NCBI RefSeq assembly: GCF_037042905.1
Contig: NW_026974148.1
Span: 62,001 to 126,000, forward strand
Length of the DNA: 64,000 nt
Reading direction: 5' to 3'
Source: Lytechinus pictus
Lineage: Eukaryota
Positions 1 to 64,000 of this stretch are shown piece after piece. Under the pieces are notes generated by a model. The model was not told the origin of the DNA, did not search any database, and saw only the letters and a list, made by a program, of their open reading frames with translations. Every line of letters starts with the position of its first letter. Positions within the stretch are counted from its first letter, which is position 1. The translations under genes were made by a program, and so were the position numbers.

Positions 1-460
1 TGGTCTTAGATTTGAAGTATTTTTAAATTTCATTTTTTAAATAACTGGGTCTGGAGGAAAGAGTACGTTTTGAATCTCGTCTTATTCCACAAGAATAAGA
101 ATATGATAGGGTCTTACGTTAGAAGATTTTTTGGGGGGTAATATTTTCAATGATTAGGTCTGGAATAAAGACAACGTTCTTAACCTCTTTTTAAAACAGG
201 TTCTTAGGTTGAAGGATTGCTTGGTCTTAGATTTGTAGTTTTTTATTATTACTATTTGCGATATTTTGAAAAAAATAACTGGGTCTGGCTGAAAGACTAC
301 TCTATATGTCCATGTTATCCATCATTAACAAGATTATGGAGTTTTTATACTGTTTTTGTTGTTGTATTGTTATTTATAATTTTGGAATAACAGGGTTTAG
401 AGAAAAGACTAAGCTCAATTTTCATTTTTATTCCACTTGAATATCATTATCGTATCTTAG

Positions 461-802
461 TTTGGACTTATATTATAATTTTTTAAACAACCGGGTCTGG
501 AAAAAAGACTTTGGACTTATATTATAATTTTTGAAACAACCGGGTCTGGAAAAAAGACTTTGGATTTATATTATAATTTTTTAAACAACCGGGTCTGGAA
601 AAAAGACTTTGGAATTATATCATAATTTTGGAAACAACCGGGTCTGGAAAAAAGACTTTGGACTTATATTATAATTTTTTAAACAACCGGGTCTGGAAAA
701 AAGACTTTGGACTTATATTATAATTTTTTAATCAACCGGGTCTGGAAAAAAGACTTTGGACTTACATTATAATTTTTTAATTAACCGGGTCTGGAAAAAG
801 AC
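461..802. repeat. 49-bp minisatellite, about 7 copies; degenerate copies continue upstream to position 1
   Basis: CCGGGTCTGGAAAAAAGAC recurs at 491, 540, 589, 638, 687, 736 and 785 (period 49). Confidence 0.95.
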
Positions 803-910
803 TGCACTTTTGTGCTATATCATGGACCTATTACAATAGGTGCATCGCTATATGAACGCATTACTACAGGATTTAAGTTTAGAACGGATTCGCCAAAAAT
901 CCCTTCAAAT

Positions 911-1128
911 TTATTACATTTGTGGGTAAAGTCATTATTACATTTGTGGGCGATCAAAAATTATTACATTTGTGGGTAAAGTGCATTATTACATTTGTGG
1001 GTGAAATTATTACATTTGTGGGTAAAGTGTTATTACATTTGTGGGCGTTATTACATTTGTGGGTAAAGTGTTATTACATTTGTGGGCGTTATTACATTTG
1101 TGGGCGTTATTACATTTGTGGGTGCAAC
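911..1128. repeat. Array of 10 TTATTACATTTGTGGG motifs with variable short spacers
   Basis: 10 copies counted directly; the array ends in GTGCAACA. The overlapping short ORFs are repeat artefacts. Confidence 0.9.
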
Positions 1129-2477
1129 AGCCCCCTCCCCACTTTTTTTTTCTAAAAATCGTACGTATAGATGACCATCTGATTATGATTTTTGGCTGGC
1201 TGCGCCCCGGCCCCCCTCCCCCCCCCCCCCCCATTTTCAGCTCAACCCCCATCACTTTCAAACAGCCGCGGCGCCTGAGGTGATATAAAAAAAAAACATA
1301 GATTTATTATTTATGGTTATTTATGATGGTCGCTTAGTAGGCGCTCTATAACGACTTTGTTTTAGGAAAAGACGTGTCGTATAAAAAATGCGTCTGTCGT
1401 ATAGGGGCACATGATTGTAGATCCATGATAAAGGGGGAAAAAGAAGATGAATAAAGCAAAAAAAAAGTAGCAAGAAAAGATTGAAATGACTTAATGATAT
1501 AGGCCTATCATTTTCTGAATCACCAAAAAAGAACTTTCATTTTTCAGTCCTTCATAAGTCAAACGAATAATACAACATAATCATTTCTTTTTGCTTCGTC
1601 TTGTTTCCCTCCATTTGGCATCCTCAGCTTTCTTTTCTTTTGGCGGTGAAAAAAATGAGAAGTTGATATTAAGATTTCCCCTGATAATTTGGCTAACTTA
1701 GACTTTTTGTTTCTTCATGTTTTTTTTTTTTTTGGGGGGGGGGGATATATACGCAAGAAATATACAATTTGTTTTAAGCCTCGTCGTATTTCTCGCTACA
1801 CCGCTGAATACTACAAAAAGGGGCGGAGGCTTTCGCAAAGGGGGGGGGGTGGTATTTTCACATTACCCCATCTGTTGCCGAAAGCTAATTTTTGTCACAT
1901 GTTAGTTTTTTATGGGCAGTCCAAGGAACTGGGAAACAATTATTTTTTATTGGGGGTGCTGAAGTAAATATGACAAGCCAAGAAATGGAGGTTGTTTTCG
2001 TCCAGATAAGTTTGAAGAGCAAAAAATGACTAAAATTTTTCCTACAGAATTTGTTCATGTAAAGGTTACAGTTTGGCCATTTTTTTTTAATACCCGAATC
2101 CAGATTTCCAGGGGGTACTGCCTATGGAAAATAATACAAGCAGCACCCTCCATGGGGGTGCAGCTAGCAGCACCACCGCTAATTCCCATGGCCATTGAGC
2201 AGTCTTTATTTAGTAACGAAGTATAATATAATAGTATCTTAGCTTTATTCTTAGAAACACTAAGGTATGCCATATATACCTTCGTATTTCTATAATCATG
2301 GTTTTCTATTATTTATTTCATTTCTTTATTTCATTTCCATTCAAAATGACAATAGGCCTCATAACGCTTCTTGCTGTAGGTCTATAAACGCTTTACAATA
2401 ATTCATTATACCATGTCTTTGGCAGAGTATACTCTCATTGCATTTCAATGAACAGTTGAATAAATTCCTGTCAGCTA

Positions 2478-2657
2478 CAGGGGCCGCGGAAAGGTTTTCA
2501 AAGTGGCGGCGGGGGGGGGGGGGGGGCTGAGCAAAGTGTGGGGGCTGACCATGCAAAAATTATATTTTACGTTTTTTACATGCAATGTTTTTGAAAAAAG
2601 TGGGGACGGGGCTGAAGCCACCCAGTCCCCCCCCCCCTCCCCGCTTCCGCGGCCCCT
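2478..2657. mobile_element. Small MITE with CAGGGG-type TIRs and poly-G/poly-C arms; related fragments near 4942, 6603, 7270, 56668, 60779
   Basis: Left end AGGGGCCGCGGAA and right end TTCCGCGGCCCCT are inverted repeats. Confidence 0.7.
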
Positions 2658-2842
2658 CAGCCTAGGTTCCCACTTACCACACCTGGGATGAGTGTGACCT
2701 ATTATGGATAATGAAAGATGACAGCTAAAGAGGAAATAAAATTTGAATATGGATAAACGGAACGGGAAGGATTGTCGGAAGGGAAGGAAAAAATTAAGAA
2801 AAGGGGAGACGGACGTATGTACACAGAAGGGCTGCCGAAAAT

Positions 2843-3676
2843 TAACAAGTGCAACGCCTCTGGTAGTCTCGCCTGCATTACGCATTTCGATATAGCAGCA
2901 GTGCTTCCTTTGAAAAACAGCTAATGAATAACTATTCACACATGAAAAACTAATATGATAATAAAATATTATGTCCATTTACCCAAAATGACCTTTGACC
3001 CTTATCATGTGACCTAAGACATGTGCAAAACACGGGCAAAACAACCATTCATACTTGATTACCCTTATGTCGATGTTTCATGAGGAAGTACCATGAACTT
3101 CCCAAGGTATAATGCCAATTCAACACATACTCCCAACACGGCAAGAGTTCATTGACCTTTAAATGACCTTTGATCTCGGCCATGTTCCTGAAACACACAC
3201 AGGGTATTCAGTGATACATTGCTGCTGAGTTTCATGAACTAAATCCACAGACTTTTAAAGTTATGATGACAATTCCACAAATACCCCTAATATTACCAAA
3301 GTTTGCTGACCCTAAATGACCTTTTTACCTGGATCATGTGAGCTGAATCTAGCACAGGATTTTTAAGGATACTTGATTGCTCTTATGTCTAGGTTTCATG
3401 AACTAGATCCATAAACTTCTAAAGTTATGATGACAATTCCTAAAATAACCCCAACATGGCCAAAGTTTGTTGACCCTATGTGACCTTGACCTTAATCATG
3501 TGACGTGAAGCTCAGGCAGGATATTCAGTGGTATTTCATTACCCTATGTTCAAGTTTCATGAACTAGATCCATTACTTTCTAAGTTATGATGACATTTCA
3601 AAAACTTAACGAAGGTTATAAGATTTCAATGTTGACGTGCCTATAGTCTCGCTCTGCTATGCAGGCGAGACAAAAA
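2843..3676 (+). mobile_element. Helentron-associated (HINE-like) non-autonomous element with internal ~160-bp tandem repeats
   Basis: Sub-terminal inverted repeat GTCTCGCCTGCAT (2866-2878) / ATGCAGGCGAGAC (3659-3671); 3' hairpin GTCTCGC..GCGAGAC then an A-run; about 4 internal units containing TGACCTTTGACC and TTTCATGAACTAGATCC. Confidence 0.7.
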
Positions 3677-6600
3677 TGAAAAACGGGAAGAAAGCAGTGA
3701 CGTGACAGGCGGTGGGGCAGACTGCCCCCCCCCCTCCCCCCCCCCCCCCCCCCCGAAGGAGCTCACCAGCCATAATTATTTTAAAAAAAACGGAAATAAG
3801 GAAAAAGGGAGAAGGAAATGGGGAAATAAAAGATAGAAAAAGATGAAAAAGGGAAAAGGTGAAAAGGAAAGAAGTAAAGAAGAGGCAAAACACCAAAGGA
3901 AAGGAAGAAAATGTGAGAAAGAACAAATTCTAAATGACTGAGAAAGGGGAAATAAATGGCAAAATGTAACCGGTAATTATGGCGGGAGAATGGAATGATG
4001 GTTAAAATAAAAAACGGAATGACACGGGGAATGATGAAGTCTGATGAATTAGCCAACAGTGGTTGGTGAAACGTCGCCACTCTACAGATAATTATGAGTT
4101 TCTACTTCCAAAAAGAAAAAAAAAATCCAGTACACGATTCATAACTGATTCACTGATTCATTACTGATTATCCCTGGCTGCTATTATTTCAAGCTTTCAG
4201 CTTACGATAGTTGGCATCGGCACTTATATTTATTTTTTATTGTTGAATTATTTGTTATAGAATTATGTCTGTATCTACTTAACTACTATACAATTGTCAC
4301 CTTTGTAATTTGATAATCATGTATGTTTGATGTTATATCATTTTTAGAAATTTGCAATTTTGATTTATTAATACATGCAGAAATGCCTGCTTAAAAAAAA
4401 TGAATGAATCATAACATTCATGGATTTATTGAACTAGAAATTAGCTACCAAAAAACAAAGGAAAAGAGAACACGGCTGATATGCCGAGGATTTTATAACT
4501 AAAAAACAAGAAGAATGTGATATGGTATAGGAATATATGACTGTGTATGAAGTCTGTTATTTCGTGCAAAATAGGTGACAATAAGGACAAAAAAAATTAT
4601 CGAAATTTTAGAAGTTCTCGAGGTCGGCCTACTGCTAAAGCATTATTTTCATATCGCTCGCTCGTGACGTTTTAGAAAATTTCAAACATTTGCCACGCTG
4701 TGCCCCTCAATTAGGTTTTTATAATGCGTCTTGAGAAACATTTACCATCGATTTGATTGAATACAGTAGCCATCTTTAAAGTTTGAAATGGCTGAATCTC
4801 GAGAGGTACCAGGGTACCGGACCACACCCACAAATTAAAGATTTTGGCCCCGGGTTTCGGAATGCCCCCCTCTCCCAAGTTCTACGACACAAAGTGGAAA
4901 AAAAGACCGGAATCCTGAAAAAAAAGTTATAATGAATTAATCAGGGGCCGCGAAACGGCTTGAACGTAAGGGGGGGGGGGGGGTGACCATCCAAAAATTC
5001 AATTTCAGATGGTAATTTTTAAGTACAGGTTTGAAGCCCCCGCCCCGTTTCCCGGCGGCCTCACGCACTATAGGCTGAGCCTCCCTCCTCCCCTGCATCT
5101 ATCTCACTAATCGCGCTAGTACCGCATAGAGCATTTATGAAAAATCTGATTCACATCATATATAGGGCCGGGAAATTTTAGACTCTGCCCCCCCCCCCCC
5201 CCTGGCCTGGCCACCGCCCCCGTTACGCCCCCGAAAGAGAGAATGGGATGGCGTATGTGTATATATGAAGTCAACGCCCTCGATCAGAACAAAATATTTG
5301 GAATTTCGATAGTTTCTGGTTAGAGAAACCTCATAAACCCCTTGATGGAAAGTTAGTTTTGTCCCTAGCTATTATTAGACGTAGGCCTATGCCCCTTACA
5401 TGGTATTATGGCCACACCTTTGTAAAGCGTAAAAAAATACCAGGGTTCTGCTCCAGACCTATGTTGTAAGGGCCCTCTTATGTCTGTTGCGGGGCCCATT
5501 CATGGACCCTTCCTGGATTCAGCTTTAGGTTGAAGCTCTAGCATGGAAAGAAGGGGGAGATTCGGTTCCAAAACCAAGAAAGATAGAAAATGAAGGAGCT
5601 ATCGAAAGGAAATTAAAGGAAATATGTCGAAACATGGCGATAATTGTGATTTCCTGAAGATAATGTCAAAGTTTTCGCATAGAAGTACATTTTAGAAAAG
5701 GCAAAGTTTTCTCGTGCACGACTTTTTAGAAATTTCTTTGTTGTACCCCCCTTCATGAAATTTGTTTTTTTACGCCACTGCCTTGAAAGTAAGGGGGCTG
5801 ACCACCCCCCCCCCTTGATTTGAATTCTAATAACTGCCATATTTAGGCCCTATGTTTTGAAATGACTCAGTCTCGAGACTGCAGATTCCGTGTATAAAGG
5901 GATTGGGCCATGGTCCCCAAAGTTTTATAACCAAGCAAAAGTAGATAAGTAAGAAGAGGCCAAAGGGGACTAAATATTATTAGACTCCCTACCCCCCCCC
6001 CCCCCTGTTGCACCCCTGCCTGTTCTACAATTTTCTCAATTTTTCTTCCACCTCCACATTCCGTTAGCACCTATTATTATACATCTCAATAATTTTATTG
6101 GCACCGTCATTTTTATTTAATTTGTACTATATAAATCAAGTACAATAATTTGCTATTTTGAGCATGGATTTTTAGACATGTAGATTGCACTAATTATGAA
6201 GGGAATGTAAATAATTTGCTTAGATCACTGTGACTAAACATCTGAAACACATTACTTGTTGCTCCTTTGGGGTGTGATACGCAAATATATATATTTTTTT
6301 TCATGCTGGAAAGTCATGATGAAGACAAGATTGGAAAAATGTATAAGTAAATCATGGATAGGCAACCTAATTATCACATTTGCAAGAAATGAAATGAAAA
6401 TCTGGAATCATAGCAATAGTAGGATACTGAGCCGACTCATGATCAGCACTTCTGTATGTAAAAGAGATGTCATGATCGTTGGTGGCTCTTTCATGGTGTT
6501 GGTTAGCTTGGGGCTGCGACTTCAGGACATCTCCCACTTTGTTTCCAAAGCTATATTTAAACACGTAAACAAAGACAATCGGTTTATGATTTCGTGCATC

Positions 6601-7235
6601 AACCCCCCCCCCCCCTCCATTTTGGCTCAGCTCCCCACCAAAACTGTTCCGCGGCCCCTGCGTTCAACCATTTTGCGATTACGTAAGCATGATAAACTTG
6701 ATGGCGAGCAAAAACTCTGATGCGTCGATCAAGCATGGAGCTCCATGGATCAAGTCTAGTGTCAAGGAACAACATGAGTGGTGCGGAACTGAGGCAAAAA
6801 AGTGTGAAGGCCTGTACGTCCTCCAGCGTTGTGCAAATAAACACGTGTTTAGATTACAAGGCCCACAAATAACATACAAAGTTGATGAGACTCTATGAAA
6901 TATCTCACACACTACTTCAACAAAATACAGAGGGAAACGGCATCTTCTTTGCACATTATCCGTCGATATTCGCTTTACGTAAACAGCTTTCATAATTGAT
7001 TCCAATACGTTATGGATTCCGACTGGCATGATTTATCATCATCGGAGGATGGAAATGACATAGATGCTGCATATCTTCATTATAAAATGCACGAGGTGAG
7101 TCAGATCTTCTCATAATTATGCTACATAAAAGGATATGTTCGAAAGTAAAATGTGGTTACAAATACCAACAATTGCCGGTTCTAATTATTACGATTTTTG
7201 TTATGAGTGATAAACTGAGAGAATAACATCTAGTC

Positions 7236-7267
<32 letters not shown>

Positions 7268-7268
7268 G
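7236..7268. repeat. (GA)n microsatellite followed by poly-G
   Basis: Seen directly. Confidence 0.9.
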
Positions 7269-9972
7269 CTCTAGCGTACCTACGAGGGGGGGGGGCAGGC
7301 CCCCCTGACGAGTCACACTCCATGTAAAGGACGTATCCCTGTCCCCCCTGACGAGCTTGAAGACCTTTTTTGCCCCCCCCCCCCGACGAACGTGAAGACC
7401 TTTTTTTTTTTTTTTTTTTTTTGCTTGTCGAATTTTTTGGCGGACGGTTTTGCCCCCCCCCCCTGTGGAAAATCCTAGGTACGCTACTGGGGGGGGGGGG
7501 GGTAATTATCTGGCCCTATAGGCCTATATTGTTATAGTTACCCTTATAAAAAGCTTGCACCGAATCTAAAAGTGTTATGGGATCATGCATCCACCTAATC
7601 GTTCTTCGTGCGTACTCCGGGGGGGGGGGGGGGCAGTCGATCGACGCCTATAGCTGCATAGGGGATTTTTTTTTATCCGACAATCGCCAGAGTAACATTA
7701 CCTCCCCGCCAATCAAAACGAAGGAAAGATGTCAGATCCCCTGACTGCCGGCCCTAAAAAAAATGTTGATGAAACGCTCGATTGAGCTTTTTAATTTGCT
7801 AGATTCTAAAGCGAGAAAGTGAATGGGGATACAAATGGTCTTATCCGGTATCCCGGGCTCATAAATTTATTAGTTATCTATTATTATTTTGGTAATGATT
7901 GTTTTGCTATGTTTCATTACAAGCGCATCATAAACGTTCAAAAGAAGAAAATATAGTTTATTGACATAAGTTGGACCATGGACTTGGTCAAGGGATAGTA
8001 GTAGTTCAAGACACTGTACATATTTTTTTAATAAGAAAATGTCCCGGGGAAAATGTGAACTATCAATGGAAATGCAATGGGAGGGTCGAGGGTCGAGGGA
8101 GAAGTGAGCGAGAAACGAAATATAAAGAGGAAAATTAGATGAACAGAGAGAGGGGATGGTCGTGGTTGGAAGCCAAAAAATTAAGGGATGGTCCAACTGA
8201 AATTTAAGGATGGTCACAGGTAAAAAATTTGACACGAAAAAAAAAAGGTATCAACCAAAATTTTTGGGGGACCACAAAAATTATAGGGGGGGGGTCCACC
8301 ATAATTTTTTTTGAGGGGACGCAGCTAGGAAACAAAATTGACAAGCAAAAAATAGAAAATTTAGGGGGTCCTCCCCCCCCCCCCCACCTCAAATTTAGGG
8401 GGACAGGAAACCCGCTTCCGCCGCCTATGAGCAGGAGGATGGGGATTGGCATAAGGACAAGATGAGTAACGGTTGGAAGAATGGGTATTTTTTTAAGGGA
8501 CGCAGGAAACAAAATTGACAAGCAAAAATAGAAAATTTAGGGGTCCTCTAATGCTCCCCCTTTGAGCAGGTACTTTGCCAGCAAATTGCTTGCTGAAAAG
8601 CGGAAGAAATAGCATTTCGGGACTCAGGGAATGCCGGTATAAAAGCTCACCCGCTCTGCATGAACGGAATTAAAGAGCCAAAATGCTGTGTTACTGCAAT
8701 TAAATAAAATACCCATATATACTATAACATTTCCTGGCAAGAATGCGATTCCTATGGCCGGGAAGGGAAAAAACGGAGTAGAAAAAAGTGTGTGGGAAAC
8801 AATTAAGAAGGGAAAGGCAATTCTGAATTCATTTCCCGCGCGGAGCGCTGAAGCAAAATTTTGTTATAGGTTTTTATTATTCTTTTGACATGTTTGACAA
8901 AACAGAAAGAAAACAAACAAACAATTGAGCTATTCCATTCTTCCCTTTTCTCCCTTTTCCTTTTCATTTCTTCCCTTCCCGCCTTTTTTTCTTTTTGGGG
9001 GCGTTGGGGGGCGGCCGCCCCCCAGGCTACGCGCCTGTTTCTGCATTTCACCATCATGAATTGTAGAATAAATAAATAATAACCTATACAGGTTAGATTT
9101 TCAAAGTACGGTGTGTCGAGCATGAGGTGAATTGAGATCGAGTGATCGGTCATTGAGGAATAGTAAACAAGGCCACTCTTAGCCAAAATTCCACCCCCCC
9201 CCGCCGGACCGGTTTGTAGGTCCTATTATTATTCGTCCCATTTTCATAAAAAGAATAATATTTGTCCTCAAAATTGGATTACTGTTTTCTTTCATAATGC
9301 ACATGTAGCTGTTGCGATTTTGAAAGAAAGAGAAATAGCTAGGCCTGTCTATGTCGTGTGACTTTATTGAACTTGAGAAAATTATAAGTAACATTATTCT
9401 GGCACCTCTTTCTTCCATTTTCCGATTTCCTTCCCTATTTTATTCAAGAAAATACAAATAGTCGTAGGGGCGTGCAACAACATCTTTCCCAGAGAATTTG
9501 TACAGTATCCAAGATCCACACAAATAAGTTAGACTAGACGATACCGGCCGTCCATTGACAATTCTCGCTACCCCAAATAGGAACAAAAGTCTCATAATGC
9601 GCGAGACGAGATAATTTTCACTCCGTCGGGTCGTCATCACCACTTCCGGTTTAGAGCTACCTGCTCGCGCGAGGTTCGCGATACTGAGTTTCCACTACGC
9701 TGAAATCGATGCCAATCAGCGTAATATGTACATATTATAATACTGTTTTATTAAATTTGGTTTTTTTTCAATTTAATTTGAACTATAAATAAAAATAAAA
9801 ATATATTTTAGGTGAAAATAATTTTTATTTACGTTTTTACTCGGTAAAAAAAAAAAAAAAAAAAAATAGATATCTTAAAATTTTCGTTTAGCGACCGGCC
9901 TGACATCACGATCGTATTCGACTAGATATACACAACAGCATTCATTCCGTTCAATGTTTCGTCGACTACAAA

Positions 9973-12101
9973 ATGGATAAAAAATCAGTTTCGGAACTTA
10001 AAAAAATCTTAACTGACAGAGGAATACCGTGCAATGGAAAGCGTCGGGCAGAATTAGTGACTTTAGCAGAAAAGGCCGTTAAACTGTATCGTGAAAGAGA
10101 GGGTTGTGATCACGAACTTTCCGAGCGAAAGCGACGTTGTGTTGTTGTGGATGACGGCACTGTTGATCTGAATGGCAAAACAGTGCATTGGACTAGTGAC
10201 TTAAAGACACTGCCATCCATCACTTGTGGTGACGTTTTTGCATACTTGACGGTGGAATGTGGGTGGTCATCACAAAGACTGAAGCAACATAAATCTGATG
10301 ATGGCTATCGTATGTTTGTTGACAAACACATAGAAATGGTTGAAGTTGGAAGGATTGTTGACACCAACAATGATTTTGTGTACATTCGAGGCAAAGTCAA
10401 ACCGGAGCAGCGACACACTGCTGAGCGATATGATACATGGCTCTTGTGTTGTAGTACTGGGGAAGTAAAGTCAGCTGGTTGTGGATGTATAGCAGCGTAA
10501 GTTTGAACTTATATTAATTCATGTCATTTCGCAAGCTTGCATTTCGTACTGTCACTAGTGTCAGTCTCAGTGTCAACGATCTCCATGAATCATGGTCATG
10601 GAGGGGAGTCTGGCGCTGGCAAACCTGTCCTTTTTTAATTTTGCCACAAAAATCCTGGCATGCAAAAAACAAAAGGGGACAAACATCACTTCCATTTTTT
10701 TATTACATTTTTTTTTTTTAGTGATAATCTGATATATGACTGATGAGTGATGTGAACTTCAAAATGTGCTCATCAAATTGAATTAGAAATTTTACAAAAC
10801 AAGGCTTTTTTTAGTAATCTCATCCTACATGTAGGCTTTATAGACCTATATCATATGTTTTCAAAATCAATTTTTTAGGAATGCCATTTTGTATAGTTAT
10901 ATTGCATGTGTATAATTACCTTATCAATAAAAACTGAATAAAAAAATTAAGTATAGAATCTAGTTTTGAACATTTCACACAATTAATCTTTTCATAATTT
11001 TTGTTTGTTTATTCCTACAGGGATGCAGGGTCATGCAAGCATGTTGCTGCTTTGCTTTTCACAGTCGAGAATTTTTCATCCCGACATGTAGACAGAGGGA
11101 CAGCAGTTGGCACTGATCAGCAATGTAAGTGGAACCAGCCTCGACGTGAATCTATCCCAGTAAGAATAGCAGAGTTGGACTATCGTCACAACAAGGATAA
11201 ACCACAAAAGCATTCATGTACATCATTTAAACCAGTCTTGACGATTGACAGTGCAGCAATTTTGAAGATACGGGAGAAAATTGTGGCTTCTTGTACGACT
11301 AGTGGACATAATGCGATTGTGTTAACTTCGGTATTACCACCACCACCTAAGAACACGCCTCCATCAATCCCAGAGTTGTGTGCTCGATTCCAGTCATCAG
11401 ATGAGGAAAGCATTGTTGAATTCATCAGTCAAGCAACTTCGGATGAACATCTGGACTACTACCGCAGCCTCAGTCAAGATGATGGAGAGTGGTTGGACGC
11501 ACGAATTGGGCGCATCACTGCAAGCATTGCTGCTGACGTTCGCAGTTTGAAAGACACTTCAGAAGGGAAGACAGTGATACAGCGAGTCATGGGTACTGCA
11601 CCAAGGATCCGGACAAAAGCGATGGACTATGGTCATGCACATGAAAGTGTTGCTCGACAGATATATTCTAGTGAAATGGAAACACACCACAAGGACTTTG
11701 AATGTAACACGACAGGGTTACACCTCCTGCCAGAAGCACCATTTCTGGGAGCATCTCCAGATGGCATATCTACATGTGCATGCCATGCAAAGAGAGTTGT
11801 AGAAATCAAATGTACTCTGAAGCATAAGAATTTGTCTGTGAAAGAAATTCCAGCGATAGACCCTTCATATCATCTGGAATCTTCCAGTGGAGAAGTTTGA
11901 TTGAAGAAGACATCATCGTGGTACTTTCAGGCCCAACAACAGATGGGAGTTCTCGCGGTTGATAGGTGCGACTTTGTCATTTACACCAGAAAGGGCATCC
12001 ATGTCATTGACATTCCATTTGACCGTGTTCTGTGGGAATCACTGAAGGACAAAGCAACTCATGTTTTCTGCAAGAGAATAGTGCCATTGCTCATGAAATG
12101 A
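9973..12101 (+). pseudogene. ISL2EU accessory protein: SAP-like motif, SWIM zinc finger and YqaJ/lambda-exonuclease-like PD-(D/E)xK nuclease. Exons 9973-10496 and 11021-12101; one in-frame TGA at 11898-11900.
   Basis: LKKILTDRGIPCNGKRRAELV (SAP-like); CGC...CKH spans a GT-AG phase-2 intron (SWIM); RIGRITAS, FLGASPDG, VVEIKC and YFQAQQQM are nuclease motifs; the frame continues after the stop. Confidence 0.85.
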
Positions 12102-12987
12102 ACTTGTGTTGAAAGTTAAAACTCCATGATTGACATTCCTTATGACTGTGTTCTATGAGAATCTATGAAGGTGAAACAGACTTGTGTTTTTTATGATGCT
12201 GAGAAATGCATCTATCAAAACTAAATGTGAAATACCGTATGTGTATACCGTCATTTTTTTTCTTTCATTTTACTGGACAGTATGTACTTCGTGCTCGAGG
12301 TTCCTGTCTATTTACTGTGCTTGATTAAACTAAGACATGATGTGTTTGAATATCAATTAAATTATTTATCCACCAGTATTTTGTTACAGCTGTCATTTCC
12401 ATTCATTGCATGAATATTTATAATAACATAACATAAAATTTTGGGTGATTATGTGCGTTCATGAAATGTTAATTTCAAATCCAAAACTATGTTATGCAAA
12501 AAAAAAAATTATTTCATTTTTTGTGGGGGGGGGGGGCATCACTTGAGAGAAGTATGATTGTGTGTGAGCAAGTCTTATGTTAGTTTTGTTGGTGTGACTG
12601 CCGACTGATGTCTTTTTAATGTTTTGTGAGAAGTGTGGGTATGCATGTCTTGCTAGTGATTGTGCACGTTTTAGTTAAATATACAAAACTTACTCCAGAC
12701 TGACAAGATATATTATTACTGTCATGTACCGTTAATCACTTTGGAGTCTGTTTTGTTTGTGTGACTGTAGCATTTGGCTGACATCTATGTTTGGATTTTT
12801 ACTGAGAAGCATGTTTCTGTGTTGGTGTGCATGCCCTTGTTGAATATGCAAAACCGACTCCAGACTGACAAGATTTATGATTACCAGTGTTTTAACATTG
12901 GTCAGTTTGAAGTCTGTTTTGTTAGTGTGATTGAAAGATTAGTTTGATATCCATATGTGTGGGGTAGGTATGTACAAATATAAACAT

Positions 12988-13600
12988 TTCTTCCTCTCCC
13001 CTTCTGTCTCTCTCACCTCTACCCAGCTCTCTCTTTCTCACTCACACTCCCTGCCCCTCTCCATATACATGTACATGTATCTTTCTCTCAACTTTCCCCT
13101 ATTCCCCTCTTCTTTTTTTTTACCATTCCTCCCTTTATTTATCTCTACATATATCTCCCCCAACCCCTTCACTCTCTTTCCCCACCTTTTTTGTTTACCT
13201 TTTCTCCCTATCATTTATTTCTATATATCTTTCTTTTTCCCTCCCCTTGACCTTTTTTTTTAAATATATTCTTCCTCTCTACTCCCCCTTTTTAAAAATC
13301 TTGCTCCCTTTATTTAACTCTTTCTTTCTCACTCCCCTCTTCTTGTGTTTCATTCCCCCCCTTTCTTTTACCCTTCATTTTTTTCTATTATCTCTTTCTT
13401 TCTCCCTCCCCTCCCATCTCCTTTACTCTCCTTCTTTCTTCCCCCTCACCTTCTTTTCTATATCTTTCTCTTCCCTCCCCTATCTTTTCTTTCATCCCCT
13501 TCATGTTTTCTTCTTCTCTTCCATTTTACCACTCTCGATCTCCCTTTTCTACTTTCCTTTCCCTTGCTCCCTCCTCTCTCTTTCTTTCTCCTTTTTGTAT
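12988..13600. repeat. Pyrimidine-rich low-complexity tract between the convergent ISL2EU genes
   Basis: Almost only C and T; explains the F/L/S/P-rich spurious ORFs. Confidence 0.85.
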
Positions 13601-14134
13601 AATTAAGTTTTATAATGGGGCATGTACACATTCAGGTCAAATTCAATCCAATGATACGTTCAATTTATTTATTATTTCAAGCAAAATAAACAAAAGTATT
13701 GCTCATTGTTTATACATAATTATATATTTAAAGCTCCATAACAAAATGCAGCATCATCCAGCATGGCAACTTTTGGCTTTCAATAGTATGACAATAAGTT
13801 CATTATTATTCTCTATCATATAACGACACAACGATGTAGGGTCGTTAAAAAATAGAGCAAAGGCATTAGGCAAGTAAAATATGTACGATAAAACACTGGT
13901 TGTTTAACACGTTCAATAAGTCACGTCAATGCACATTAAAACATGTCTATGGAGCATGCCATGTATGACAAACTAGTAAAGCTTAAGCAGACATGAATTT
14001 TATCAAGTGTGAACTGAATGCCCTACAAACAAGAAGATTTGCTCTAAATAAATTCTATAAGAGTAGCATAATTTGTAGGTATATTATGTGCATCCATCTG
14101 ACTGAAGCATGGACGAGTACTGTTCTGATATGTC

Positions 14135-16493
14135 CTAGCAGTCTGTAATTCCCTTCCTGGGAGACGAATGAAGACGTTTCAATGGTTTCTTGCGTTTTGA
14201 TTGTCCAGATTTGGGGTCTCCATGACTGTAAAATAGGGGACCTTTCAAATTGCAAATTGCAGCGACAACCTGAACTAACATTGAAGACATATCCTTGAGA
14301 GAGTGCGGTATTTGGTGTTTCAAAATACGAAATGTTTTGATACGTTGAATCGCTCGCTCAACATGGATACGTAGTCTTGCAATGAGTCTGGTCCTATTGA
14401 TTTCTTCGACGTTCAGACGTTTTCCCTTTCCTGAGGTCCATTTTCTGGTAAAGGGCGGTGCTACCAAGGTTGAACCGACGTGCAAGAGCAGGTCTTCAAT
14501 ATGAAATCCTCTGTCTGCCATAACCTGATCCCCTTCTTCTAGTTTTTCAAGTAAACCAGAGTTCTGTGTCAAAAATTTATCCGAGACATTTCCACCCCAA
14601 AAATCACTCACAAAAGTGAATGCTCCATTGGGATTAATACCCACAAGGCACTTATAGGTATTATGACTTTTGTATTGAGAGTATGTGCGATATTGCTCCT
14701 TCTTATTTGCTGGTCTATCAATGAAGAATTATGTGCAGTCTATAACAACTCGCGTTCTTGGAAAATACTTCTTGAATTCAAATGGCATCCTACTCCTCAC
14801 TTGTAGCTGAGATGGCCAAATAAGCAGAGCTGGAACTAGGGTCTGATGTAAGTATGCGATCCAAGTTATTGTTGTTTTGGTGACACAAGTAGCACTCACG
14901 CTGAAAAGGTCGGCAAGTAACAGGAGCGGCAGGTTTAGTCTGATGCGCATTAATGTCATGACAAATTCAAAGAAAGGATCCAGATGACGTTGTTGACCTG
15001 GTTTCTTGTAACCTTTCTTCTCGTACTGCTTTTCTTTCATGCTTTCTGGTCCAGTCCAGTATTTCATCTTTGAAACTCCATCACTGATGCTATCCCAGAC
15101 ACCTGGATAGTAGAATGAAGAAAATACAGGAAAAAATAGAAAAATTAAGATTATGGAAAAAATACAATTCATTCATATATATATTTGGCTTGAAAAGAGG
15201 TAATAGAAGTGAGCAGTCATAAATGACTTAAAGAGACAAAGAGAACATCAGCTAAGAAAAATAGTATCAAGCTGAGGAAAAAAGTTAGTAATCCCATATA
15301 CATTACTTAAATCACATGTGTGTTACAGTGTTTGGATAAGTTTTCGAATGAGCTTTTTAACATTATGATTTTTGAAAAGATATTTGAACGGTTTAATTTT
15401 TTTCTCCAATAATGAAAAATAAATATGACTCACCATTCAACAGGGTTCTTGATTCAAGCCCAGTATAAAAGTTGACCCGTTCATCACTGTCGAGAACGCA
15501 GTCAACAGTATCTTCTGCTCTGCTCTTGAATTTCCTTGTTGATGCTTTCACAAGAGAAGCAATATCCTCACATGTCATGTCTGTTTGAGTTTGTACTTCC
15601 TGCACCATCGGTTTCATTTCCGCTGAAGACAAATAGTCATGTTGATCAGAATGACGCAAGTTTTCGGGAAGAGCATCCATATCTGTGAAAAACAAAAAGA
15701 GAAAGAGAATCTGATTATTAAACAGATTATCATTGAAAAATAACAAGTAACATTCATAAAAAAAGGGACCTACAATGAGCTTATTTAAATAAAGCAGTTT
15801 ATCATCATTAGATCTGGCACCGCAGACAGTACAAAGTCAAAGTAAGGGCTAAGCCAAAAGGCTCCAGATCGATGGCAAAATTAGACATTTATATCGCCAG
15901 GCATGGGCTTGGAATTTAGAATTATACTTACGTCCAACATGGCCATGATGTCCAAGAAAAGACTTTGAAGGTTTGGCCTTCTTTGACCTTGTCCTTGACT
16001 CCACCTCAACTTCACTTCCAACAGTACCGATGACATTGTCGTCTGTAGTTAGTGCAGGGTGATGCAGGGTCCCAGAAAAGACCCGGCGAGAGCTGGCTGC
16101 TTTAACCGGCGAACTGGTGGGGTCGATATCAGAGTCGGTCTGTTGCCGCTTACGAGCTGAAACTTCCCTGGCGGTGTCCATCTTGTCAATCGCTGTGGTA
16201 GGACGTTCTTCTCCAGTGAGACCGAAATTGTTCCAAAAAAAGTATCTAGGATAGCCTTTAGCATGACCATCTGGAGTAATCTGGTCTCTATCAAAATGTC
16301 TCGAACAAAGTCGCGATTTTTTTGTCAGATTAACTTTGTCCTTGCGCCGAATCAACCGCAGCCATGTCGCTCGTGTGCTGGCATCGGTGGGAAATTTCAC
16401 CCAAGTTACGTCCTTCATCCATCCCCATTTGTCAGGGTTCTTGCGCTTCGAATCATGAGCCCAGCACTGTGCGGACTCACAAAAGAAGACCAT
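14135..16493 (-). pseudogene. ISL2EU transposase: THAP domain, HTH and Harbinger-type DDE domain. Exons 16493-15932, 15682-15434, 15102-14135; one in-frame TAA at 14731-14729.
   Basis: N-terminal C-x4-C..FP..W..RLCSRHF (THAP); IDCT*, YSQYKSHNT, VMADRGF and RIHVERAI motifs; two GT-AG phase-1 introns join the frames; ORFs ending at 14729 and 14135 share a frame. Confidence 0.9.
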
Positions 16494-17307
16494 CGTAACT
16501 GATAATCAACAGACGTAATAATACTAATAAACAATCAACGAAATATTCAAATAAACATTAAAATCTTTGCGACGGCAGGAGAGTGTAGCGAGTTCGAGCA
16601 GACGATATATGCATATGCATGACCAGCGACGACGGCGTGCGGCTTCCGAACAGGAAGTTGTTGTAACGAAAAGCTATCCCATAATGCAATGCGCGTTCCA
16701 GGGATTTTCCCCGGATCTCGGCGAAATCGCTATTTGGGGTAGCGAGAATTTCAATATGATCTTCTCTTGGTGTATATACATCATGATTTCATGTAGACGA
16801 TTGCTTTAGGGATGGAGTTTTATAGCCCTCGACATTATTGAAATAAAGAAGGTTCGAAAGCAAGGCAATAAGTCCCATATATAAATTCAACCCGAGCGAA
16901 AATCACGTTTTGCTCAATTCCATACATGAACAGTTGCTTCTTTGGTCAATGAACAGGGGTAATGGGTATCTCCGTACGTTCCTCCCAGGGACTCTCCCTG
17001 CTCCAACATTGCTCGGGTTGTGTGGTGTGTGTGTGTGTATGCAGATGGGAGGAGGGGATCCACGTATTCTGCATAGCCCGTGGCATGGTGTGTATCTCGC
17101 GAGGGAAGGCCTTTTCTGTTGCGTTGGAGTGGTATCTCCTTGGTTGGATGGTGAAGGCCCGACTCAAAACATGAATTGTCGCTAATTACACTCCATTGCT
17201 ACAAGTAGGCACATCGGTGTGATCATACGGGGGGGGGGGGGCAATGTTGGCACCGGCGGAAATTCTGGCCAAGTCAGCTATGTCTTTGGAACTGAAATGA
17301 CTATCTA

Positions 17308-17440
17308 GGGCCATGTAACACAAAACTTAGCAATGATCGTATAATATTTTTCTACGATTGATTCCAATGATTACGTACAATGTACAATAAATTGTGAAAA
17401 TCAAGCGTACGATCAATCGCTAACCTTTGTTATTGGACCC
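17308..17440. mobile_element. Palindromic MITE (related copy ~34122-34390)
   Basis: AACACAAAACTTAGCAATGATCGTA versus TACGATCAATCGCTAACCTTTGTT form imperfect inverted arms. Confidence 0.6.
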
Positions 17441-17477
17441 TGATCACTGGCGATTTATTCGTGTGCCCACTGCCCAG

Positions 17478-17648
17478 GGGACCTTTTCATGAAAGTTGAC
17501 AGCACTGACAAGTTGTCTTTCTCTGACAGTAACCATATAAAGTAACAGAGGCCAGACGTGCCTTTCAGTCCGATCAAAACTAAGGATTTCATTGAAATTG
17601 TCAGTACTGACAATTTAGTCAGTGCTGACAATTTTCATGAAACACCCA
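17478..17648. mobile_element. Palindromic MITE
   Basis: TTTCATGAAAGTTGACAGCACTGAC / GTCAGTGCTGACAATTTTCATGAAA inverted arms. Confidence 0.65.
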
Positions 17649-19280
17649 CCTGGGTGTGTGCAGCAACCCATTTCGGCTCAACTTCACCCCAAACTTTCAA
17701 AAAATTTCCTGTGCCCTGAAGATTTGCAAAAGTTAAGTGCTTTTTAGTGATTGCTATAAGTAATTACTACAAAGCACCGAACTTTGTTTTATTCCTTTCA
17801 AAATGGAAGGCTGTGAGATTTTTGTCGCAAATGGATACGTGGACCCCAGGGGCATGCATGGGCGGAAATCACAGGGAGGACGCGTCCCACCCAAACTAGT
17901 AGGGGGACCAATATCGATTGTCCCCCTACTATTGTTGGTCTTTTATGGTGGAAACAAATACATCATTCAGAATCTAAATAAAACATGCATTTATGGATGA
18001 AATGGCCTTACATTTGAGGTGATAACTTTCTTTTTTTGCTTGTCAAATTTATTTCGGTCGAAATGACCTTACATTTGAGATGATAACCTTTTTTTTTCCT
18101 TTTCTTGCTTGTCAAATGTTCAAGCCCCTGGTCCCCTTTGGAGAGAAATATTCACCCTTGCCCGGGGTGGACCCATTTTGGCGTCAGATTGGTCTCCCTT
18201 CCAGAATTATTTATTCAGTCCTTAGTTATCAATCTACCCCCTCACGGCAGCCTTTGGCATATGCGATCTTTGAAAATTTTGATGAAATTATTTTTCGATG
18301 GAGAGCCGACGAGGCGATGAATATGCATGTCACCAAGCTCAAGCTCGTTGTGCATGGTGGACCGGGCCTCAGCAGATCATCCGAAGATTTGCACTGGACG
18401 AAAACAATATCGTTTGTCCACCTGTTTGTCCAGTGCCATAGACGATAATGCAGTTTTAATTCACAAATATTCGACAAATATTTGACAAATGGCGTTGTGC
18501 ATGTGATAGCGAAAACTTCCAATTTTGTGAAAGACCGCTCCAGCTGGTAATACATACGTATAAAAGAGTTTTTGCAATTACCCCCTCTTCATGCAGCAGT
18601 GAGCCCTCTTAGATCACTTTGTTATTTGCACTATCTACCCCATTTAGACCCAGTTTGTCGCCATCAAATCATTAACTCCGTCACACAACAGCACCAACAA
18701 GTCAACAACATATAGTAGTAAGGAATAATGATAGCAATAATAATGATAATAAAGGGGAAAATGAAAATAACATACGCATTGTTCGTTAATGATTCATCTA
18801 TCCATTAGTATAGGCCTTTCTCATGGACTGCCATCGACATCATTATCATTACTTTCATTGGAAAACCATAGCACTATTCCGGATATGTTCATATGCGAAC
18901 AGTAACCAGCATGAGAGTATTTTAGCAAGCTATCATATTGAGGGATGGGGAGGGGGGTGGGGGTATATAGCAACTATCAATAAGCACCACCCCCTCCAAA
19001 TCTGCACAAAATATAGGAGAGTATGAAATCAGACATAAAAAAAAACAATGGGAAAGCAAGCATGGATGATATTTGCATACATTTTATCTAATTTGACCGT
19101 ACATGTAGGCCTATATCATTCTGTGTTGATATGGTTAAATAAAAAAAGAATAAATACAAGGAAAACCAGTCTGATCGTATGTAGGCCTATATATAGTCAG
19201 TGCCATGAGCCCCTCCCCCTGAAAGAATGGCCAATTACATTATTTTTTTTTCTCGACATGAATTTGTTTTTCTAATGCAG

Positions 19281-21768
19281 GGTTCATCTGAAGGCTCTGA
19301 CTCTGAACTGGATGCTACAACACCTAAGAAGGCCAGACTAGAGGGACATGGGGATAAACTGGATCCATCAGAGCCAGTCACCACAATATCTGAACTCGAA
19401 CCAGAAGGAAATATCGGGAAATCTTCAAGGACAAGAAGGGGGCGAGGCAGAGGAAGAGGAAAGGGAAGGGGCAGGGGCAGAGGTAGAGGAAAGGCTAGGG
19501 GAACTGAGGCCAGTTCTAGTCACCAGGCTGTACTTCAAGAGAGCACTTTGGCTAGTAGTAGTACCGGCCGTCGTGGACGCCGAAGAGGCCAACGCATTCA
19601 AAGCAGACACAGTGAGACTGATGAGGACCAGGCGGGTCCTTCAGCACCTTTAACAGCGACCACCACACCAACCACCACAATAACAACATCCGTTCGACGT
19701 AAGGGAACCAGGAAAACAAAAAGTGCAGGTGGAAGGAATATAGGCCCACAAAATCTACGGAGTATCGAATCGGATGCAGACCGAATCAACAACTTACGGG
19801 AAAAACGGAAACAGAAAATGCAGGTATAAATAACAATTTTTTTTATACATAAACCTGGATGAATCTTTGCTTCCTTTCTTTCCAAGTTCGCCCAATGAAA
19901 CACTACATAGTCCTGTAACAGGAACTTGATTTCATCTTTTTTCCCAATAAATAGGCCTAGAGGCCTACATTAGGCAAGCTAGGCCACCTTTTCTGGAGGG
20001 GGGAATGATTTTGGATGCAGTATGTGTATAAGACTTGGAGCAAGGCAATCAGGCATTAAAAAAGTTGAAATAAAGAAGTTTATAACTGAATGAATTGAAA
20101 GAAATACAGTTGTGAGATATATTTCAATGAACCCAAGAATTCACCCCGAAAAACCCTAAACATTGTGTCACTCAGCCTGGTGTCACTGTTAGTTTGGAGA
20201 AGCTATTCAAGTGTTGTTCGTATCAATCAGCCTTCACATGTCTTCTCACTTACAGGATGACATTTCGAAAATGACCAGGCAGGAGATAGAGAACCTACTC
20301 TTCAAAGCAATAGAGCGAAGGCCAGGGATGGTCTTCGACGTTATGTACGCGTCCGGAGGTGATGGCTCTGCACCAAGTGGTTCACCTCCGAGTCCATGTG
20401 GCGAACCTGGACTTCATTGGTGCCGATGTGGAAACTGCCGCGACATGCCAACAGATGCTGAAAAGCTTTGCTGTGGCAAATCCCCCGAGGAATGCGTCAG
20501 AGAACATGCGGTAAGTCAGTAGTATAAGTAGTGTAAATCACAATTTAGGGGTGATTTGGAATGTAGAATTCAAATTCCTTTAGATGTATCAAATCAGTCT
20601 CAAATTCCCATACGTGAGACTGGACGATGTTCCAGTGTCCTGGGAACGACGCTAGACTGGGGTGCTGATGAACATTTGTCATGCCAAAAACGGAAAAAAG
20701 TTTTCACTACAAAATGAAGGTCATTTTGGTCCCGAGGAACAAAGTTTACAAGAAAAAGTTTCACTACAAAATGGAGGTTATTTGGATTCTGAGGAAAAAA
20801 GTTTCCTCATGACCCACAGTTTAGCACATTTTACTGTAAGTGCTACAGAACTTGGATTACAGATGCACTTGTGGTACTCTCCAATTGTGTATCTTCAGAA
20901 GTTGCATGGTCATGTCAAGTGATAGAACTCAGTTATGGAAAATGTATCAACAGGTCTATCTCTTATTTCAACTTTGGTTAGGCCTGCTTCAGACAAAGAA
21001 AAAAAAAAGAATATTAATTGGTGTTTTTATTGGTCGCACAAATGGTTCAAACAGATTTATCGACAAATTTTCAAATTTATAACTCTTCGAACATAAGACT
21101 TCTTTTACCTTTACAGGGGCCCAGACTGAGGCTTTAGGCAACCCACTTGTCACATGTAACTGTGTAAAAATTACCATTTGCTTGTGTCCTTTGCATGGTC
21201 TGCCCCCTCCCCACTTTCTGCTCAGCCCCCCTCAAAAAAAAATTCAAACCATTTCGCAGTCTGTCTTTAAATGGGCCTATGACCATTACTCAATTTGAGA
21301 TACCTTGTGTAAATATTATATTTCAATTTTTTTATTTTTGAAGAGAAGATTGCTAATGTAATGTAGCCAAAACTTTGTGAAGGGCCTTCCAAGAATTTGA
21401 AAAGAAGATCTCATCACCACACCATTGCATGTAGTTGGTTGAACTTATTTTTGCATTATTAGTCCCTTTTTCATTTTTGTCCTTGTCGTTTTCAGGTATT
21501 CCAAATGATAACAGATGAAGTGTGCTTGCTTCTACAAAGGGCTATATGGGTTGATGCCTACAACCTTGAGGGTGAATCACAGGAGCCAGGAGAAGACAAC
21601 AAGTGTATGAGACATGCCGCATATCGAAGCTTTATTTTCTGGCAACATGGTAAATTAGGCCAGAGCAACAGAAGGGTAATTCCCAGTTGCTGTGTATTAG
21701 GAATTCGTCGCATGTACCCAAGCATAAATGGACACTACACTGGTTATATTCCTGGAAGTTTCGTTTAA
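19281..21768 (+). CDS. KolX-type accessory protein with a P2X7 cytoplasmic-ballast/nanor-like Cys-rich domain. Exons 19281-19823, 20256-20510, 21496-21768; first exon not resolved.
   Basis: WCRCGNCRDMPTDAEKLCC and RHAAYRSFIFWQHGKLGQSNRRVIPSCCVLGIRRMYP...YTGY; phase-0 GT-AG introns; basic RGRG-rich N-terminal part. Confidence 0.82.
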
Positions 21769-23999
21769 TCATGTCATGCCTTCCACATACCAGAAAACAA
21801 GGCTATTATCACGAACAAGAGAATTGACACTTTTCATACTCAGTTGTACCTGTATTTTTCATATGTTGCCTTTTATAAAAAAAAGATGTTCCTCACTGTA
21901 GGATTCCCTTGACAGAAGACCAAAACAATTATTGGATTCATCATTTTTCAATCTCCCTGCTTTTAAATTTCTATCCCACCCCCATCCTCTCTCTCTCTCT
22001 CTCAAACAAAATCAAATTTTTAGTGATTTTATGACTGAAAGAAATGAAACATGACAACTCTGATGGTTTTTTTTCCTGAGAAATCTTCATGGGTTTAATG
22101 TTGTTTTCTTCTTATATCAGTGTACATTTTTCACTGTTTCATCTATTTACAATCAACATTGAATAACAGTTACATGTACTTCCCAAAATAATGAAGATCA
22201 AAACAGATGCCAGGTGCCATATCAAACTTAGCATCTGGTCTAAATAAATAAGGCATAACAACTACGGCATAACACTGTATGCAATTGTATTATGGGAAAC
22301 CAAGAAGAAGGTACATGCAATGGTTCTAGTTTTCTGAGCACAGGGGAAGAATATTTGCTATATACATTGTACCATTTGGAATTGTTTGTATTCCAATCCC
22401 ATTGTAACTCATTCTCCCAACCTCCACTAGAGTGTATCAATGTATATACTTTAACGTTTTAATTGCAAGTGTCGATTACTAGCAGAAACAATGAATTGAG
22501 AAATAATAGGATCATACTTCACTTATAACAGTTGCACACAAATATTACAGTATGACCTCCAGTATAACAAATATTTATTGTGTTAACAATGGGATTACAA
22601 ATTGATGAACCATTGATGAGCATGCCATACAAAAGCAAAAACAATTATCAATGCATTATCTTGTGGTACTCTTGTAGTAAAGGACATTAATATTTCGAGC
22701 AGTTAAATGTGATGAATGTTGCTTTCGAAACAGTAGTAAGAAAAATATCAAATGTATTTACATATGTACATGTATGAAGGCAACTGCACTTTAAAATAAA
22801 TGTGTTCAGTGGGAATGACGTGTCAAATGGAATATTTATTTTAGAGATTACATGGGGTCCTCATCACCCCCCCCCAAAAAAAAAAAAAAAAAAAAAAAAG
22901 AGTAAATTGGAATCCATGGCCAATCCCTCATGATGTAAATCACTGCATGCTCATGCAAAAACTGGTAACATGACGTTTGCTCTGATGGAACATCAACACA
23001 TCATGCCCCCAAAAATATTATGCAACCTCCAAAATTAAATAAATCTAGGTCCCCTTCATTACATTATTCTGAACAATAAAAGGCTAATACAATCATGACT
23101 TTAATCCCATACCCTCTTTAATAGATATTAAGACGGGATCAAATGTTGCAGGAACAAATGTTGTTTAACTCCTGAACTAGTTGGTTGGATACTATGTTGC
23201 CTTCAACAAGAATATACAATTTACATGACCACAAAAGAAAATGAAACATGATAAATGATGAAAAAAAAATCATTATTCACATGTATATCACTCTTGTTTT
23301 GCTTAGATTTGTTCTTTTCCATACAAGTACACACAATAATTCATATCCACTTTGAAACAAGTAAATAAATTTAATGTTTACATTTTGTTTGACCTAAAAA
23401 CTGACATAGACTATTTTGGAAATCTATACTTAGATTAATTTGGTTCAGAAAAATCATACCAGTATGAACTGATTTGATGTCTGAGACATGGCTGTTTCAT
23501 TTGACTTGCATTGCATGTACTGCACCAGCCAAACCATGCCCCAGAGCACAGTTGTGTTACGGTCCCCTTTAGTTTCTTGATACAAGCACCCTTCCCATAG
23601 CAGTCCATATATCTATACCATAACATGACAGAACCTGAATGACTACCAAATATTTGTATGTGTGAATGATAGATTATAATGAAAAACAAGTATTACTTGC
23701 GTTTCTCAAATATGTGTTAATAATTCTCAAATTTTTGCTTCCATTGGTGTATAACGCATCACTGCCTTGGAATGCATGGCACTGCATATTCACTACTGGA
23801 ATTACATGTTGAATATGCATACGTTGAAAGTCAACCTGAGTTTCGCCCACAGTTACAGCACTAACATCCCATGTCTTCAATTTTTTTTCATAAGATAAAC
23901 TTGGGTAATTGCTGCAAGAAATGATTTCTGCGCAAGTCTTTAACATTACAGTTAGTATTCACCACATCATCACAGATCTGGATTACGTAAACACTACTG

Positions 24000-24194
24000 T
24001 AGAATCATGAAATGATTTGCCTGCGCCACAATGAGGCTGCGATGAATGCAAGGAATGCTCCCCAGGGAGTGGAAATTGTGCACTTTTCGTGCGAATTGAA
24101 AAGAATCCAATGACCGGGGTAATAATATGCTTAAACGCGCTTTGAGCCATTCTGGGAAAAGCGCTTTATAAAAATTGGCTGTTATTATTATTAT
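24000..24194 (+). mobile_element. 3' fragment of a SINE with an L2-like tail
   Basis: ATGCTCCCCAGGGAG...CGCGCTTTGAG...AAAGCGCTTTATAAAA followed by (TTA)n. Confidence 0.6.
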
Positions 24195-27100
24195 GAAATC
24201 CAAGCTGAAAAGCCAGCACACTAATAATCACATTCCTGACGGGCAGATCGTAACTTTTCTACATGAAACATTGGCTGCATATTTTTACAATTTACATACC
24301 ATACAAACACATAGTCGTTCTAACGGATTCTGCTCAAATTAATTATGAGATCGTAAAAGAATAGCTTTCTAGAAAAATCATCTCACAATTATATCTATGA
24401 AGTAATCAAGTCTGTAGTACGAAAAAAAAAATGTCCTTAAACATGAAAAACCCATAGAATAGACTGACAAATTCTTAAGCTATTAATATTAACTATCTCA
24501 AACAATGAAAATCATTAAAAAATCAATCTACAAGTTTTACCATATATTCAACATCACCTCCTGGCCATCTGGGCAGTATATCTGAAAAAAAAGGCATGGT
24601 GCAGTTTACCCAAATCATCTAGCCTTTACTGTAATTGAGTTTTGGAAGCACTAATGAATACCTCTAATTATCATCTAAACGGCCTTGCCTCCTGCTCAAT
24701 ATCTCGTCGACGGAAGGTGGTGGGAAAGGAGCGAGATGTGGTCTGATTGCACGAGGATCTCCTGGCATAAGTTCCGTCTTTGCAAAGAGTGGTGTCTCAT
24801 CTCCTTCTCTCCTTGTCATGATGTCCTTCACAAGAGCTGGTATGTAGTCGTAGGTCTTGGGAACCATCACAGGTCGTGCCACATAGTTCTTAGCATGTTT
24901 TGACCATACTGCGACATGTCTGAAAGTAATAAAAAGAAATACAGTCACATAAAAATAAAAACATCACTGAAGGTGTTTATTACCTCCCAATGCCATGGTC
25001 ATGAATTTTCTAACAATCATTCCAATCATGCAAATGCATCCTCAGTGGGTTATCCAAGATTTTTGGCCATTATGTGGTTACCAAGTCAACACAATTTCTG
25101 ACAAATTTGAAAAATGTGTCTTGCACAGCTTCAGTGCAATATCTAAATGAAGTAGTACAATCCGAATGTTAAAATATCAACTGTGATATATCGTTACCAT
25201 AGAAATGCATTTTCCAAATAATATGCCCGCCTGTAACGCGGAAAATGGAGTTATTTGTCAAACAAGAAAAGTAGAAGGTGGTGACTTGACCTTTGAACCT
25301 CACAATCAATAATTTCCTGGGATAAACTTTTTCTTTTGCATTTTACTATATGGAATTAGGTTTATTAAAAAATTTTCCTTTAAGAAATACCAAAAAAAAT
25401 TAGATTGACAACTGATTTAGTACAATAGACATCCTTTCTAACTTCTTCTTCACTATAAGTGTGACAAGTCATTTAGACGTGTATGAAAACTGAAACTAGT
25501 ATGATTTCACGTAATAACATAAGAAAAACGAAACTGGCTAAGCGACATCATCAGCCCTCCCCGTGGATATTATTGACGACGTGCCTTTAACTGCTTTCAC
25601 AATATTTTGCTTAAATAGAAAATTCAACAACTTTGTGCTATTTTTCATCAGATTTTGATGAAATTTTCTGCATTTTGCTGTCTGAAATTTTGCTCTATTT
25701 ATTCAAATGTAACTATTTTCAGCCCAGAGTATCTCTTTAAGAATTATATTCCAATTTTATTGACATGCTAGAGGGACATACTTTTGCTTGCCTTGACCAT
25801 CAGTTTGAACAGGTCTATCTTTGTGAGCCATGTAGTCAATGACTGCCAACAAGTTCCTAGCTCTGTAAGCCTGGTACCTACAAAGAAATTGAAATATCAT
25901 AACAGTTAAATAGGTTTAAACAGAAATTACTAAAAAAGCAAAAAAAATTGGAATGTGCAATTCTTAAAAACATCCATTTGGGTGAACTTTAAAGCTCTAT
26001 AGAAAAGAATCAAGCACATGGACCCATGCTATTTTGTGGGGCATAATTGGAATATTTAGGTGCTAAAGTATCTATGATAAAAAAAGACATTTACATTTTA
26101 CTTAAACTGTGGAACATCCGTAAACTGCTTATTTCCAATTTTGCCGAGATGAAAGGCTATTTCTAATTTGGCGAAGATGACAGTTTCAAATAACAGTGAT
26201 ATTATATGTTAAAGATACCTACAGGCAGAATGGAATAGTTATTGATACTTCTGAAGATTTCAATCCACTAATTTATGTACTTCATGAAGAAAAAAGTATT
26301 GCCGTTAAAAAAAAGTCCAAACTAAATACAAAATAACATGTAGATATTACACTAAAATTTTACAAATAATGAAAACATACGTAAACATTTTAATACTGAG
26401 AAGACTTCTCATTCACATTTGATTAAAAATCCAGTTAAGAGTCTCTTTCTTTTTTTAATAACATGCCTGTTTGCATAGTGTACTGATTTTCATAACATAT
26501 CTCATTATATCACCGAAAACATCCATACATGCATGTTATACATACCCAAATGAATACCGCTTTGATGCATACATCAGAATGTGGTTGTGAAGGGATTCCA
26601 AAGTACCTGTATGCCTGTTTTTAGCAACAACAAAAAAGACAAACAATTAGTGATGCTGTCACAACAACAGAAGGGGATATCTTGATTTGGATAGAGCCTA
26701 ATCAGTATTAGGGGCTTGCTGGTTTATTTATTTTCCACTTCTTTGCTTGCAAAAATTTAGTGCACTTTTCAGCCGTGCATATCCCCATGTTTGGTCAAGT
26801 TACGGTCTAAAATAAAAATAAAATATTTCAATAAATTAAAATCATATCTAGTTTGGTTAAATAAAAGTGTTTGCTGCATAAACCTATTACAACCAATCAG
26901 CACAGATAACAGAGATGAGAATATGGGCTAAAGTTTTGTGAATGAAAACATTACTTAGAATTACCTGAAGTTGGAGAAGTAGTGGAAGTTGTTAATGAAC
27001 TTCCTTTCATAGGCAACCTCCACCAGTGCCTGATGTGCCTTGTATCCAGGCTTTAGCCACTCCTCCCTTTCCGGGTTCTCAAGGGGCCCATGGTCACATG

Positions 27101-30100
27101 TGTTGGCTCCTCCTAGGCCAGACACCCAAGAATGCTTATTTGTCACATGGTGGGTGAGGCCGTGCCACTTAGCCTGATGATACAAATGACAATCAACACA
27201 TACTTACGTTATTACATAATCAAGTAGCTTCTGAAACTGAAGTAGTATACCGGTAAATGTAAGATATATGATCTCTTTAAGGGTACAAATATTATAGACC
27301 GGAACTGTTCTTAGTGAATTCAACACTCAATATAATTTTAAAAGATTGGGTTACAGTACCACAAAAACAGAAATTTAATAACATATAGACAAATTTCATA
27401 AAGATTCAAGGATTTTATAAAGTTATATAAAAAATTATCATAGGTGCTTGGTGTGGAATTGGTAATAATTGCAAAGATCATTCTTACTTTGAAAGACCCG
27501 CTGTCCCCTTTGCATTCCTTTGAACAGTACCAAAAGTGAAGAACCACATGCCTAGCCCAATATGCTAATGGTCTAGTCGCTGCTCTGGAAGATGCCTGGA
27601 AAATGAAGGAAACTTCCTATTTAATATGTAATTATTATTTTTTTCTTGAATCAGCCTCCATGTGACAAAAGACTAATACAAACATTTCTGTACCATCACT
27701 ACCTGTTCAATTCAAACTCTAAGACCTCACTTGTAAATCTATACACATTAATGCATATCTTACCTAAAACAATATTATCATGGCTAAAACTATTTCTGAA
27801 AACAAATTTGATGTTTAGCATTATTCATGAAAGAGATTTTACCTTGGATAATTTCTTTCCAAGATTCTTTGCTCCATGCCAAGTGTCCCATGAGTGAGTA
27901 ATCTGTGGTCGCTGCACTCCTGAAAAGTGAAAAAAGAGAAGAAAAAAAATCAACACCTTCAACTTCACCAAGTACATGATTGCTTGTTATTGTCCAAGCT
28001 TAGGAACTCTCTCCATGTCAATTTCTTTTTCATGCACTTCCATTATATTCGTTACAATCAAGAGACATTTGCGAAGTAAACACAGAAGCATTCACTCAAG
28101 CACACCACATCCAACACACTTTGTGCATGCACATTTCAGTGCATATTGTAACATAGCAACAGATTGAGATTCAAGACTGAAAGCTTTCCATCCCCAGAAT
28201 AGTGTCATAACTGTTTTGGGGCAGCTAAGCAATTAGTTATCCATATCGCTATTACATTTACCATCATTTGGTGGACACTGCAGTACATAATTGAATGTGC
28301 GATAATACTTTGCCCATGGCGTCAATCGCAGGGAATGGGGAATATTTCAATATTTCAGATGGCTTGCTTTATCATTCCCCAATAATCCCAGGTAGAACGT
28401 CATAATTACTATATCATGTTCATTATGATGACGGACAAGGAGATATCACGATGATAGCAATGATTACTAATGAGAACAGAGTCCCACCTTGTACCTCTGC
28501 ATCAATTTGTAACTTCCCAACATAGCTTGAAATACAGGCACATGCCACAAATATCAAATGTTTAGTGTTACAAATGTTTATTATGTCAAATAAGTGGAGA
28601 ATATACAAACTAAATGTGAATGGAAAATCAAAAGAGGTTACGTATTCAAACAACCCCTCCCCCCTCAAAATATAAAAATGAAAAATAAATAAATAAAAGG
28701 AAAATACCCATGATAGAAACAGAATTGACATACTCATAACCTTGGCAATGGAAGAGTGGGCATCTGTTACCACCTCCTTGACATCCAGGCCACTGTCTTC
28801 AAGAGCCAGAAGGCTCTCCTTGAACCCCTTCATTTCCATCAAAGGGCTTTTGTCTCCAACCTCTCTCTTGTCCACAAATTGGACGTTGAGGACATCTTTT
28901 GTGGTGTGCTCCATCAACGTATACGTCAGGAACTGGGCACTATGGCCAGGGCTGTCATTCCTACCGTCGCCTAAAAGACAACAAAGAAATATCAATTTGA
29001 TTTTAAAGAAGACAAAGATTGACAAACATTCAAATCTGATTACAATGATCATTGAACCAATTGCGAAGTTGTGATTATCACTGTTATTTTTTATCTGTCA
29101 ACAAAAAATCATTTTTTAAAATACCACATAGTTTTTAACCCAAAGATTAAAAAAAAACGCATAATGCCGAACAATTAATCAAGAATTCGAACTTCAACTA
29201 GGAAAGAGCTCCCCAAAATCATATGAATGATAATGATAATATGAATATCCTGGTAGGGAAACATTTGAAGAGACTAATAAGGACACCTCACGATTTATTT
29301 TGTATATTATTTGAAAAAAAATGTGAAGATTTGATTCCTAAATGAAAATTGTAGAATAGCAGTTACTAGTGCAACCTATCCGCATACAAGTATCAGCTTC
29401 CTGTTTAATGAATTCTTAAATAAATGAAACAGAAATAGTGAGTTTGTGAATTCATCTGTGTTGTGCATATAACTGTTATGTGAAAATTAGCAAAACTTTG
29501 GAATGTAATAACTTTCTTCTATTACATCTGATATTGACAAAAATAATTGAGCTTCTCAAATATTTCTGTATTTATTCAAATGGACATTTGGCTGGCCAGG
29601 GTGGACTTGGCTTTTGAAAAATACTCTTCAGCAATTCATCCACTTTTAATCGATAGATAGCTATATATTTTCTACAAACAGAATAGAAGATGACTGCATA
29701 CCACAACCGGAGTGCCAGAATGTTTTTCGATTGTATTCTTCCTAACATTCTTCCAATGGGCCTCTACAGCAGGGCATACGTATTTTTTTTTGCACTGCCG
29801 CAAACATCGAGTGCCCCATGAAATTCAGACGGGCAAACTGTGCCATGAGGGACACTTTGCGGAAGTTGTTCCCGGTGAGGATCAAGGCACTCGCCAACTT
29901 CAAATCCCCGATGTGCGACCGCCTGATAGTTTCCTGGGAACACCAGGATGGTGTCCCATGTCCATTTGGGCAGATCTGAAAGATATAAAGCGGAAATATT
30001 ATATTTTTCTTATTCTATTGTACATAAGTTCTGGTTTAGTAACATGAATTATACTTCATTTCTTTTCACGCAAGTTTATATACTGGATCTGTAAGATATT

Positions 30101-31694
30101 GTGATACAAATTAATCAACTTTGTAACCTTTGATCTGCTCACTCACAAGGGTAAACATACATGTATTATTGTTAGGAGTGCCTGGATTGTTACCAAGAAA
30201 AGAGTTTTTGTGAATAAATTCTGAAAGAATGCCAACTTGTGACATGAAAAAGTAACAATTTGCCTGTAATTTGTGTTGACTCAGGTACAATTTGAATAGT
30301 AATTATATCCCCTCACACAGAAGATTGACAGTCAACACTTTCATAAAAAATAATATTTAATTGTAAAACTATTGTTTCATTCAGAAAAATTAATGTTTGT
30401 GTTACATGTAAATGTAATATAGGGTACATTTTAAAATGCAGATATAATTTTAATCACAAATACCACATCAAGTCGACAAAGCAAAAAAAAAGGATGACTT
30501 ATTGGAGAGGCAAAAAGAAACATATAAAATCAATGAATCATTACCCAGTCTATATGGGCAGCACTCCCATTTCCCTGTCTTACATGCACAGCAAGACTTG
30601 ATGCACATTGGGTGCACTTCGATATTGCTTTTTTAGCTATATCTAACAGCCTATTCTCTGTGATGACGAACAATTTGACGTCTTCCGCTTCTTGAGCTGT
30701 TGACTTCTGGTGTAGACCAGACCTTGTGAACTGTGACTCCTGTGGGGTGTCCTCCAGCCTAATATCCTCCCCCATCTCATGCTCCTCTTCCCCAACCTCT
30801 GTCAGTCCTTTACAATCCTCTCTGCAAAAGACATGGAAACACTAGTTTTTAAAAAAATTGCAAAAAAGACAAGTTGCAGTATCATCAGAGATGCACAAAA
30901 CTGATTTAGTTCCCAACACAATGCCAGGAAGCCTCAAGATAGAGCTATATGTAAATATTTAAATGTGCATAGCAATAATGAAATAATAAAGATTAAAAAG
31001 TACATGAAATCTTTGAGAATTCTGGCATCAAAATTCTTCCCATATAATGTTACAAGGATATTTCATTGAAGTAGCTCAGAAATAATTAAAGATAATAAAG
31101 AAGTTTGAAGAAAAAAGGTAAGAATACAGAGAATTAGAAAATAATAAATAAATCACAGCAAAATTTAGGTTAGTAGATAAGTTTAAAAACATAATTCAAC
31201 AGATTATTACAAAGGATACAACGACAAAGACTGAATACCTAATGAACTGCTTTGATTTTATACATGAATTTGCACAACAACAAAAAATACTTTACAATCC
31301 AAATTTCTGGGGGAGGTGATCGTTGGCAAATTAAAAATGAAATATTAGAAATAAGTAAGATTGTGTCTTGCACCAACACTTTCAATATTATTTACCCAAT
31401 TTGAAGCCGCAATGTAAGCTCGGGGTCCTCAAAGTCAGAATCGGATTCTTCATCCAGAACATCCTCTGTTGGGTAGACAAAGTCCCCCTTTTCATAATAA
31501 CTAACGCTGATGCTGGTGTAAAAACATAAAATATTGATTTAATATACAGTCATTCTCTACTGCAAAAATAACAAAAAAAAATTAATATTAACCTAGTGGT
31601 ATATGGTCTCACTTTCCCTGCATGTACTTTATTACCCTGCTTTAAGAATACAAAACAAAATTGAGTACCATTAATCATTGACTTTCAAATCCAA

Positions 31695-31959
31695 AATTTA
31701 ATTCCATAATTTATTGTTCGAAATAGACATGAAATGAAATACTCCTAAAATTTGCTTTGCCCAATTGATCGTGGGCCCGGCAGCCACTGTGCAGCGCCAG
31801 ATCGACGAGGCTCTATCCCTTTAAACGTTGAACGCCAAACAGGGTAGCAACAACTCCCATCTTTTAACGTCTTTTGGTCTGACGCAGCCGGGGTTTGAAC
31901 CCCCGACCTCCCGGTTCATGTGAGACGAACGCTCTACAAACTGAGCCAACACACTGGTC
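31695..31959 (-). mobile_element. tRNA-derived SINE with a Meta-like central domain, in a transposase intron
   Basis: Minus strand: A box TGGCTCAGTTTG, B box GGTTCAAACCC, then CAGACCAAAAGACGTTAAAAGATGGGAGTTGTTGCTACCCTGTTTGGCG. Confidence 0.8.
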
Positions 31960-32659
31960 TTTAAACTGCCTCTTCTAATTGTTAGCACTAATTGCATACA
32001 AGGCCCCAATTCATCTTATTCATGTATTTCTAAAATTAATGAAAGAGGAATCACATCAAATACGGTACTGTACACCAGAGCTTGGTACTTCATGCACATA
32101 TTGAGGTATTGGGGATACTTACTCAAACATGTCGGAATCACTTGCAGCTGGTATACTGTGACTTGATGATATACAAAGGTGGATAGCAGAGCATGAAATT
32201 AGTAAGACCATGTTATTTTAATGTAAAGGCATATACCATTTCCAAACAAAGGTTATTAATAAGCTAAAATAGTTTATGTATAGTAACATTAACATGTAAT
32301 TCTTGATGTTAACATCTAAATACAAAGTATTTCCCATCCCTTTTGGTTACATGATGTTTGCTCAAGCAACAATTGCTCTGTGGCAAATTCCACAAATTAA
32401 TAAAAGGACCAACTGCAACCCAAGATTTAACACTACCGGTATATCCATCCTGAACAAAACCCGAAGCATAACTCTTAACCTAACATAAAACCCTATTGCA
32501 ACCCTCACCCTATATCAGTCACTGAAACAAATGTTGTGTCTCCTAAAAAACCAGGGTACTGGTATAAAGCTTGCAACAGTAATTAATACAATGTTAGGCA
32601 TGACACACAATTTTAAAACTTCCAATCACACCGCCATGTCATGCAAATCTTAACTTCAC

Positions 32660-33841
32660 CTGTTTCATCCAAATACATGTAGATCTATGCAGATAATAAG
32701 TGCAAGTTTCATATAAAAGTATTAGCTTGGAGTAAAGGCCTATCAATCATGATCTGCTTACAAAGAAACACATTGACACATATCTCCTTATGATATATCA
32801 CTCACACGAAAATAAAACCGAGATCAACTTACATGGAAGGTCTTCCTGACCCTATCAATGATATTGCAGAACAAGCATCAGAATCCCTAAATTAACAAAA
32901 TTAAGAACAGGGTTAAAATAATATATTTTGTATTCAACTTACGTGAACTTATTGTCTGTGTCTGTATGTATGAATAATAAGATATTGGCAAAATAATCAT
33001 GGGAAGCAAGCAACATGTCAGGTCTGTTAAAAAGCAGTAACAATACATCTACACTGTTTCATCCAAATACATGTAGATCTATGCAGATAATAAGTGCAAG
33101 TTTCATATAAAAGTATTAGCTTGGAGTAAAGGCCTATCAATCATGATCTGCTTACAAAGAAACACATTGACACATATCTCCTTATGATATATCACTCACA
33201 CGAAAATAAAACCGAGATCAACTTACATGGAAGGTCTTCCTGACCCTATCAATGATATTGCAGAACAAGCATCAGAATCCCTAAATTAACAAAATTAAGA
33301 ACAGGGTTAAAATAATATATTTTGTATTCAACTTACGTGAACTTATTGTCTGTGTCTGTATGTATGAATAATAAGATATTGGCAAAATAATAATGGGAAG
33401 CAAGCAACATGTCAGGTCTGTTAAAAAGCAGTAACAATACATCTACACTGTTTCATCCAAATACATGTAGATCTATGCAGATAATAAGTGCAAGTTTCAT
33501 ATAAAAGTATTAGCTTGGAGTAAAGGCCTATCAATCATGATCTGCTTACAAAGAAACACATTGACACATATCTCCTTATGATATATCACTCACACGAAAA
33601 TAAAACCGAGATCAACTTACATGGAAGGTCTTCCTGACCCTATCAATGATATTGCAGAACAAGCATCAGAATCCCTAAATTAACAATATTAAGAACAGGG
33701 TTAAAATAATATATTTTGTATTCAACTTACGTGAACTTATTGTCTGTGTCTGTATGTATGAATAATAAGATATTGGCAAAATAATCATGGGAAGCAAGCA
33801 ACATGTCAGGTCTGTTAAAAAGCAGTAACAATACATCTACA
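32660..33841. repeat. Three tandem copies of a 394-bp unit, each containing a 54-nt transposase exon
   Basis: Units start at 32660, 33054 and 33448; only two substitutions noticed among copies. Confidence 0.95.
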
Positions 33842-36800
33842 ATTGGTTTTTCAGCTTAAATCTTACAATTCCACAAAATTCAGCTCAAGGAACTGTACCA
33901 ATTCTAGATACACTCTGATAAAGGACAATTAATCTTGGTTTTGGTTCTACAAACTTTCTTGTGAATTCAGTATTTACTGCACATACTTTCAGTTTTGAAT
34001 TTGTGGCAACACTTGACATCATAATCATTTCATTCTAATTTGATCTATAACAAGCTTTACACACCCAAAGCAAAATAAATTTAAAAAAATGTTGACATAA
34101 TGGCAAGAAATGTGCAATAATGGCCCCGTCTTACAAAGAGTTACGATTGATCCGATCATCCTGAACTGTGTACATGTATATACTTTTTTTCCCAAAAAAT
34201 TAGCACCATGTCCTTTTTATGAAAAAAAAACATTCTAAATTGTCAAGCAGCAATGAACAAAGGAATACACATGTACATCGTATCTAGAAAACATTTTCAA
34301 TATTAATTTCATATGTTGGCGACTTGGCGCTGTTGGCTTTCCATAGTTGTGGTTGATTGGACCACTCTTAACTCTTCGTAAAACAGGCCTGGTATGCTTA
34401 TTATCGTCTTGAAAGAAACTGCAGTATAACTGTACATAATTTAACATATCATTGATCATTACTGCCTCAATTTAAATAAACTTACTTATCATCGGCAAAT
34501 TTGCCTGAGGCTCCACTTCCCTTAAAAGGTGTCGAAGCAAATGCGGTACTCCTGATAATAGAATGAAGGTTTGAAGATAAAGAGGGATTTTTTTAAACAA
34601 AATCAATAAGAAAGTATCCCCACAATTACCAGTCTCATAATATGAAATTATGAAGACACAATTTCCTCTTTATAAATTACTTTGACAGATCACATACGTG
34701 CAAAAATTAGAATATGCAGAAAATACACATGTACAGGTACAGTATGAGGGACTGCATGACCATCTGACTAAAAGTACTTGGAAAAAACTGATTTTTTGCA
34801 ACCAGCATGGAAATTATTTGTGAAAATCACGATGTTCCCACCTTCTTATATTGTGCAAAGTATGTGAATGTACATTCTCTGCATCACTGTTATTGCTTCC
34901 TTTATTAAAATTTGATGTATTGAAAATAATTCTGACTATATTAGTACATGTACATCCGCATGTTGGGTTACTGACAGGTAATTTTACTGTAGAGTTCACA
35001 GAGTCTGATTCTCCCTTCCCCTGAAGAAAAAAGTTTCCCAAATGTAATAATAAAAAAATAATAATAATAAATCATCAATATCCAAATACGTTTATTAAAC
35101 CTACATGTACTTTAAAGAGACATCTCACCTGTTCTCTACAGTTTCCTTCCTTGTACACATACTTGATTCCCCGAAACTTTCACTGGCACACTCATGGGAC
35201 TGCTCTTGGGATCTAAGGTTAGATGAGAGAATATACAAATACCCTCAATAAAGAAAATATTCTTCAAAAAAATTATAAGAGTTCAATACACACACACATT
35301 TACATGTAAAATCATTCCACTTTGTTTCTGAAATAATTTGCAACCTAAAAAAAAAAGTCAGCAACGAATTGAAGAGATACATGCATTTAATGTACATGTA
35401 GAAATGTTCTTACCACAAAATCTAATAAAACATTTATCAACTTATATGTGCCTGCTTAGCTAGGTATATTTTATGTTGTCATTTTTTTATGTTGAATTCT
35501 AATATATATCATGTTGTTTATTTTTTTATTTTTGTTCAATGTACAGTGACGAAGTAAATGAGAACATACAAATAAATACAACATTTAAAAAAGTATGTTC
35601 GTGATACAAAAATCTTCTGTAGTAAACCAAATCACAAGGCACGGCACAATTTGAATAAAAATGCATGTAAAATATTTGAATCTTACCTGTCATCGACATT
35701 TCCCACACTGGTTCCTGCACTGATACCGGTGCAATTCTTGGAGTGTTCTTCGTGTCTGAAGTGTGATGCAAAGAGACAAATGTTAATAAATGATGTATAA
35801 GTAACATGTACATGTATACTTCCATAAGGACACATTAAACACTCTGTGATTCTGTGATTTAAAAAAAAATTCTTTGGTACCTTTTGTTAGATTTAGATAA
35901 CTTGTTAAATGTTGGATCTCGTCTAAAAACTTACAGATAAATAGGTATAGGCCAAGGTATGCTATTTGACATTGTAAAAGTATGTATCTATTTCTGTCGG
36001 AACCGGAAATATGCTCCGCTAAGACTTTATCTGGCTCCGCAGCATAAACTCTTTGACTGAGTGTTATGTCATTACACTAGCATGATTAGGAGTAGGACTA
36101 ATTAGGACAAGGGGATGTGTGCACCTCACGTTAGGCAAGGACAAAAAAAAAAAATCTTTTTTTTTTTTGAAAAACTCCTCCGATACAGCGGATTTATCAT
36201 CAGTCTTTGAGCTTTGACACCCCACCATAACACGGTCACTAAACACACATGTAACGTTAATTGGGGAATGGATGGAAAATTTGGCATATTTCAAGTAGGT
36301 CCTAGGCGCTAACGATAGGCCAAAACAGAGAATGGATAGATTCAATCAGTCAATGCTAACTTATCAACCCGGCTTGAGCCCAGGCCAAGTCCCAAGATCT
36401 ATCTGAGGAGTGCACACGCTGAAATGGAAAATCAAGTCGGGTGGTCATGTTGTCATTGATTCAGACTGTCTTGACTTGAGGACAAAAGTCAGAAAAAAAA
36501 TGCATGTAATTAGTTGGTCCACGTGGAAATCTTTCCCACGTATGGTACGGTACCGGTATGTCAGACATGTATACAGTATAGTACCCAGTTGTTGTGTGTC
36601 CGGACGATCAATTTTAGAAAGTCATTTGGAAAAATTAATACAAGCGAGGTTTCAACAATTTTTAGTAAAAAATGTTAGGAAATATTATAAAGAACAAAAT
36701 AAAACTTAGAAATGATTACAAAGCAACAAGTATTGAATTCATATTTTAGTACTTTTTAGTGTAATCCAAAGACAAAAAAAGAAGGCTTCTTCAAAGATCA

Positions 36801-38162
36801 AGTGTCCGGACACCCGACCCCCCATCCTACTTTCTTTCAACAACAGACACATCAATCAGTATCACGAAATTACGGTATATCTACTTACGTGTTAATGAGC
36901 AACTCCAGAAAACTATCATTCTTGCTTTCTCCGGTTGAGAGCATTGCTATCCGGAACTTGTCAAACATTGCTGTTGACAATGTCATGCGACTCCTTTTTG
37001 CCTCGTATCTCTCCTTCCACCCATGGCAACGGCCCCGCGTACATATGTTCACATGAACAAAAAAAAAATAATTAGCTCTGACCAAATTTATCGATATTAA
37101 ACGAACTGGACGAAAACAATCTCGAAATACCGATTACCGTAGACCGCAACGCACTTGAAAAACATGGGAAACTAGTGTGTGCACGAACGGCCGGCCGGCT
37201 CGACGCGACCGCGCGCCGGCCCGCAAGCTAGCGTGGCTTTATTTGGTGCGACAAACTCGATTGCAGAATCGCCAAGATATTGACATGTACAATTTCACGC
37301 CATAGAGGGAGTAAACAGATATTTGAGTCGGATTTGAAAAAAGACCCGACGCCCTGATTAACGGTCATTTTTTTGCTTTCTCACTTTTTTTTTTCTCACT
37401 AAATACACGATTTCTTCGAAATTTCTTTGGCAGTTCCTATTTATTTATCAATCCCATCAAATGGTGTAAGTATGAACAAAATCCGTATTTTAGTCAAATT
37501 TACAGGCTACCAAAGCTGGAACTTACCTTTAAGGATGGAAAATAGTTTGAAAATATATAGATACAAACTTCATACAAATTATAAAAAAGAAGCAAAATAA
37601 ACTGGCATCATGATACTGTGAACAGAGATACAAGATTGTTCATGCAATTAAAAAACATTTTTGCAAACTATATAGCCTCGCATCATAAAAATAGATTGAA
37701 AATATCCAATTTTTTTTTATTTAAAAAGAAATAGATATAAACCAGCCGGGCTAACATATTGCAAGGTTGCAAAGATATAAACCGGGGATATAAAGCAAAA
37801 ATATAGTAGGCCTAAAAATGGAAATTAAATATCCTATTTTTAGTTTAGCCTATTTCACCTGTAAAATAGCAAAAAAATAGTATGAATAGGAGAACAAAAA
37901 TTGAAGCAATTTCATTTATAAAAATATATTTGTAAGAAAATAGGCCCTTTTTACAAAAAAAAAGTAAAAAAAAAAAAATAGATGGGAAATTGGACAAATG
38001 TATTTTCTCGCAACAAAAACTTCAAGGGGCCAGTATCACATTAAAACTTGGTTATCAAACATGTAAAACAAAATCCTAGATGGCATTTTAACTGAGATTT
38101 ATTTTTTTATCAACATTCAACGCTGAATTTTCTTATGTTAATTGTTAAGTGATGAACCTTAA

Positions 38163-38466
38163 AGGGATGGTCCGGGCGCTGAAATATTAATTCTAAATAA
38201 ATAGAGTGAAATTCACAAAGCAAACTGCTAACAATTTCATCAAAATCGGATGACAAAATAACGAAGTTTATTAATATTTTGTGAAAACAGATATGTGCAC
38301 ATCGTCATGAATATTCATTTGGTGGGCTGATGATGTGTCGACATCCCCATTTTCCTTTTTTTATGTTAAATATGAAATTATGATTGTTTCATTTTTTTTC
38401 AATACATGTGTATAAATGTGTCTCCATTGTGATGAAGTTGCTGCATTTAATAACTAATGCGGTTAA
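38163..38466. mobile_element. Left half of a TTAA-flanked (Kolobok-type) MITE split by Kolobok copy 2
   Basis: TTAA then AGGGATGGTCC; internal TTTCATCAAAATCGGATGACAAA and GGTGGGCTGATGATG are mirrored at 62575-62850. Confidence 0.85.
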
Positions 38467-38656
38467 AGTTGATATAAGAAGACGATCACAAAAGTAGAGA
38501 TCTTTACATCATCAGAAAGCTTTCAACCTACTTAATATCAATAAGTTAATTTAAGACAATAAAACGAATTGAAAATATTAAAAATAAGCGATTAAAACTA
38601 CCTAAATATGGAAGTCATCGACGCCAATTCTCACGGCGTGAATTCGGTTCGTTTTG

Positions 38657-38673
38657 TGTGACGTCACGTCATG
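38657..38673. promoter_or_regulatory. Sub-terminal 17-bp motif containing the CRE-like palindrome TGACGTCA; inverted copy at 62365-62381
   Basis: TGTGACGTCACGTCATG and CATGACGTGACGTCACA lie 190 and 189 bp inside the two ends. Confidence 0.7.
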
Positions 38674-39388
38674 GCACTATTTGTTTTGACAAAGTGGTGG
38701 GGCCCTGTGTTGTGTGGAAAGTCTTCGTCGATATACTCCCGATACATTGTTGTTTGAGAGCTTATGATGTTATTACGAGTCAATTTGTTGTTTTCTTTCG
38801 ATTCATTTTGAATAGATAAACAACACAAAACATTATAATACCCAAAATATTATTTTTATATCATGTAATATACTTTTTTTTTTGGGGGGGAAGAGAAACC
38901 ACAGTGGTGCAAGGTGTGTGGGTATACTGTACTGTAATGAACAAACATACTTGCGAAACTTGGAGCAAATAGAACGAAGTGTGTTAAACTATCGTCGATA
39001 TTTCAAACTTAATTGTGACTATACACATAATCAACTATGTTTTTTAGCCTAAATCATCCCATCGAAGAAATACTTAATGTGAGGATATTAGTTAAAAGGG
39101 AAGTTTAAATCACGATTTCTCGACTGTCAAATGCAAGCCGACGACATTTGTTGTGATATATCTATCCGCGAGTGATGCGGCTATTGCACACAAGCGAGCG
39201 GAATCGACAAGGTTTGAGGCGCCTGGCCTGTGGGGCTGGTAAGTTGCACGCTCCGATCCGATAAAGTTATGCTCTAGTGATCCGGTTACTCCGTTGCTGC
39301 TTGGATTTTATACTCTCGGAAATTTGGTAATTTTGTTTTGATAGTCTGATTTTCTGCTTTATAGTGCTTGTCTGTGTAGAGATTAGTA

Positions 39389-42300
39389 ATGAAGGATGGT
39401 GATGGGCCGTCAGGTTTGGAGAAAGAAGAAAAGGGGAAGGCAAAAAAGAAGGATTCCGGAGGGTATCGATGCATGGTGATGCATTGTTCGTCGACTTATG
39501 CAACCACTACTGTACATACGATGCCAGGGCCGATGCCTCGACCTGGAGGTACCGGTAGGTTTAGCTCCTACCAAATGGCATGGATCAACTTTATCAAAAG
39601 ACACCGTGTGTTCGACCACTCATGGTTGAGACATATTCATGTGTGTAGCCTGCATTTTGATCAATCACAATATGATCAGACACAGCTCAAAATGTTTGAA
39701 CTGGGACTACGTAAATTGCCTCCGAAGCTGCTGGCAAATGCCATTCCCCATATCTACAATCCTACTGCTGACCCTGCCAGTGGCAGTGGACATGGACACC
39801 GTGATGGCACCCTTCTACATGTATCTCCTAAAGTGAGATCTAACTTTAGTACTTCAACATTGGCTAGCCCTTCATGTCCTTCCGCTAATGTTGTCCCGTC
39901 TGCCTCATCATCATTGGATGATCAGGACCCAGATAGATCATCTACATTTGTTGGCCTTGAGCATGAACATGATGGTGAAGACTACTCTCACTCTCAGACT
40001 CCAGTGAGCGCAGTGTCGGCACCGCTGGAGCCAGTGGCTGGAACTGCAACTTCGCCGACCTCTCAGGATGTTCGTAGGAAACGACAACGAACTTCATATA
40101 GCCGGAAGAAAGTGAGTAAATCATTTACAATTTAATAAGGCATGTTAGGAGTCTAATAAAAAATCAGTGTATTATTTTTTTTTGTCACGATAGGTCATTT
40201 GGGCAAAAATAATTTTCAGAGTAGAATCTAGAGTAGATCTACATCTAGACTTGCCTCTCATCATTACGGGTGTCTAATGTTAGTTCCAACAATCAAATAT
40301 GGATATTTTACATGTCTAGAGCCAAATCTAGACTCATTAAATGAAACATCAATATGAGGGGGGGGGGGGTGTAATGTAGGCCTTCATATATATCTATATA
40401 TAGAGTGTGAAGCTCAACACTCAGTCATATTGGTGTATCGGTATATGGAGATCGTGGCTGGATCGTGGGCGCACGCATGGTACGTTAGGTCGTGACCTCA
40501 GTAGTGCCGCGACGGACCATGCGTGCGACCACGCCATAAGTATAAAAGCCCCGATCTTCGAGTGATTCGAGAGAGTTTTCCAGAGTTTTCCAGTCAGTTG
40601 TTTGTTCCAGTCAGTCATCAGTCAGTAATAGTACAGTCAGTAATGAGCACGTCGAGTCAAAGGACATATCTAGTGGTAGCCATCGCCCGCAGATCGGTCA
40701 TCATCAGACGCGGATCCTAAGAAGGACTGGTTCAAGGTAAACCCTCGTCTCCACTATGGCGGGCAAGGTTACTACACAATGGCGCTACGTCTAAATTCGA
40801 ACCTGCGCTGGTTTAATAATTTTATTAAAGTGATTCAGCGCTTAAAATAGCTTTCCTAAACGTAGATTTAAGTATAAAACCTATATCACTTCCAAAAAAG
40901 AAAAGGAAAAGGAAGGAAATATCGTAGCTAGTTTATTAGATAATTTTGTAGTTTTACACATAGGTCATTTTGGTTGGGACCCGCCGCCACCGTAACGATA
41001 TATCTTTTTACACAACTATTCCAAAAAAGATTAGTGTTTTAGGGTTTTAATTGCCGTTTTGTGCACCGTTTTACCCTTACACAATTCCCTTAAACCAAAA
41101 TCTGGGTGTGTCGGGACGCCACGTAAGGCACGCGGAGTTTAACAATCCATGCATATTTTCTTTTGTCCGCCGCTCCCCGCGTCTATTGTTCGTTAGTTGA
41201 GAGCGCATGCCTTGCCCGATTGTTGCTTAATTGTGGCTGATTGCGGTAGATAAATCTACCCACCCCCATTTTCCCTGACCTTTTTTATTTAAATAATAGT
41301 TAGAATTTAATTGAATTAAACTTTGGAACTGTACTAAATAAATCAATAGCTGACTTTTGCTGTTGGTGATTTTATAGACTCTCGGTGAAGGATTATTTGC
41401 TTTACCTTGCTTGTATTTTTCTCTTAAACTGGCTGGCAATATAGGATTTTATTGCAAGCTGAATATATCTCGACGTAATAATAAATTCGCGCGCCTTCCA
41501 ACAGTTAATTGCTTCCTTTAGCTTTTACGATTGGAAATTAGTTCCCGAGCGAAAGCGAGTTTGTATTAGTACATTTAATTTTTGTTTTTGGCGCCGTATA
41601 CTGTTGCCAATCTGAAGAGTAGGGATTGGGATCTCGGATCTTGGTTATATTATGAAGGATTTGTTTTTGTGCTGCGGCGACCACAAATTAAATAACATTG
41701 CCGTGCAAAGACTTAAAATTCCGTAATATTATTTATCGTTTACATTCATCTGTATTCCCGTACGTGTTACTCTTCAGATTTCGGTAACTAATTCGCCCTG
41801 AATAAATCAATTTGTTACAGTTTGAAAACCTGGTTGAAAACGGAGTTGCCCTCTTGCAAAAAAATATAAGACGGGTTTCTCGCTCCGGATATAATTTCTT
41901 AACTTATTTTTCTTGCAAATCTAAAAGAAGAAAAATAATTATTTGACGAACGCTATTGATCGTGAAATACATATGCGTCGTCGTCTTCTGGATTGTTAGA
42001 GGACGGGATTTATTGTAAACTAATTTTACCACCCATGATCACATTCTTGTCAGCAATCCATTGCGGTATCGTTTTTAGTCAGTCCACTATTACAGGCTTA
42101 ACATTTATAAATCTCAACTATATTTGATAAATGGTTCGTGCGCGTATTTTTCTGGGAATTATAAAGCTTGTTAGTTGTTATTTTTTACATTCAGGCACTC
42201 ATAATTCTCATATACACGCGCCTCTCTAACATTTCATTTCGATTAAAAAAAAAAAGAAAAGGAGGGGAGTGGAGTGAGTCAGAATTATTTATCATCTCGA

Positions 42301-45300
42301 AAGTTCATTGACTTGTTCTAATTTAGGTTGTGCATTTGCCCCTGATTTTAAGGTTGGGCTTTTTCACTCTAGTTAGATTTGTTGAATCAGGATTTAGACT
42401 TGTCAAAGGCTGGGCTTCTTGTTTAATTCGCAGACTCTCGACCAAATATATTAAACTTTCCCCTAATTAAATTTGTTTAAACATATGTTAGTACATTAGT
42501 TAGGGATTTATTTAACATTAAGGATTGCTTCCCTCACTTTAAATTTATTAGAGAATCCAATGTTTTAAACGTCTTACATGTAGTTGCCTCCCTATAGGGA
42601 TACCTTTTTTATATTCGTGGGTTCCTGTTATTAGCAAGTTTGAAATAGTAATTAGCAAAAGCAACGTTATTGCCATAATTGAGTAATTGCAAGTTGGATT
42701 TGGGGGTTTGTCCACTGAATTATTAGGATATGATAGCGTATTTCTTACTTAATTTTCAGTTTGGACTTAGCTTAAATTCCAACTGCTAATTCCGGCGGCG
42801 GTATCGCAAGTCACTCCCTCAATCCAAGCGTCGCTTAAACTTGTCTATTTCATTACAGTTAATCCAGTTATTATCTTGTAAAAATAAGTCAGGATTCATT
42901 GAAGTGAATATATTGTTTTGTTTTCTGAATTTCAGGATCGTAACTGTAAATAAATTCTGAAGATTAAGAAATTGAAGTGCGTTACTGCTGCACCGTTTTA
43001 AGAATTTGAGCAGCAATTAGATTATTTATTCATTAAAAGTGTTTGTTATATACAGTCAAGTAGACTGAGTAATATTTACCATTCATTTGGCGAGAAGACG
43101 CCTGACACAGAGCCAAGTGGGCTTCTTGATTTTGATTTAGCTCATTTATTTATTGTTGTCTTTGACAAGCAAGAGCTCATTGTCTATATCTGTATAACTT
43201 GTAAATATATATATCAAAATTCGTACCCTTAATGTACGAGGGTGTACGGGCTTTCAATTAGTGGTTATTGTATGTTCATGCCTTCACTTTATATCTGTGC
43301 ATGAATAAATTATCAATTGTAACTTTGTTTACACATTGATATTTTGGGTTGTGCACTTGTACAAACGGGATTCTGAAATTATTCAGCATCCCGATTGCTA
43401 ATTATTACATTTAAAATAGTTGTCTTTGTAAATGTTTTCAGATTGTTATCGTATGTATGAGTACACATAGCGTCCAAATTGCGTGCGTTTGCCAAAATTT
43501 GATCGCATAAATTTTTGTAAGCCTATTTGAGCGATGCGCGTTGCATAAACTATAAGCATTTCAAGTACTTGTATAAAGTGTACTCAAATTCACAAGTTGG
43601 GCATACTATTTATAATTTGTATAGTATTACATTTTGTGACTTGTGAATTCCCTTTCGCGAATTGTATCTATTCAATACCATTCGTAAAACAATTTGCGAC
43701 TTGTATTTTTGCAATTTGCAGGTTGTTCATTTGGACTCCTCTTGTAACTTATAATATTTTGTAGAGTATAGTAAAGATAACATCGTAGTATAGGTATATC
43801 AGTAGTATTGTAGGTGTAATTGTAATCTGTACACATTATCTCCGAGAGACTTAAATTACCTTTTATATGTCCCTCCTATTATTCGTGTAATCATTTTGAA
43901 TGATAATTGAAATAATATGCCTGGGACACGGGACTATGAATATTATAGTTCAAGTTCCTCCAGCGATGAATCTTCCCATACAATTGACAGGTACCATCGC
44001 TGGTGGAGTGAACGTAAAGTCTCTCGTAGATACAATAATCGTTTGGATTCCTCTGAAAGAAGGAATCCTAGGTTGATGGAAGATCGTGATCATTCCCCTC
44101 AACGTTCAAGGCATTACCGCAATGCTCGTGGCAATGCGGTAAGTCGTGACGACAGGCAAGGGGAAGAAAATAATCATAACCGAAATAGGGATTATATTGA
44201 CAGATCCCATTCGCGCCGCAATCGGAGAGATCGCTCTATTTCCCCACGACACGATTATAGGGGAAATAATTGCTATTCTAGCGAGACTCCATTGCGAGGC
44301 GAATGCGATCGTCATCGCTATGACTCATCAAGAAGCGATCATCATCATAGGTCTCCCCTCCGTCGCAGTGGTAGGTCACGTCGTGAGTCCCCATCAAAAC
44401 ATCGGGATCATCATTATAACTATTATGATAATCAATACAATTCTCCACCACAAGGCCGAGGTGATTACCATGAGTATGATTACCGAAGACACGATCCATC
44501 TCCTCCACGTCGTGGGAGACGTTATGAATCCCCACACTACTATATGGATGATTATTATTATCACGAATGTAACGAATCTCCAATCCGACGTAGGGGAGAT
44601 GATTGCGAATCCCATTCACATAGATACCGAAATCGATCTCCATCACCTTATGAAGAAAGACGGAGGGGTGAAGGTTATAGGCGGGATCCCCCGAGAGAAT
44701 CATTTTATGATTCAAGGATGCGAGGATTGGATACTCGCTCCCCTTCACCTATTCGTCGTTCTCGATCACCATATGAAGGACGGAAGGATGACGGTTTTAG
44801 TCGGTATCCTCCTCGAGAATCATTTTATGAATCAAGTAGGTGGGATGCTCGCTCTCCTTCATCCGTTCGTTACTCAGAATGGAAGGGGAAAGACCACAGG
44901 CAGTCTTCCCCTCGAAGATCTTTTCGTGATCCTCATCGGCGGAATACTCCCTCTCCTTCACCCGTCCATTCTCGAGTAAGCACTGAGTACCCTAGCACAT
45001 CTTATTCCCGGGTAAGATCGAAAGATGAAGGAAACCATGGTTTACCCCCTCGATCCTCTCATGATCATCGCAGGCGTGAGTCTTGGTCCCCTTCATTTTC
45101 TCATCATTCAGACATCGATGGGTACCCAAGTGTTTCTTCATCTTCTGAGAAATGGACAATTGAAAATTATAAACGGCTAACCCCGCAATCATTCCATGAG
45201 CGTTCGAGGGATACTCGTTTATCTTCATCTGTCCATCTTCAAGATAATAATGATGGATACCAGAGTAATAGTTGCAGATTAGTGGCATCTTCTCCAACAT

Positions 45301-48300
45301 ATGAAAATTGTGAAACCATAGACAATAATATGCCCTCTGCCACTAATACTTTCTCACTGAAGCATATCAGGGTTACCCCAGATTCAGTAGAATATAAGGG
45401 ACCGAGTGGGTTTAACTTTCCCCCTCCCTTTAAGGCTCAAACCGAAGATACTGAGGAAACTGAAGTAGAAGTTACTACTCAGTCTCTTAAACATAGGTCA
45501 ATTGAACAACGAATTCATGTTTTGGAAGACAAGATGGACTTCGTGCTTAATCGCCTACAAATCCTTAATACACTGGAGTCCTCTGTCGAAGACCTAGCCA
45601 CTCAGATTTCCAAACTTGAGCAACTAACACGAACTTCACAAGAATCAAGGGGTTCCCTTAGAACTACTCCTGAGTCTATAGAGAAGCAGACCTCTCTCAG
45701 CCAACCTAATTCCTCCCCAGTCTTGACCAAATCCTTAGAGGAGAGTATTTCAGGTAATGGATGTGAGAGGCTTGATCCTAATGAACTCGGTGACCTATAT
45801 GCTAATAAATTAGTATCCATCGAAACTGAAGAATATCAGGGAAACGATCTGGGATCGGAGGAATGGGTCCGACCCCGATCCCAATATGTAAGGACCAACA
45901 CCCACTCTCTCCCCCTGTTTCAAGTTCACATCACATAACACCTGTCCAAAATAATAATTCTTCCCGTTCAGGTAGAAGTTTTGATCTATCATTTCTTTTG
46001 GTTGAGTGTGATGAGTCGAAACAGTTGGGCCAGCAGACAACTAGGGATGCACTGGGCAAGCAAAGTAGCCCCCCATCTCACGAGGAAGGGACTCCTCTGC
46101 ATGTCCATCCATTCTCCTATGGAGATAATCCGTCATTTATGTGCACCCCTTGGCTGCTTCCTCCTTGGCCTCCACCTTAAAAAAAAAGTGGAGATGAGAG
46201 GGAGAGGGTGAAGTAGAGTAAAGTAGACAGGGATTTTATTGCAATATTACACAATTATTGTATTATTACAATCATTACATATTAGAAATATGCATAATTA
46301 TATTGCCAGTTATTTTTGTATTTGTGCTCAAAGTTATATGAATTACATCATTTATATATTTGAAGTCTGTTAAATTCTGGCACATACACATTTCATGAAA
46401 CTTCCCTCTTGCCACAAATTCCAGAATACAGTTTGAGGGGAAGGTTCTTCTGATTAGAATATAAATTTATGCTACAGATTCATGACTCTATAATTAATGT
46501 AATTCATGGTAAACATTTCAAGATTCTTATATACACAGATACCTTTTTGTAATTAATATAATTCATAGGAAATATTTGAAATGTTGCAATGAGATCCCTA
46601 ACTCACTTTATAAGAAACGTGCAGTAAAATGCTGATTTTGTAAACAAGGACTTGCCGTTTGTTGTGGCAACAATATTGTCAGCAATGTAATCTGTATACT
46701 TGGGATTGGACTTTATTTTTATGTAATATACAATATGCACATTCATCTTTTAATCAAACAGTCATACTTTGACCTTCAATACAGTCAATGAAAATTGTTT
46801 AAACGATATTATGAACGATGTGCAGGTACCAGAAGTAGATTTTCCCACCTCTTTTAAGAATACTGGAGCTAAAAGTCTGCTGACAATATAAACATTCTAA
46901 TCATAAACCATGTTGCGAAACCAGTCTGACAGCACGTTTGATTCCAAGAGGTTTTGGGTCGTCTGCTCAAGTGCATCCTCTACTGGTTTCGATCTTTGTA
47001 ATACAAACCTGCTTGAGAAGAGAACAAGAAAAACAGGGTTTGATTTGCTGAATATGCATGTATATAAAAAGGTCCTTTCTCTGTTTTTACTATTGTCCTT
47101 TTTTGCGCAGGTTTACCCTAGGAGGTTCACTATTACGTCATATTGCCATTCTGGGTATTCTCAAACATATATTGCGATAAGTTGGAATCGTATTGGAGAG
47201 GTTTACATGAAATCATGTTAATCTGACCTATTTAAATAAAAACCTTCTAAACAAATATCAATACGACAGAATTAGAATAGACCCTAAACAGTGACTTTTG
47301 GAAAATATAATTTTCATTTATATGACCGTTGTTGAACCTCATTGGGTAATCCCAGGTAACATTGTAGGCTTTCCTATACTGTCCATCTGCAACTATTATC
47401 CACACGATTATGAATGCCCTCCGGTGAGATTATGGAATAAAAACTTGTACAAGGGCATATATATATACTTTACTCATATACTGACAGATACCTAATATGT
47501 TTTCGTCAGTCAATAGTTTGTTCAGGGGGACACATTATTTACATGCCAAATGGAATAGAGGTTTTAATGGATGACACCGTGTTTAGTAATGTAATATTTT
47601 ATACCTTTTTAAATTAAATTTGATGTGTGTTTTGTTGATCGGGGATCTTTATTGGCATCATTAATTTGTAACAGGCCAAGACAAAGGTGATGTTTAATTC
47701 CCCTTTTAATCTTTTAATCTCCCCTTGGTTTTTTATGGTTGGGAGGAATATGGAGATCGTGGCTGGATCGTGGGCGCACGCATGGTACGTTAGGTCGTGA
47801 CCTCAATAGTGCCGCGACGGACCATGCGTGCGACCACGCCATAAGTATAAAAGCCCCGATCTTCGAGTGATTCGAGAGAGTTTTCCAGAGTTTTCCAGTC
47901 AGTTGTTTGTTCCAGTCAGTCATCAGTCAGTAATAGTACAGTCAGTAATGAGCACGTCGAGTCAAAGGACATATCTAGTGGTAGCCATCGCCCGCAGATC
48001 GGTCATCATCAGCAGCTTCGATACTTCGAGGACATTACCAGACGCGGATCCTAAGAAGGACTGGTTCAAGGTAAACCCTCGTCTCCACTATGGCGGGCAA
48101 GGTTACTACAGGTAAATAGACTTCTGTTGAATGCTGGTGTTCTACTTCTGACAACTTGCTTTGGTCTAAAGGAAAAGCAAATTTATTCAATTTCGGTCAG
48201 GTCTGAACAGCAGTGCTTGGGTCTGATGGGTCGTCAATTTTTTTTTTATGCCATGCCGGTGACGATATTTCCCAATTGAATAATAGGGACGTTGTATACA

Positions 48301-51300
48301 CATTCCAAATTCATCTTGTTTATTAATTTTTTTCCAATAAGAAAAATCATAGGAGGCACAACATGCCCCCCCCACCCTTGCACCAACTGCAACTTTTGGA
48401 TGTCGTTACACATTCTACATGTAGCACACATGAAATTAATTTTCTTGATTTTGAGTAAGATGTAAAATTTACTACATGATCTCCAAGCAAAAGAGGGATC
48501 AGAGAGAGCATAACCAGTATATTCACAATGTTGACTTGATGACCTGAATAAGTGTTCCTTAACTTCCTTTAGTTTCTGATAACACATCAATGTATATGTA
48601 GATTTAATCTTAGCAGATTTATACGTAGGACTCCTCTCTCTCCTGTTCTCCAACTCTATACTCTTCAATGTACAGTATTTATAGGTTCTGTTTGTACTGC
48701 TTTTTACATTGTCATGACCGTATTTTGTTTTCCCCACCAAAATTATATTCATGAGATCATGATGACCATAGTTACTTCTCTACTTTATTTGGTAGGAGGT
48801 TGTCGAGATAACCGAGGAGTATACACGGAAAGATGATGAGGAACGAGCCTCGGCACGTACCAAAGATATTCTTGGGCGTAGTAAAGGTTTCCAGTGCTCG
48901 GTGAAGGTAGGTGAAATTGAACTATTGAACGATAATGCTATGACATGAAAGGACAAGTCCACTCCAACAAAAAGTTGATTTGAATAAAGGAGAAAATTCC
49001 AGCAAGCATGACACTGAAAATGTCATCAAAATCGAATGTAAAGTTTTCATGTATGACATTTTTAAAGAACTAATGTCACAAAATAGGCAAGTGAAGGAAC
49101 TGATGACATCACTCACTATTTCTTTTATATAAATATTCAAAATATTTTAATTTTCTCAATTGTCCTGTGAAACAAAGTTTTCTTTCTCCCTGAACGTATG
49201 GAATTGCCATTGTTTTAACATTTTATGGTTCAGTCAAGCTGGTCCTCATTGCCAAATCTGTTTTAAAAAGAAATGTTGTGTACTGTAATTCAAACAAAGA
49301 ACAAAAGAAATATTGAGGGGCATCATACATGTACATGTAGATTCTCTCATTTGCTTACATGTGACTAAATTGTGCATGCATATAACCATTTAAGTGAAAA
49401 ATAAGCAGAACTTTTAAAATGTACATGTAATTATTCAACCATCTTTTTTTTTTACATCTTAATATTGATGAAATTTTCAGCTTGTTTGTCTTGTTTGTTT
49501 TATTTATTCATTATTCTTGACAAATTGGATAATATATGAGGGGCTCAATGTCCCTCAACCCTGGGTGTATTGTTGTTGCACAGGTTATTTTGATGAAACT
49601 GGATTTGTTTTTTGAAAAAATTTCTTCACCTCCAACTTTTTAAAAATTGAAGTAAACCATACACTGTGTGTGTATGGGGGAGAGTGTATTTGTACAGTAT
49701 ATAATTGTCATGGGTGTTATCAAGGATAGTACTTTTTTTTCTATTTCATGCCATAGGCAGATTTTTTTAAAGCAAATTAAACAAGTTCAGTACATGACAC
49801 AAATGTTTTATGGATATTGGAGGGAAATGTACAAATTTTTTTCTGCTTGTTAATGGCCATCATGGATGTTTTGATCAGAAGCAGAATGTTCATAACAGTT
49901 TGAATGCATACAACATGTAGTCCTGGTAGTGTAGCAAAAGTAACTCAAGAACCATCACTTATCCAAAATACACATTTATTTCAGTAGCATTAACTAATTT
50001 ACATCCTTAGGTTCATGGAGTTGCAACTTTTTAGTTTCTATTTCAACTACCAAGTGATTCACATGTCTCTTTAGTCAAAATACTTGTGAGTAACCATTAA
50101 TAAACTAATCAATTTTCAGATGGTTCATCGGAGAGTTGGCATTCGGAAACAGAGGCGCACCTGCAAAGTGCAAGTAAAGCCCATCACTGTGTCAAAGGGT
50201 AAGTGGAGAAAATGATAAAAGCAAGTCTTTGTGATTTTGATAAATGGAGGATCATTTTGAATGCGTTCTAATTGAGCATAATACATGCACCAACAATGTT
50301 CATGATCATGGGAGGCTTGGGTGTTGACAACCTGAAATTTTCAGTAATAATAACGTCGACTTATCTCTAATATTCAATGTGAACAAATTTACTTGTATGT
50401 ATAATACAGGAATTTTTTACCATATTATGACCCCCCCCCTTTTTTTTTTTAAAGGAGGATACATAAAAATCTTCAATGTCAAGTTTATACACGTACATTC
50501 CGTATTCCTAAGTGATGGTACATGTAATTTCCATTTGACTGAGACAGAAATCTGTTGAATGATCCCGAGAGATGTGATAACAGTTTGAGCCACAAATTAT
50601 TTCTATGGTCTTCAGGATTTCTGTTTAGTTTTATTTCTTGTTTTTGTTTGCAGTTTTTCATTTAGATTTTTTTTTTTTAGTTACTGTTCTAATTTATTAT
50701 TTAGTCTTACAGTCCAAATAGGAAAGTAGCCTACATGTAGTGTAATAGGAAATATGTTGCTTTTACATTTTAATGTTCTTCATGATAGGAAAGCAAGTGA
50801 ATTTTCCGAAAGAGCGTGCAGCAGATCTTTGTGATGCAGTCACACAGACTGAAGGAATTTTTGTGTTGAAAGCAGCCAACCAACATGTTGAAAAAGAAGC
50901 AGTGGATGATGTCGAGGATGAAGCAACGGACGATGAACCAGCAGATGATGAACCAGTGGATGATGAGACCAAGGACCCCACATATATTCCAGGTGAAGAG
51001 ACCAACTCACCACGCAAAGAAGGGCAGTCAAGGTAAATTTTGTTTTATCCTATTAAATTCATTTGACATAAATATACAATACCCTATTCTTGACATTGTT
51101 CATTAATTTTAGTAAAATACAAAGCTGTTTGACATCACAAAAATACATAAATATAAAACCTGATCTAAATAATATATGGTGAATATGCAACTACCTGTGA
51201 TCAGTACATGCAAATTCAACTGTATTTGTCATTTTTCTTTTCAGTAATGCCTCGGAATACTTGTAATCCTGAATTCTTTCTTCTTATTTTCTATTTGTTG

Positions 51301-54300
51301 TTTGTCTTCTTTACAGATCTGAACCAAAGAGCCCTTTAATGCAGGAGAAGTTTATCGTGTTTGAGAGTAACCTGATGGAGCTCTTTGAAGTATGCATCTC
51401 TTGCCTTTCTAAGAATGTGCATGTGGAAAAAGTTTCTTCACAATCTTTAGGATCTGCACTGAAAGTTGTGACAACCTGCCTAGACTGTGGTCTTCGCCGG
51501 GAATGGCTCAGTCAGCCAAAGGTTGGTGACATCTACGCGGGCAACATGCTTTTGTCTGGTGCTATTCTGTTTGGAGGAAGTAGTCCCACTAAAGTGCTTC
51601 GTGTCTTGCGACACATGAATGTGAAGGCCATTACAGTGGAAACATTCATGAAACACCAGCGAGAGTACCTTCAGCCAGCAGTCATCAGAGTAGCCAAGAA
51701 GGAGCAGAGGAAGCTGATCAACGAAATTCCAGAAGGGGAGCCTCTCATCCTTGGTGGTGATGGGCAGTCTGATTCTCCGGGCCACTGTGCAAAGTATGGA
51801 TCGTACACCTTGATGGATCTCAAGAGGAACAAAATCTTGGATGTGCAATTGGTCCAGGTATGGCAAGAAATTTTCTTTTACAATTCTTTTACAATTCATA
51901 ATCAATATTTGGGTGAGTGCTATGGGAATCAAACAGATCAAATTAAACTGGCATGCATTGTTATATAGATATATGTATGCATAGCTTGAAAAAAAAGTTA
52001 TTTTTATAACTTTAAGCCACATTACTCTTTCAAAATGTATTTCTTCTACTCATAATTTTTCATTGCAAAGGGAATCAATTTGCCATTTTTTTTTCCTATC
52101 ACATTTCCTAAATTGGTATTTAAATTGTTGTTGCATCCTTATATTTTCTTACAGAGCAATGAAGTTCGCAATAGCAATGCGATGGAGTTGGAAGGTCTGG
52201 CAAGGGGACTCACTAGTCTGAAGGAGAAGGGGGTCAATATACGTATGCTGGTGACTGATAGGCACCTCCAAGTGGCTAAATGGCTCCGAGAGAATTATCC
52301 TGACATCAATCATAGATATGATGTGTGGCATATTGCGAAAGGTATGCAGGAAGTACTTTCATTTCTCATAATTATCCTTTGTTTTTATGTTTTGTTATGT
52401 ATTATGTTGAATTGAGAACAATGTCCGGTCCATTATGTTGAATTAAGAATAATTCCAGGTCCTTCCTCCATTTTCCCCTTTATTTTCAGAACATGATGGG
52501 GGGGGGGGGGCTGGGTCACCATATGCCCATCAATGAAAAATTGTATCCTCTGTAAGTAAGGTTTTCTTTCATGTTTGCTCTGATAGTAACAGTCCCTTGT
52601 GTAGAGATCATTTCTTATTGACATGCATAGATATATTGAATAAGAAACTTGGTTGAATTATCATCTTAGGTCTGAAGAAAAAGATCATCGCAGTGTCCAA
52701 GCTGAAAGATTGTGAAGTTGTTGGCAGATGGAAGCGGTCCATCAACAACCATGTTTATTGGTGCGCCTCATCAACCCCAGATGGTGATGGAGAGGTCATG
52801 GTGGCCAAGTTCAAGTCTATCCTAAATCACATGCGGAACATACATGAAAACCACAGTGACGTCTATCCTGCATGCTCTCATGGAGAGAATCATGGACAAA
52901 GAGAGTGGATGAGGCAAGGTTAGTATTGCTAGGACAGTTTTTTTGCATGTTAAGTAACATATTTAGTGAAGATTAGTGGATGCAAAACAATGATAACTGC
53001 TTGATTGCTAAAACAAACGATTACTTGCCAGTAAAATTTGCAGGGGCGATTTTAACAATTTAATGATGCCCTACCAATTTTGATAATTCAGCTTTGATGT
53101 GCAAGTAGTCAGGTTGTCACAATTTTTAGGCAGGAGAATGTGTCTTAACTTTGGTCTCCCTAAATTCAGTGTGAAAGGAATAATGTATGAACTTAAACTT
53201 GCCTACATGTACATCCAATGCTGATTTATGGTACATATGGTGTGCAGAGTGAGATTTGAATTGACTGTGATAAGAGAACATGCATGTATCATGACCTGAG
53301 AAGCGAGTCAATATCAAATGTCAATTTATTTAGCTATGCGAATTCACATAAAAAACAAGATACTGTAGATTGTGTCTTAATCGTGTCATGACGAAAAAGG
53401 GTGATGGCACAACAAATGATGACTGTGATGGGTATGCAGACTTTTATAGATATACACCATGTGTAAGTTATTTATCTAATCCTTTTCATTTTGATAATTA
53501 CAAAATAGTACATACTACATTGGATCAAAGAAGTACAGGAAGCAATGAGAATATTTTACATTTAAGTTTAACTCCTGTTTTATTTTTTAAATTCACAGGT
53601 ACGAAACCGTTTGAAAAGTTGTCTGAGGAACTATCAAAAACCAGACTGTTGAATGACATGAAGAAAATGTCTCCTGTTGACCAGACCAGTTCAGTCGAGG
53701 CCTTTCATAGTGTGATGCTCTATTGGTGTCCTAAGATGCTGGCCTACTCATATGCCGGGATGAAGTGCAGGTAAAAAAAATTGCAAGTCTATGTAGTTGA
53801 TTTTTGGGTTGAATGAGTGTGGAAATACGTGCTTGACCGAAGCGGTGATTGAAAGTAAATGGCCCTCAACCTCATTACAAAGATTTATATATTATTCTTC
53901 ATCATATTCTTGAAGAAAAGCTTTGTCATAGTTTTAATAAAATAGATTAAAGTTTTTACATATTAGTCATGATATGTCTACATGTACTGTACATGTATAA
54001 AGCCCAATAGTGATATCGTGGTAGAGAACATCTTGTACTAAAATCGATTACAGTTATTATTTTGTTTTTCTTTGTACTCTGGTTATTTGTAGATTACATC
54101 TTGCCGCCTTGCACTGGAATGAGAATGCTGGTCGAAGTCATGCAACTAAGGCAGATGGGACACCTATGTACCGTATCAATTACCCCAAAGCCAAAGAAGG
54201 CGGCCACACAGTTTCCAAAGCGTTGACAGCTTGCACATTCAGTGAGTATATTTCAACCTCCCTTCCCCTGTAAAATAATTGTTAGAAAATAGGGGGTCTT

Positions 54301-54895
54301 ATGTTAATGTGTATGTACTTATGAATTTTGTCGACTGTACTCTAGGTGATTGATATTTTGTAAGGTAATAAAATCAATAAATTATGAAGAAGTATCCTAA
54401 AGACAGTTCACATAGAGATCTGCATTGTTAGAAATACTTGCCATGCGTGTGTTTATTCATTTGCCTCCTGAATGATATGCCAGTGCATGTCATGGTGGCA
54501 ATGTAATGCGATTATAAGATTTTTTTTTTTTTTTTATTAAGCAGATTTTCACAAGGTTTTGTATTTTCTGTATTTGTTTCATTTTCACATTGCATATAAT
54601 AGAAGAGAAGCAAGTGCTTCTTGCTTATTTTTCTTTATTTACATGTAATTTTGATTTTTTTTTTTCTTGTGACTTTTAGATACTAAATACATTTGAAATT
54701 GATATTTTTTTTTTCATAGATTATGTGAGAACACTCATGGAAGAGACAATGCAACTAGTGTCTGGAAAACAAAAGATCCGGTCTACCATCCCAGAACTGG
54801 AGGGAAAGCCACCATTGTGCTCAGGAGTTGATCGTCCAAGTAAAGCAGAGGCCATTGATCAGTTACAGGTACATCGTCGATTTTCAAAGGAGTAG
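39389..54895 (+). CDS. Kolobok THAP-DDE transposase, 876 aa, open. Exons 39389-40111, 48796-48906, 50120-50198, 50789-51032, 51317-51857, 52155-52341, 52670-52918, 53599-53770, 54093-54241, 54720-54895.
   Basis: THAP (RCMVMHC..W..HVCSLHF..AIP); GGDGQSDSPGHCAKY, LVTDRH, YDVWHIAK, TSSVEAFHS, LAALHWNEN; all nine introns GT-AG with matching phases; 2631 nt total with no internal stop. Confidence 0.9.
40444..40776 (+). repeat. 5' LTR (333 bp)
   Basis: TATGGAG...TTACTACA; TATAAAAG at 40541 followed by repeated TCAGT initiator-like motifs. Confidence 0.93.
43917..45938 (+). CDS. 673-aa intronless Arg/Ser/His/Tyr-rich repetitive protein with a C-terminal coiled coil; only long ORF of the LTR element
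   Basis: 2022-nt open frame in AT-rich DNA; many SPxRR/RSPSP motifs; heptad stretch IEQRIHVLEDKMDFVLNRLQILNTLESSVEDLATQISKLEQL. Confidence 0.8.
   Translation: MPGTRDYEYYSSSSSSDESSHTIDRYHRWWSERKVSRRYNNRLDSSERRNPRLMEDRDHSPQRSRHYRNARGNAVSRDDRQGEENNHNRNRDYIDRSHSRRNRRDRSISPRHDYRGNNCYSSETPLRGECDRHRYDSSRSDHHHRSPLRRSGRSRRESPSKHRDHHYNYYDNQYNSPPQGRGDYHEYDYRRHDPSPPRRGRRYESPHYYMDDYYYHECNESPIRRRGDDCESHSHRYRNRSPSPYEERRRGEGYRRDPPRESFYDSRMRGLDTRSPSPIRRSRSPYEGRKDDGFSRYPPRESFYESSRWDARSPSSVRYSEWKGKDHRQSSPRRSFRDPHRRNTPSPSPVHSRVSTEYPSTSYSRVRSKDEGNHGLPPRSSHDHRRRESWSPSFSHHSDIDGYPSVSSSSEKWTIENYKRLTPQSFHERSRDTRLSSSVHLQDNNDGYQSNSCRLVASSPTYENCETIDNNMPSATNTFSLKHIRVTPDSVEYKGPSGFNFPPPFKAQTEDTEETEVEVTTQSLKHRSIEQRIHVLEDKMDFVLNRLQILNTLESSVEDLATQISKLEQLTRTSQESRGSLRTTPESIEKQTSLSQPNSSPVLTKSLEESISGNGCERLDPNELGDLYANKLVSIETEEYQGNDLGSEEWVRPRSQYVRTNTHSLPLFQVHIT
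45839..45896 (+). promoter_or_regulatory. Putative programmed -1 ribosomal frameshift signal
   Basis: Heptamer G_GGA_AAC (45839-45845) in the correct phase; stem TGGGATCGG (45850-45858) / CCGATCCCA (45875-45883); loop GGTCC (45866-45870) can pair with GGACC (45892-45896). Confidence 0.68.
45845..46180 (+). CDS. -1 frame extension of 111 aa (RSGIGGMGPTPIP...WLLPPWPPP), giving a predicted 754-aa transframe product
   Basis: This frame is open from the slippery site to TAA at 46178-46180 and is exactly -1 relative to the 673-aa ORF. Confidence 0.55.
   Translation, partial: RSGIGGMGPTPIPICKDQHPLSPPVSSSHHITPVQNNNSSRSGRSFDLSFLLVECDESKQLGQQTTRDALGKQSSPPSHEEGTPLHVHPFSYGDNPSFMCTPWLLPPWPPP
47749..48110 (+). 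repeat. 3' LTR (362 bp)
   Basis: Matches the 5' LTR except one G/A substitution and 29 extra bases (CAGCTTCGATACTTCGAGGACATTACCAG). Confidence 0.93.
48948..49500. mobile_element. Degenerate Kolobok-type MITE in transposase intron 2; related remnants ~25480-25740 and ~29330-29615
   Basis: Starts AAAGGACAAGTCCAC; the reverse complement GTGGACTTGGCTTT occurs near 29602; shares the CATCAAAATCG motif with the 38163 MITE. Confidence 0.55.
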
Positions 54896-57800
54896 AGATG
54901 ACATTGTGAACATTAACCTATCTATTCCTGGAAGGAAAGCTCTCAAACAAGTACCTGTGGCACCCTGTGAATCCGACCTATTTTTGGAACTATTTTGCTC
55001 CTGTCAGGATTCTATGTACATCTATATGTAATGTTTGTAGATTGATGGAAAATACAAGTGCTAATGCAAATTTATATCATTTGACATGAAAACAATTATG
55101 AGAATTTAACGAAGGAAAATATGCCTAAGTCAAATCTTTTGGGCCCACAGCCATCTATTTTTCTTTTTTACCTTTAATTGGTATATTGCACATTATTTTC
55201 CATAATACATGTATGTTCTATGGAAGGCTGAACCATACAAAATTACCTGTATTTGATATCTGATTCATTGACATCTTTAAAATCATAGTCTTTACAGTGT
55301 TCCTTTGCAATATACATTTACACTGTATGTGTACATATTGACATTGTTTTGACACATTATGGCTTGACATTGAAGCTGGAGTTAATCTTTGAATAAGTAT
55401 TGATGCATTTCCTTTAACTTGCCAAAATTATACAAGTTGCAATAATACGATATGTTCATTGAGATTGACATCATTTATATTTTCATTATGGAAGGATTTA
55501 CTTGTAGTTATTACCAAATAGTGGGCTTCATAAAGAATTTGGCTGTCCTTCCTAATTCTTGTTTGATGAAATAAGTTTGTGGTGAGCTGCCTGATGTATG
55601 TTCATTGCAAGATGATCATAACTTGACTTTTGCCATCTTTGCAGTGTCGTTCTGCATCGTTTATATAAATTGTCATTTCAAGTTGGAGCTTGATGCAATT
55701 GAAACTGGAGTTTATCTTCAAATGGTATGAACATGTTTAAAAATGACAATTCCCTCTAACTTGCCAGAAAAGTCTTACTCATGTTGCAATAATATGATAT
55801 ATATTCAGTGAAAACTCATTTATATTTTTATCATAGTATTTAATTAGCTATTGCCAAATGAATGATAAGGGTCTACAATCATGTATGCATTAGCTGCTAT
55901 TTTTCCACCTTGTTTGTAAGATGACTTATGCTTTATATTTTTAAAAGATTGTCAGAGTTTTTGAAGTGATAAAGTTCTGAATCATTACTGCACTAACTAT
56001 CTCCAGTGGTGAAAACAGATGTTTGTCATTATATGCATTTTATTTGTAATTTGATGATTATGTTTAGACAAAAAGGGGAGTTTTTGGAAGAAAGGTCTCC
56101 AGATTTTGTTTCTCAAGTCAGTTTGATGGTACATTTGTTAATTTTTTGTTGAAGGTGGAATACTGATTGTTCGATATAAACACTTTTTTTTCTAGACTTA
56201 GAGCAGTATTTAGACTAGTAGATTTACACTATGTACATGTATGTTTATATAAAGATTATCTGATTCAATGGACTCTGAAGTTTATTCTTATGCTTTATTA
56301 GGAAGCAGTAAGTACTATTCATCTCAAGATCTGAACCTTATCAGAAAGTATGCTTAGAAACTTTTGATGTTTTAGTTTTTTGTTTGTATTATATGTAAAA
56401 AGAATTATGTTAGGTGTACTTCATTAGATGCTTGGTTCTTTTCAACACCATTGCTTTACTTGTACTTCTCAACCTCAATAACTTGACAGGAATTGTCGAG
56501 ATGTTGGATTAGTTGAAAAAAAATGTAGGGATTATAAAAAAAGTTGTTTGACAGTATGCTTGGTACTTTTCAACACTTTTATTGTACGTGTATATGTACT
56601 CATCAATTTTATTTGCATTATTACAGGCCTTGTTTTGCATTAACAAAAGTATGCTAGTTAGTACTTGCAGTGGCAGATCCAGGGGGGGGGGGGGGCTTCT
56701 GATCAGTGCCCTCCTTTGGAGAGTCAATATTTTCAATGTGTATAATAATTATTTCGTTTCTTTTTCTCGTCAAATTTTCCTTGGGTAAAATGTGCCCCCT
56801 TTTTGGAAAATCCGGGGTCTGCCCCAAGTACTTGCATACATGCATCTTGTGGTCATCAAAATTCATTGCTGTACAATTACTTTTCAGTGTTAGTATCTAT
56901 ATCAAAAAAATGTTCATAGCCTTTGGAAAAGAAGTTGGTTTCTTTTCAGTCTGTTCTTTTTCTATATTGATGATTTGATATTACATTTGTTTTGACCAAG
57001 ACTTACATATATATTTTGTTTTCATAGCCAATAAAAAGTTGTGCATTTAGAGAAACACATCTGAACTATTTTGTTTTTAATACAATCATTTATTCTCTTC
57101 ATGAATGGCAGGTCTGGAGGTAGATCAAAGTTTGGTATTAAGTATGTGCCACTGGGGTGGGTGTGAAAATATCTCCTCTACCCATCTCGATTTATTTTAT
57201 GAAAAATGTACATGTGTCTTTACACATCTTTCTCATACAATTTATATCAATTTTATAACAAAATTTTAATATTTGAATGCATCTGTTATAGGATTGCAGA
57301 CCTTTTTAGAATATGGCACCATATTCCAAACTTAGACCTTCTCATAATTTTTTGTCTCATCATTGGCCATGAACCCGTGGTTTTGCGATAGAAATACATA
57401 AAAAATCTGAGGAATCCTTTGATAAAGCGGGAGGGGTACCGTAAGTGTTCCTCGAAGCAGCGCTACAACTAATAAGGACAATGATCTTATTCCTGTTCCT
57501 TGTCATAATAATAAATGCACAATTTCTTTGACAAGTTTACCCTCAGCCAATCAACGTGATCCATAGGCCTATTTGCACCTCAAACAGTTATTGCAAGTTT
57601 GTTAAAAAAAGTTTATGAAACGTCCCCAGGTTTTTTTTTCCTTCTTTGTTAGAATGGAAAAATATCATGGGAGAGGGACAGGGGACTGTCGGCCCTCTTG
57701 AAAACTCTGTTAAAATATGTTTCCCCAGATTTTCATGTTTTAAATTACCATGGTATTTTGATGGGGGGTGGGGCAAGATCCACATCCTAATTTATTTTTC

Positions 57801-58119
57801 TTATTGAATAGTAGGGATAGGCAGTTACACAATGAGGGAGCACAAACCCTGATGGTAGATGTCCATCAATGAGAATTCAAACATTAAATTTATTTTATAT
57901 TATACACCTCATGATTTTTTTAATTATGAAAAAGGGAAAGTAAGTACTTGCTACTGAAACTGAATATTCCTTGTGAAAGGAAAATGAGTACGAAAGAAAA
58001 CTTAATTTTCATATTGAATGTGCAGTCCAATTCAGTGTGAAAGCTAGAAATGGGGTTCTATGCTTCCCAAGAAAGTCTTGAACATTGTGATCCCTTTCAT
58101 AAAGCACATATAAATATGT

Positions 58120-58314
58120 AGGGCAATTCCATAAAATGATAAACCTTTTTGAAAATCCGACCTAATTTTTCTAGTCTTCACTTGATAAATTGGCCAAGTC
58201 ATGGTCATTTGACAGCATTTCAGACTGTCAAAAGAACCAAAAATCAGAGACAGAAAATTTCAGGAAGGTCCCAAATATAGGGGTTCGGACGCACACATTT
58301 TATAGAATTGCCCT
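58120..58314. mobile_element. MITE with ~18-bp TIRs
   Basis: AGGGCAATTCCATAAAAT / ATTTTATAGAATTGCCCT. Confidence 0.7.
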
Positions 58315-59708
58315 GTAATTTACATCAACAATCATTTAAGCATCATTCATCAAAAGAAAAAAAATTCAGACAGGAAATTTCAAAATTCCTAATAAGTCTA
58401 TTTGTTTCTTCAGAATTATCATCTACATGTACATTACAAAAGGCAAACTAACTCATCTTCATTACTTGATTTCCAAGTAGAAGGGCCTTGGAAAAAGCAA
58501 GAAAATACATATCTACATGTAATTCCCAAATGACTTTGACTAGACGCAAATAAAAAAAAAACACAATCAAAATAAAGCAAAATATACATGGACCATAGTT
58601 CAATATTACAATCACAGAAGGCATATACCAAGATAGTTCGATCCAATACATTTCAAATTATTTTGAATTCAAAATACAAGTACAGTTGTAAAAGATATAT
58701 GGCCTTTTAAACAATTAAATGACTTCATTTATCAATATCTGCAACAGGAAGAAAAGACATTACATTATTTACCAGGCACCCAAACAGCTAAGCAATAACA
58801 AACTGATGAAGATGACGAAGTTAGAATACATTGTGCAAGTCCATAAACCCATTAACTAATGTTTTTGTCTAATGAAACTTCTTTAAAAACAATTTTACTC
58901 TGAATTACACTCTGAGATGGGAATAAATGTATGTTCTCATGGTATGAAGATGCAACACAAAAACATTGCTTTCCATACAGGAATTAAACATATATAACTC
59001 AATATTTTGAAACAGATAATGGACTAAAAATCAATATCTGCACAGCTACATGTACGTCAATACAGAATGACCATTCGACAAGTAACTTCACCTGTACAAT
59101 GTATCCTTATTATATTTACAATTGTTACTATATATAATTCTAAAAAATAATTATTAAAAACCATCAAATGCAGGATTTTTTCACCTGCAAACCATTTACA
59201 TTTTGATTTCCAATAGATGAGACATGTAAATATTTTCCTATAAAGATAAATCATACATGTAGGCCTAATGCTAATGATAATAATCAAAACAAGGAAAATA
59301 ATGAACTGTACTTGATAATATGACATATCAAATAATGTAACTCCTAAGGTCCGAACATGTCTTGAAAACTCTGAATTCCAAATCCACTTAAACAAATAAC
59401 AAATTTAGTAAGTAGAAACCAGTTCTACATGCAGAATGAACAATGCATCTATACAGTCAATTTAACTCATTATATTATACAGTATAGAGAGACATGCACA
59501 CTGATGTAAGTAACATCAAAATCAGAAGATAACTACATGTGAGTGAAGGTACATATATAGGGTTCATGTAAGTACACTTTCAAACATTTAAAATTTAATG
59601 GATGGCATCTTCAAATACTGATCAATGTACAGAGCTTTGCATTTTGAGTGCTGAAACGTAGCAAAAAACTGCCAAAACAAAATTATGATATATATATACA
59701 TAAGTCAT

Positions 59709-61967
59709 TTATCTTCTCAATACTCGCAGAACTGTCCCCCTGTAAATTCCAGCACCATCAGGATAGGCTCGCATGATTTTTGAGTGTATGCAGGCAGGTA
59801 GTTGCACCCTTATGTCTTTGCCGAGAAAACCCCAACACCAGCGGACAACTTTTCTATAAGCCACATATCTGTATTTCCTGCAAAATAAAAATACAGAAGA
59901 TTAATGTAAAGAGAGACTTAAATTAAAATACTAAAACCAGAAATACATGTATGCAATGGTTTGAAATTCCCTTCAATTTTTTGTTTGCCGCAAGAATGAT
60001 ATAAACCCCAAGTTTTTATTACTGTAACACCATCAGAAAAAAAACATGTACATGTAAGAGACATTGTCAATTTACCATGCTTGGTCAGGTCCATACATGT
60101 AAATAAAAATACATGAAGAGCATGACACTACATGTACCTGATAAAGTGCCTGCTTAAAAAAGTCTTCCTCCTATTTTAAAAACTTTCTTTCAAATTGAAA
60201 AAAAAAAATATCCAGCTTAGACACAAAAATAATTACACTAATTTCCTGGTTAATATGTCAAACATTGCATAACCCCAAATAATTTAATTTTACCCTGCCT
60301 CTTTGAAAACTAATGCACAGAAAATATATTAATCAAGAACAAAATTTTTCTGATTACTGTTGAAGGCTATACATTATCTAGTAAGGAGGTAAAGTCCATG
60401 TCAATGACCATGATACTTACTCATTGTTTCGGTTACCAAAGGCCCTGGCTGCTCGCCTCCACCTGTCCGTGTACTCCATCCATCCAATATATAAAGATAT
60501 TGGGTTCAGGATGGCTGACTCAAACGCCTCTGTTGTAGTGAGACAGTCTACGCCTAAAGCGTCCGTTTCAAATGAAACTTCAGGAATCTCCCTGCAACAT
60601 GTGCAGTCACCTGCAGAGAATGAAGGTTCCACCCTGCAGTGGCCACCACATAGACACCTAAAAGTAAAAAAAGAAGAAACATCAGTATTAATCATCTTTT
60701 TTTTACTCCTCTTGCCTGCGGATTTTAATGCAATGTAAGTCTATGAGATATTTTGGGGAAAAGATGCAAATTATGTGCAGTGGGCACTGGCACATCCAGA
60801 GGGAGGGGGGGCACATCTGACTCGTGCCCCCTCCCTTTGAAAGCGAGTATTTTTTTTTTCATTTTGTTTGTCAATTTTTTTGGGGGAAATGTGCCCCCCC
60901 TTGAAAAATCCTGGCAGTGGGTACGTGTAGATGAAGATACGCTGTTTGTGGACAACACCTCATCTTGATCAAATTTTAACACAAAACTAGTGCTGTAGTG
61001 GTGCTCTCCATTCCATGGGGGGGGGGGGTCAATTGTATATTTGCAAGAGACTTGACATATTAGAGCTAATAATAATATAAAGCAGACCTCATGCGATACT
61101 TATTACATCATGTTTGTACCTCCTAAATGTATTCAATGCATACACTAGTCAATTTTCTACCATCCTTCATGTAAGATAAATTTTAAAGAAAAACGTGGCA
61201 ATAAAATTGTTCGCAGGTGCTGAATAGTGTTGGGCTACTACCGGTACTGAAGTCTCACTCAGCTCAGCTTCGGACTTGTTGGGTGAATGATTTTTTTTTA
61301 ATTCCATAAAAGCGTTTGCTCGGTGATATAACCTTATCGTTTTTATTTTCTTTTACATTCAAATTAAAATTACTGGTTTAATGACAGAAAAAATTGTAGC
61401 CACTAACGAATAAGATCTAATGATATTTCAATCCCGACTGAACGAACTGAGCTAGCTGAGCCTGAGAGACACTGACACTGTCAGTCAAATTGACAAGTGA
61501 CAGTGACTAAGTCACAAAGGCAAGCAACTAAGAAACGTGGTATTATTAGTAAATGAATGGAGTCTCTAAGCTAAGTCAGATAATTAGACAATAACTAACC
61601 AATCATTATTCATTAACCGATGAGGATCGACATCCCGGGGAGCATCTCCGTCGTTAAAAAGGCCATCATCATCGTCATCTTGTCTCGGTGGTGGTTCATG
61701 GAGATACGGTTGCGGAACATCGGGTGCTCCCTCGGCTCCTAGGCGGGCCGTTCCCCTGGCGCTGGCCTCGGTGGCTGCGGCTGGCATAGGAGCGTTATAG
61801 TCCTCGTCAACGACTCCCTCTTCTCCGATTTCTCCATCGTCTTCTCCTTCCTCACTCGTTGACGCGTCCTCCCAACTACCGTCGTCATCGTAGCTCTCTT
61901 CATCACTTTCCTCTTCACCTTCCTCTTGAAAGTCCTCAAAATCCATAAAAAGATCGTTCTGTTCCAT
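59709..61967 (-). CDS. KolX-type accessory protein with a P2X7-ballast/nanor-like domain, 257 aa, open. Exons 61967-61600, 60657-60421, 59877-59709.
   Basis: Acidic N-terminus, PQPYLHEP, WCLCGGHC..CTCCREI..CLT, YRYVAYRKVVRWCWGFLGKDIRVQLPACIHSKIMRAYP; two phase-2 GT-AG introns; 774 nt total. Confidence 0.88.
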
Positions 61968-62574
61968 TCTAGCGCGTGATCCCGTATAAAGCAGAAAGCG
62001 AGAGTCGAAACAAATGTAAACAAACACCGCACGTGTACGTAGAGCTTGGGGGAAAGCAATCGACCGGATCTACTTTCAAAGTCAGGCCGGTCTTCGGCAC
62101 ACGAACGTTCAAAGATTTCAACACAAAAAAAAATAAAAATGAGTGAAGAAAATGTGACATAAAAGAATGTTTCCGCAAATATTTCGAAATCGTAAGCCCG
62201 ATAATTATTATTTATTATATCAGCGATATATATAAGGCAAAGGAATATGTACACAACCATTATTTAGCTGAGTTTTTAACTTTTGAAAAAAAAAGGAAAA
62301 CATTTTCTGGAGCTCTGTGTATGATTTTATGTGGAACATCCGGGGAACATAATGAGAGGGCAGGCATGACGTGACGTCACATAGACCGAGGTGGAAATCG
62401 TGAGAAGTTTCCTGGCTCGTTAGAGATGCTATTTTGGAGGCATTTTAGTGGAGGATACCAAGGTGCCAGACGACTTTTATGGTATTATATGTGGATAAAC
62501 AGATTATATATGTAATATGCTTTCCTTACATACCATATTCCAGGATATTTATTTCCTTCTTATGTCAACTTTAA

Positions 62575-62850
62575 TCAGTTGTCATTCCAATTGTTTAAGT
62601 TCTTGGTAGAAATATTTTGAATAAACCTAATTTCATATAATGTACAAAAGAACATGGGATATGACATCATCAGCCCACCTAATGAATATTCATGAGACAT
62701 GCCTAAATAGAACTGTTTCACGGGAATATTGCAAATCCTTAAAATTTAACTTAACTTCGTTATTTGTCATCCGATTTTGATCAAATTTTAAACATTTTGC
62801 TTTGTGAATTTTACTGAGATATATGAATATCTCTAGCCTTGACCTTCCCT
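62575..62850. mobile_element. Right half of the MITE begun at 38163
   Basis: CATCATCAGCCCACC, TTTGTCATCCGATTTTGATCAAA; ends GACCTTCCCT followed by TCAA (mutated TTAA). Confidence 0.85.
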
Positions 62851-63689
62851 TCAATTATTTTCTTGTATCGTTAGAAAGAGATGGATGAAGTAGAAGAATA
62901 CGTTCATCGCAACCAATTAAGCTCTAAGGGTGTTAGGTTTGTCCTGCATATTTTAACACGTACCCTTTTACATGTAGTCACTTTTTTTTTCTTATCCTGT
63001 TTTTATGAAAAATAAGTGGCGAACAAACAAAACAAATGATAATTGAAATTTAAAAGAGCGCATGAAAGAGAAATAAACCTGCCCATTTGGGGGTCAATAA
63101 TTTTTCGTATTTTTCAGTTCGCGCTTTGCTCCTAGTTTTGATCTAGTACGTATAGTACCCTTTCTCGTAGAAATAGAAGCTATCAAACTTAAAACCTCTG
63201 AGTCTCAGTAGGCATAACCACCCCCCTCGCTGATATAGACCTACACAATGGGACTTAGCGTTGGGGGCCACGGACCCCCAAAAAAGTCTCACAACAAAGA
63301 AAGGAGAAAATAGAGAAAAGGAAAAAAACGAGGTTAAATATAACTTTCAAATAGGGCCTATGTCAAAATCTAGCTATCACAAAATTAAATTTTCATTAAA
63401 GATTGTACTTTTTAAAATGAATGGTGCCCTTTTAAGCCATATGGTCTCCTAAAAATATAAGACTCAATACGCTACTGACCTCTCCCAAAACTGAAGAAAA
63501 AAGGTAAATCCCTCACATGAAATAACACTTTTTTTAGTATGTGGTACAAACAGGGCTTCCGTGCAAGTACTGAAGGAAACTACATTTTTCATGTACCACA
63601 GAAAATACACCATAACGTCTGTGATACAGTTTCAGTCATATTTCTGGGGTGGCTGCATGAGAAGTACCGTAGGAAATTTTGAAAGTACA

Positions 63690-64000
63690 GCACTGGGGTT
63701 GCCATAGAATTTTAGAAGTGCCTATAATGAGTCATGCAGGAAATTTCTAAATGTTCATGTACCACAGAAGTATCACAGGGTTTCCATAGAAGTGCCTTTA
63801 TTAGGATCGAGTACTGCAGGAAATTTCCAAATATTCATGTACCACAGAAGTATCACAGGGTTTCCATAGAAGTGCCTTTAATAGGAGTACTGCAGGAAAT
63901 AAAAAAAAATATCATATACCACAGAAGTATCGCAGGGTTGCAATAAAAGTACTGCAGGATATTTTAGAATTTTCATGTACAACAGAAGTACGACATAACT
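63690..64000. repeat. Degenerate ~80-bp tandem repeat running off the window
   Basis: CATGTACCACAGAAGTATCACAGGGTTTCCATAGAAGTGCCTTTA repeated. Confidence 0.8.

Follow-up and report, generated by a model that had tools for sequence, protein, structure and literature searches.

Kolobok Elements and Related Systems

Kolobok is a superfamily of eukaryotic cut-and-paste transposons without biochemistry, and no experimentally shown Kolobok transposition was found in the literature searched. The superfamily is related to MuDR, P, and hAT, and the published definition of Kolobok/Kol0 combines a TTAA target-site duplication (TSD), 5'-RR/YY-3' termini, a C/DxxH signature, a zinc finger, and a KolX protein with a ballast fold (PMC9587614). 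According to the same source, the C/DxxH signature sits between the second Asp and the Glu, and the zinc finger between C/DxxH and the Glu is absent only in Kolobok1. The type element of Kol0 is Kolobok-1_XT (Kapitonov & Jurka 2007; Kojima & Bao 2022, PMC9587614), and the lineage is listed from vertebrates, annelids, cnidarians, and sponges, with echinoderms unnamed in the text (PMC9587614). Many Kolobok copies in Xenopus are reported to be domesticated and conserved between species (PMC6004289).

The element described here has a length of 24,104 bp and occupies positions 38467–62570 of a 64,000-nt stretch of Lytechinus pictus DNA (the window) from scaffold JAZDCF010000028.1 (GCA_037042905.1), with which the window shows 100% identity. 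We assign it, with a probability of about 0.9, to the KolX-bearing Kol0 lineage of Kolobok DNA transposons, as a full-length element of the autonomous type from a family that has moved recently. As in Kol0, there is a TTAA TSD, short terminal inverted repeats (TIRs) with RR/YY termini, a THAP-bearing DDE transposase, a C/DxxH signature, a downstream zinc finger, and KolX. In contrast to Kol0 as described, the element is from an echinoid, has ends that begin AGTT, is very long (24.1 kb), and has nine introns in the transposase gene and two in KolX, Kol0 being taken here by its published definition and not by a Repbase consensus. With Xenopus XKol (PMC6004289) it shares the DDE residues, the THAP domain (C2CH plus an AVPTIF-like box, NAIPHIY in L. 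pictus), and the H2CH finger, but in L. pictus each copy has TIRs and TSDs at its borders, and the sites of insertion are non-homologous. The element is an ordinary member of the described lineage, and both of its genes are already in RefSeq at these coordinates (LOC129282034 and LOC129282410), only with products labeled "uncharacterized."

Element Boundaries and Insertion Site

The left TIR, AGTTGATATAAGAAG, lies on the plus strand at 38467–38481 and forms the 5'-RR terminus; the right TIR, with the reverse complement AGTTGACATAAGAAG, lies at 62556–62570 on the minus strand and forms the YY-3' terminus. The two 15-bp repeats match at 14 of 15 positions, giving the element AG...CT termini, and each is identical in a sister copy described below. 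They are flanked directly by TTAA at 38463–38466, upstream of which the sister copy and the window immediately diverge, and by TTAA at 62571–62574, which is seen also in the sister-copy and empty-site comparisons. When all TTAA-RR...YY-TTAA pairs in the window were considered, 38467–62570 was the sole pair with at least 15 of 20 matching positions, and the 64-kb window contains no second complete TTAA-flanked TIR pair. Besides the window and sister copies, the DNA examined contained no further copies of the element and no MITE derivatives, and neither Rfam nor tRNA scans gave a match anywhere in the window. A reading made from the letters alone (the sequence-only reading) had proposed a structurally complete Kolobok transposon with both TIRs, starting AGTT, and both TTAA TSDs; these features are all present, AGTT is the beginning of the ends in the family, and every defining feature of Kolobok/Kol0 that is accessible in sequence can be found in the element.

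Within the termini is a second inverted-repeat motif. Its left member (38649–38673), which contains TGTGACGTCACGTCATG, is ~190 bp from the tip and upstream of the transposase gene, and its partner (62365–62389) is upstream of KolX. This subterminal motif may be a promoter element or a transposase-binding site; the more specific reading as a THAP-binding site was set aside as a poor fit by eye.

The DNA on either side of the transposon belongs to a dispersed foldback repeat, the left half of which (38160–38462) forms an inverted repeat with the right half (62575–62870). An intact paralogue of this repeat (L005, 951–1565) contains only one TTAA where the transposon has inserted and is the kind of empty site that the sequence-only reading had named as a check. 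The transposon would have been inserted by a cut-and-paste event at the TTAA in the central loop of the foldback repeat, with duplication of the TTAA. A larger element reaching the outer inverted repeats (38205–38336 and 62664–62815) was rejected because the outer repeats are the arms of the foldback repeat, whose intact paralogue contains TTAA just once at this place. The element boundaries are thus corroborated independently by the paralogous empty site and by the TTAA-to-TTAA alignment with the sister copy.

The Transposase Gene and the Predicted Fold of Its Product

Two genes with introns lie convergently in the element and start near its opposite ends, the transposase gene on the plus strand and KolX on the minus strand. 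The transposase gene has 10 exons with canonical GT-AG sites, which translate exactly to the 876-residue RefSeq protein XP_054773944.2, and the uninterrupted 10-exon reading frame predicted earlier is thereby reproduced. The splicing models of both genes are based on canonical splice sites and on their exact match to RefSeq proteins that are themselves computational models. Exon 1 (39389–40111, residues 1–241) includes the start codon and a THAP zinc finger (Cys28, Cys33, Cys86, and His89; Pfam 32.8 bits, cut-off 23.9). Exons 2 (48796–48906) and 3 (50120–50198) were placed by exon mapping, as was exon 4 (50789–51032), which encodes an acidic linker. Repeat-like sequence around exon 2 raised the possibility of an exonized repeat, which was rejected because homologues in Diadema and other echinoids conserve the peptide. 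Exon 5 (51317–51857) encodes a CCCC zinc finger (Cys412, Cys415, Cys440, and Cys443) and Asp534 in the sequence GGDGQSDSPGH; exon 6 (52155–52341), the second candidate catalytic Asp, Asp601 (TDRH), and the signature Asp622-x-x-His625; exon 7 (52670–52918), an H2CH zinc finger (His682, His687, Cys697, and His699); and exon 8 (53599–53770), the candidate catalytic Glu745 (VEAFH). Exon 9 (54093–54241) includes the copy-specific Ala812, which is Val in most homologues, and exon 10 (54720–54895) includes the stop codon. Exon 5 alone retrieved 3474 homologues from a representative protein library, and the homologues found carry names such as "uncharacterized" or "Mutator-like/THAP."

In an alignment of 30 sequences from sponge to fish, Asp534 (GDG), Asp601 (TDR), and Glu745 (VEA), which had been singled out earlier as candidate catalytic residues, are invariant, as are Asp622 and His625 (D-V-W-H), His682, His687, Cys697, and His699. 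These data keep the three acidic residues as candidates for the catalytic triad, and the chemistry of transposition would be carried out by them. The AlphaFold model, with a pLDDT of ~90 in the core, is of an RNase H-like DDE transposase in which Glu745 is on a helix of the core. A profile search of the PDB gave matches through the THAP domain alone, with no solved structure fitting the Kolobok catalytic core by sequence, and the best Foldseek matches of the model are DDE transposases, namely IS256-family ISCth4 (E = 8.8e-7, TM-score ~0.46–0.49 relative to the target), P element transposase, and Hermes. The model appears to share with ISCth4 (6xg8) and P element transposase (6p5a) an RNase H-like DDE core with an inserted α-helical domain, and P element transposase also has a THAP DNA-binding domain; however, sequence identity to these proteins is just 11–13%, and the target duplication differs. 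The predicted order of domains is an N-terminal THAP zinc finger, a disordered acidic linker, the CCCC zinc finger, and the RNase H-like DDE core with Asp534, Asp601, and Glu745, in which a putative α-helical insertion would bear the DxxH signature and the H2CH zinc finger. The THAP zinc finger presumably binds the ends of the element.

KolX

The three minus-strand exons of KolX (61967–61600, 60657–60421, and 59877–59709) translate exactly to XP_054774282.2 (257 residues), in agreement with the uninterrupted three-exon gene proposed earlier. Exon 1 (61600–61967) includes the start codon and encodes an acidic, low-complexity N terminus. Exon 2 (60421–60657) encodes the Cys-rich part of the ballast domain and exon 3 (59709–59877) its C-terminal part, ending at the stop codon; together they align to residues 468–590 of P2X7. 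The alignment covers KolX residues 110–249 (phmmer, E = 7.9e-5). The Pfam P2RX7_C family (cut-off 23.5) is matched by full-length KolX with 40.9 bits and by exon 3 alone with 25.8 bits, whereas exon 2 alone has no Pfam or PDB match. From its sequence KolX appears to comprise an acidic tail and a zinc-binding domain that is a homologue of the P2X7 cytoplasmic ballast (6u9v, 8tr5). It differs from P2X7 in being free-standing and transposon-encoded, with an acidic N-terminal tail and without the channel part. An accessory or regulatory function of KolX in transposition seems plausible.

The Sister Copy and Recent Movement of the Family

Two genomic copies were compared (n = 2), that in the window and a sister copy on chromosome CM073228.1; a search for such copies was among the checks that the sequence-only reading had proposed. 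The sister aligns only with 38463–62574, with a TTAA at each side, and its flanks are unrelated to those of the window copy; because the flanks do not align, a large segmental duplication looks to be excluded. Divergence between the two copies is ~0.6% substitutions (0.63% in non-exon sequence). Because they differ by so little, the family has transposed very recently. Further intact, near-identical protein variants (P0353, of 878 residues, and P0359) are present in an older annotation. A relative in Diadema antillarum has the same layout, a transposase followed by a reversed KolX, and there TTAA is followed by AGTTCACATAAGAAG, an end of the type AGTT.A.ATAAGAAG that is similar to the left TIR.

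The coding differences between the two copies are four nonsynonymous and two synonymous in the transposase and four and none, respectively, in KolX. As they are mostly nonsynonymous, the reading frames are probably intact through the youth of the copies, and nothing indicates that selection has maintained the function of either gene after the divergence of the copies. The private insertions are 7.7 kb in the window copy and ~20 kb and 0.57 kb in the sister.

The Nested Insertion and the Competence of the Window Copy

The private insertion of the window copy is an LTR-retrotransposon-like element on the plus strand (40444–48110, 7.7 kb) nested in intron 1 of the transposase gene. Its LTRs (40444–40776 and 47749–48110) are direct repeats with ~99% identity, and it is flanked by GGTA at 40440–40443 and 48111–48114, where the sister copy, from which the insertion is absent, has a single GGTA. 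The 5' LTR is followed by a tRNA-complementary stretch beginning TGGCGC, and a purine tract comes before the 3' LTR. The nested element contains a 673-residue Ser/Arg-rich open reading frame (43917–45938) but no reverse transcriptase or integrase reading frame, no long pol-like reading frame on either strand, and no significant Pfam match. It lengthens intron 1 from ~1 kb to 8.7 kb, and when it is subtracted the length of the transposon is ~16.4 kb.

Four residues of the transposase, Trp79, Leu80, Gln536, and Ala812, are private to the window copy when it is compared with two other variants. Residue 536, in exon 5, is two residues after Asp534; its codon is CAG in the window (position 51766) and CGG in the sister, and the residue is Arg in all 29 aligned homologues and in 312 of 318 (98%) in a wider set. 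We consider it an even chance that the window copy is young but already dead, with ends that can be mobilized in trans and a transposase of its own that is inactive or improperly expressed. The R536Q substitution close to the catalytic Asp, the other private substitutions, the 7.7-kb insertion in intron 1, and the neutral-looking pattern of substitutions between the copies all point in this direction; on the other hand, none of the 13 exons or of the splice sites is disrupted, Gln is found at position 536 in one other homologue of the 318, and intronic insertions are often tolerated. Competence of the copy's own transposase is somewhat doubtful, and the copy may be unable to move by itself; its ends probably remain good substrates. 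The earlier description of the element as "possibly active" is accordingly fair for the family, which has moved recently, but less safe for the window copy, with its 7.7-kb insertion and R536Q. The further suggestion that it is a good template for reconstituting transposition holds as a useful lead for Kolobok assays but needs a qualifier because of the private insertion and the four private amino acid changes including R536Q, and natural Arg536 variants belong beside it.

Other Interpretations of the Locus

The sister could in principle be an artefact of assembly, a haplotig or a duplicated scaffold rather than a product of transposition, and the 1.25-Mb scaffold that contains the window is indeed unplaced in the same assembly. 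However, similarity ends exactly at both TTAAs, the flanks are unrelated, and the large private insertions differ between the copies, so that we regard an artefact as very improbable.

Assignment of the element to the Mutator-like elements (MULEs) or to piggyBac would be similarly surprising. The region of exon 6 gives weak Pfam matches to MULE and Mutator (PF20700), the ISCth4 transposase of the IS256 family is the top structural match, and a TTAA target is typical of piggyBac too, which also shares cut-and-paste transposition with TTAA duplication. The Pfam scores are, however, below threshold (17–21 bits for MULE with a cut-off of 27.6 and 20 bits for Mutator with a cut-off of 26.5), and the TSD is the 4-bp TTAA, not 8–10 bp as in a MULE. 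The ends of piggyBac elements are typically CCC...GGG, whereas those of the present element are AG...CT; gene content differs as well, the transposases belong to unrelated fold families, and Pfam identifies no piggyBac transposase domain, only THAP and the sub-threshold MULE and Mutator matches. The THAP domain, the DxxH signature, the H2CH finger, and the KolX partner fit the published Kolobok/Kol0 definition.

The weakest alternative, that the transposase and KolX have been domesticated as a pair of host genes and are not a mobile element, would suit the intact reading frames and the annotation of both as ordinary RefSeq genes, but it is scarcely credible beside the intact TIRs and TSDs, a second copy with the same ends at an unrelated locus, the paralogous empty site, and the 8 nonsynonymous and 2 synonymous differences between the copies in both genes. 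Comparison of the proteins likewise makes domestication unlikely because the nearest protein found in L. variegatus is just 71% identical, and that of Diadema is 63% identical. Whereas conservation of one fixed copy across species would have refuted the sequence-only reading, at least two copies are present at unrelated loci, ~0.6% apart.

Implications for Kolobok Transposition

The family is a practical starting point for assays of Kolobok transposition, with several near-identical copies that retain every exon, defined ends, a proven empty site, and both genes. It also offers a way to ask what KolX does as a free-standing relative of the P2X7 ballast domain, and the use of L. pictus as a laboratory sea urchin makes in vivo tests conceivable. 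That the family is currently active in L. pictus with insertions still polymorphic, and that one natural transposase variant, with or without KolX, mobilizes the ends in a heterologous system, is an attractive but rather unlikely prospect. If the family is active and its ends can be mobilized, it would be the first experimentally active Kolobok system and would give a first handle on the role in transposition of KolX, from which the P2X7 tail is proposed to descend.

Ends and Coding Capacity of the Element

The Kolobok at 38467–62570 is bounded by TTAA target-site duplications at 38463–38466 and 62571–62574. At the left it starts with AGTTGATATAAGAAG, and at the right it finishes with AGTTGACATAAGAAG in reverse complement, the two ends matching at 14 of 15 positions; the two terminal repeats and duplications claimed in the sequence-only reading are therefore present. 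This is the sole TTAA-RR...YY-TTAA pair in the window with at least 15 of 20 matching positions. The window, which is sea urchin rather than human sequence, contains no N, and its positions 29389–64000 are matched at 100% identity by the locus retrieved through the stored transposase protein P0238 (L003; Lytechinus pictus assembly GCA_037042905.1, scaffold JAZDCF010000028.1). An 18-nt subterminal motif, TGTGACGTCACGTCATG, occurs in inverted orientation ∼190 bp inside each tip (38656–38673 and 62365–62382), upstream of both of the inward-facing genes for the transposase and KolX, and is a candidate promoter element or binding site. The motif includes a CRE-like palindrome, TGACGTCA.

Gene models were examined exon by exon. 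A search of a representative library with exon 5 led to the stored L. pictus RefSeq proteins, with which the full-length searches were run, and the concatenated exons served solely for the translation check. The transposase gene has 10 exons with canonical GT-AG sites, and its translation is identical to P0238 (XP_054773944.2, LOC129282034, 876 aa), the length and exon number being those originally modeled. The THAP domain scores above the Pfam cut-off, and scores with the Mutator and MULE models fall below theirs. In an alignment of 30 sequences ranging from sponge to fish (A3), the catalytic candidates proposed from the sequence, Asp534, Asp601, and Glu745, are all invariant and comprise the DDE triad. 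Also invariant are Cys412, Cys415, Cys440, and Cys443, as well as Asp622 and His625 of a DxxH signature and His682, His687, Cys697, and His699 of a zinc finger; the latter two features are hallmarks of Kolobok according to the literature (PMC9587614; PMC6004289). A sequence search of the PDB found nothing for the catalytic core. The AlphaFold model built on the same alignment is confident for residues 390–876 (pLDDT ∼90), and it is structurally closest to ISCth4, an IS256-family transposase, and next to the P element transposase and Hermes. This ranking agrees with the published relatedness of Kolobok to MuDR, P, and hAT.

KolX is encoded by three minus-strand exons, uninterrupted as first described, whose translation is identical to P0357 (XP_054774282.2, LOC129282410, 257 aa). 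It resembles P2X7 through a P2RX7_C domain, as has been published for Kol0-lineage KolX. In Pfam this domain reaches 40.9 bits (cut-off, 23.5), and KolX aligns with P2X7 residues 468–590. The ballast fold binds zinc and, in P2X7, also guanine nucleotides, and for this reason our guess is that KolX is an accessory or regulatory factor. The identification as Kolobok was borne out by the ends, target duplication, both genes with their domain set, and the conserved catalytic, zinc-binding, and hallmark residues, and the element is a further member of the already known Kol0 lineage. If it works as THAP proteins and cut-and-paste DDE transposases are known to, the transposase would bind sites near the element ends through its THAP finger and would cut and join through its DDE core, and staggered joining at TTAA would produce the target duplication.

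Recent Movement and Divergence of Copies

A second copy is present on chromosome CM073228.1 (loci L004 and L005). Its alignment with the window covers 38463–62574 and nothing beyond, and both copies have the arrangement flank-TTAA-AGTTGATATAAG... and ...CTTATGTCAACT-TTAA-flank, and their surroundings are unrelated. The window copy lies between inverted-repeat arms at 38160–38400 and 62615–62870 that belong to a dispersed foldback repeat family. An intact paralogue of this family, at L005 951–1565, reads uninterrupted as ...AATAACTAATGTAC-TTAA-TCAGTTGTCA..., with one TTAA at the insertion point of the window copy; it was compared with a computationally reconstructed (hypothetical) pre-insertion site. 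A sister copy and a paralogous empty site, the kinds of evidence that the sequence-only reading had proposed looking for, were thus both found, and the Kolobok family has moved recently. Copies or arms of the foldback family are located at window positions 25486–25741, 38160–38400, 48733–49038, and 62615–62870 and at L005 951–1565; the repeat comprises arms of ∼240 bp and a loop of ∼110 bp, the Kolobok being in the loop of one copy, and arm-like pieces also flank transposase exon 2.

In non-exon sequence, the window and sister copies differ by 82 substitutions in 12,956 aligned bases (0.63%). The transposase coding sequences differ by six substitutions (four nonsynonymous and two synonymous) and those of KolX by four, all nonsynonymous, together with one in-frame 3-bp indel. 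From this low divergence and pattern of substitution, both copies are of very recent origin, and there is no sign that purifying selection has acted since their separation. An older RefSeq protein, P0353 (878 aa), is intact and has 10 differences from the window transposase, and P0354, P0358, and P0359, also from older RefSeq, are further near-identical variants. More than two sequence variants of the family therefore exist, which may be extra loci or alleles.

Defects of the Window and Sister Copies

Codon 536 of the window copy, two residues past Asp534, is CAG (Gln). The corresponding residue is Arg in the sister copy, in P0353, in 29 of 29 aligned homologues, and in 312 of the 318 that were stored. 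Trp79, Leu80, and Ala812 are also private to the window copy, most homologues having Val at position 812. Intron 1 of the transposase gene contains a nested LTR-retrotransposon-like element of 7,667 bp (40444–48110) that has two direct repeats, 333 and 362 bp long and ∼99% identical, a GGTA target-site duplication at each side, a tRNA-complementary (primer binding site-like) stretch after the left repeat, and a purine (polypurine tract-like) tract before the right repeat. The sister copy lacks this insertion and has an empty site with one GGTA; the nested element is young. Its sole long ORF (43917–45938) encodes 673 residues, Ser/Arg-rich with a coiled-coil-like C-terminal part, for which a Pfam search gave no significant match, and a search of 40444–48110 for a pol-like (reverse transcriptase/integrase) ORF found none. 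The nested element could be non-autonomous, with a captured or unknown gene as its cargo.

Every exon of the sister copy is intact. The intron before its exon 8 contains an insertion of ∼20 kb (L004 27015–36365 and L005 1–10055, the middle ∼0.9 kb lying outside the fetched sequence) with ends GGCGGGACGTCAA... and ...TTGACGCCTCGCC and TAA on the flanks, which looks like a PIF/Harbinger element; an additional insertion of 0.57 kb is located downstream. RefSeq splits this transposase into LOC129282890 and LOC135153563. In isoforms X2 and X3 of LOC129282890 (L004 10001–26365), 145–241 residues from upstream host exons, which contain no Pfam domain, are joined to Kolobok exons 2–7; the THAP exon is skipped, and the models end by read-through into the intron after exon 7. 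Either a chimeric host-transposase transcript or an artefact of gene modeling could account for these isoforms.

Other Elements in the Window

The window is a transposon-rich stretch. It includes a transposon-type ORF with a SAP domain and a YqaJ-like exonuclease (62.9 bits; 9973–11900, plus strand), a PIF/Harbinger DDE_Tnp_4 transposase fragment (108 bits; 14135–14644, minus strand), and a separate THAP-domain ORF (37 bits; 15849–16493, minus strand). A second, distinct KolX-bearing Kolobok in the opposite orientation is located at ∼21598–29052. It comprises a transposase piece (28672–28977, minus strand; GDGRNDSPGH...VTDAH) that is 38–50% identical to the main transposase and a KolX-like piece (21598–21750, plus strand); its ends were not found in the window. 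A 394-bp unit occurs in three tandem copies with 99.6% identity at 32660–33841, and an array of ∼80-bp repeats is present at the right edge (63650–64000).

Relatives in Other Eukaryotes and Implications

The sequence-only reading had considered a domesticated copy conserved across species. The nearest proteins in other urchins are only 71% (Lytechinus variegatus LOC121423188) and 63% (Diadema antillarum) identical, and on sequence comparison the element appears not to be domesticated. The D. antillarum locus (L006; JBFRCO010000499.1) contains a related ∼24.7-kb Kolobok whose two genes are arranged as in L. pictus, a transposase followed by a reversed KolX with P2RX7_C. Its upstream end, TTAA and then AGTTCACATAAGAAG, resembles the L. 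pictus end, the downstream partner being degenerate, which makes the AGTT-type end a trait of this echinoid Kolobok clade. The host gene around the Diadema element encodes 931 aa on the opposite strand, and the element lies in one of its introns. Low-coverage contigs of a eukaryote (L001 and L002; ENA ERZ26222911) have exon-sized ORFs that are 60–64% identical to transposase exon 5.

The element had been put forward as a good template for reconstituting transposition. It is a reasonable lead toward the first activity assays of a Kolobok, for which the copy with Gln536 needs the natural Arg536 variants beside it.

Follow-up and report, generated by a model that had tools for sequence, protein, structure and literature searches.

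Structure of the element and its copies

The locus described here raises the question of how an LTR element without pol has come to be recently mobile, and why it has kept a large open reading frame. The window, meaning the whole stretch of 64,000 nt from Lytechinus pictus that was analysed (contig NW_026974148.1, positions 62,001 to 126,000), contains a recently inserted LTR element of 7667 bp at 40444-48110; all features are on the forward strand. An initial sequence-only reading had proposed an element with no gag-pol, carrying one large Arg/Ser-rich ORF under selection and dependent on a Gypsy helper.

The 5′ LTR (40444-40776, 333 bp) starts with TATGG, ends with ACTACA and includes TATAAA at 40541. 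The 3′ LTR (47749-48110) is 362 bp. The two are near-identical, as had been claimed, differing by one substitution and one 29-bp indel; because the 29 bp are present in other copies, the indel is read as a deletion in the 5′ LTR of the window copy. The target-site duplication GGTA lies at 40440-40443 and, identically, at 48111-48114, and three other subfamily A alignments begin and end precisely at 40444 and 48110. Neither subfamily has TG...CA at its LTR termini: subfamily A has TAT...ACA and subfamily B has TAT...TTA, and these atypical ends are fixed by four independent target duplications. A primer binding site (TGGCGCT...; 40780-40803, approximately 24 nt) has its TGG at 40780, 3 nt past the LTR, and ends with the complement of the T-loop-like GGTTCGAA. 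It is kept in all five copies, from both subfamilies, with one mismatch in the window copy. A tRNA gene search of the window gave no match. The polypurine tract GGGAGGAA (47741-47748) adjoins the 3′ LTR; in subfamily B it is GGGGGGAA in the same context, giving the consensus GGG(A/G)GGAA across the subfamilies. The 4-bp duplication, the PBS-like site and the purine tract had all been correctly located previously. Near the 3′ end of the 5′ LTR there is a putative splice donor, AAG/GTAAAC (40734-40742), and subfamily B carries the same motif, as AAG/GTAAGC, close to its LTR end, despite LTRs that otherwise cannot be aligned with those of subfamily A.

Five full-length copies were identified, the window copy and four more (L001 to L004), which have the same plan, are 6.9-7.7 kb long and occupy unrelated loci in Lytechinus variegatus and L. 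pictus. They fall into the two subfamilies, A and B, the LTRs of which cannot be aligned with each other. Within each copy, the LTR pair is 98.9-100 % identical. Four of the five have their own 4-bp duplication (GTTT in L001, ATGG in L003 and ACAC in L004, in addition to that of the window copy); no matching duplication was found for L002. The five copies are not likely to be segmental duplicates, as they differ in their flanks and in their target duplications. As five full-length copies with near-identical LTRs are present at unrelated loci in two species, the pol-less plan is, judging from these sequences, the form that transposes and not a one-off deletion, which bears out the earlier view of a recently mobile element without pol; simple deletion, which that reading had named as a possible refutation, is countered by the four further copies. 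The copies differ from one another by 10-30 % though each is young, therefore the divergence accrued in replicating lineages. Based on the matches obtained, the family is restricted to Lytechinus.

Non-coding regions and missing enzymes

Upstream of the coding region is a non-coding leader of 3140 bp (40777-43916), which is AT-rich (34 % GC) and contains 21 ATGs. Its longest stop-free stretch is 76 codons and it has no Pfam matches, in agreement with the 3.1 kb non-coding leader first described. Only 42245-43916 is common to subfamily B, and leader indels between copies number 18-23 per kb. The AT-rich non-coding tail (46181-47740) is weakly conserved between the subfamilies, with indels out of frame. 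A tail of about 1.5 kb had been proposed; this holds for 46181-47748 (1.57 kb), whereas the first 240 bp assigned to it belong to a second reading frame, ORF2.

No protease, reverse transcriptase, RNase H, integrase or gag domain was found in the element by Pfam search and reading-frame inspection, and the earlier failure to see a CCHC, protease, reverse transcriptase or integrase motif is thus supported. As in LARD and TRIM elements, the LTRs, primer binding site and polypurine tract are kept and reverse transcriptase, integrase and protease are absent. Because these enzymes are missing, reverse transcription and integration would need enzymes supplied in trans, from which mobilization by a helper is deduced. 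A Gypsy origin of the helper cannot be inferred, since there is no reverse transcriptase or integrase to classify; the 4-bp duplication and a −1 frameshift would fit Ty3/Gypsy elements (Metaviridae), but are not diagnostic of them.

A candidate −1 frameshift site and a second conserved frame

The first reading frame, ORF1 (43917-45938), has 673 codons, as reported previously, and matches no Pfam family at threshold. The description of one large ORF was nevertheless too simple, having overlooked a slippery heptamer and a conserved −1 frame. The heptamer, G GGA AAC (45839-45845), is in the zero frame of ORF1 (codons CAG GGA AAC), 9 nt past the stop that opens the −1 frame. It therefore has the form X XXY YYZ within the overlap of two ORFs, and is the sole in-frame heptamer common to all five copies; the chance of such a heptamer within the overlap is approximately 0.06.

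A stem-loop of 9 bp, a bulge and 2 bp is predicted at 45850-45883, starting 4-5 nt past the heptamer. In −1 frameshift signals the stimulatory RNA structure is typically 5-9 nt downstream, which places this spacing at the short end. Loop bases 45866-45870 could pair with 45892-45896, which would give a pseudoknot. The 11-bp stem pairs throughout in each of the five copies; one change is compensatory and one is a wobble. In folding energy the stem does not surpass shuffled sequence (z = −0.7), and the covariation is a single pair, equalled in 192 of 500 shuffles and not significant, so the conservation of the stem could reflect dual coding alone. GGGAAAC is the natural slip site of SRV-1 gag-pro, and hairpins can stimulate slipping (PMC3203594).

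ORF2 (45830-46180) overlaps the end of ORF1 by 109 nt. In the window it has 116 codons (to 46177, then a stop), ending in ...CTPWLLPPWPPP, and it would add approximately 105 residues in the −1 frame before stopping. The frame stays open in each of the five copies (116-135 codons in the other four), despite a between-subfamily identity of only about 70 % in this region. All seven of its indels are in-frame and dN/dS is 0.31-0.41 (p = 0.001-0.008); on these grounds, ORF2 is taken to be conserved and subject to purifying selection. It yielded no motif of a protease or polymerase. There is no conserved ATG in ORF2: subfamily B has Val where subfamily A has Met, and this speaks against independent initiation. 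Given the canonical −1 heptamer and the conserved −1 frame, the element appears to retain a gag/pol-type translational layout, in which neither protein resembles anything known. The claim that there is no gag-pol is thus right with respect to domains, there being none of gag or pol, but not with respect to this layout.

Selection on ORF1

ORF1 is open in four of the five copies. The exception, L004, is broken by a single stop and is also the copy with the most diverged LTRs. Random breakage of the ORF among sister copies, another of the refuting outcomes initially listed, is not what these copies show. Substitutions in ORF1 are at 4-5 % versus 9-15 % in the leader, tail and LTRs, and its indels, at 1-2 per kb, are all in-frame; in the two pairs that include L001, the leader and tail have 12-23 per kb, and the tail has 2-4 per kb in the two closest copies. 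Between subfamilies, 17 of 17 ORF1 indels are in-frame, compared with 10 of 28 in the neighbouring part of the leader that both subfamilies share. Comparisons inside subfamily A give a dN/dS of 0.58-0.66 and a probability of 0.013-0.028 per pair that ORF1 would be open under neutral substitution; between subfamilies, dS is 0.40, dN is 0.25 and the ratio of 0.63 is significantly below 1 (p = 2e-4). These comparisons indicate that ORF1 is kept by selection, as the sequence-only reading had supposed, and that the constraint, with dN/dS of about 0.6, is weak.

Such weak constraint suggests an alternative in which the frame must stay open while the protein is inert: translation in cis would shield the genomic RNA from nonsense-mediated decay or the like, or would couple that RNA to packaging, with selection acting against stops and frameshifts and hardly on the amino-acid sequence. 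The in-frame-only indels fit this explanation. So do the ratio in the C-terminal half (0.7-1.0, helix included), the nearly equal differences by codon position (27/30/29) and the almost wholly disordered, low-complexity protein. However, the overall ratio is significantly below 1 and falls to 0.3-0.46 in the N-terminal 290 residues, and between residues 220 and 423 approximately 100 columns do not vary among ten proteins drawn from the two subfamilies. In addition, simple RNA protection does not explain the low dN/dS of ORF2 beyond the ORF1 stop. An inert ORF1 protein is consequently considered unlikely.

Origin of the ORF1 protein

Residues 1-480 of the ORF1 protein are basic, rich in Arg, Ser, Tyr and Asp and predicted to be disordered. 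Residues 521-578 form one long helix in the AlphaFold model, followed by an acidic C-terminus. The part of ORF1 that is best conserved between the subfamilies is an internal tandem duplication with a unit of approximately 120 bp (44633-44870). Apart from this helix the model is disordered and contains no capsid-like fold; no gag, capsid or zinc-knuckle match was found with Pfam, and a profile search of PDB was empty. When 1.84 billion representative proteins were searched with a profile, five matches were obtained, all from Lytechinus, and no cellular parent gene. The loci retrieved (those of the matches other than P0004) are all element-borne or chimeric gene models, two of the matches being chimeras with PCM1-like or Delta-like parts. 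On present matches, ORF1 is an orphan protein with no known relatives beyond Lytechinus elements.

The composition of ORF1, with its Arg, Ser and RS and SP dipeptides, resembles that of SRRM/SR-related proteins, but it has no RRM, PWI or other defining domain of that family in Pfam and no homology outside Lytechinus elements. An SRRM-like label reflects composition only. A retrocopy of a host SR gene, which had been raised at the outset as a possible refutation, is rejected, since only Lytechinus proteins match and the retrieved loci are element-borne or chimeric.

A broader version of this idea is that ORF1 is a captured host or foreign gene with a function unrelated to particles, such as interfering with splicing, silencing or the helper. 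It is encouraged by the lack of similarity to any gag, by the Arg/Ser-rich composition shared with nuclear speckle proteins (annotation pipelines say SRRM-like), by a leader that is long for a gag gene, and by the extra ORFs reportedly captured by LTR retrotransposons in bdelloid rotifers (PMC5408684). Capture is nonetheless judged to be improbable, as the profile matches include no parent gene, the matches whose locus could be retrieved are element copies or the two chimeric models, the SR-family domains are missing, and a cellular gene is not expected to end in a slippery site of retroviral type with a conserved −1 frame behind it.

The remaining alternative, decaying deletion derivatives of an autonomous element with ORFs open through youth rather than selection, could appeal to LTRs so similar in all copies that there was little time to decay, but is very unlikely, because over the same divergence the non-coding parts have 12-23 indels per kb in most comparisons, mostly out of frame, while ORF1 and ORF2 have in-frame indels only and no stops, and the pol-less plan is present in two species and in two subfamilies with unalignable LTRs.

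Proposed mechanism and significance

The explanation that is probably correct is that this is a young copy of a non-autonomous, enzyme-less Lytechinus family, in which two reading frames are joined by a slippery heptamer. ORF1 would occupy the position of gag, and ORF2 would be either a remnant of the region where pro/pol would begin or a replacement for it. Most ribosomes would make the ORF1 protein, and a minority would slip by −1 at G GGA AAC and make an ORF1-ORF2 fusion. The 3.1 kb leader with its 21 ATGs suggests that the message used for ORF1 may be spliced or initiated internally, perhaps via the donor-like motif in the LTR. Based on its basic, disordered and Arg/Ser-rich composition, the ORF1 protein may bind and package the element's own RNA, and the long helix is a possible oligomerization region. 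It could then act as a gag substitute, or as an adaptor bringing the element RNA into the particles of the helper. As ORF1 has no capsid-like fold, zinc knuckle or Pfam gag match, it is the position of the frame and the frameshift signal that point to a gag substitute.

A more elaborate form of this explanation is possible, albeit doubtful. Here, the orphan disordered Arg/Ser-rich protein would stand in place of Gag and the ancestral gag-pol frameshift would be reused to give an ORF1-ORF2 isoform with a proline/tryptophan-rich end. The pair would package RNA or serve as an adaptor in the manner of a condensate and would hijack the particles of another element, with stoichiometry set by recoding. 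If this were the case, the family would be a protein-coding retrotransposon 'satellite' with recoding-controlled stoichiometry.

Here an animal family, very recently active in two model sea urchins, has lost every enzyme while keeping, under selection, two unrecognizable proteins and a retroviral-type recoding signal. If the proteins are necessary for mobilization, the family would show what a retroelement parasite minimally must supply, and that a gag-pol frameshift can outlive pol. Copies are currently annotated as 'serine/arginine repetitive matrix protein-like' host genes, and are even fused to PCM1-like and Delta-like gene models; these annotations need correcting.

Comparison with known systems

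LARD and TRIM elements are defined as non-coding, have no enzymes and are mobilized in trans. The element described here likewise has no enzymes, and LARDs are similar in size, but its interior is not non-coding, ORF1 and ORF2 being under purifying selection. Retroelements with captured genes include maize Bs1 and the helper-dependent transducing retroviruses. Extra or captured ORFs are also described in a report on LTR elements of bdelloid rotifers (PMC5408684). A non-canonical coding region is common to these and to the present family, and the defective ones need a helper; however, as so described, they have identifiable donor genes or still have gag-pol, whereas here there is no donor in the databases and the ORF is in the gag position.

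The layout here resembles that of retroviral and LTR-retrotransposon gag/pro-pol −1 junctions such as SRV-1 gag-pro (PMC3203594; PMC2995055): the upstream ORF has the identical G GGA AAC in its zero frame shortly before it ends, a GC-rich stem that may belong to a pseudoknot is predicted a few nucleotides further on, and the −1 frame in the overlap lacks its own start codon. The difference is that the −1 frame of this family, seen so far as sequence, adds approximately 105 residues and has no protease or polymerase motif.

The TR-GAGs, as outlined in a 2015 report (PMC4350172), are non-autonomous LTR elements of less than 4 kb with an ORF similar to Copia or Gypsy GAG. They share with this family the LTRs, primer site, purine tract, a frame in the gag position, the absence of pol and apparent activity. 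In comparison with that outline, the element in the window is longer, at 7.7 kb (7667 bp) with a 3.1 kb leader, and its ORF1 has no gag similarity or fold. Furthermore, TR-GAGs have a single ORF and are known from plants, whereas this family has a frameshift site and a second frame, and is found in an animal.

Structure of the element

A repeat search of the window found direct repeats bounding 40444-48110. Together with alignment, it delimits a 5′ LTR of 333 bp (40444-40776) and a 3′ LTR of 362 bp (47749-48110), whose alignment shows a single substitution and an indel of 29 bp. The 29 bp are present in the 3′ LTR and in other copies of the element, therefore the difference is a deletion in the 5′ LTR. 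The LTR ends are non-canonical (TAT...ACA here and throughout subfamily A, TAT...TTA in subfamily B, both described below), and the target-site duplication GGTA is found at either end of the element. The primer site, TGGCGCTGCGTCTA, starts with TGG three bases past the 5′ LTR, its end being the complement of the T-loop-like GGTTCGAA, and a purine tract, GGGAGGAA, directly adjoins the 3′ LTR. At the eighth base of its primer site (40780-40803), the window copy has A where the four other copies have G, a single mismatch, and the 5′ LTR of this copy holds the sole substitution and the 29-bp deletion; whatever damage the LTRs and primer site show since insertion is therefore at the 5′ end.

The interior consists of an AT-rich leader of 3140 bp, with 21 ATGs and stop-free stretches of at most 76 codons, the 673-codon Arg/Ser-rich ORF1 (43917-45938), a -1 frame overlapping the end of ORF1 (ORF2), and an AT-rich tail. 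There are no nested repeats within the element and an Rfam scan of it gave matches at chance level only. The sequence-only reading had described the LTRs, 4-bp duplication, primer site, purine tract, leader, and ORF correctly; its plan of the interior holds for the leader and the 673-codon ORF, and missed one feature, the -1 frame after ORF1.

Copies and subfamilies

Relatives of ORF1 among 5.8 billion clustered proteins are limited to four Lytechinus proteins, named 'SRRM-like' by annotation pipelines. When 1.84 billion representatives were searched exhaustively with a profile, only three more were added, all from L. pictus, two of these being chimeric gene models. In the L. pictus RefSeq models P0009 and P0011, pieces of ORF1 are fused to other proteins: one piece makes up the C-terminal 300 residues of a model with a PCM1-like N-terminus, another the N-terminal 123 residues of a model with a Delta/Serrate-type Notch ligand. 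The models are artefacts of annotation or else genuine chimeric transcripts that run through copies of the element. The Logan member P0013 (locus L005) proved to be unrelated.

Every locus of an ORF1 relative that is on record and was fetched contains a full-length element of the same plan. The window copy was compared with these four, and all statistics rest on the five copies. One is in L. variegatus (L001, 5875-13568; LTR identity 99.7 %, duplication GTTT) and three are in L. pictus: L002 (6493-14206; 100 %, no matching duplication), L003 (7071-13971; 99.6 %, ATGG), and L004 (7061-14087; 98.9 %, ACAC). The flanks are unrelated, therefore the copies are separate insertions. Despite its identical LTRs, L002 is flanked by GAGA on the left and ATGT on the right, possibly because two copies recombined or because the assembly was joined there. 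There is no pol in any of the five copies, which disposes of a simple deletion in the window copy and upholds the pol-less plan first proposed. Recent transposition of this pol-less LTR element has taken place in two species.

Subfamily A comprises the window copy, L001, and L002, with 85-90 % identity along their whole length. In subfamily B (L003 and L004) the LTRs and the first ~1 kb of the leader cannot be aligned with A. Both have the LTR start TAT, a TATAAA box, and, close to the end of the LTR, a donor-like AAGGTAA motif (donor-like site at 40737 in the window). They likewise have in common the primer site, the context of the purine tract, and all of the interior from 42245 on, the tail included. 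Divergence between the window copy and L002 is a mosaic (0.9 % in the tail, 1.5 % in the LTRs, 4.5 % in the ORF, and 11 % in the leader), suggesting recombination between lineages.

ORF2 and a candidate frameshift site

All-frame translation identified a -1 frame at the ORF1 stop that none of the five copies interrupts over 116-135 codons (45830-46177 in the window); blocks within it and its end are conserved. Where it does not overlap ORF1, dN/dS between A and B is 0.31-0.41 (p = 0.001-0.008), and every indel in ORF2 is in-frame. The other two frames past the ORF1 stop contain stops in subfamily B. Since a Met near the ORF2 start in A is Val in B, there is no conserved start codon.

Nine bases past the stop that opens the -1 frame is the heptamer G GGA AAC (45839-45845), read in ORF1 as CAG GGA AAC, which is of the canonical X XXY YYZ slippery type, in the correct register, and the only in-frame heptamer common to all five copies. 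A strict heptamer occurs in the overlap by chance in ~6 % of codon shuffles. The same heptamer is the natural slip site of gag-pro in simian retrovirus 1 (SRV-1), where simple hairpins can substitute for the pseudoknot as stimulator (PMC3203594). A GC-rich stem of 11 bp is predicted 4-5 bases 3′ of the heptamer (45850-45883) and pairs in all five copies, which differ in it by a compensatory change and a wobble change; five bases of its loop could pair with 45892-45896, making a candidate pseudoknot. The energy of the stem is no more than its composition would lead one to expect (z = -0.7), its covariation among five copies is not significant, and its conservation may merely reflect dual coding. 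As judged from sequence, the arrangement is that of a gag/pro-pol junction: the heptamer lies in register where the overlap begins, a conserved stem is predicted 3′ of it, and the -1 frame, which lacks a start of its own, is under selection.

Zero-frame readthrough past the ORF1 stop was rejected, as this frame is closed in L001, L003, and L004. It is open for 90 codons in the window (45939-46208) and for about 88 in L002, and in P0003, an L. pictus subfamily B protein, it extends further than in L003 and L004.

Selection on ORF1

Young as each copy is, the copies are 10-30 % apart; the differences therefore arose while their lineages were still active in transposition. In subfamily A, ORF1 has 4-5 % substitutions and 1-2 indels per kb, every indel being a multiple of three; the leader has 11-15 % substitutions and 18-23 indels per kb, 10 of 57 indels being in-frame. 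When the observed substitutions within A were placed at random, ORF1 stayed open in just 1.3-2.8 % of trials. At the nucleotide level, all 17 indels between A and B are in-frame in ORF1; in the part of the leader that adjoins it and is common to A and B, the figure is 10 of 28. Four of the five copies have an open ORF1; L004, whose LTRs are the most diverged, has a single stop (L004:10664-10666).

The dN/dS of ORF1 is 0.58-0.66 within A and 0.63 between A and B (dS 0.40, dN 0.25; p = 2e-4), where it is 0.3-0.46 for the N-terminal 290 residues and 0.7-1.0 for the C-terminal half. The proposal that ORF1 is kept open by selection is supported by these ratios, the in-frame indels, and the open copies. 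It is rather unlikely that selection acts on the open frame alone, protecting the RNA in cis, and selection on a protein that serves the element is preferred.

A 277-codon +1 frame ORF inside ORF1 (44146-44979) was rejected as a gene; it is open in all copies, with a dN/dS of 0.9-1.1, and is a composition artefact. An internally duplicated part of ORF1 (window 44644-44793) is 94 % identical between A and B, against about 70 % elsewhere, with a synonymous divergence around half the ORF average (dS 0.18-0.19). Here the constraint on coding may coincide with one at the level of the RNA, or with gene conversion.

The encoded proteins

In the ORF1 protein, Ser accounts for 16 % and Arg for 15 % of the residues, and Asp, Glu, Tyr, His, and Pro are also frequent. 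The protein is basic over residues 1-480 (pI 9.6-9.9) and acidic in its C-terminal third. In an AlphaFold model from a ten-sequence alignment (mean pLDDT 36), the sole confident element is a helix at 521-578. ORF1 has no capsid-like domain or zinc knuckle; searches of Pfam and PHROGs were empty or below threshold, and a PDB profile search was empty. We infer a gag role for ORF1 from its position and the recoding signal, and not from homology. The ORF2 protein is Pro/Ser-rich and predicted to be disordered, with no word-sharing homologue and no Pfam match. To judge from the searches of clustered and representative proteins, ORF1 has no host parent gene; that it is a captured gene with a non-structural role is slightly less probable still than selection on the open frame alone.

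Search for enzymes and a helper

Neither ORF1 nor any of the ten longest stop-free stretches of the leader and tail has a Pfam match at threshold, and gag/pol remnants in the leader and tail were rejected accordingly. Because the element lacks pol, assignment to Gypsy, BEL, or Copia is impossible. No helper was found in the window, which has no reverse transcriptase or integrase ORF of at least 150 codons.

The L001 copy is nested in another LTR element (L001:1563-15533, minus strand), whose two LTRs, of 300 bp each, show 100 % identity; its ends are TGT...ACA and its primer site begins TGGTAGTACGG. The insertion point adjoins a Gypsy-type integrase ORF (L001:4865-5974; Integrase_H2C2 and rve domains). 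This integrase was rejected as the helper's, as it belongs to another element, distinct in both its ends and its primer site; nor is the outer element the helper.

Neighbouring sequences

Transposon remains are abundant across the whole window. A 248-codon THAP zinc-finger ORF (39389-40135, plus strand; E = 1e-7) lies 304 bp upstream of the element, and a second THAP ORF (15849-16493, minus strand) adjoins a Harbinger-type DDE_Tnp_4 ORF (14135-14644, minus strand). Of the neighbouring plus-strand ORFs within 9973-11900, one (9973-10500) has a SAP domain and another (11001-11900; E = 5e-17) a domain of the YqaJ-like viral recombinase/exonuclease type; they are probably part of another mobile element. 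An ORF at 51339-51968 (plus strand) has a weak Mutator-like transposase match (E = 3e-4), under the Pfam cut-off. A tandem array in L001 (17116-17950, unit ~160 bp) has 72 % identity with window 2973-3626, and the two look like a common satellite-like repeat.

Proposed mechanism and comparison with known elements

The element has two frames under selection with a canonical slip site between them. It would be mobilised by the enzymes of some autonomous element. Translation would produce the ORF1 protein and, less frequently, an ORF1-ORF2 fusion, and the basic, disordered ORF1 protein may bind and deliver the element's own RNA. Because the 21 upstream ATGs make cap scanning unlikely, expression would be via a spliced or internally initiated message; splice acceptor candidates are present 5′ of ORF1, none of them convincing. 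That the copies are young, decaying deletion derivatives is highly improbable, being contradicted by the indel and stop statistics.

LARD and TRIM elements are non-coding kinds, from which this coding element differs. Unlike TR-GAG elements (PMC4350172), it has no gag similarity and has two frames, and it also differs in size. The ORF1 protein differs from SR/SRRM proteins in having no domain of that family. Troyka (PMC12440569), with 3-bp duplications and CG..CG ends, was rejected, as the element differs in both its ends and its duplication length. In the way it works, the element resembles non-autonomous LTR elements of the gag-only kind, with the frameshift junction retained.

Follow-up and report, generated by a model that had tools for sequence, protein, structure and literature searches.

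A candidate -1 frameshift site in a pol-less LTR retroelement of Lytechinus sea urchins

In retroelements, programmed -1 frameshifting is usually accounted for by a demand for small amounts of Gag-Pol next to plentiful Gag. What would such a signal do in an element that carries no pol? The question is raised by a locus in a 64-kb stretch of Lytechinus pictus DNA (the whole of which we refer to as the window), where a first-pass annotation had proposed a -1 frameshift cassette leading into a short tail unrelated to Pol. Positions 40444-48110 of the window are a recently inserted, pol-less, non-autonomous LTR retroelement of Lytechinus sea urchins. Judging by its sequence, the cassette inside this element has about an even chance of being a working -1 frameshift site.

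The features of the locus are listed in Table 1. The element is real and has been recently active, as is evident from its LTRs, a 4-bp target-site duplication, a tRNA-like primer site and a purine tract; these features, together with sister copies that end at the LTR ends, place the cassette inside a genuine LTR retroelement, as had been assumed. The two LTRs differ by 1 mismatch and one 29-nt indel, and the 5' LTR contains a TATAAAA motif (~40541) and a donor-like AAG/GTAA (~40734). The LTR termini are TA...CA, not TG...CA, in all 6 of the 6 LTRs examined. The reverse complement of the candidate primer-binding site has GGTTCGAA, a T-loop-like motif, inside it and ...GCGCCA at its end, and the site therefore resembles the 3' end of a tRNA; it is retained with one change in both sister copies.

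Table 1. Coordinates of the element and of the candidate frameshift cassette within the window
Feature	Position	Strand	Details
Left target-site duplication GGTA	40440..40443	+	identical 4 nt at 48111-48114
5' LTR, 333 bp	40444..40776	+	direct repeat with 47749-48110; homology to L001 and L002 begins here
Primer-binding site candidate	40780..40803	+	begins TGG, 3 nt past 5' LTR
Long internal non-coding region, 5' of ORF	40804..43916	+	longest ORF <=76 codons
Sole ORF of element, 673 aa	43917..45938	+	intact in three DNA copies
Open -1 frame, 116 codons (111 after shift site)	45830..46180	+	stop TAA 46178-80
Slippery heptamer G_GGA_AAC	45839..45845	+	X_XXY_YYZ phase in ORF 43917-45938; codons CAG GGA AAC 45837-45845
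Stem-loop, 9-bp perfect stem, 16-nt loop	45850..45883	+	arms 45850-58 / 45875-83
Candidate pseudoknot stem 2, 5 bp	45866..45896	+	loop GGUCC 45866-45870 complementary to GGACC 45892-45896
Splice-donor-like GTAAGG	45888..45893	+	at codon boundary after ...RSQY
3' internal non-coding region	46181..47740	+	stop-free pieces tested: no Pfam match
Polypurine tract GGGAGGAA	47741..47748	+	abuts 3' LTR; identical in three copies
3' LTR, 362 bp	47749..48110	+	homology to L001 and L002 stops here
Right target-site duplication GGTA	48111..48114	+	matches 40440..40443

Three DNA copies were compared: the window element, L001 from Lytechinus variegatus and L002 from L. pictus. L001 and L002 are full copies at unrelated loci, 85% and 90% identical to the window element, respectively, and homology to both is bounded by the outer LTR ends. 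L001 has its own perfect 4-bp target-site duplication; none is evident at L002. Because the LTR pair within each copy differs by at most 1 mismatch and one indel while the copies differ from each other by 10-15%, the differences between copies must have arisen in transposing lineages. No further copies were found within the 64-kb window or the flanks of the loci, or in metagenome scans.

We found no ORF or Pfam match for pol (protease, reverse transcriptase, RNase H or integrase) in the ORF, in the tail or in the ten longest stop-free pieces of the remaining internal DNA, and the element is therefore non-autonomous. These ten pieces, six of which lie upstream of the ORF, gave no Pfam match, and a degenerate pol elsewhere in the element was rejected on the same grounds. 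Indels are frequent in the non-coding DNA, with 17-22 events per kb between copies in the upstream region and 13.4 per kb against L001 in the downstream region. The ORF of the three DNA copies contains 0 stops and 0 frameshifting indels, its indels are all in frame, and omega is ~0.6.

The product of this ORF is rich in Arg, Ser, Tyr and Asp and disordered, with a single long helix at residues 521-578. That helix is the sole confident part of an AlphaFold2 model (mean pLDDT 36) built on an alignment of 9 sequences, with which a fold could be missed. Pfam reports no domain in the protein, RRM and PWI included, the CX2CX4HX4C motif of a CCHC knuckle is absent, and a PDB search returned no solved-structure relative for the C-terminal third. 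The ORF had been said to occupy the gag position, a description that we do not retain: the ORF starts 3.1 kb past the primer-binding site and has no knuckle, no Pfam domain and no modelled order beyond the one helix. It is not a recognisable Gag, so that the analogy with gag-pol is indirect. Database relatives of the ORF are named 'serine/arginine repetitive matrix protein-like', which reflects composition only. We rejected a host SR or SRRM splicing protein, as RRM and PWI are lacking and the gene, which is flanked by LTRs, occurs at unrelated places in the genomes of two species.

The heptamer, its phase, the 9-bp stem and the 4-5 nt spacer could be read directly from the sequence and translated, and all are as originally described. 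The arms UGGGAUCGG (45850-45858) and CCGAUCCCA (45875-45883) are perfectly complementary, and the spacer between heptamer and stem is 4 nt if counted to the U-A pair and 5 nt if counted to the first G-C pair. The usual spacer in canonical eukaryotic -1 signals is ~5-9 nt, which puts 4-5 nt at the short end. The 9-bp stem is present in the minimum free energy (MFE) structure of both the 55-nt and the 161-nt fold. An H-type pseudoknot had also been proposed; of this, the complementarity of loop GGTCC and downstream GGACC stands and its sequence is unchanged in all copies, but statistical or covariation support is lacking, the second stem being expected by chance with P = 0.27-0.31. Rfam gave no frameshift family match, its two sub-threshold hits being chance matches, neither at the cassette. 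G_GGA_AAC ranks among the shiftiest heptamers on animal ribosomes (PMC5009743).

The last -1 stop upstream of the site lies at 45827-29, 3 codons ahead of the heptamer, and frame 0 ends at a TAA (45936-38) 30 codons past it. Translation confirms both this frame-0 stop and the 111 open codons of the -1 frame, and the two isoform sizes that had been calculated from them, 673 and 754 aa, are arithmetically correct. The -1 tail is Pro/Ser-rich and ends WLLPPWPPP. It is non-Pol, as the first-pass annotation held, with no Pfam match and no match among 1.84 billion representative proteins, and the possibility that it is a protease or pol remnant was discarded on these results. Independent translation of the tail from an ATG at 45863 is unlikely because this codon lies 1.9 kb into the mRNA and because the W650R replacement (in proteins P0003 and P0010) needs a change to a base of the ATG.

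The -1 frame is open and free of indels in both L001 and L002. Against L001, the 239 nt of the tail contain 0 indel events, as against 3.2-5.2 predicted from the flanks, and indels reappear directly after the -1 stop. Omega is 0.48 in the -1 frame versus 2.7 and 0.77 in the other frames. In simulations, the pattern of substitutions in the tail is not significantly coding-like (P(>=9 synonymous) = 0.15, P(no stop) = 0.43), and second codon positions are often changed between copies.

In order to set the cassette against chance, we considered its components separately. An ORF of the same composition is expected to contain ~1.0 in-phase heptamers and this one contains 2; at the other, at 44261, the -1 frame shuts immediately. 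The site lies in the final 5% of the ORF, and the probability of at least one in-phase heptamer in the last 60 codons is 0.08. A perfect stem of at least 9 bp at a spacer of 3-9 nt follows 3 of the 1467 heptamers in the window (0.2%); when the same criterion is applied to ORF positions, 0.9% are followed by such a stem, and when the 55 nt are shuffled with dinucleotides preserved, 0.34% of the shuffles contain one. A -1 frame open for at least 111 codons has P = 0.016-0.02. The joint chance of heptamer, position, stem and open frame is ~1e-5 per ORF, if these are independent. The folding energy of the hairpin is not above chance: the MFE of -18.1 kcal/mol (z = -0.64) is equalled by 45 of 200 shuffles, and with z-scores of -0.64 and -0.23 in the 55-nt and 161-nt folds, respectively, stability is no greater than that of shuffles of the same composition.

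The cassette is conserved. The heptamer and both stem arms are identical in the three copies from two species, and both sister copies thus keep the heptamer, the stem and the open -1 frame. Within the hairpin and its spacer, the only changes between copies are at 45849 (spacer) and 45871 (loop). From codon 641 to the end of the pseudoknot model there are 3 nucleotide changes, located in the codon just 5' of the heptamer, in the spacer and in the loop, with none in the heptamer or in a paired base. Each of the three replaces an amino acid in frame 0, and this speaks against the constraint being a peptide motif in that frame. Among the three copies 0 of 16 pairs vary, and the identity of the stems leaves no covariation to score; at 94-98% identity in the cassette and tail region, the copies test conservation weakly. 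A more distant comparison is offered by P0003, a predicted protein of a divergent subfamily, in which residues 641-661 are identical at 20 of 21 positions, versus 24-45% identity in the region upstream. This island ranks within the top 0.8% of 21-residue windows overall and spans the codons from the first of the heptamer to the last of the modelled pseudoknot. Its sole difference, W650R, requires a first-base codon change at a position within the loop.

A private indel in the window copy was excluded as the origin of the two frames, because no DNA copy joins them (the frame-0 ORF and a separate -1 frame are kept in all three), the predicted proteins stay in frame 0 and the tail matches no library protein. 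The predicted proteins that reach the site are in frame 0 throughout, either ending there or splicing off, and none has the tail.

If the site works, most ribosomes on the ORF would stop at 45938 and yield the 673-aa product. A minority would pause at G_GGA_AAC, where the 9-bp stem-loop 4-5 nt downstream would resist unwinding, and these paused ribosomes could slip back one base and read the -1 frame to 46180. The product of slippage would be a 754-aa isoform with a Pro/Ser-rich tail of 111 residues. That slippage occurs, its efficiency and the usefulness of the tail are what we infer from this layout, and two isoforms would be the expected outcome.

The same layout could be a relic or a coincidence, with slippage negligible or irrelevant and the element simply having 45939-46180 as 3' untranslated sequence; the conserved island would then be due to another constraint, for instance a short C-terminal peptide motif of the ORF or an RNA element acting in packaging, export or stability. 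This is a serious possibility, although we hold it somewhat doubtful. The near-zero fold z-scores, the absence of covariation (0 of 16 pairs), the non-significant coding signal and the lack of a homologue for the tail are all compatible with it, and conservation equal to that of the tail (93-95%) is seen in some non-coding 250-nt bins of the element. Moreover, Arg/Ser-rich ORFs leave other frames open, as for 277 codons in a different frame at 44146-44979, and the site was chosen post hoc from a scan. On the other hand, a coincidence has to overcome the joint chance of ~1e-5 per ORF and to explain why the island starts exactly at the heptamer codon and stops with the model's last paired base. 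A peptide motif predicts the opposite of the three changes in the island, which spare paired bases at the expense of the frame-0 residue. The tail, while matched in identity by some bins, is gap-free against L001, and no non-coding 250-nt bin is.

Alternative splicing would explain the island differently, as an exon end and its donor: GTAAGG at 45888 would be a true 5' splice site, and the alternative C-terminus would come from a downstream exon of the element or of neighbouring host genes. TAT/GTAAGG does sit at a codon boundary, and in the L. pictus model P0010 the ORF is abandoned precisely there, after ...RSQY, for an unrelated Delta-like gene; P0001 also exits the ORF early, and an acceptor-like pyrimidine tract with CAG ends at 45971. 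However, P0009 and P0010 are evident chimeras of repeat and host gene, and at L002 the RefSeq model P0005 is an unspliced single-exon CDS that ends at the frame-0 stop. The 84-nt intron between donor 45888 and acceptor 45971 would keep frame 0, yet frame 0 beyond the acceptor has stops in L001, and the spliced continuation in frame 0 is therefore rejected. Two acceptor-like AGs at 45970-45975, checked by eye, leave the -1 frame out of register with the donor. A donor needs ~9 nt, not a 63-nt island that begins at the heptamer. While the donor-like GTAAGG could account for part of the island's conservation, we consider splicing improbable as an explanation of the whole.

The candidate frameshift site can be compared with several known systems. 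Like the gag-pol and gag-pro signals of retroviruses and Ty3/Gypsy-type elements, it combines a heptamer of the same class and phase with a short spacer and a G+C-rich stem directly downstream, it is found where the first ORF of an LTR-bounded element nears its stop, and its -1 frame opens just 5' of the site. Of 51 animal retroelements surveyed, 28 have pol in the -1 frame (PMC5009743). In contrast to those signals, the -1 frame here comprises 111 codons without protease, reverse transcriptase or integrase in a pol-less element, the upstream ORF shows neither a capsid fold nor a zinc knuckle, and the pseudoknot is unsupported. The cassette is most simply read as a gag-pol-type frameshift signal of an LTR element, retained after the loss of pol.

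Retention of this kind has a parallel in domesticated genes. The heptamer of PEG10 is a frameshift site of the retroelement type. In PEG10 and PNMA-type genes, derived from Gypsy gag, such a site has been kept without a complete pol (PMC5009743). PEG10 and PNMA-type genes no longer move, exist as single copies in the host and have recognisable Gag domains, while the Lytechinus element is still mobile, as its several copies show by their near-identical LTR pairs and by target duplications; Pfam and PDB searches gave no named match to proteins of the PEG10/PNMA type. HeT-A offers another likeness, since it also has frameshifting in the sole structural gene of an element without its own reverse transcriptase (PMC5009743), but it is a non-LTR telomeric element with a Gag-like ORF, whereas the present one is LTR-bounded and its ORF is not recognisably Gag.

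With respect to architecture, the element resembles the TR-GAG and LARD elements of plants and the non-autonomous Troyka elements, abundant in sea urchins, in having LTRs, a primer-binding site and a polypurine tract without pol. Echinoids commonly have LTR elements without pol (PMC12440569), and TR-GAG elements have a single ORF, although they are shorter than 4 kb and that ORF is a true GAG (PMC4350172). Troyka elements are defined by CG..CG termini and 3-bp duplications (PMC12440569), and membership of the present element was rejected, as its TA...CA termini and 4-bp duplications contradict this definition. A frameshift cassette is mentioned neither for Troyka nor for TR-GAG in the accessible portions of these reports (PMC12440569, PMC4350172).

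A fuller reading, which we offer tentatively and consider rather unlikely as a whole, is that a currently active pol-less urchin LTR element, whose sole product is a disordered, Arg/Ser-rich, non-Gag-like protein, reuses an ancestral gag-pol signal to set the ratio of short to long isoforms, the long form bearing a Pro/Trp-rich C-terminal module. If true, programmed frameshifting would have outlived the polymerase and been put to a new use, and an intact signal followed by a short tail without enzymatic function, in an element that is mobile but has no pol, would show that such a signal can come under selection for another purpose. It would also provide an invertebrate case to place beside PEG10, PNMA and HeT-A. 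For genome annotation, we note that both Lytechinus genomes list the ORFs of this family as host genes under the name 'serine/arginine repetitive matrix protein-like', and that such ORFs also occur in chimeric gene models; naming the ORF a transposon gene would tidy the Lytechinus annotations.

A 7.67-kb unit (40444-48110) is delimited by direct repeats and a GGTA duplication, carries a tRNA-like site and GGGAGGAA, and can be aligned end to end with a copy from Lytechinus variegatus (L001, 85%) and with another from L. pictus (L002, 90%), both at unrelated loci and with homology bounded by the outer repeat ends; these features identify it as an LTR retroelement. A perfect 4-bp duplication of its own also flanks L001. 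In L002 (6488-6495, 14207-14214) the LTRs are 100% identical, yet a matching 4-bp target duplication is not evident, unlike in the other two copies; recombination between copies is one possibility. Within each copy the two LTRs differ by no more than one mismatch and one indel, while divergence between copies is 10-15%. The copies are young insertions whose source lineages diverged while transposition continued. No pol was found: outside the main ORF there is no ORF or stop-free piece of more than 104 codons, and Pfam matched none of the ten longest stop-free pieces.

Features of the LTR element and its probable frameshift cassette (window positions)
Feature	Position	Strand	Description
Direct repeats (LTRs)	40444-40776 and 47749-48110		one mismatch and one 29-nt indel between the two
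GGTA duplication	flanks both repeats		4 bp, perfect
24-nt stretch	3 nt past left repeat		reverse complement resembles a tRNA 3' end (...GGTTCGAA...GCGCCA)
GGGAGGAA	immediately before right repeat
Main ORF	43917-45938	+	673 codons
Slippery heptamer G_GGA_AAC	45839-45845	+	codons 641-643 (CAG GGA AAC), X_XXY_YYZ phase with ORF
Stem, UGGGAUCGG / CCGAUCCCA	45850-58 / 45875-83	+	pairing perfect
Candidate pseudoknot stem 2	45866-70 / 45892-96		loop GGUCC complementary to GGACC
Open -1 frame	45830 to TAA 46178-80	+	opens only 3 codons before heptamer; 111 codons after shift

The main ORF, the sole gene of the element, is under some constraint. Each of the three DNA copies carries it intact, with no stops and no frameshifting indels (all indels are in-frame); relative to L001, indel events number 1 per kb in the ORF and 13-22 per kb in the flanks, and its omega is about 0.6. 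Relatives of the protein all come from L. pictus or L. variegatus and are named "serine/arginine repetitive matrix protein-like" and similar. The first 460 residues are 19% Arg and 18% Ser, and AlphaFold2 (9-sequence alignment) gave a mean pLDDT of 36 with one confident helix only (residues 521-578). The label "gag" applied to this ORF by the first-pass annotation is unsupported, as the protein lacks a CCHC knuckle, an above-threshold Pfam domain and any PDB relative, and the ORF starts 3.1 kb downstream of the primer site. A tandem duplication of about 120 nt within the ORF (44633-44756, 44756-44870; 76-82% identical), present also in L001 and L002, repeats an Arg-rich ...PPRESFY.. peptide unit. 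The LTR contains a TATAAAA box followed about 190 nt further by a donor-like AAG/GTAA, and an acceptor-like ...TTTGCAG/G lies near 43721; from these motifs, seen by eye only, the 3.1-kb stretch with the primer site might be a leader intron; in that case the ORF would be translated from spliced RNA.

When the sequence was read and translated, the heptamer, its phase, the stem and the open -1 frame were as originally described, and the 673 and 754 aa predicted for the two isoforms were correct. Four nt separate the heptamer from the stem, or 5 nt if the count runs up to the first G-C pair; the stem closes a 16-nt loop, and frame 0 stops 30 codons past the shift site. In-phase heptamers number two in the ORF (1.0 expected by codon shuffling), and the probability of at least one within the last 60 codons is 0.08; at the other, at 44261, the -1 frame shuts at once. 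Perfect Watson-Crick stems of at least 9 bp starting 3-9 nt downstream follow 3 of the 1467 heptamers in the window (0.2%), and the same criterion gives 0.34% in dinucleotide shuffles of 55 nt and 0.9% over ORF positions. A random position opens a frame of at least 111 codons in 1.6-2% of cases. If these features are independent, their combination is expected at about 1e-5 per ORF. The free energy of the hairpin (-18.1 kcal/mol, z = -0.64) and of the 161-nt fold (z = -0.23) is not above chance. The proposed pseudoknot also lacks support, its 5-bp second stem being expected by chance in 27-31% of cases. No base pair of the model varies among the three copies, so there is no covariation to support the fold.

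Conservation was compared at the DNA level in three copies (window, L001, L002), and at the protein level in a divergent subfamily known from proteins only (P0003, P0008, P0009, P0010). None of the three DNA copies differs in the heptamer, in either stem arm or in either arm of the putative second stem. Between codon 641 and the end of the model they show three changes: one affects the codon that immediately precedes the heptamer, another the spacer and the third the loop. The divergent subfamily is about 58% identical to the ORF overall and 45% across residues 470-640, and at residues 641-661 (QGNDLGSEEWVRPRSQYVRTN) 20 of 21 positions are identical. Among all 21-residue windows this island ranks in the top 0.8%, and it is the only one of its kind in the C-terminal third. 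It starts at the first heptamer codon and stops at the codon that follows the last pseudoknot base; its lone difference, W650R, requires a first-base codon change, and that base is part of the loop. Among the family proteins, frame 0 varies in length beyond the site. Constraint on a frame-0 peptide motif, which could otherwise account for the island, is contradicted by the DNA copies, where all three changes alter the frame-0 amino acid while the heptamer and paired bases are untouched. Two of the three are silent in the -1 frame; one of these immediately precedes the shift site, in a stretch not expected to be read in that frame.

Splicing is another reading, suggested by a donor-like TAT/GTAAGG at 45888, exactly where the P0010 gene model exits the ORF into an unrelated gene. 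However, the obvious 84-nt intron preserves frame 0, which has stops in L001; the RefSeq model at L002 is a single-exon, unspliced CDS; and a donor fails to explain a 63-nt island starting at the heptamer. A private indel in the window copy, which would leave one continuous ORF in sister copies and had been named as the refuting case, is excluded. The likeliest explanation, in our view, is that the cassette is a functional -1 frameshift site of retroelement type, carried by a non-autonomous LTR element; confidence in this is about evenly balanced. A site of this kind would let the element make its only protein also as a minor, longer isoform. The cassette would work as gag-pol signals do, and it recalls PEG10, PNMA and HeT-A; unlike known frameshift systems, this element is mobile, pol-less and not Gag-like, and its signal leads to a short tail.

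The evidence that this tail is coding is, overall, suggestive but not conclusive. In its favour, all three copies keep the -1 frame open, and its 239 nt contain no indels, where flank rates against L001 predict 3.2-5.2 (P about 0.006-0.04); indels reappear directly after the -1 stop. Omega over the region is lowest for the -1 frame (0.48), against 0.77 for +1 and 2.7 for frame 0. Against it, simulation gives P = 0.15 for the synonymous excess and P = 0.43 for the lack of stops, and the tail has no match in Pfam or among 1.84 billion representative proteins.

In the L. pictus gene models P0009 and P0010 part of the transposon ORF is fused to host genes (a pericentriolar-material-1-like N-terminus and a Delta-like DSL protein); these fusions and the "SRRM-like" names look like annotation artefacts from an unmasked repeat. 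The entire window looks transposon-rich. Two THAP-domain ORFs are present, at 39389-40135 (+; E = 1e-7), ending about 300 nt before the insertion site of the LTR element, and at 15849-16493 (-; E = 4e-9), adjoining an ORF with a DDE_Tnp_4 (Harbinger/PIF-type) transposase domain (14135-14644, -; E = 2e-31). Adjacent ORFs at 9973-10500 and 11001-11900 (+) carry a SAP domain and a YqaJ-like viral recombinase/exonuclease domain (E = 6e-17) and are possibly another mobile element. A weak Mutator-like transposase match, under the Pfam cut-off, lies at 51339-51968 (+). At 38162-38268, 107 nt match L002 15952-16057 with 86% identity; neither stretch belongs to the LTR element, and they represent another short interspersed repeat.
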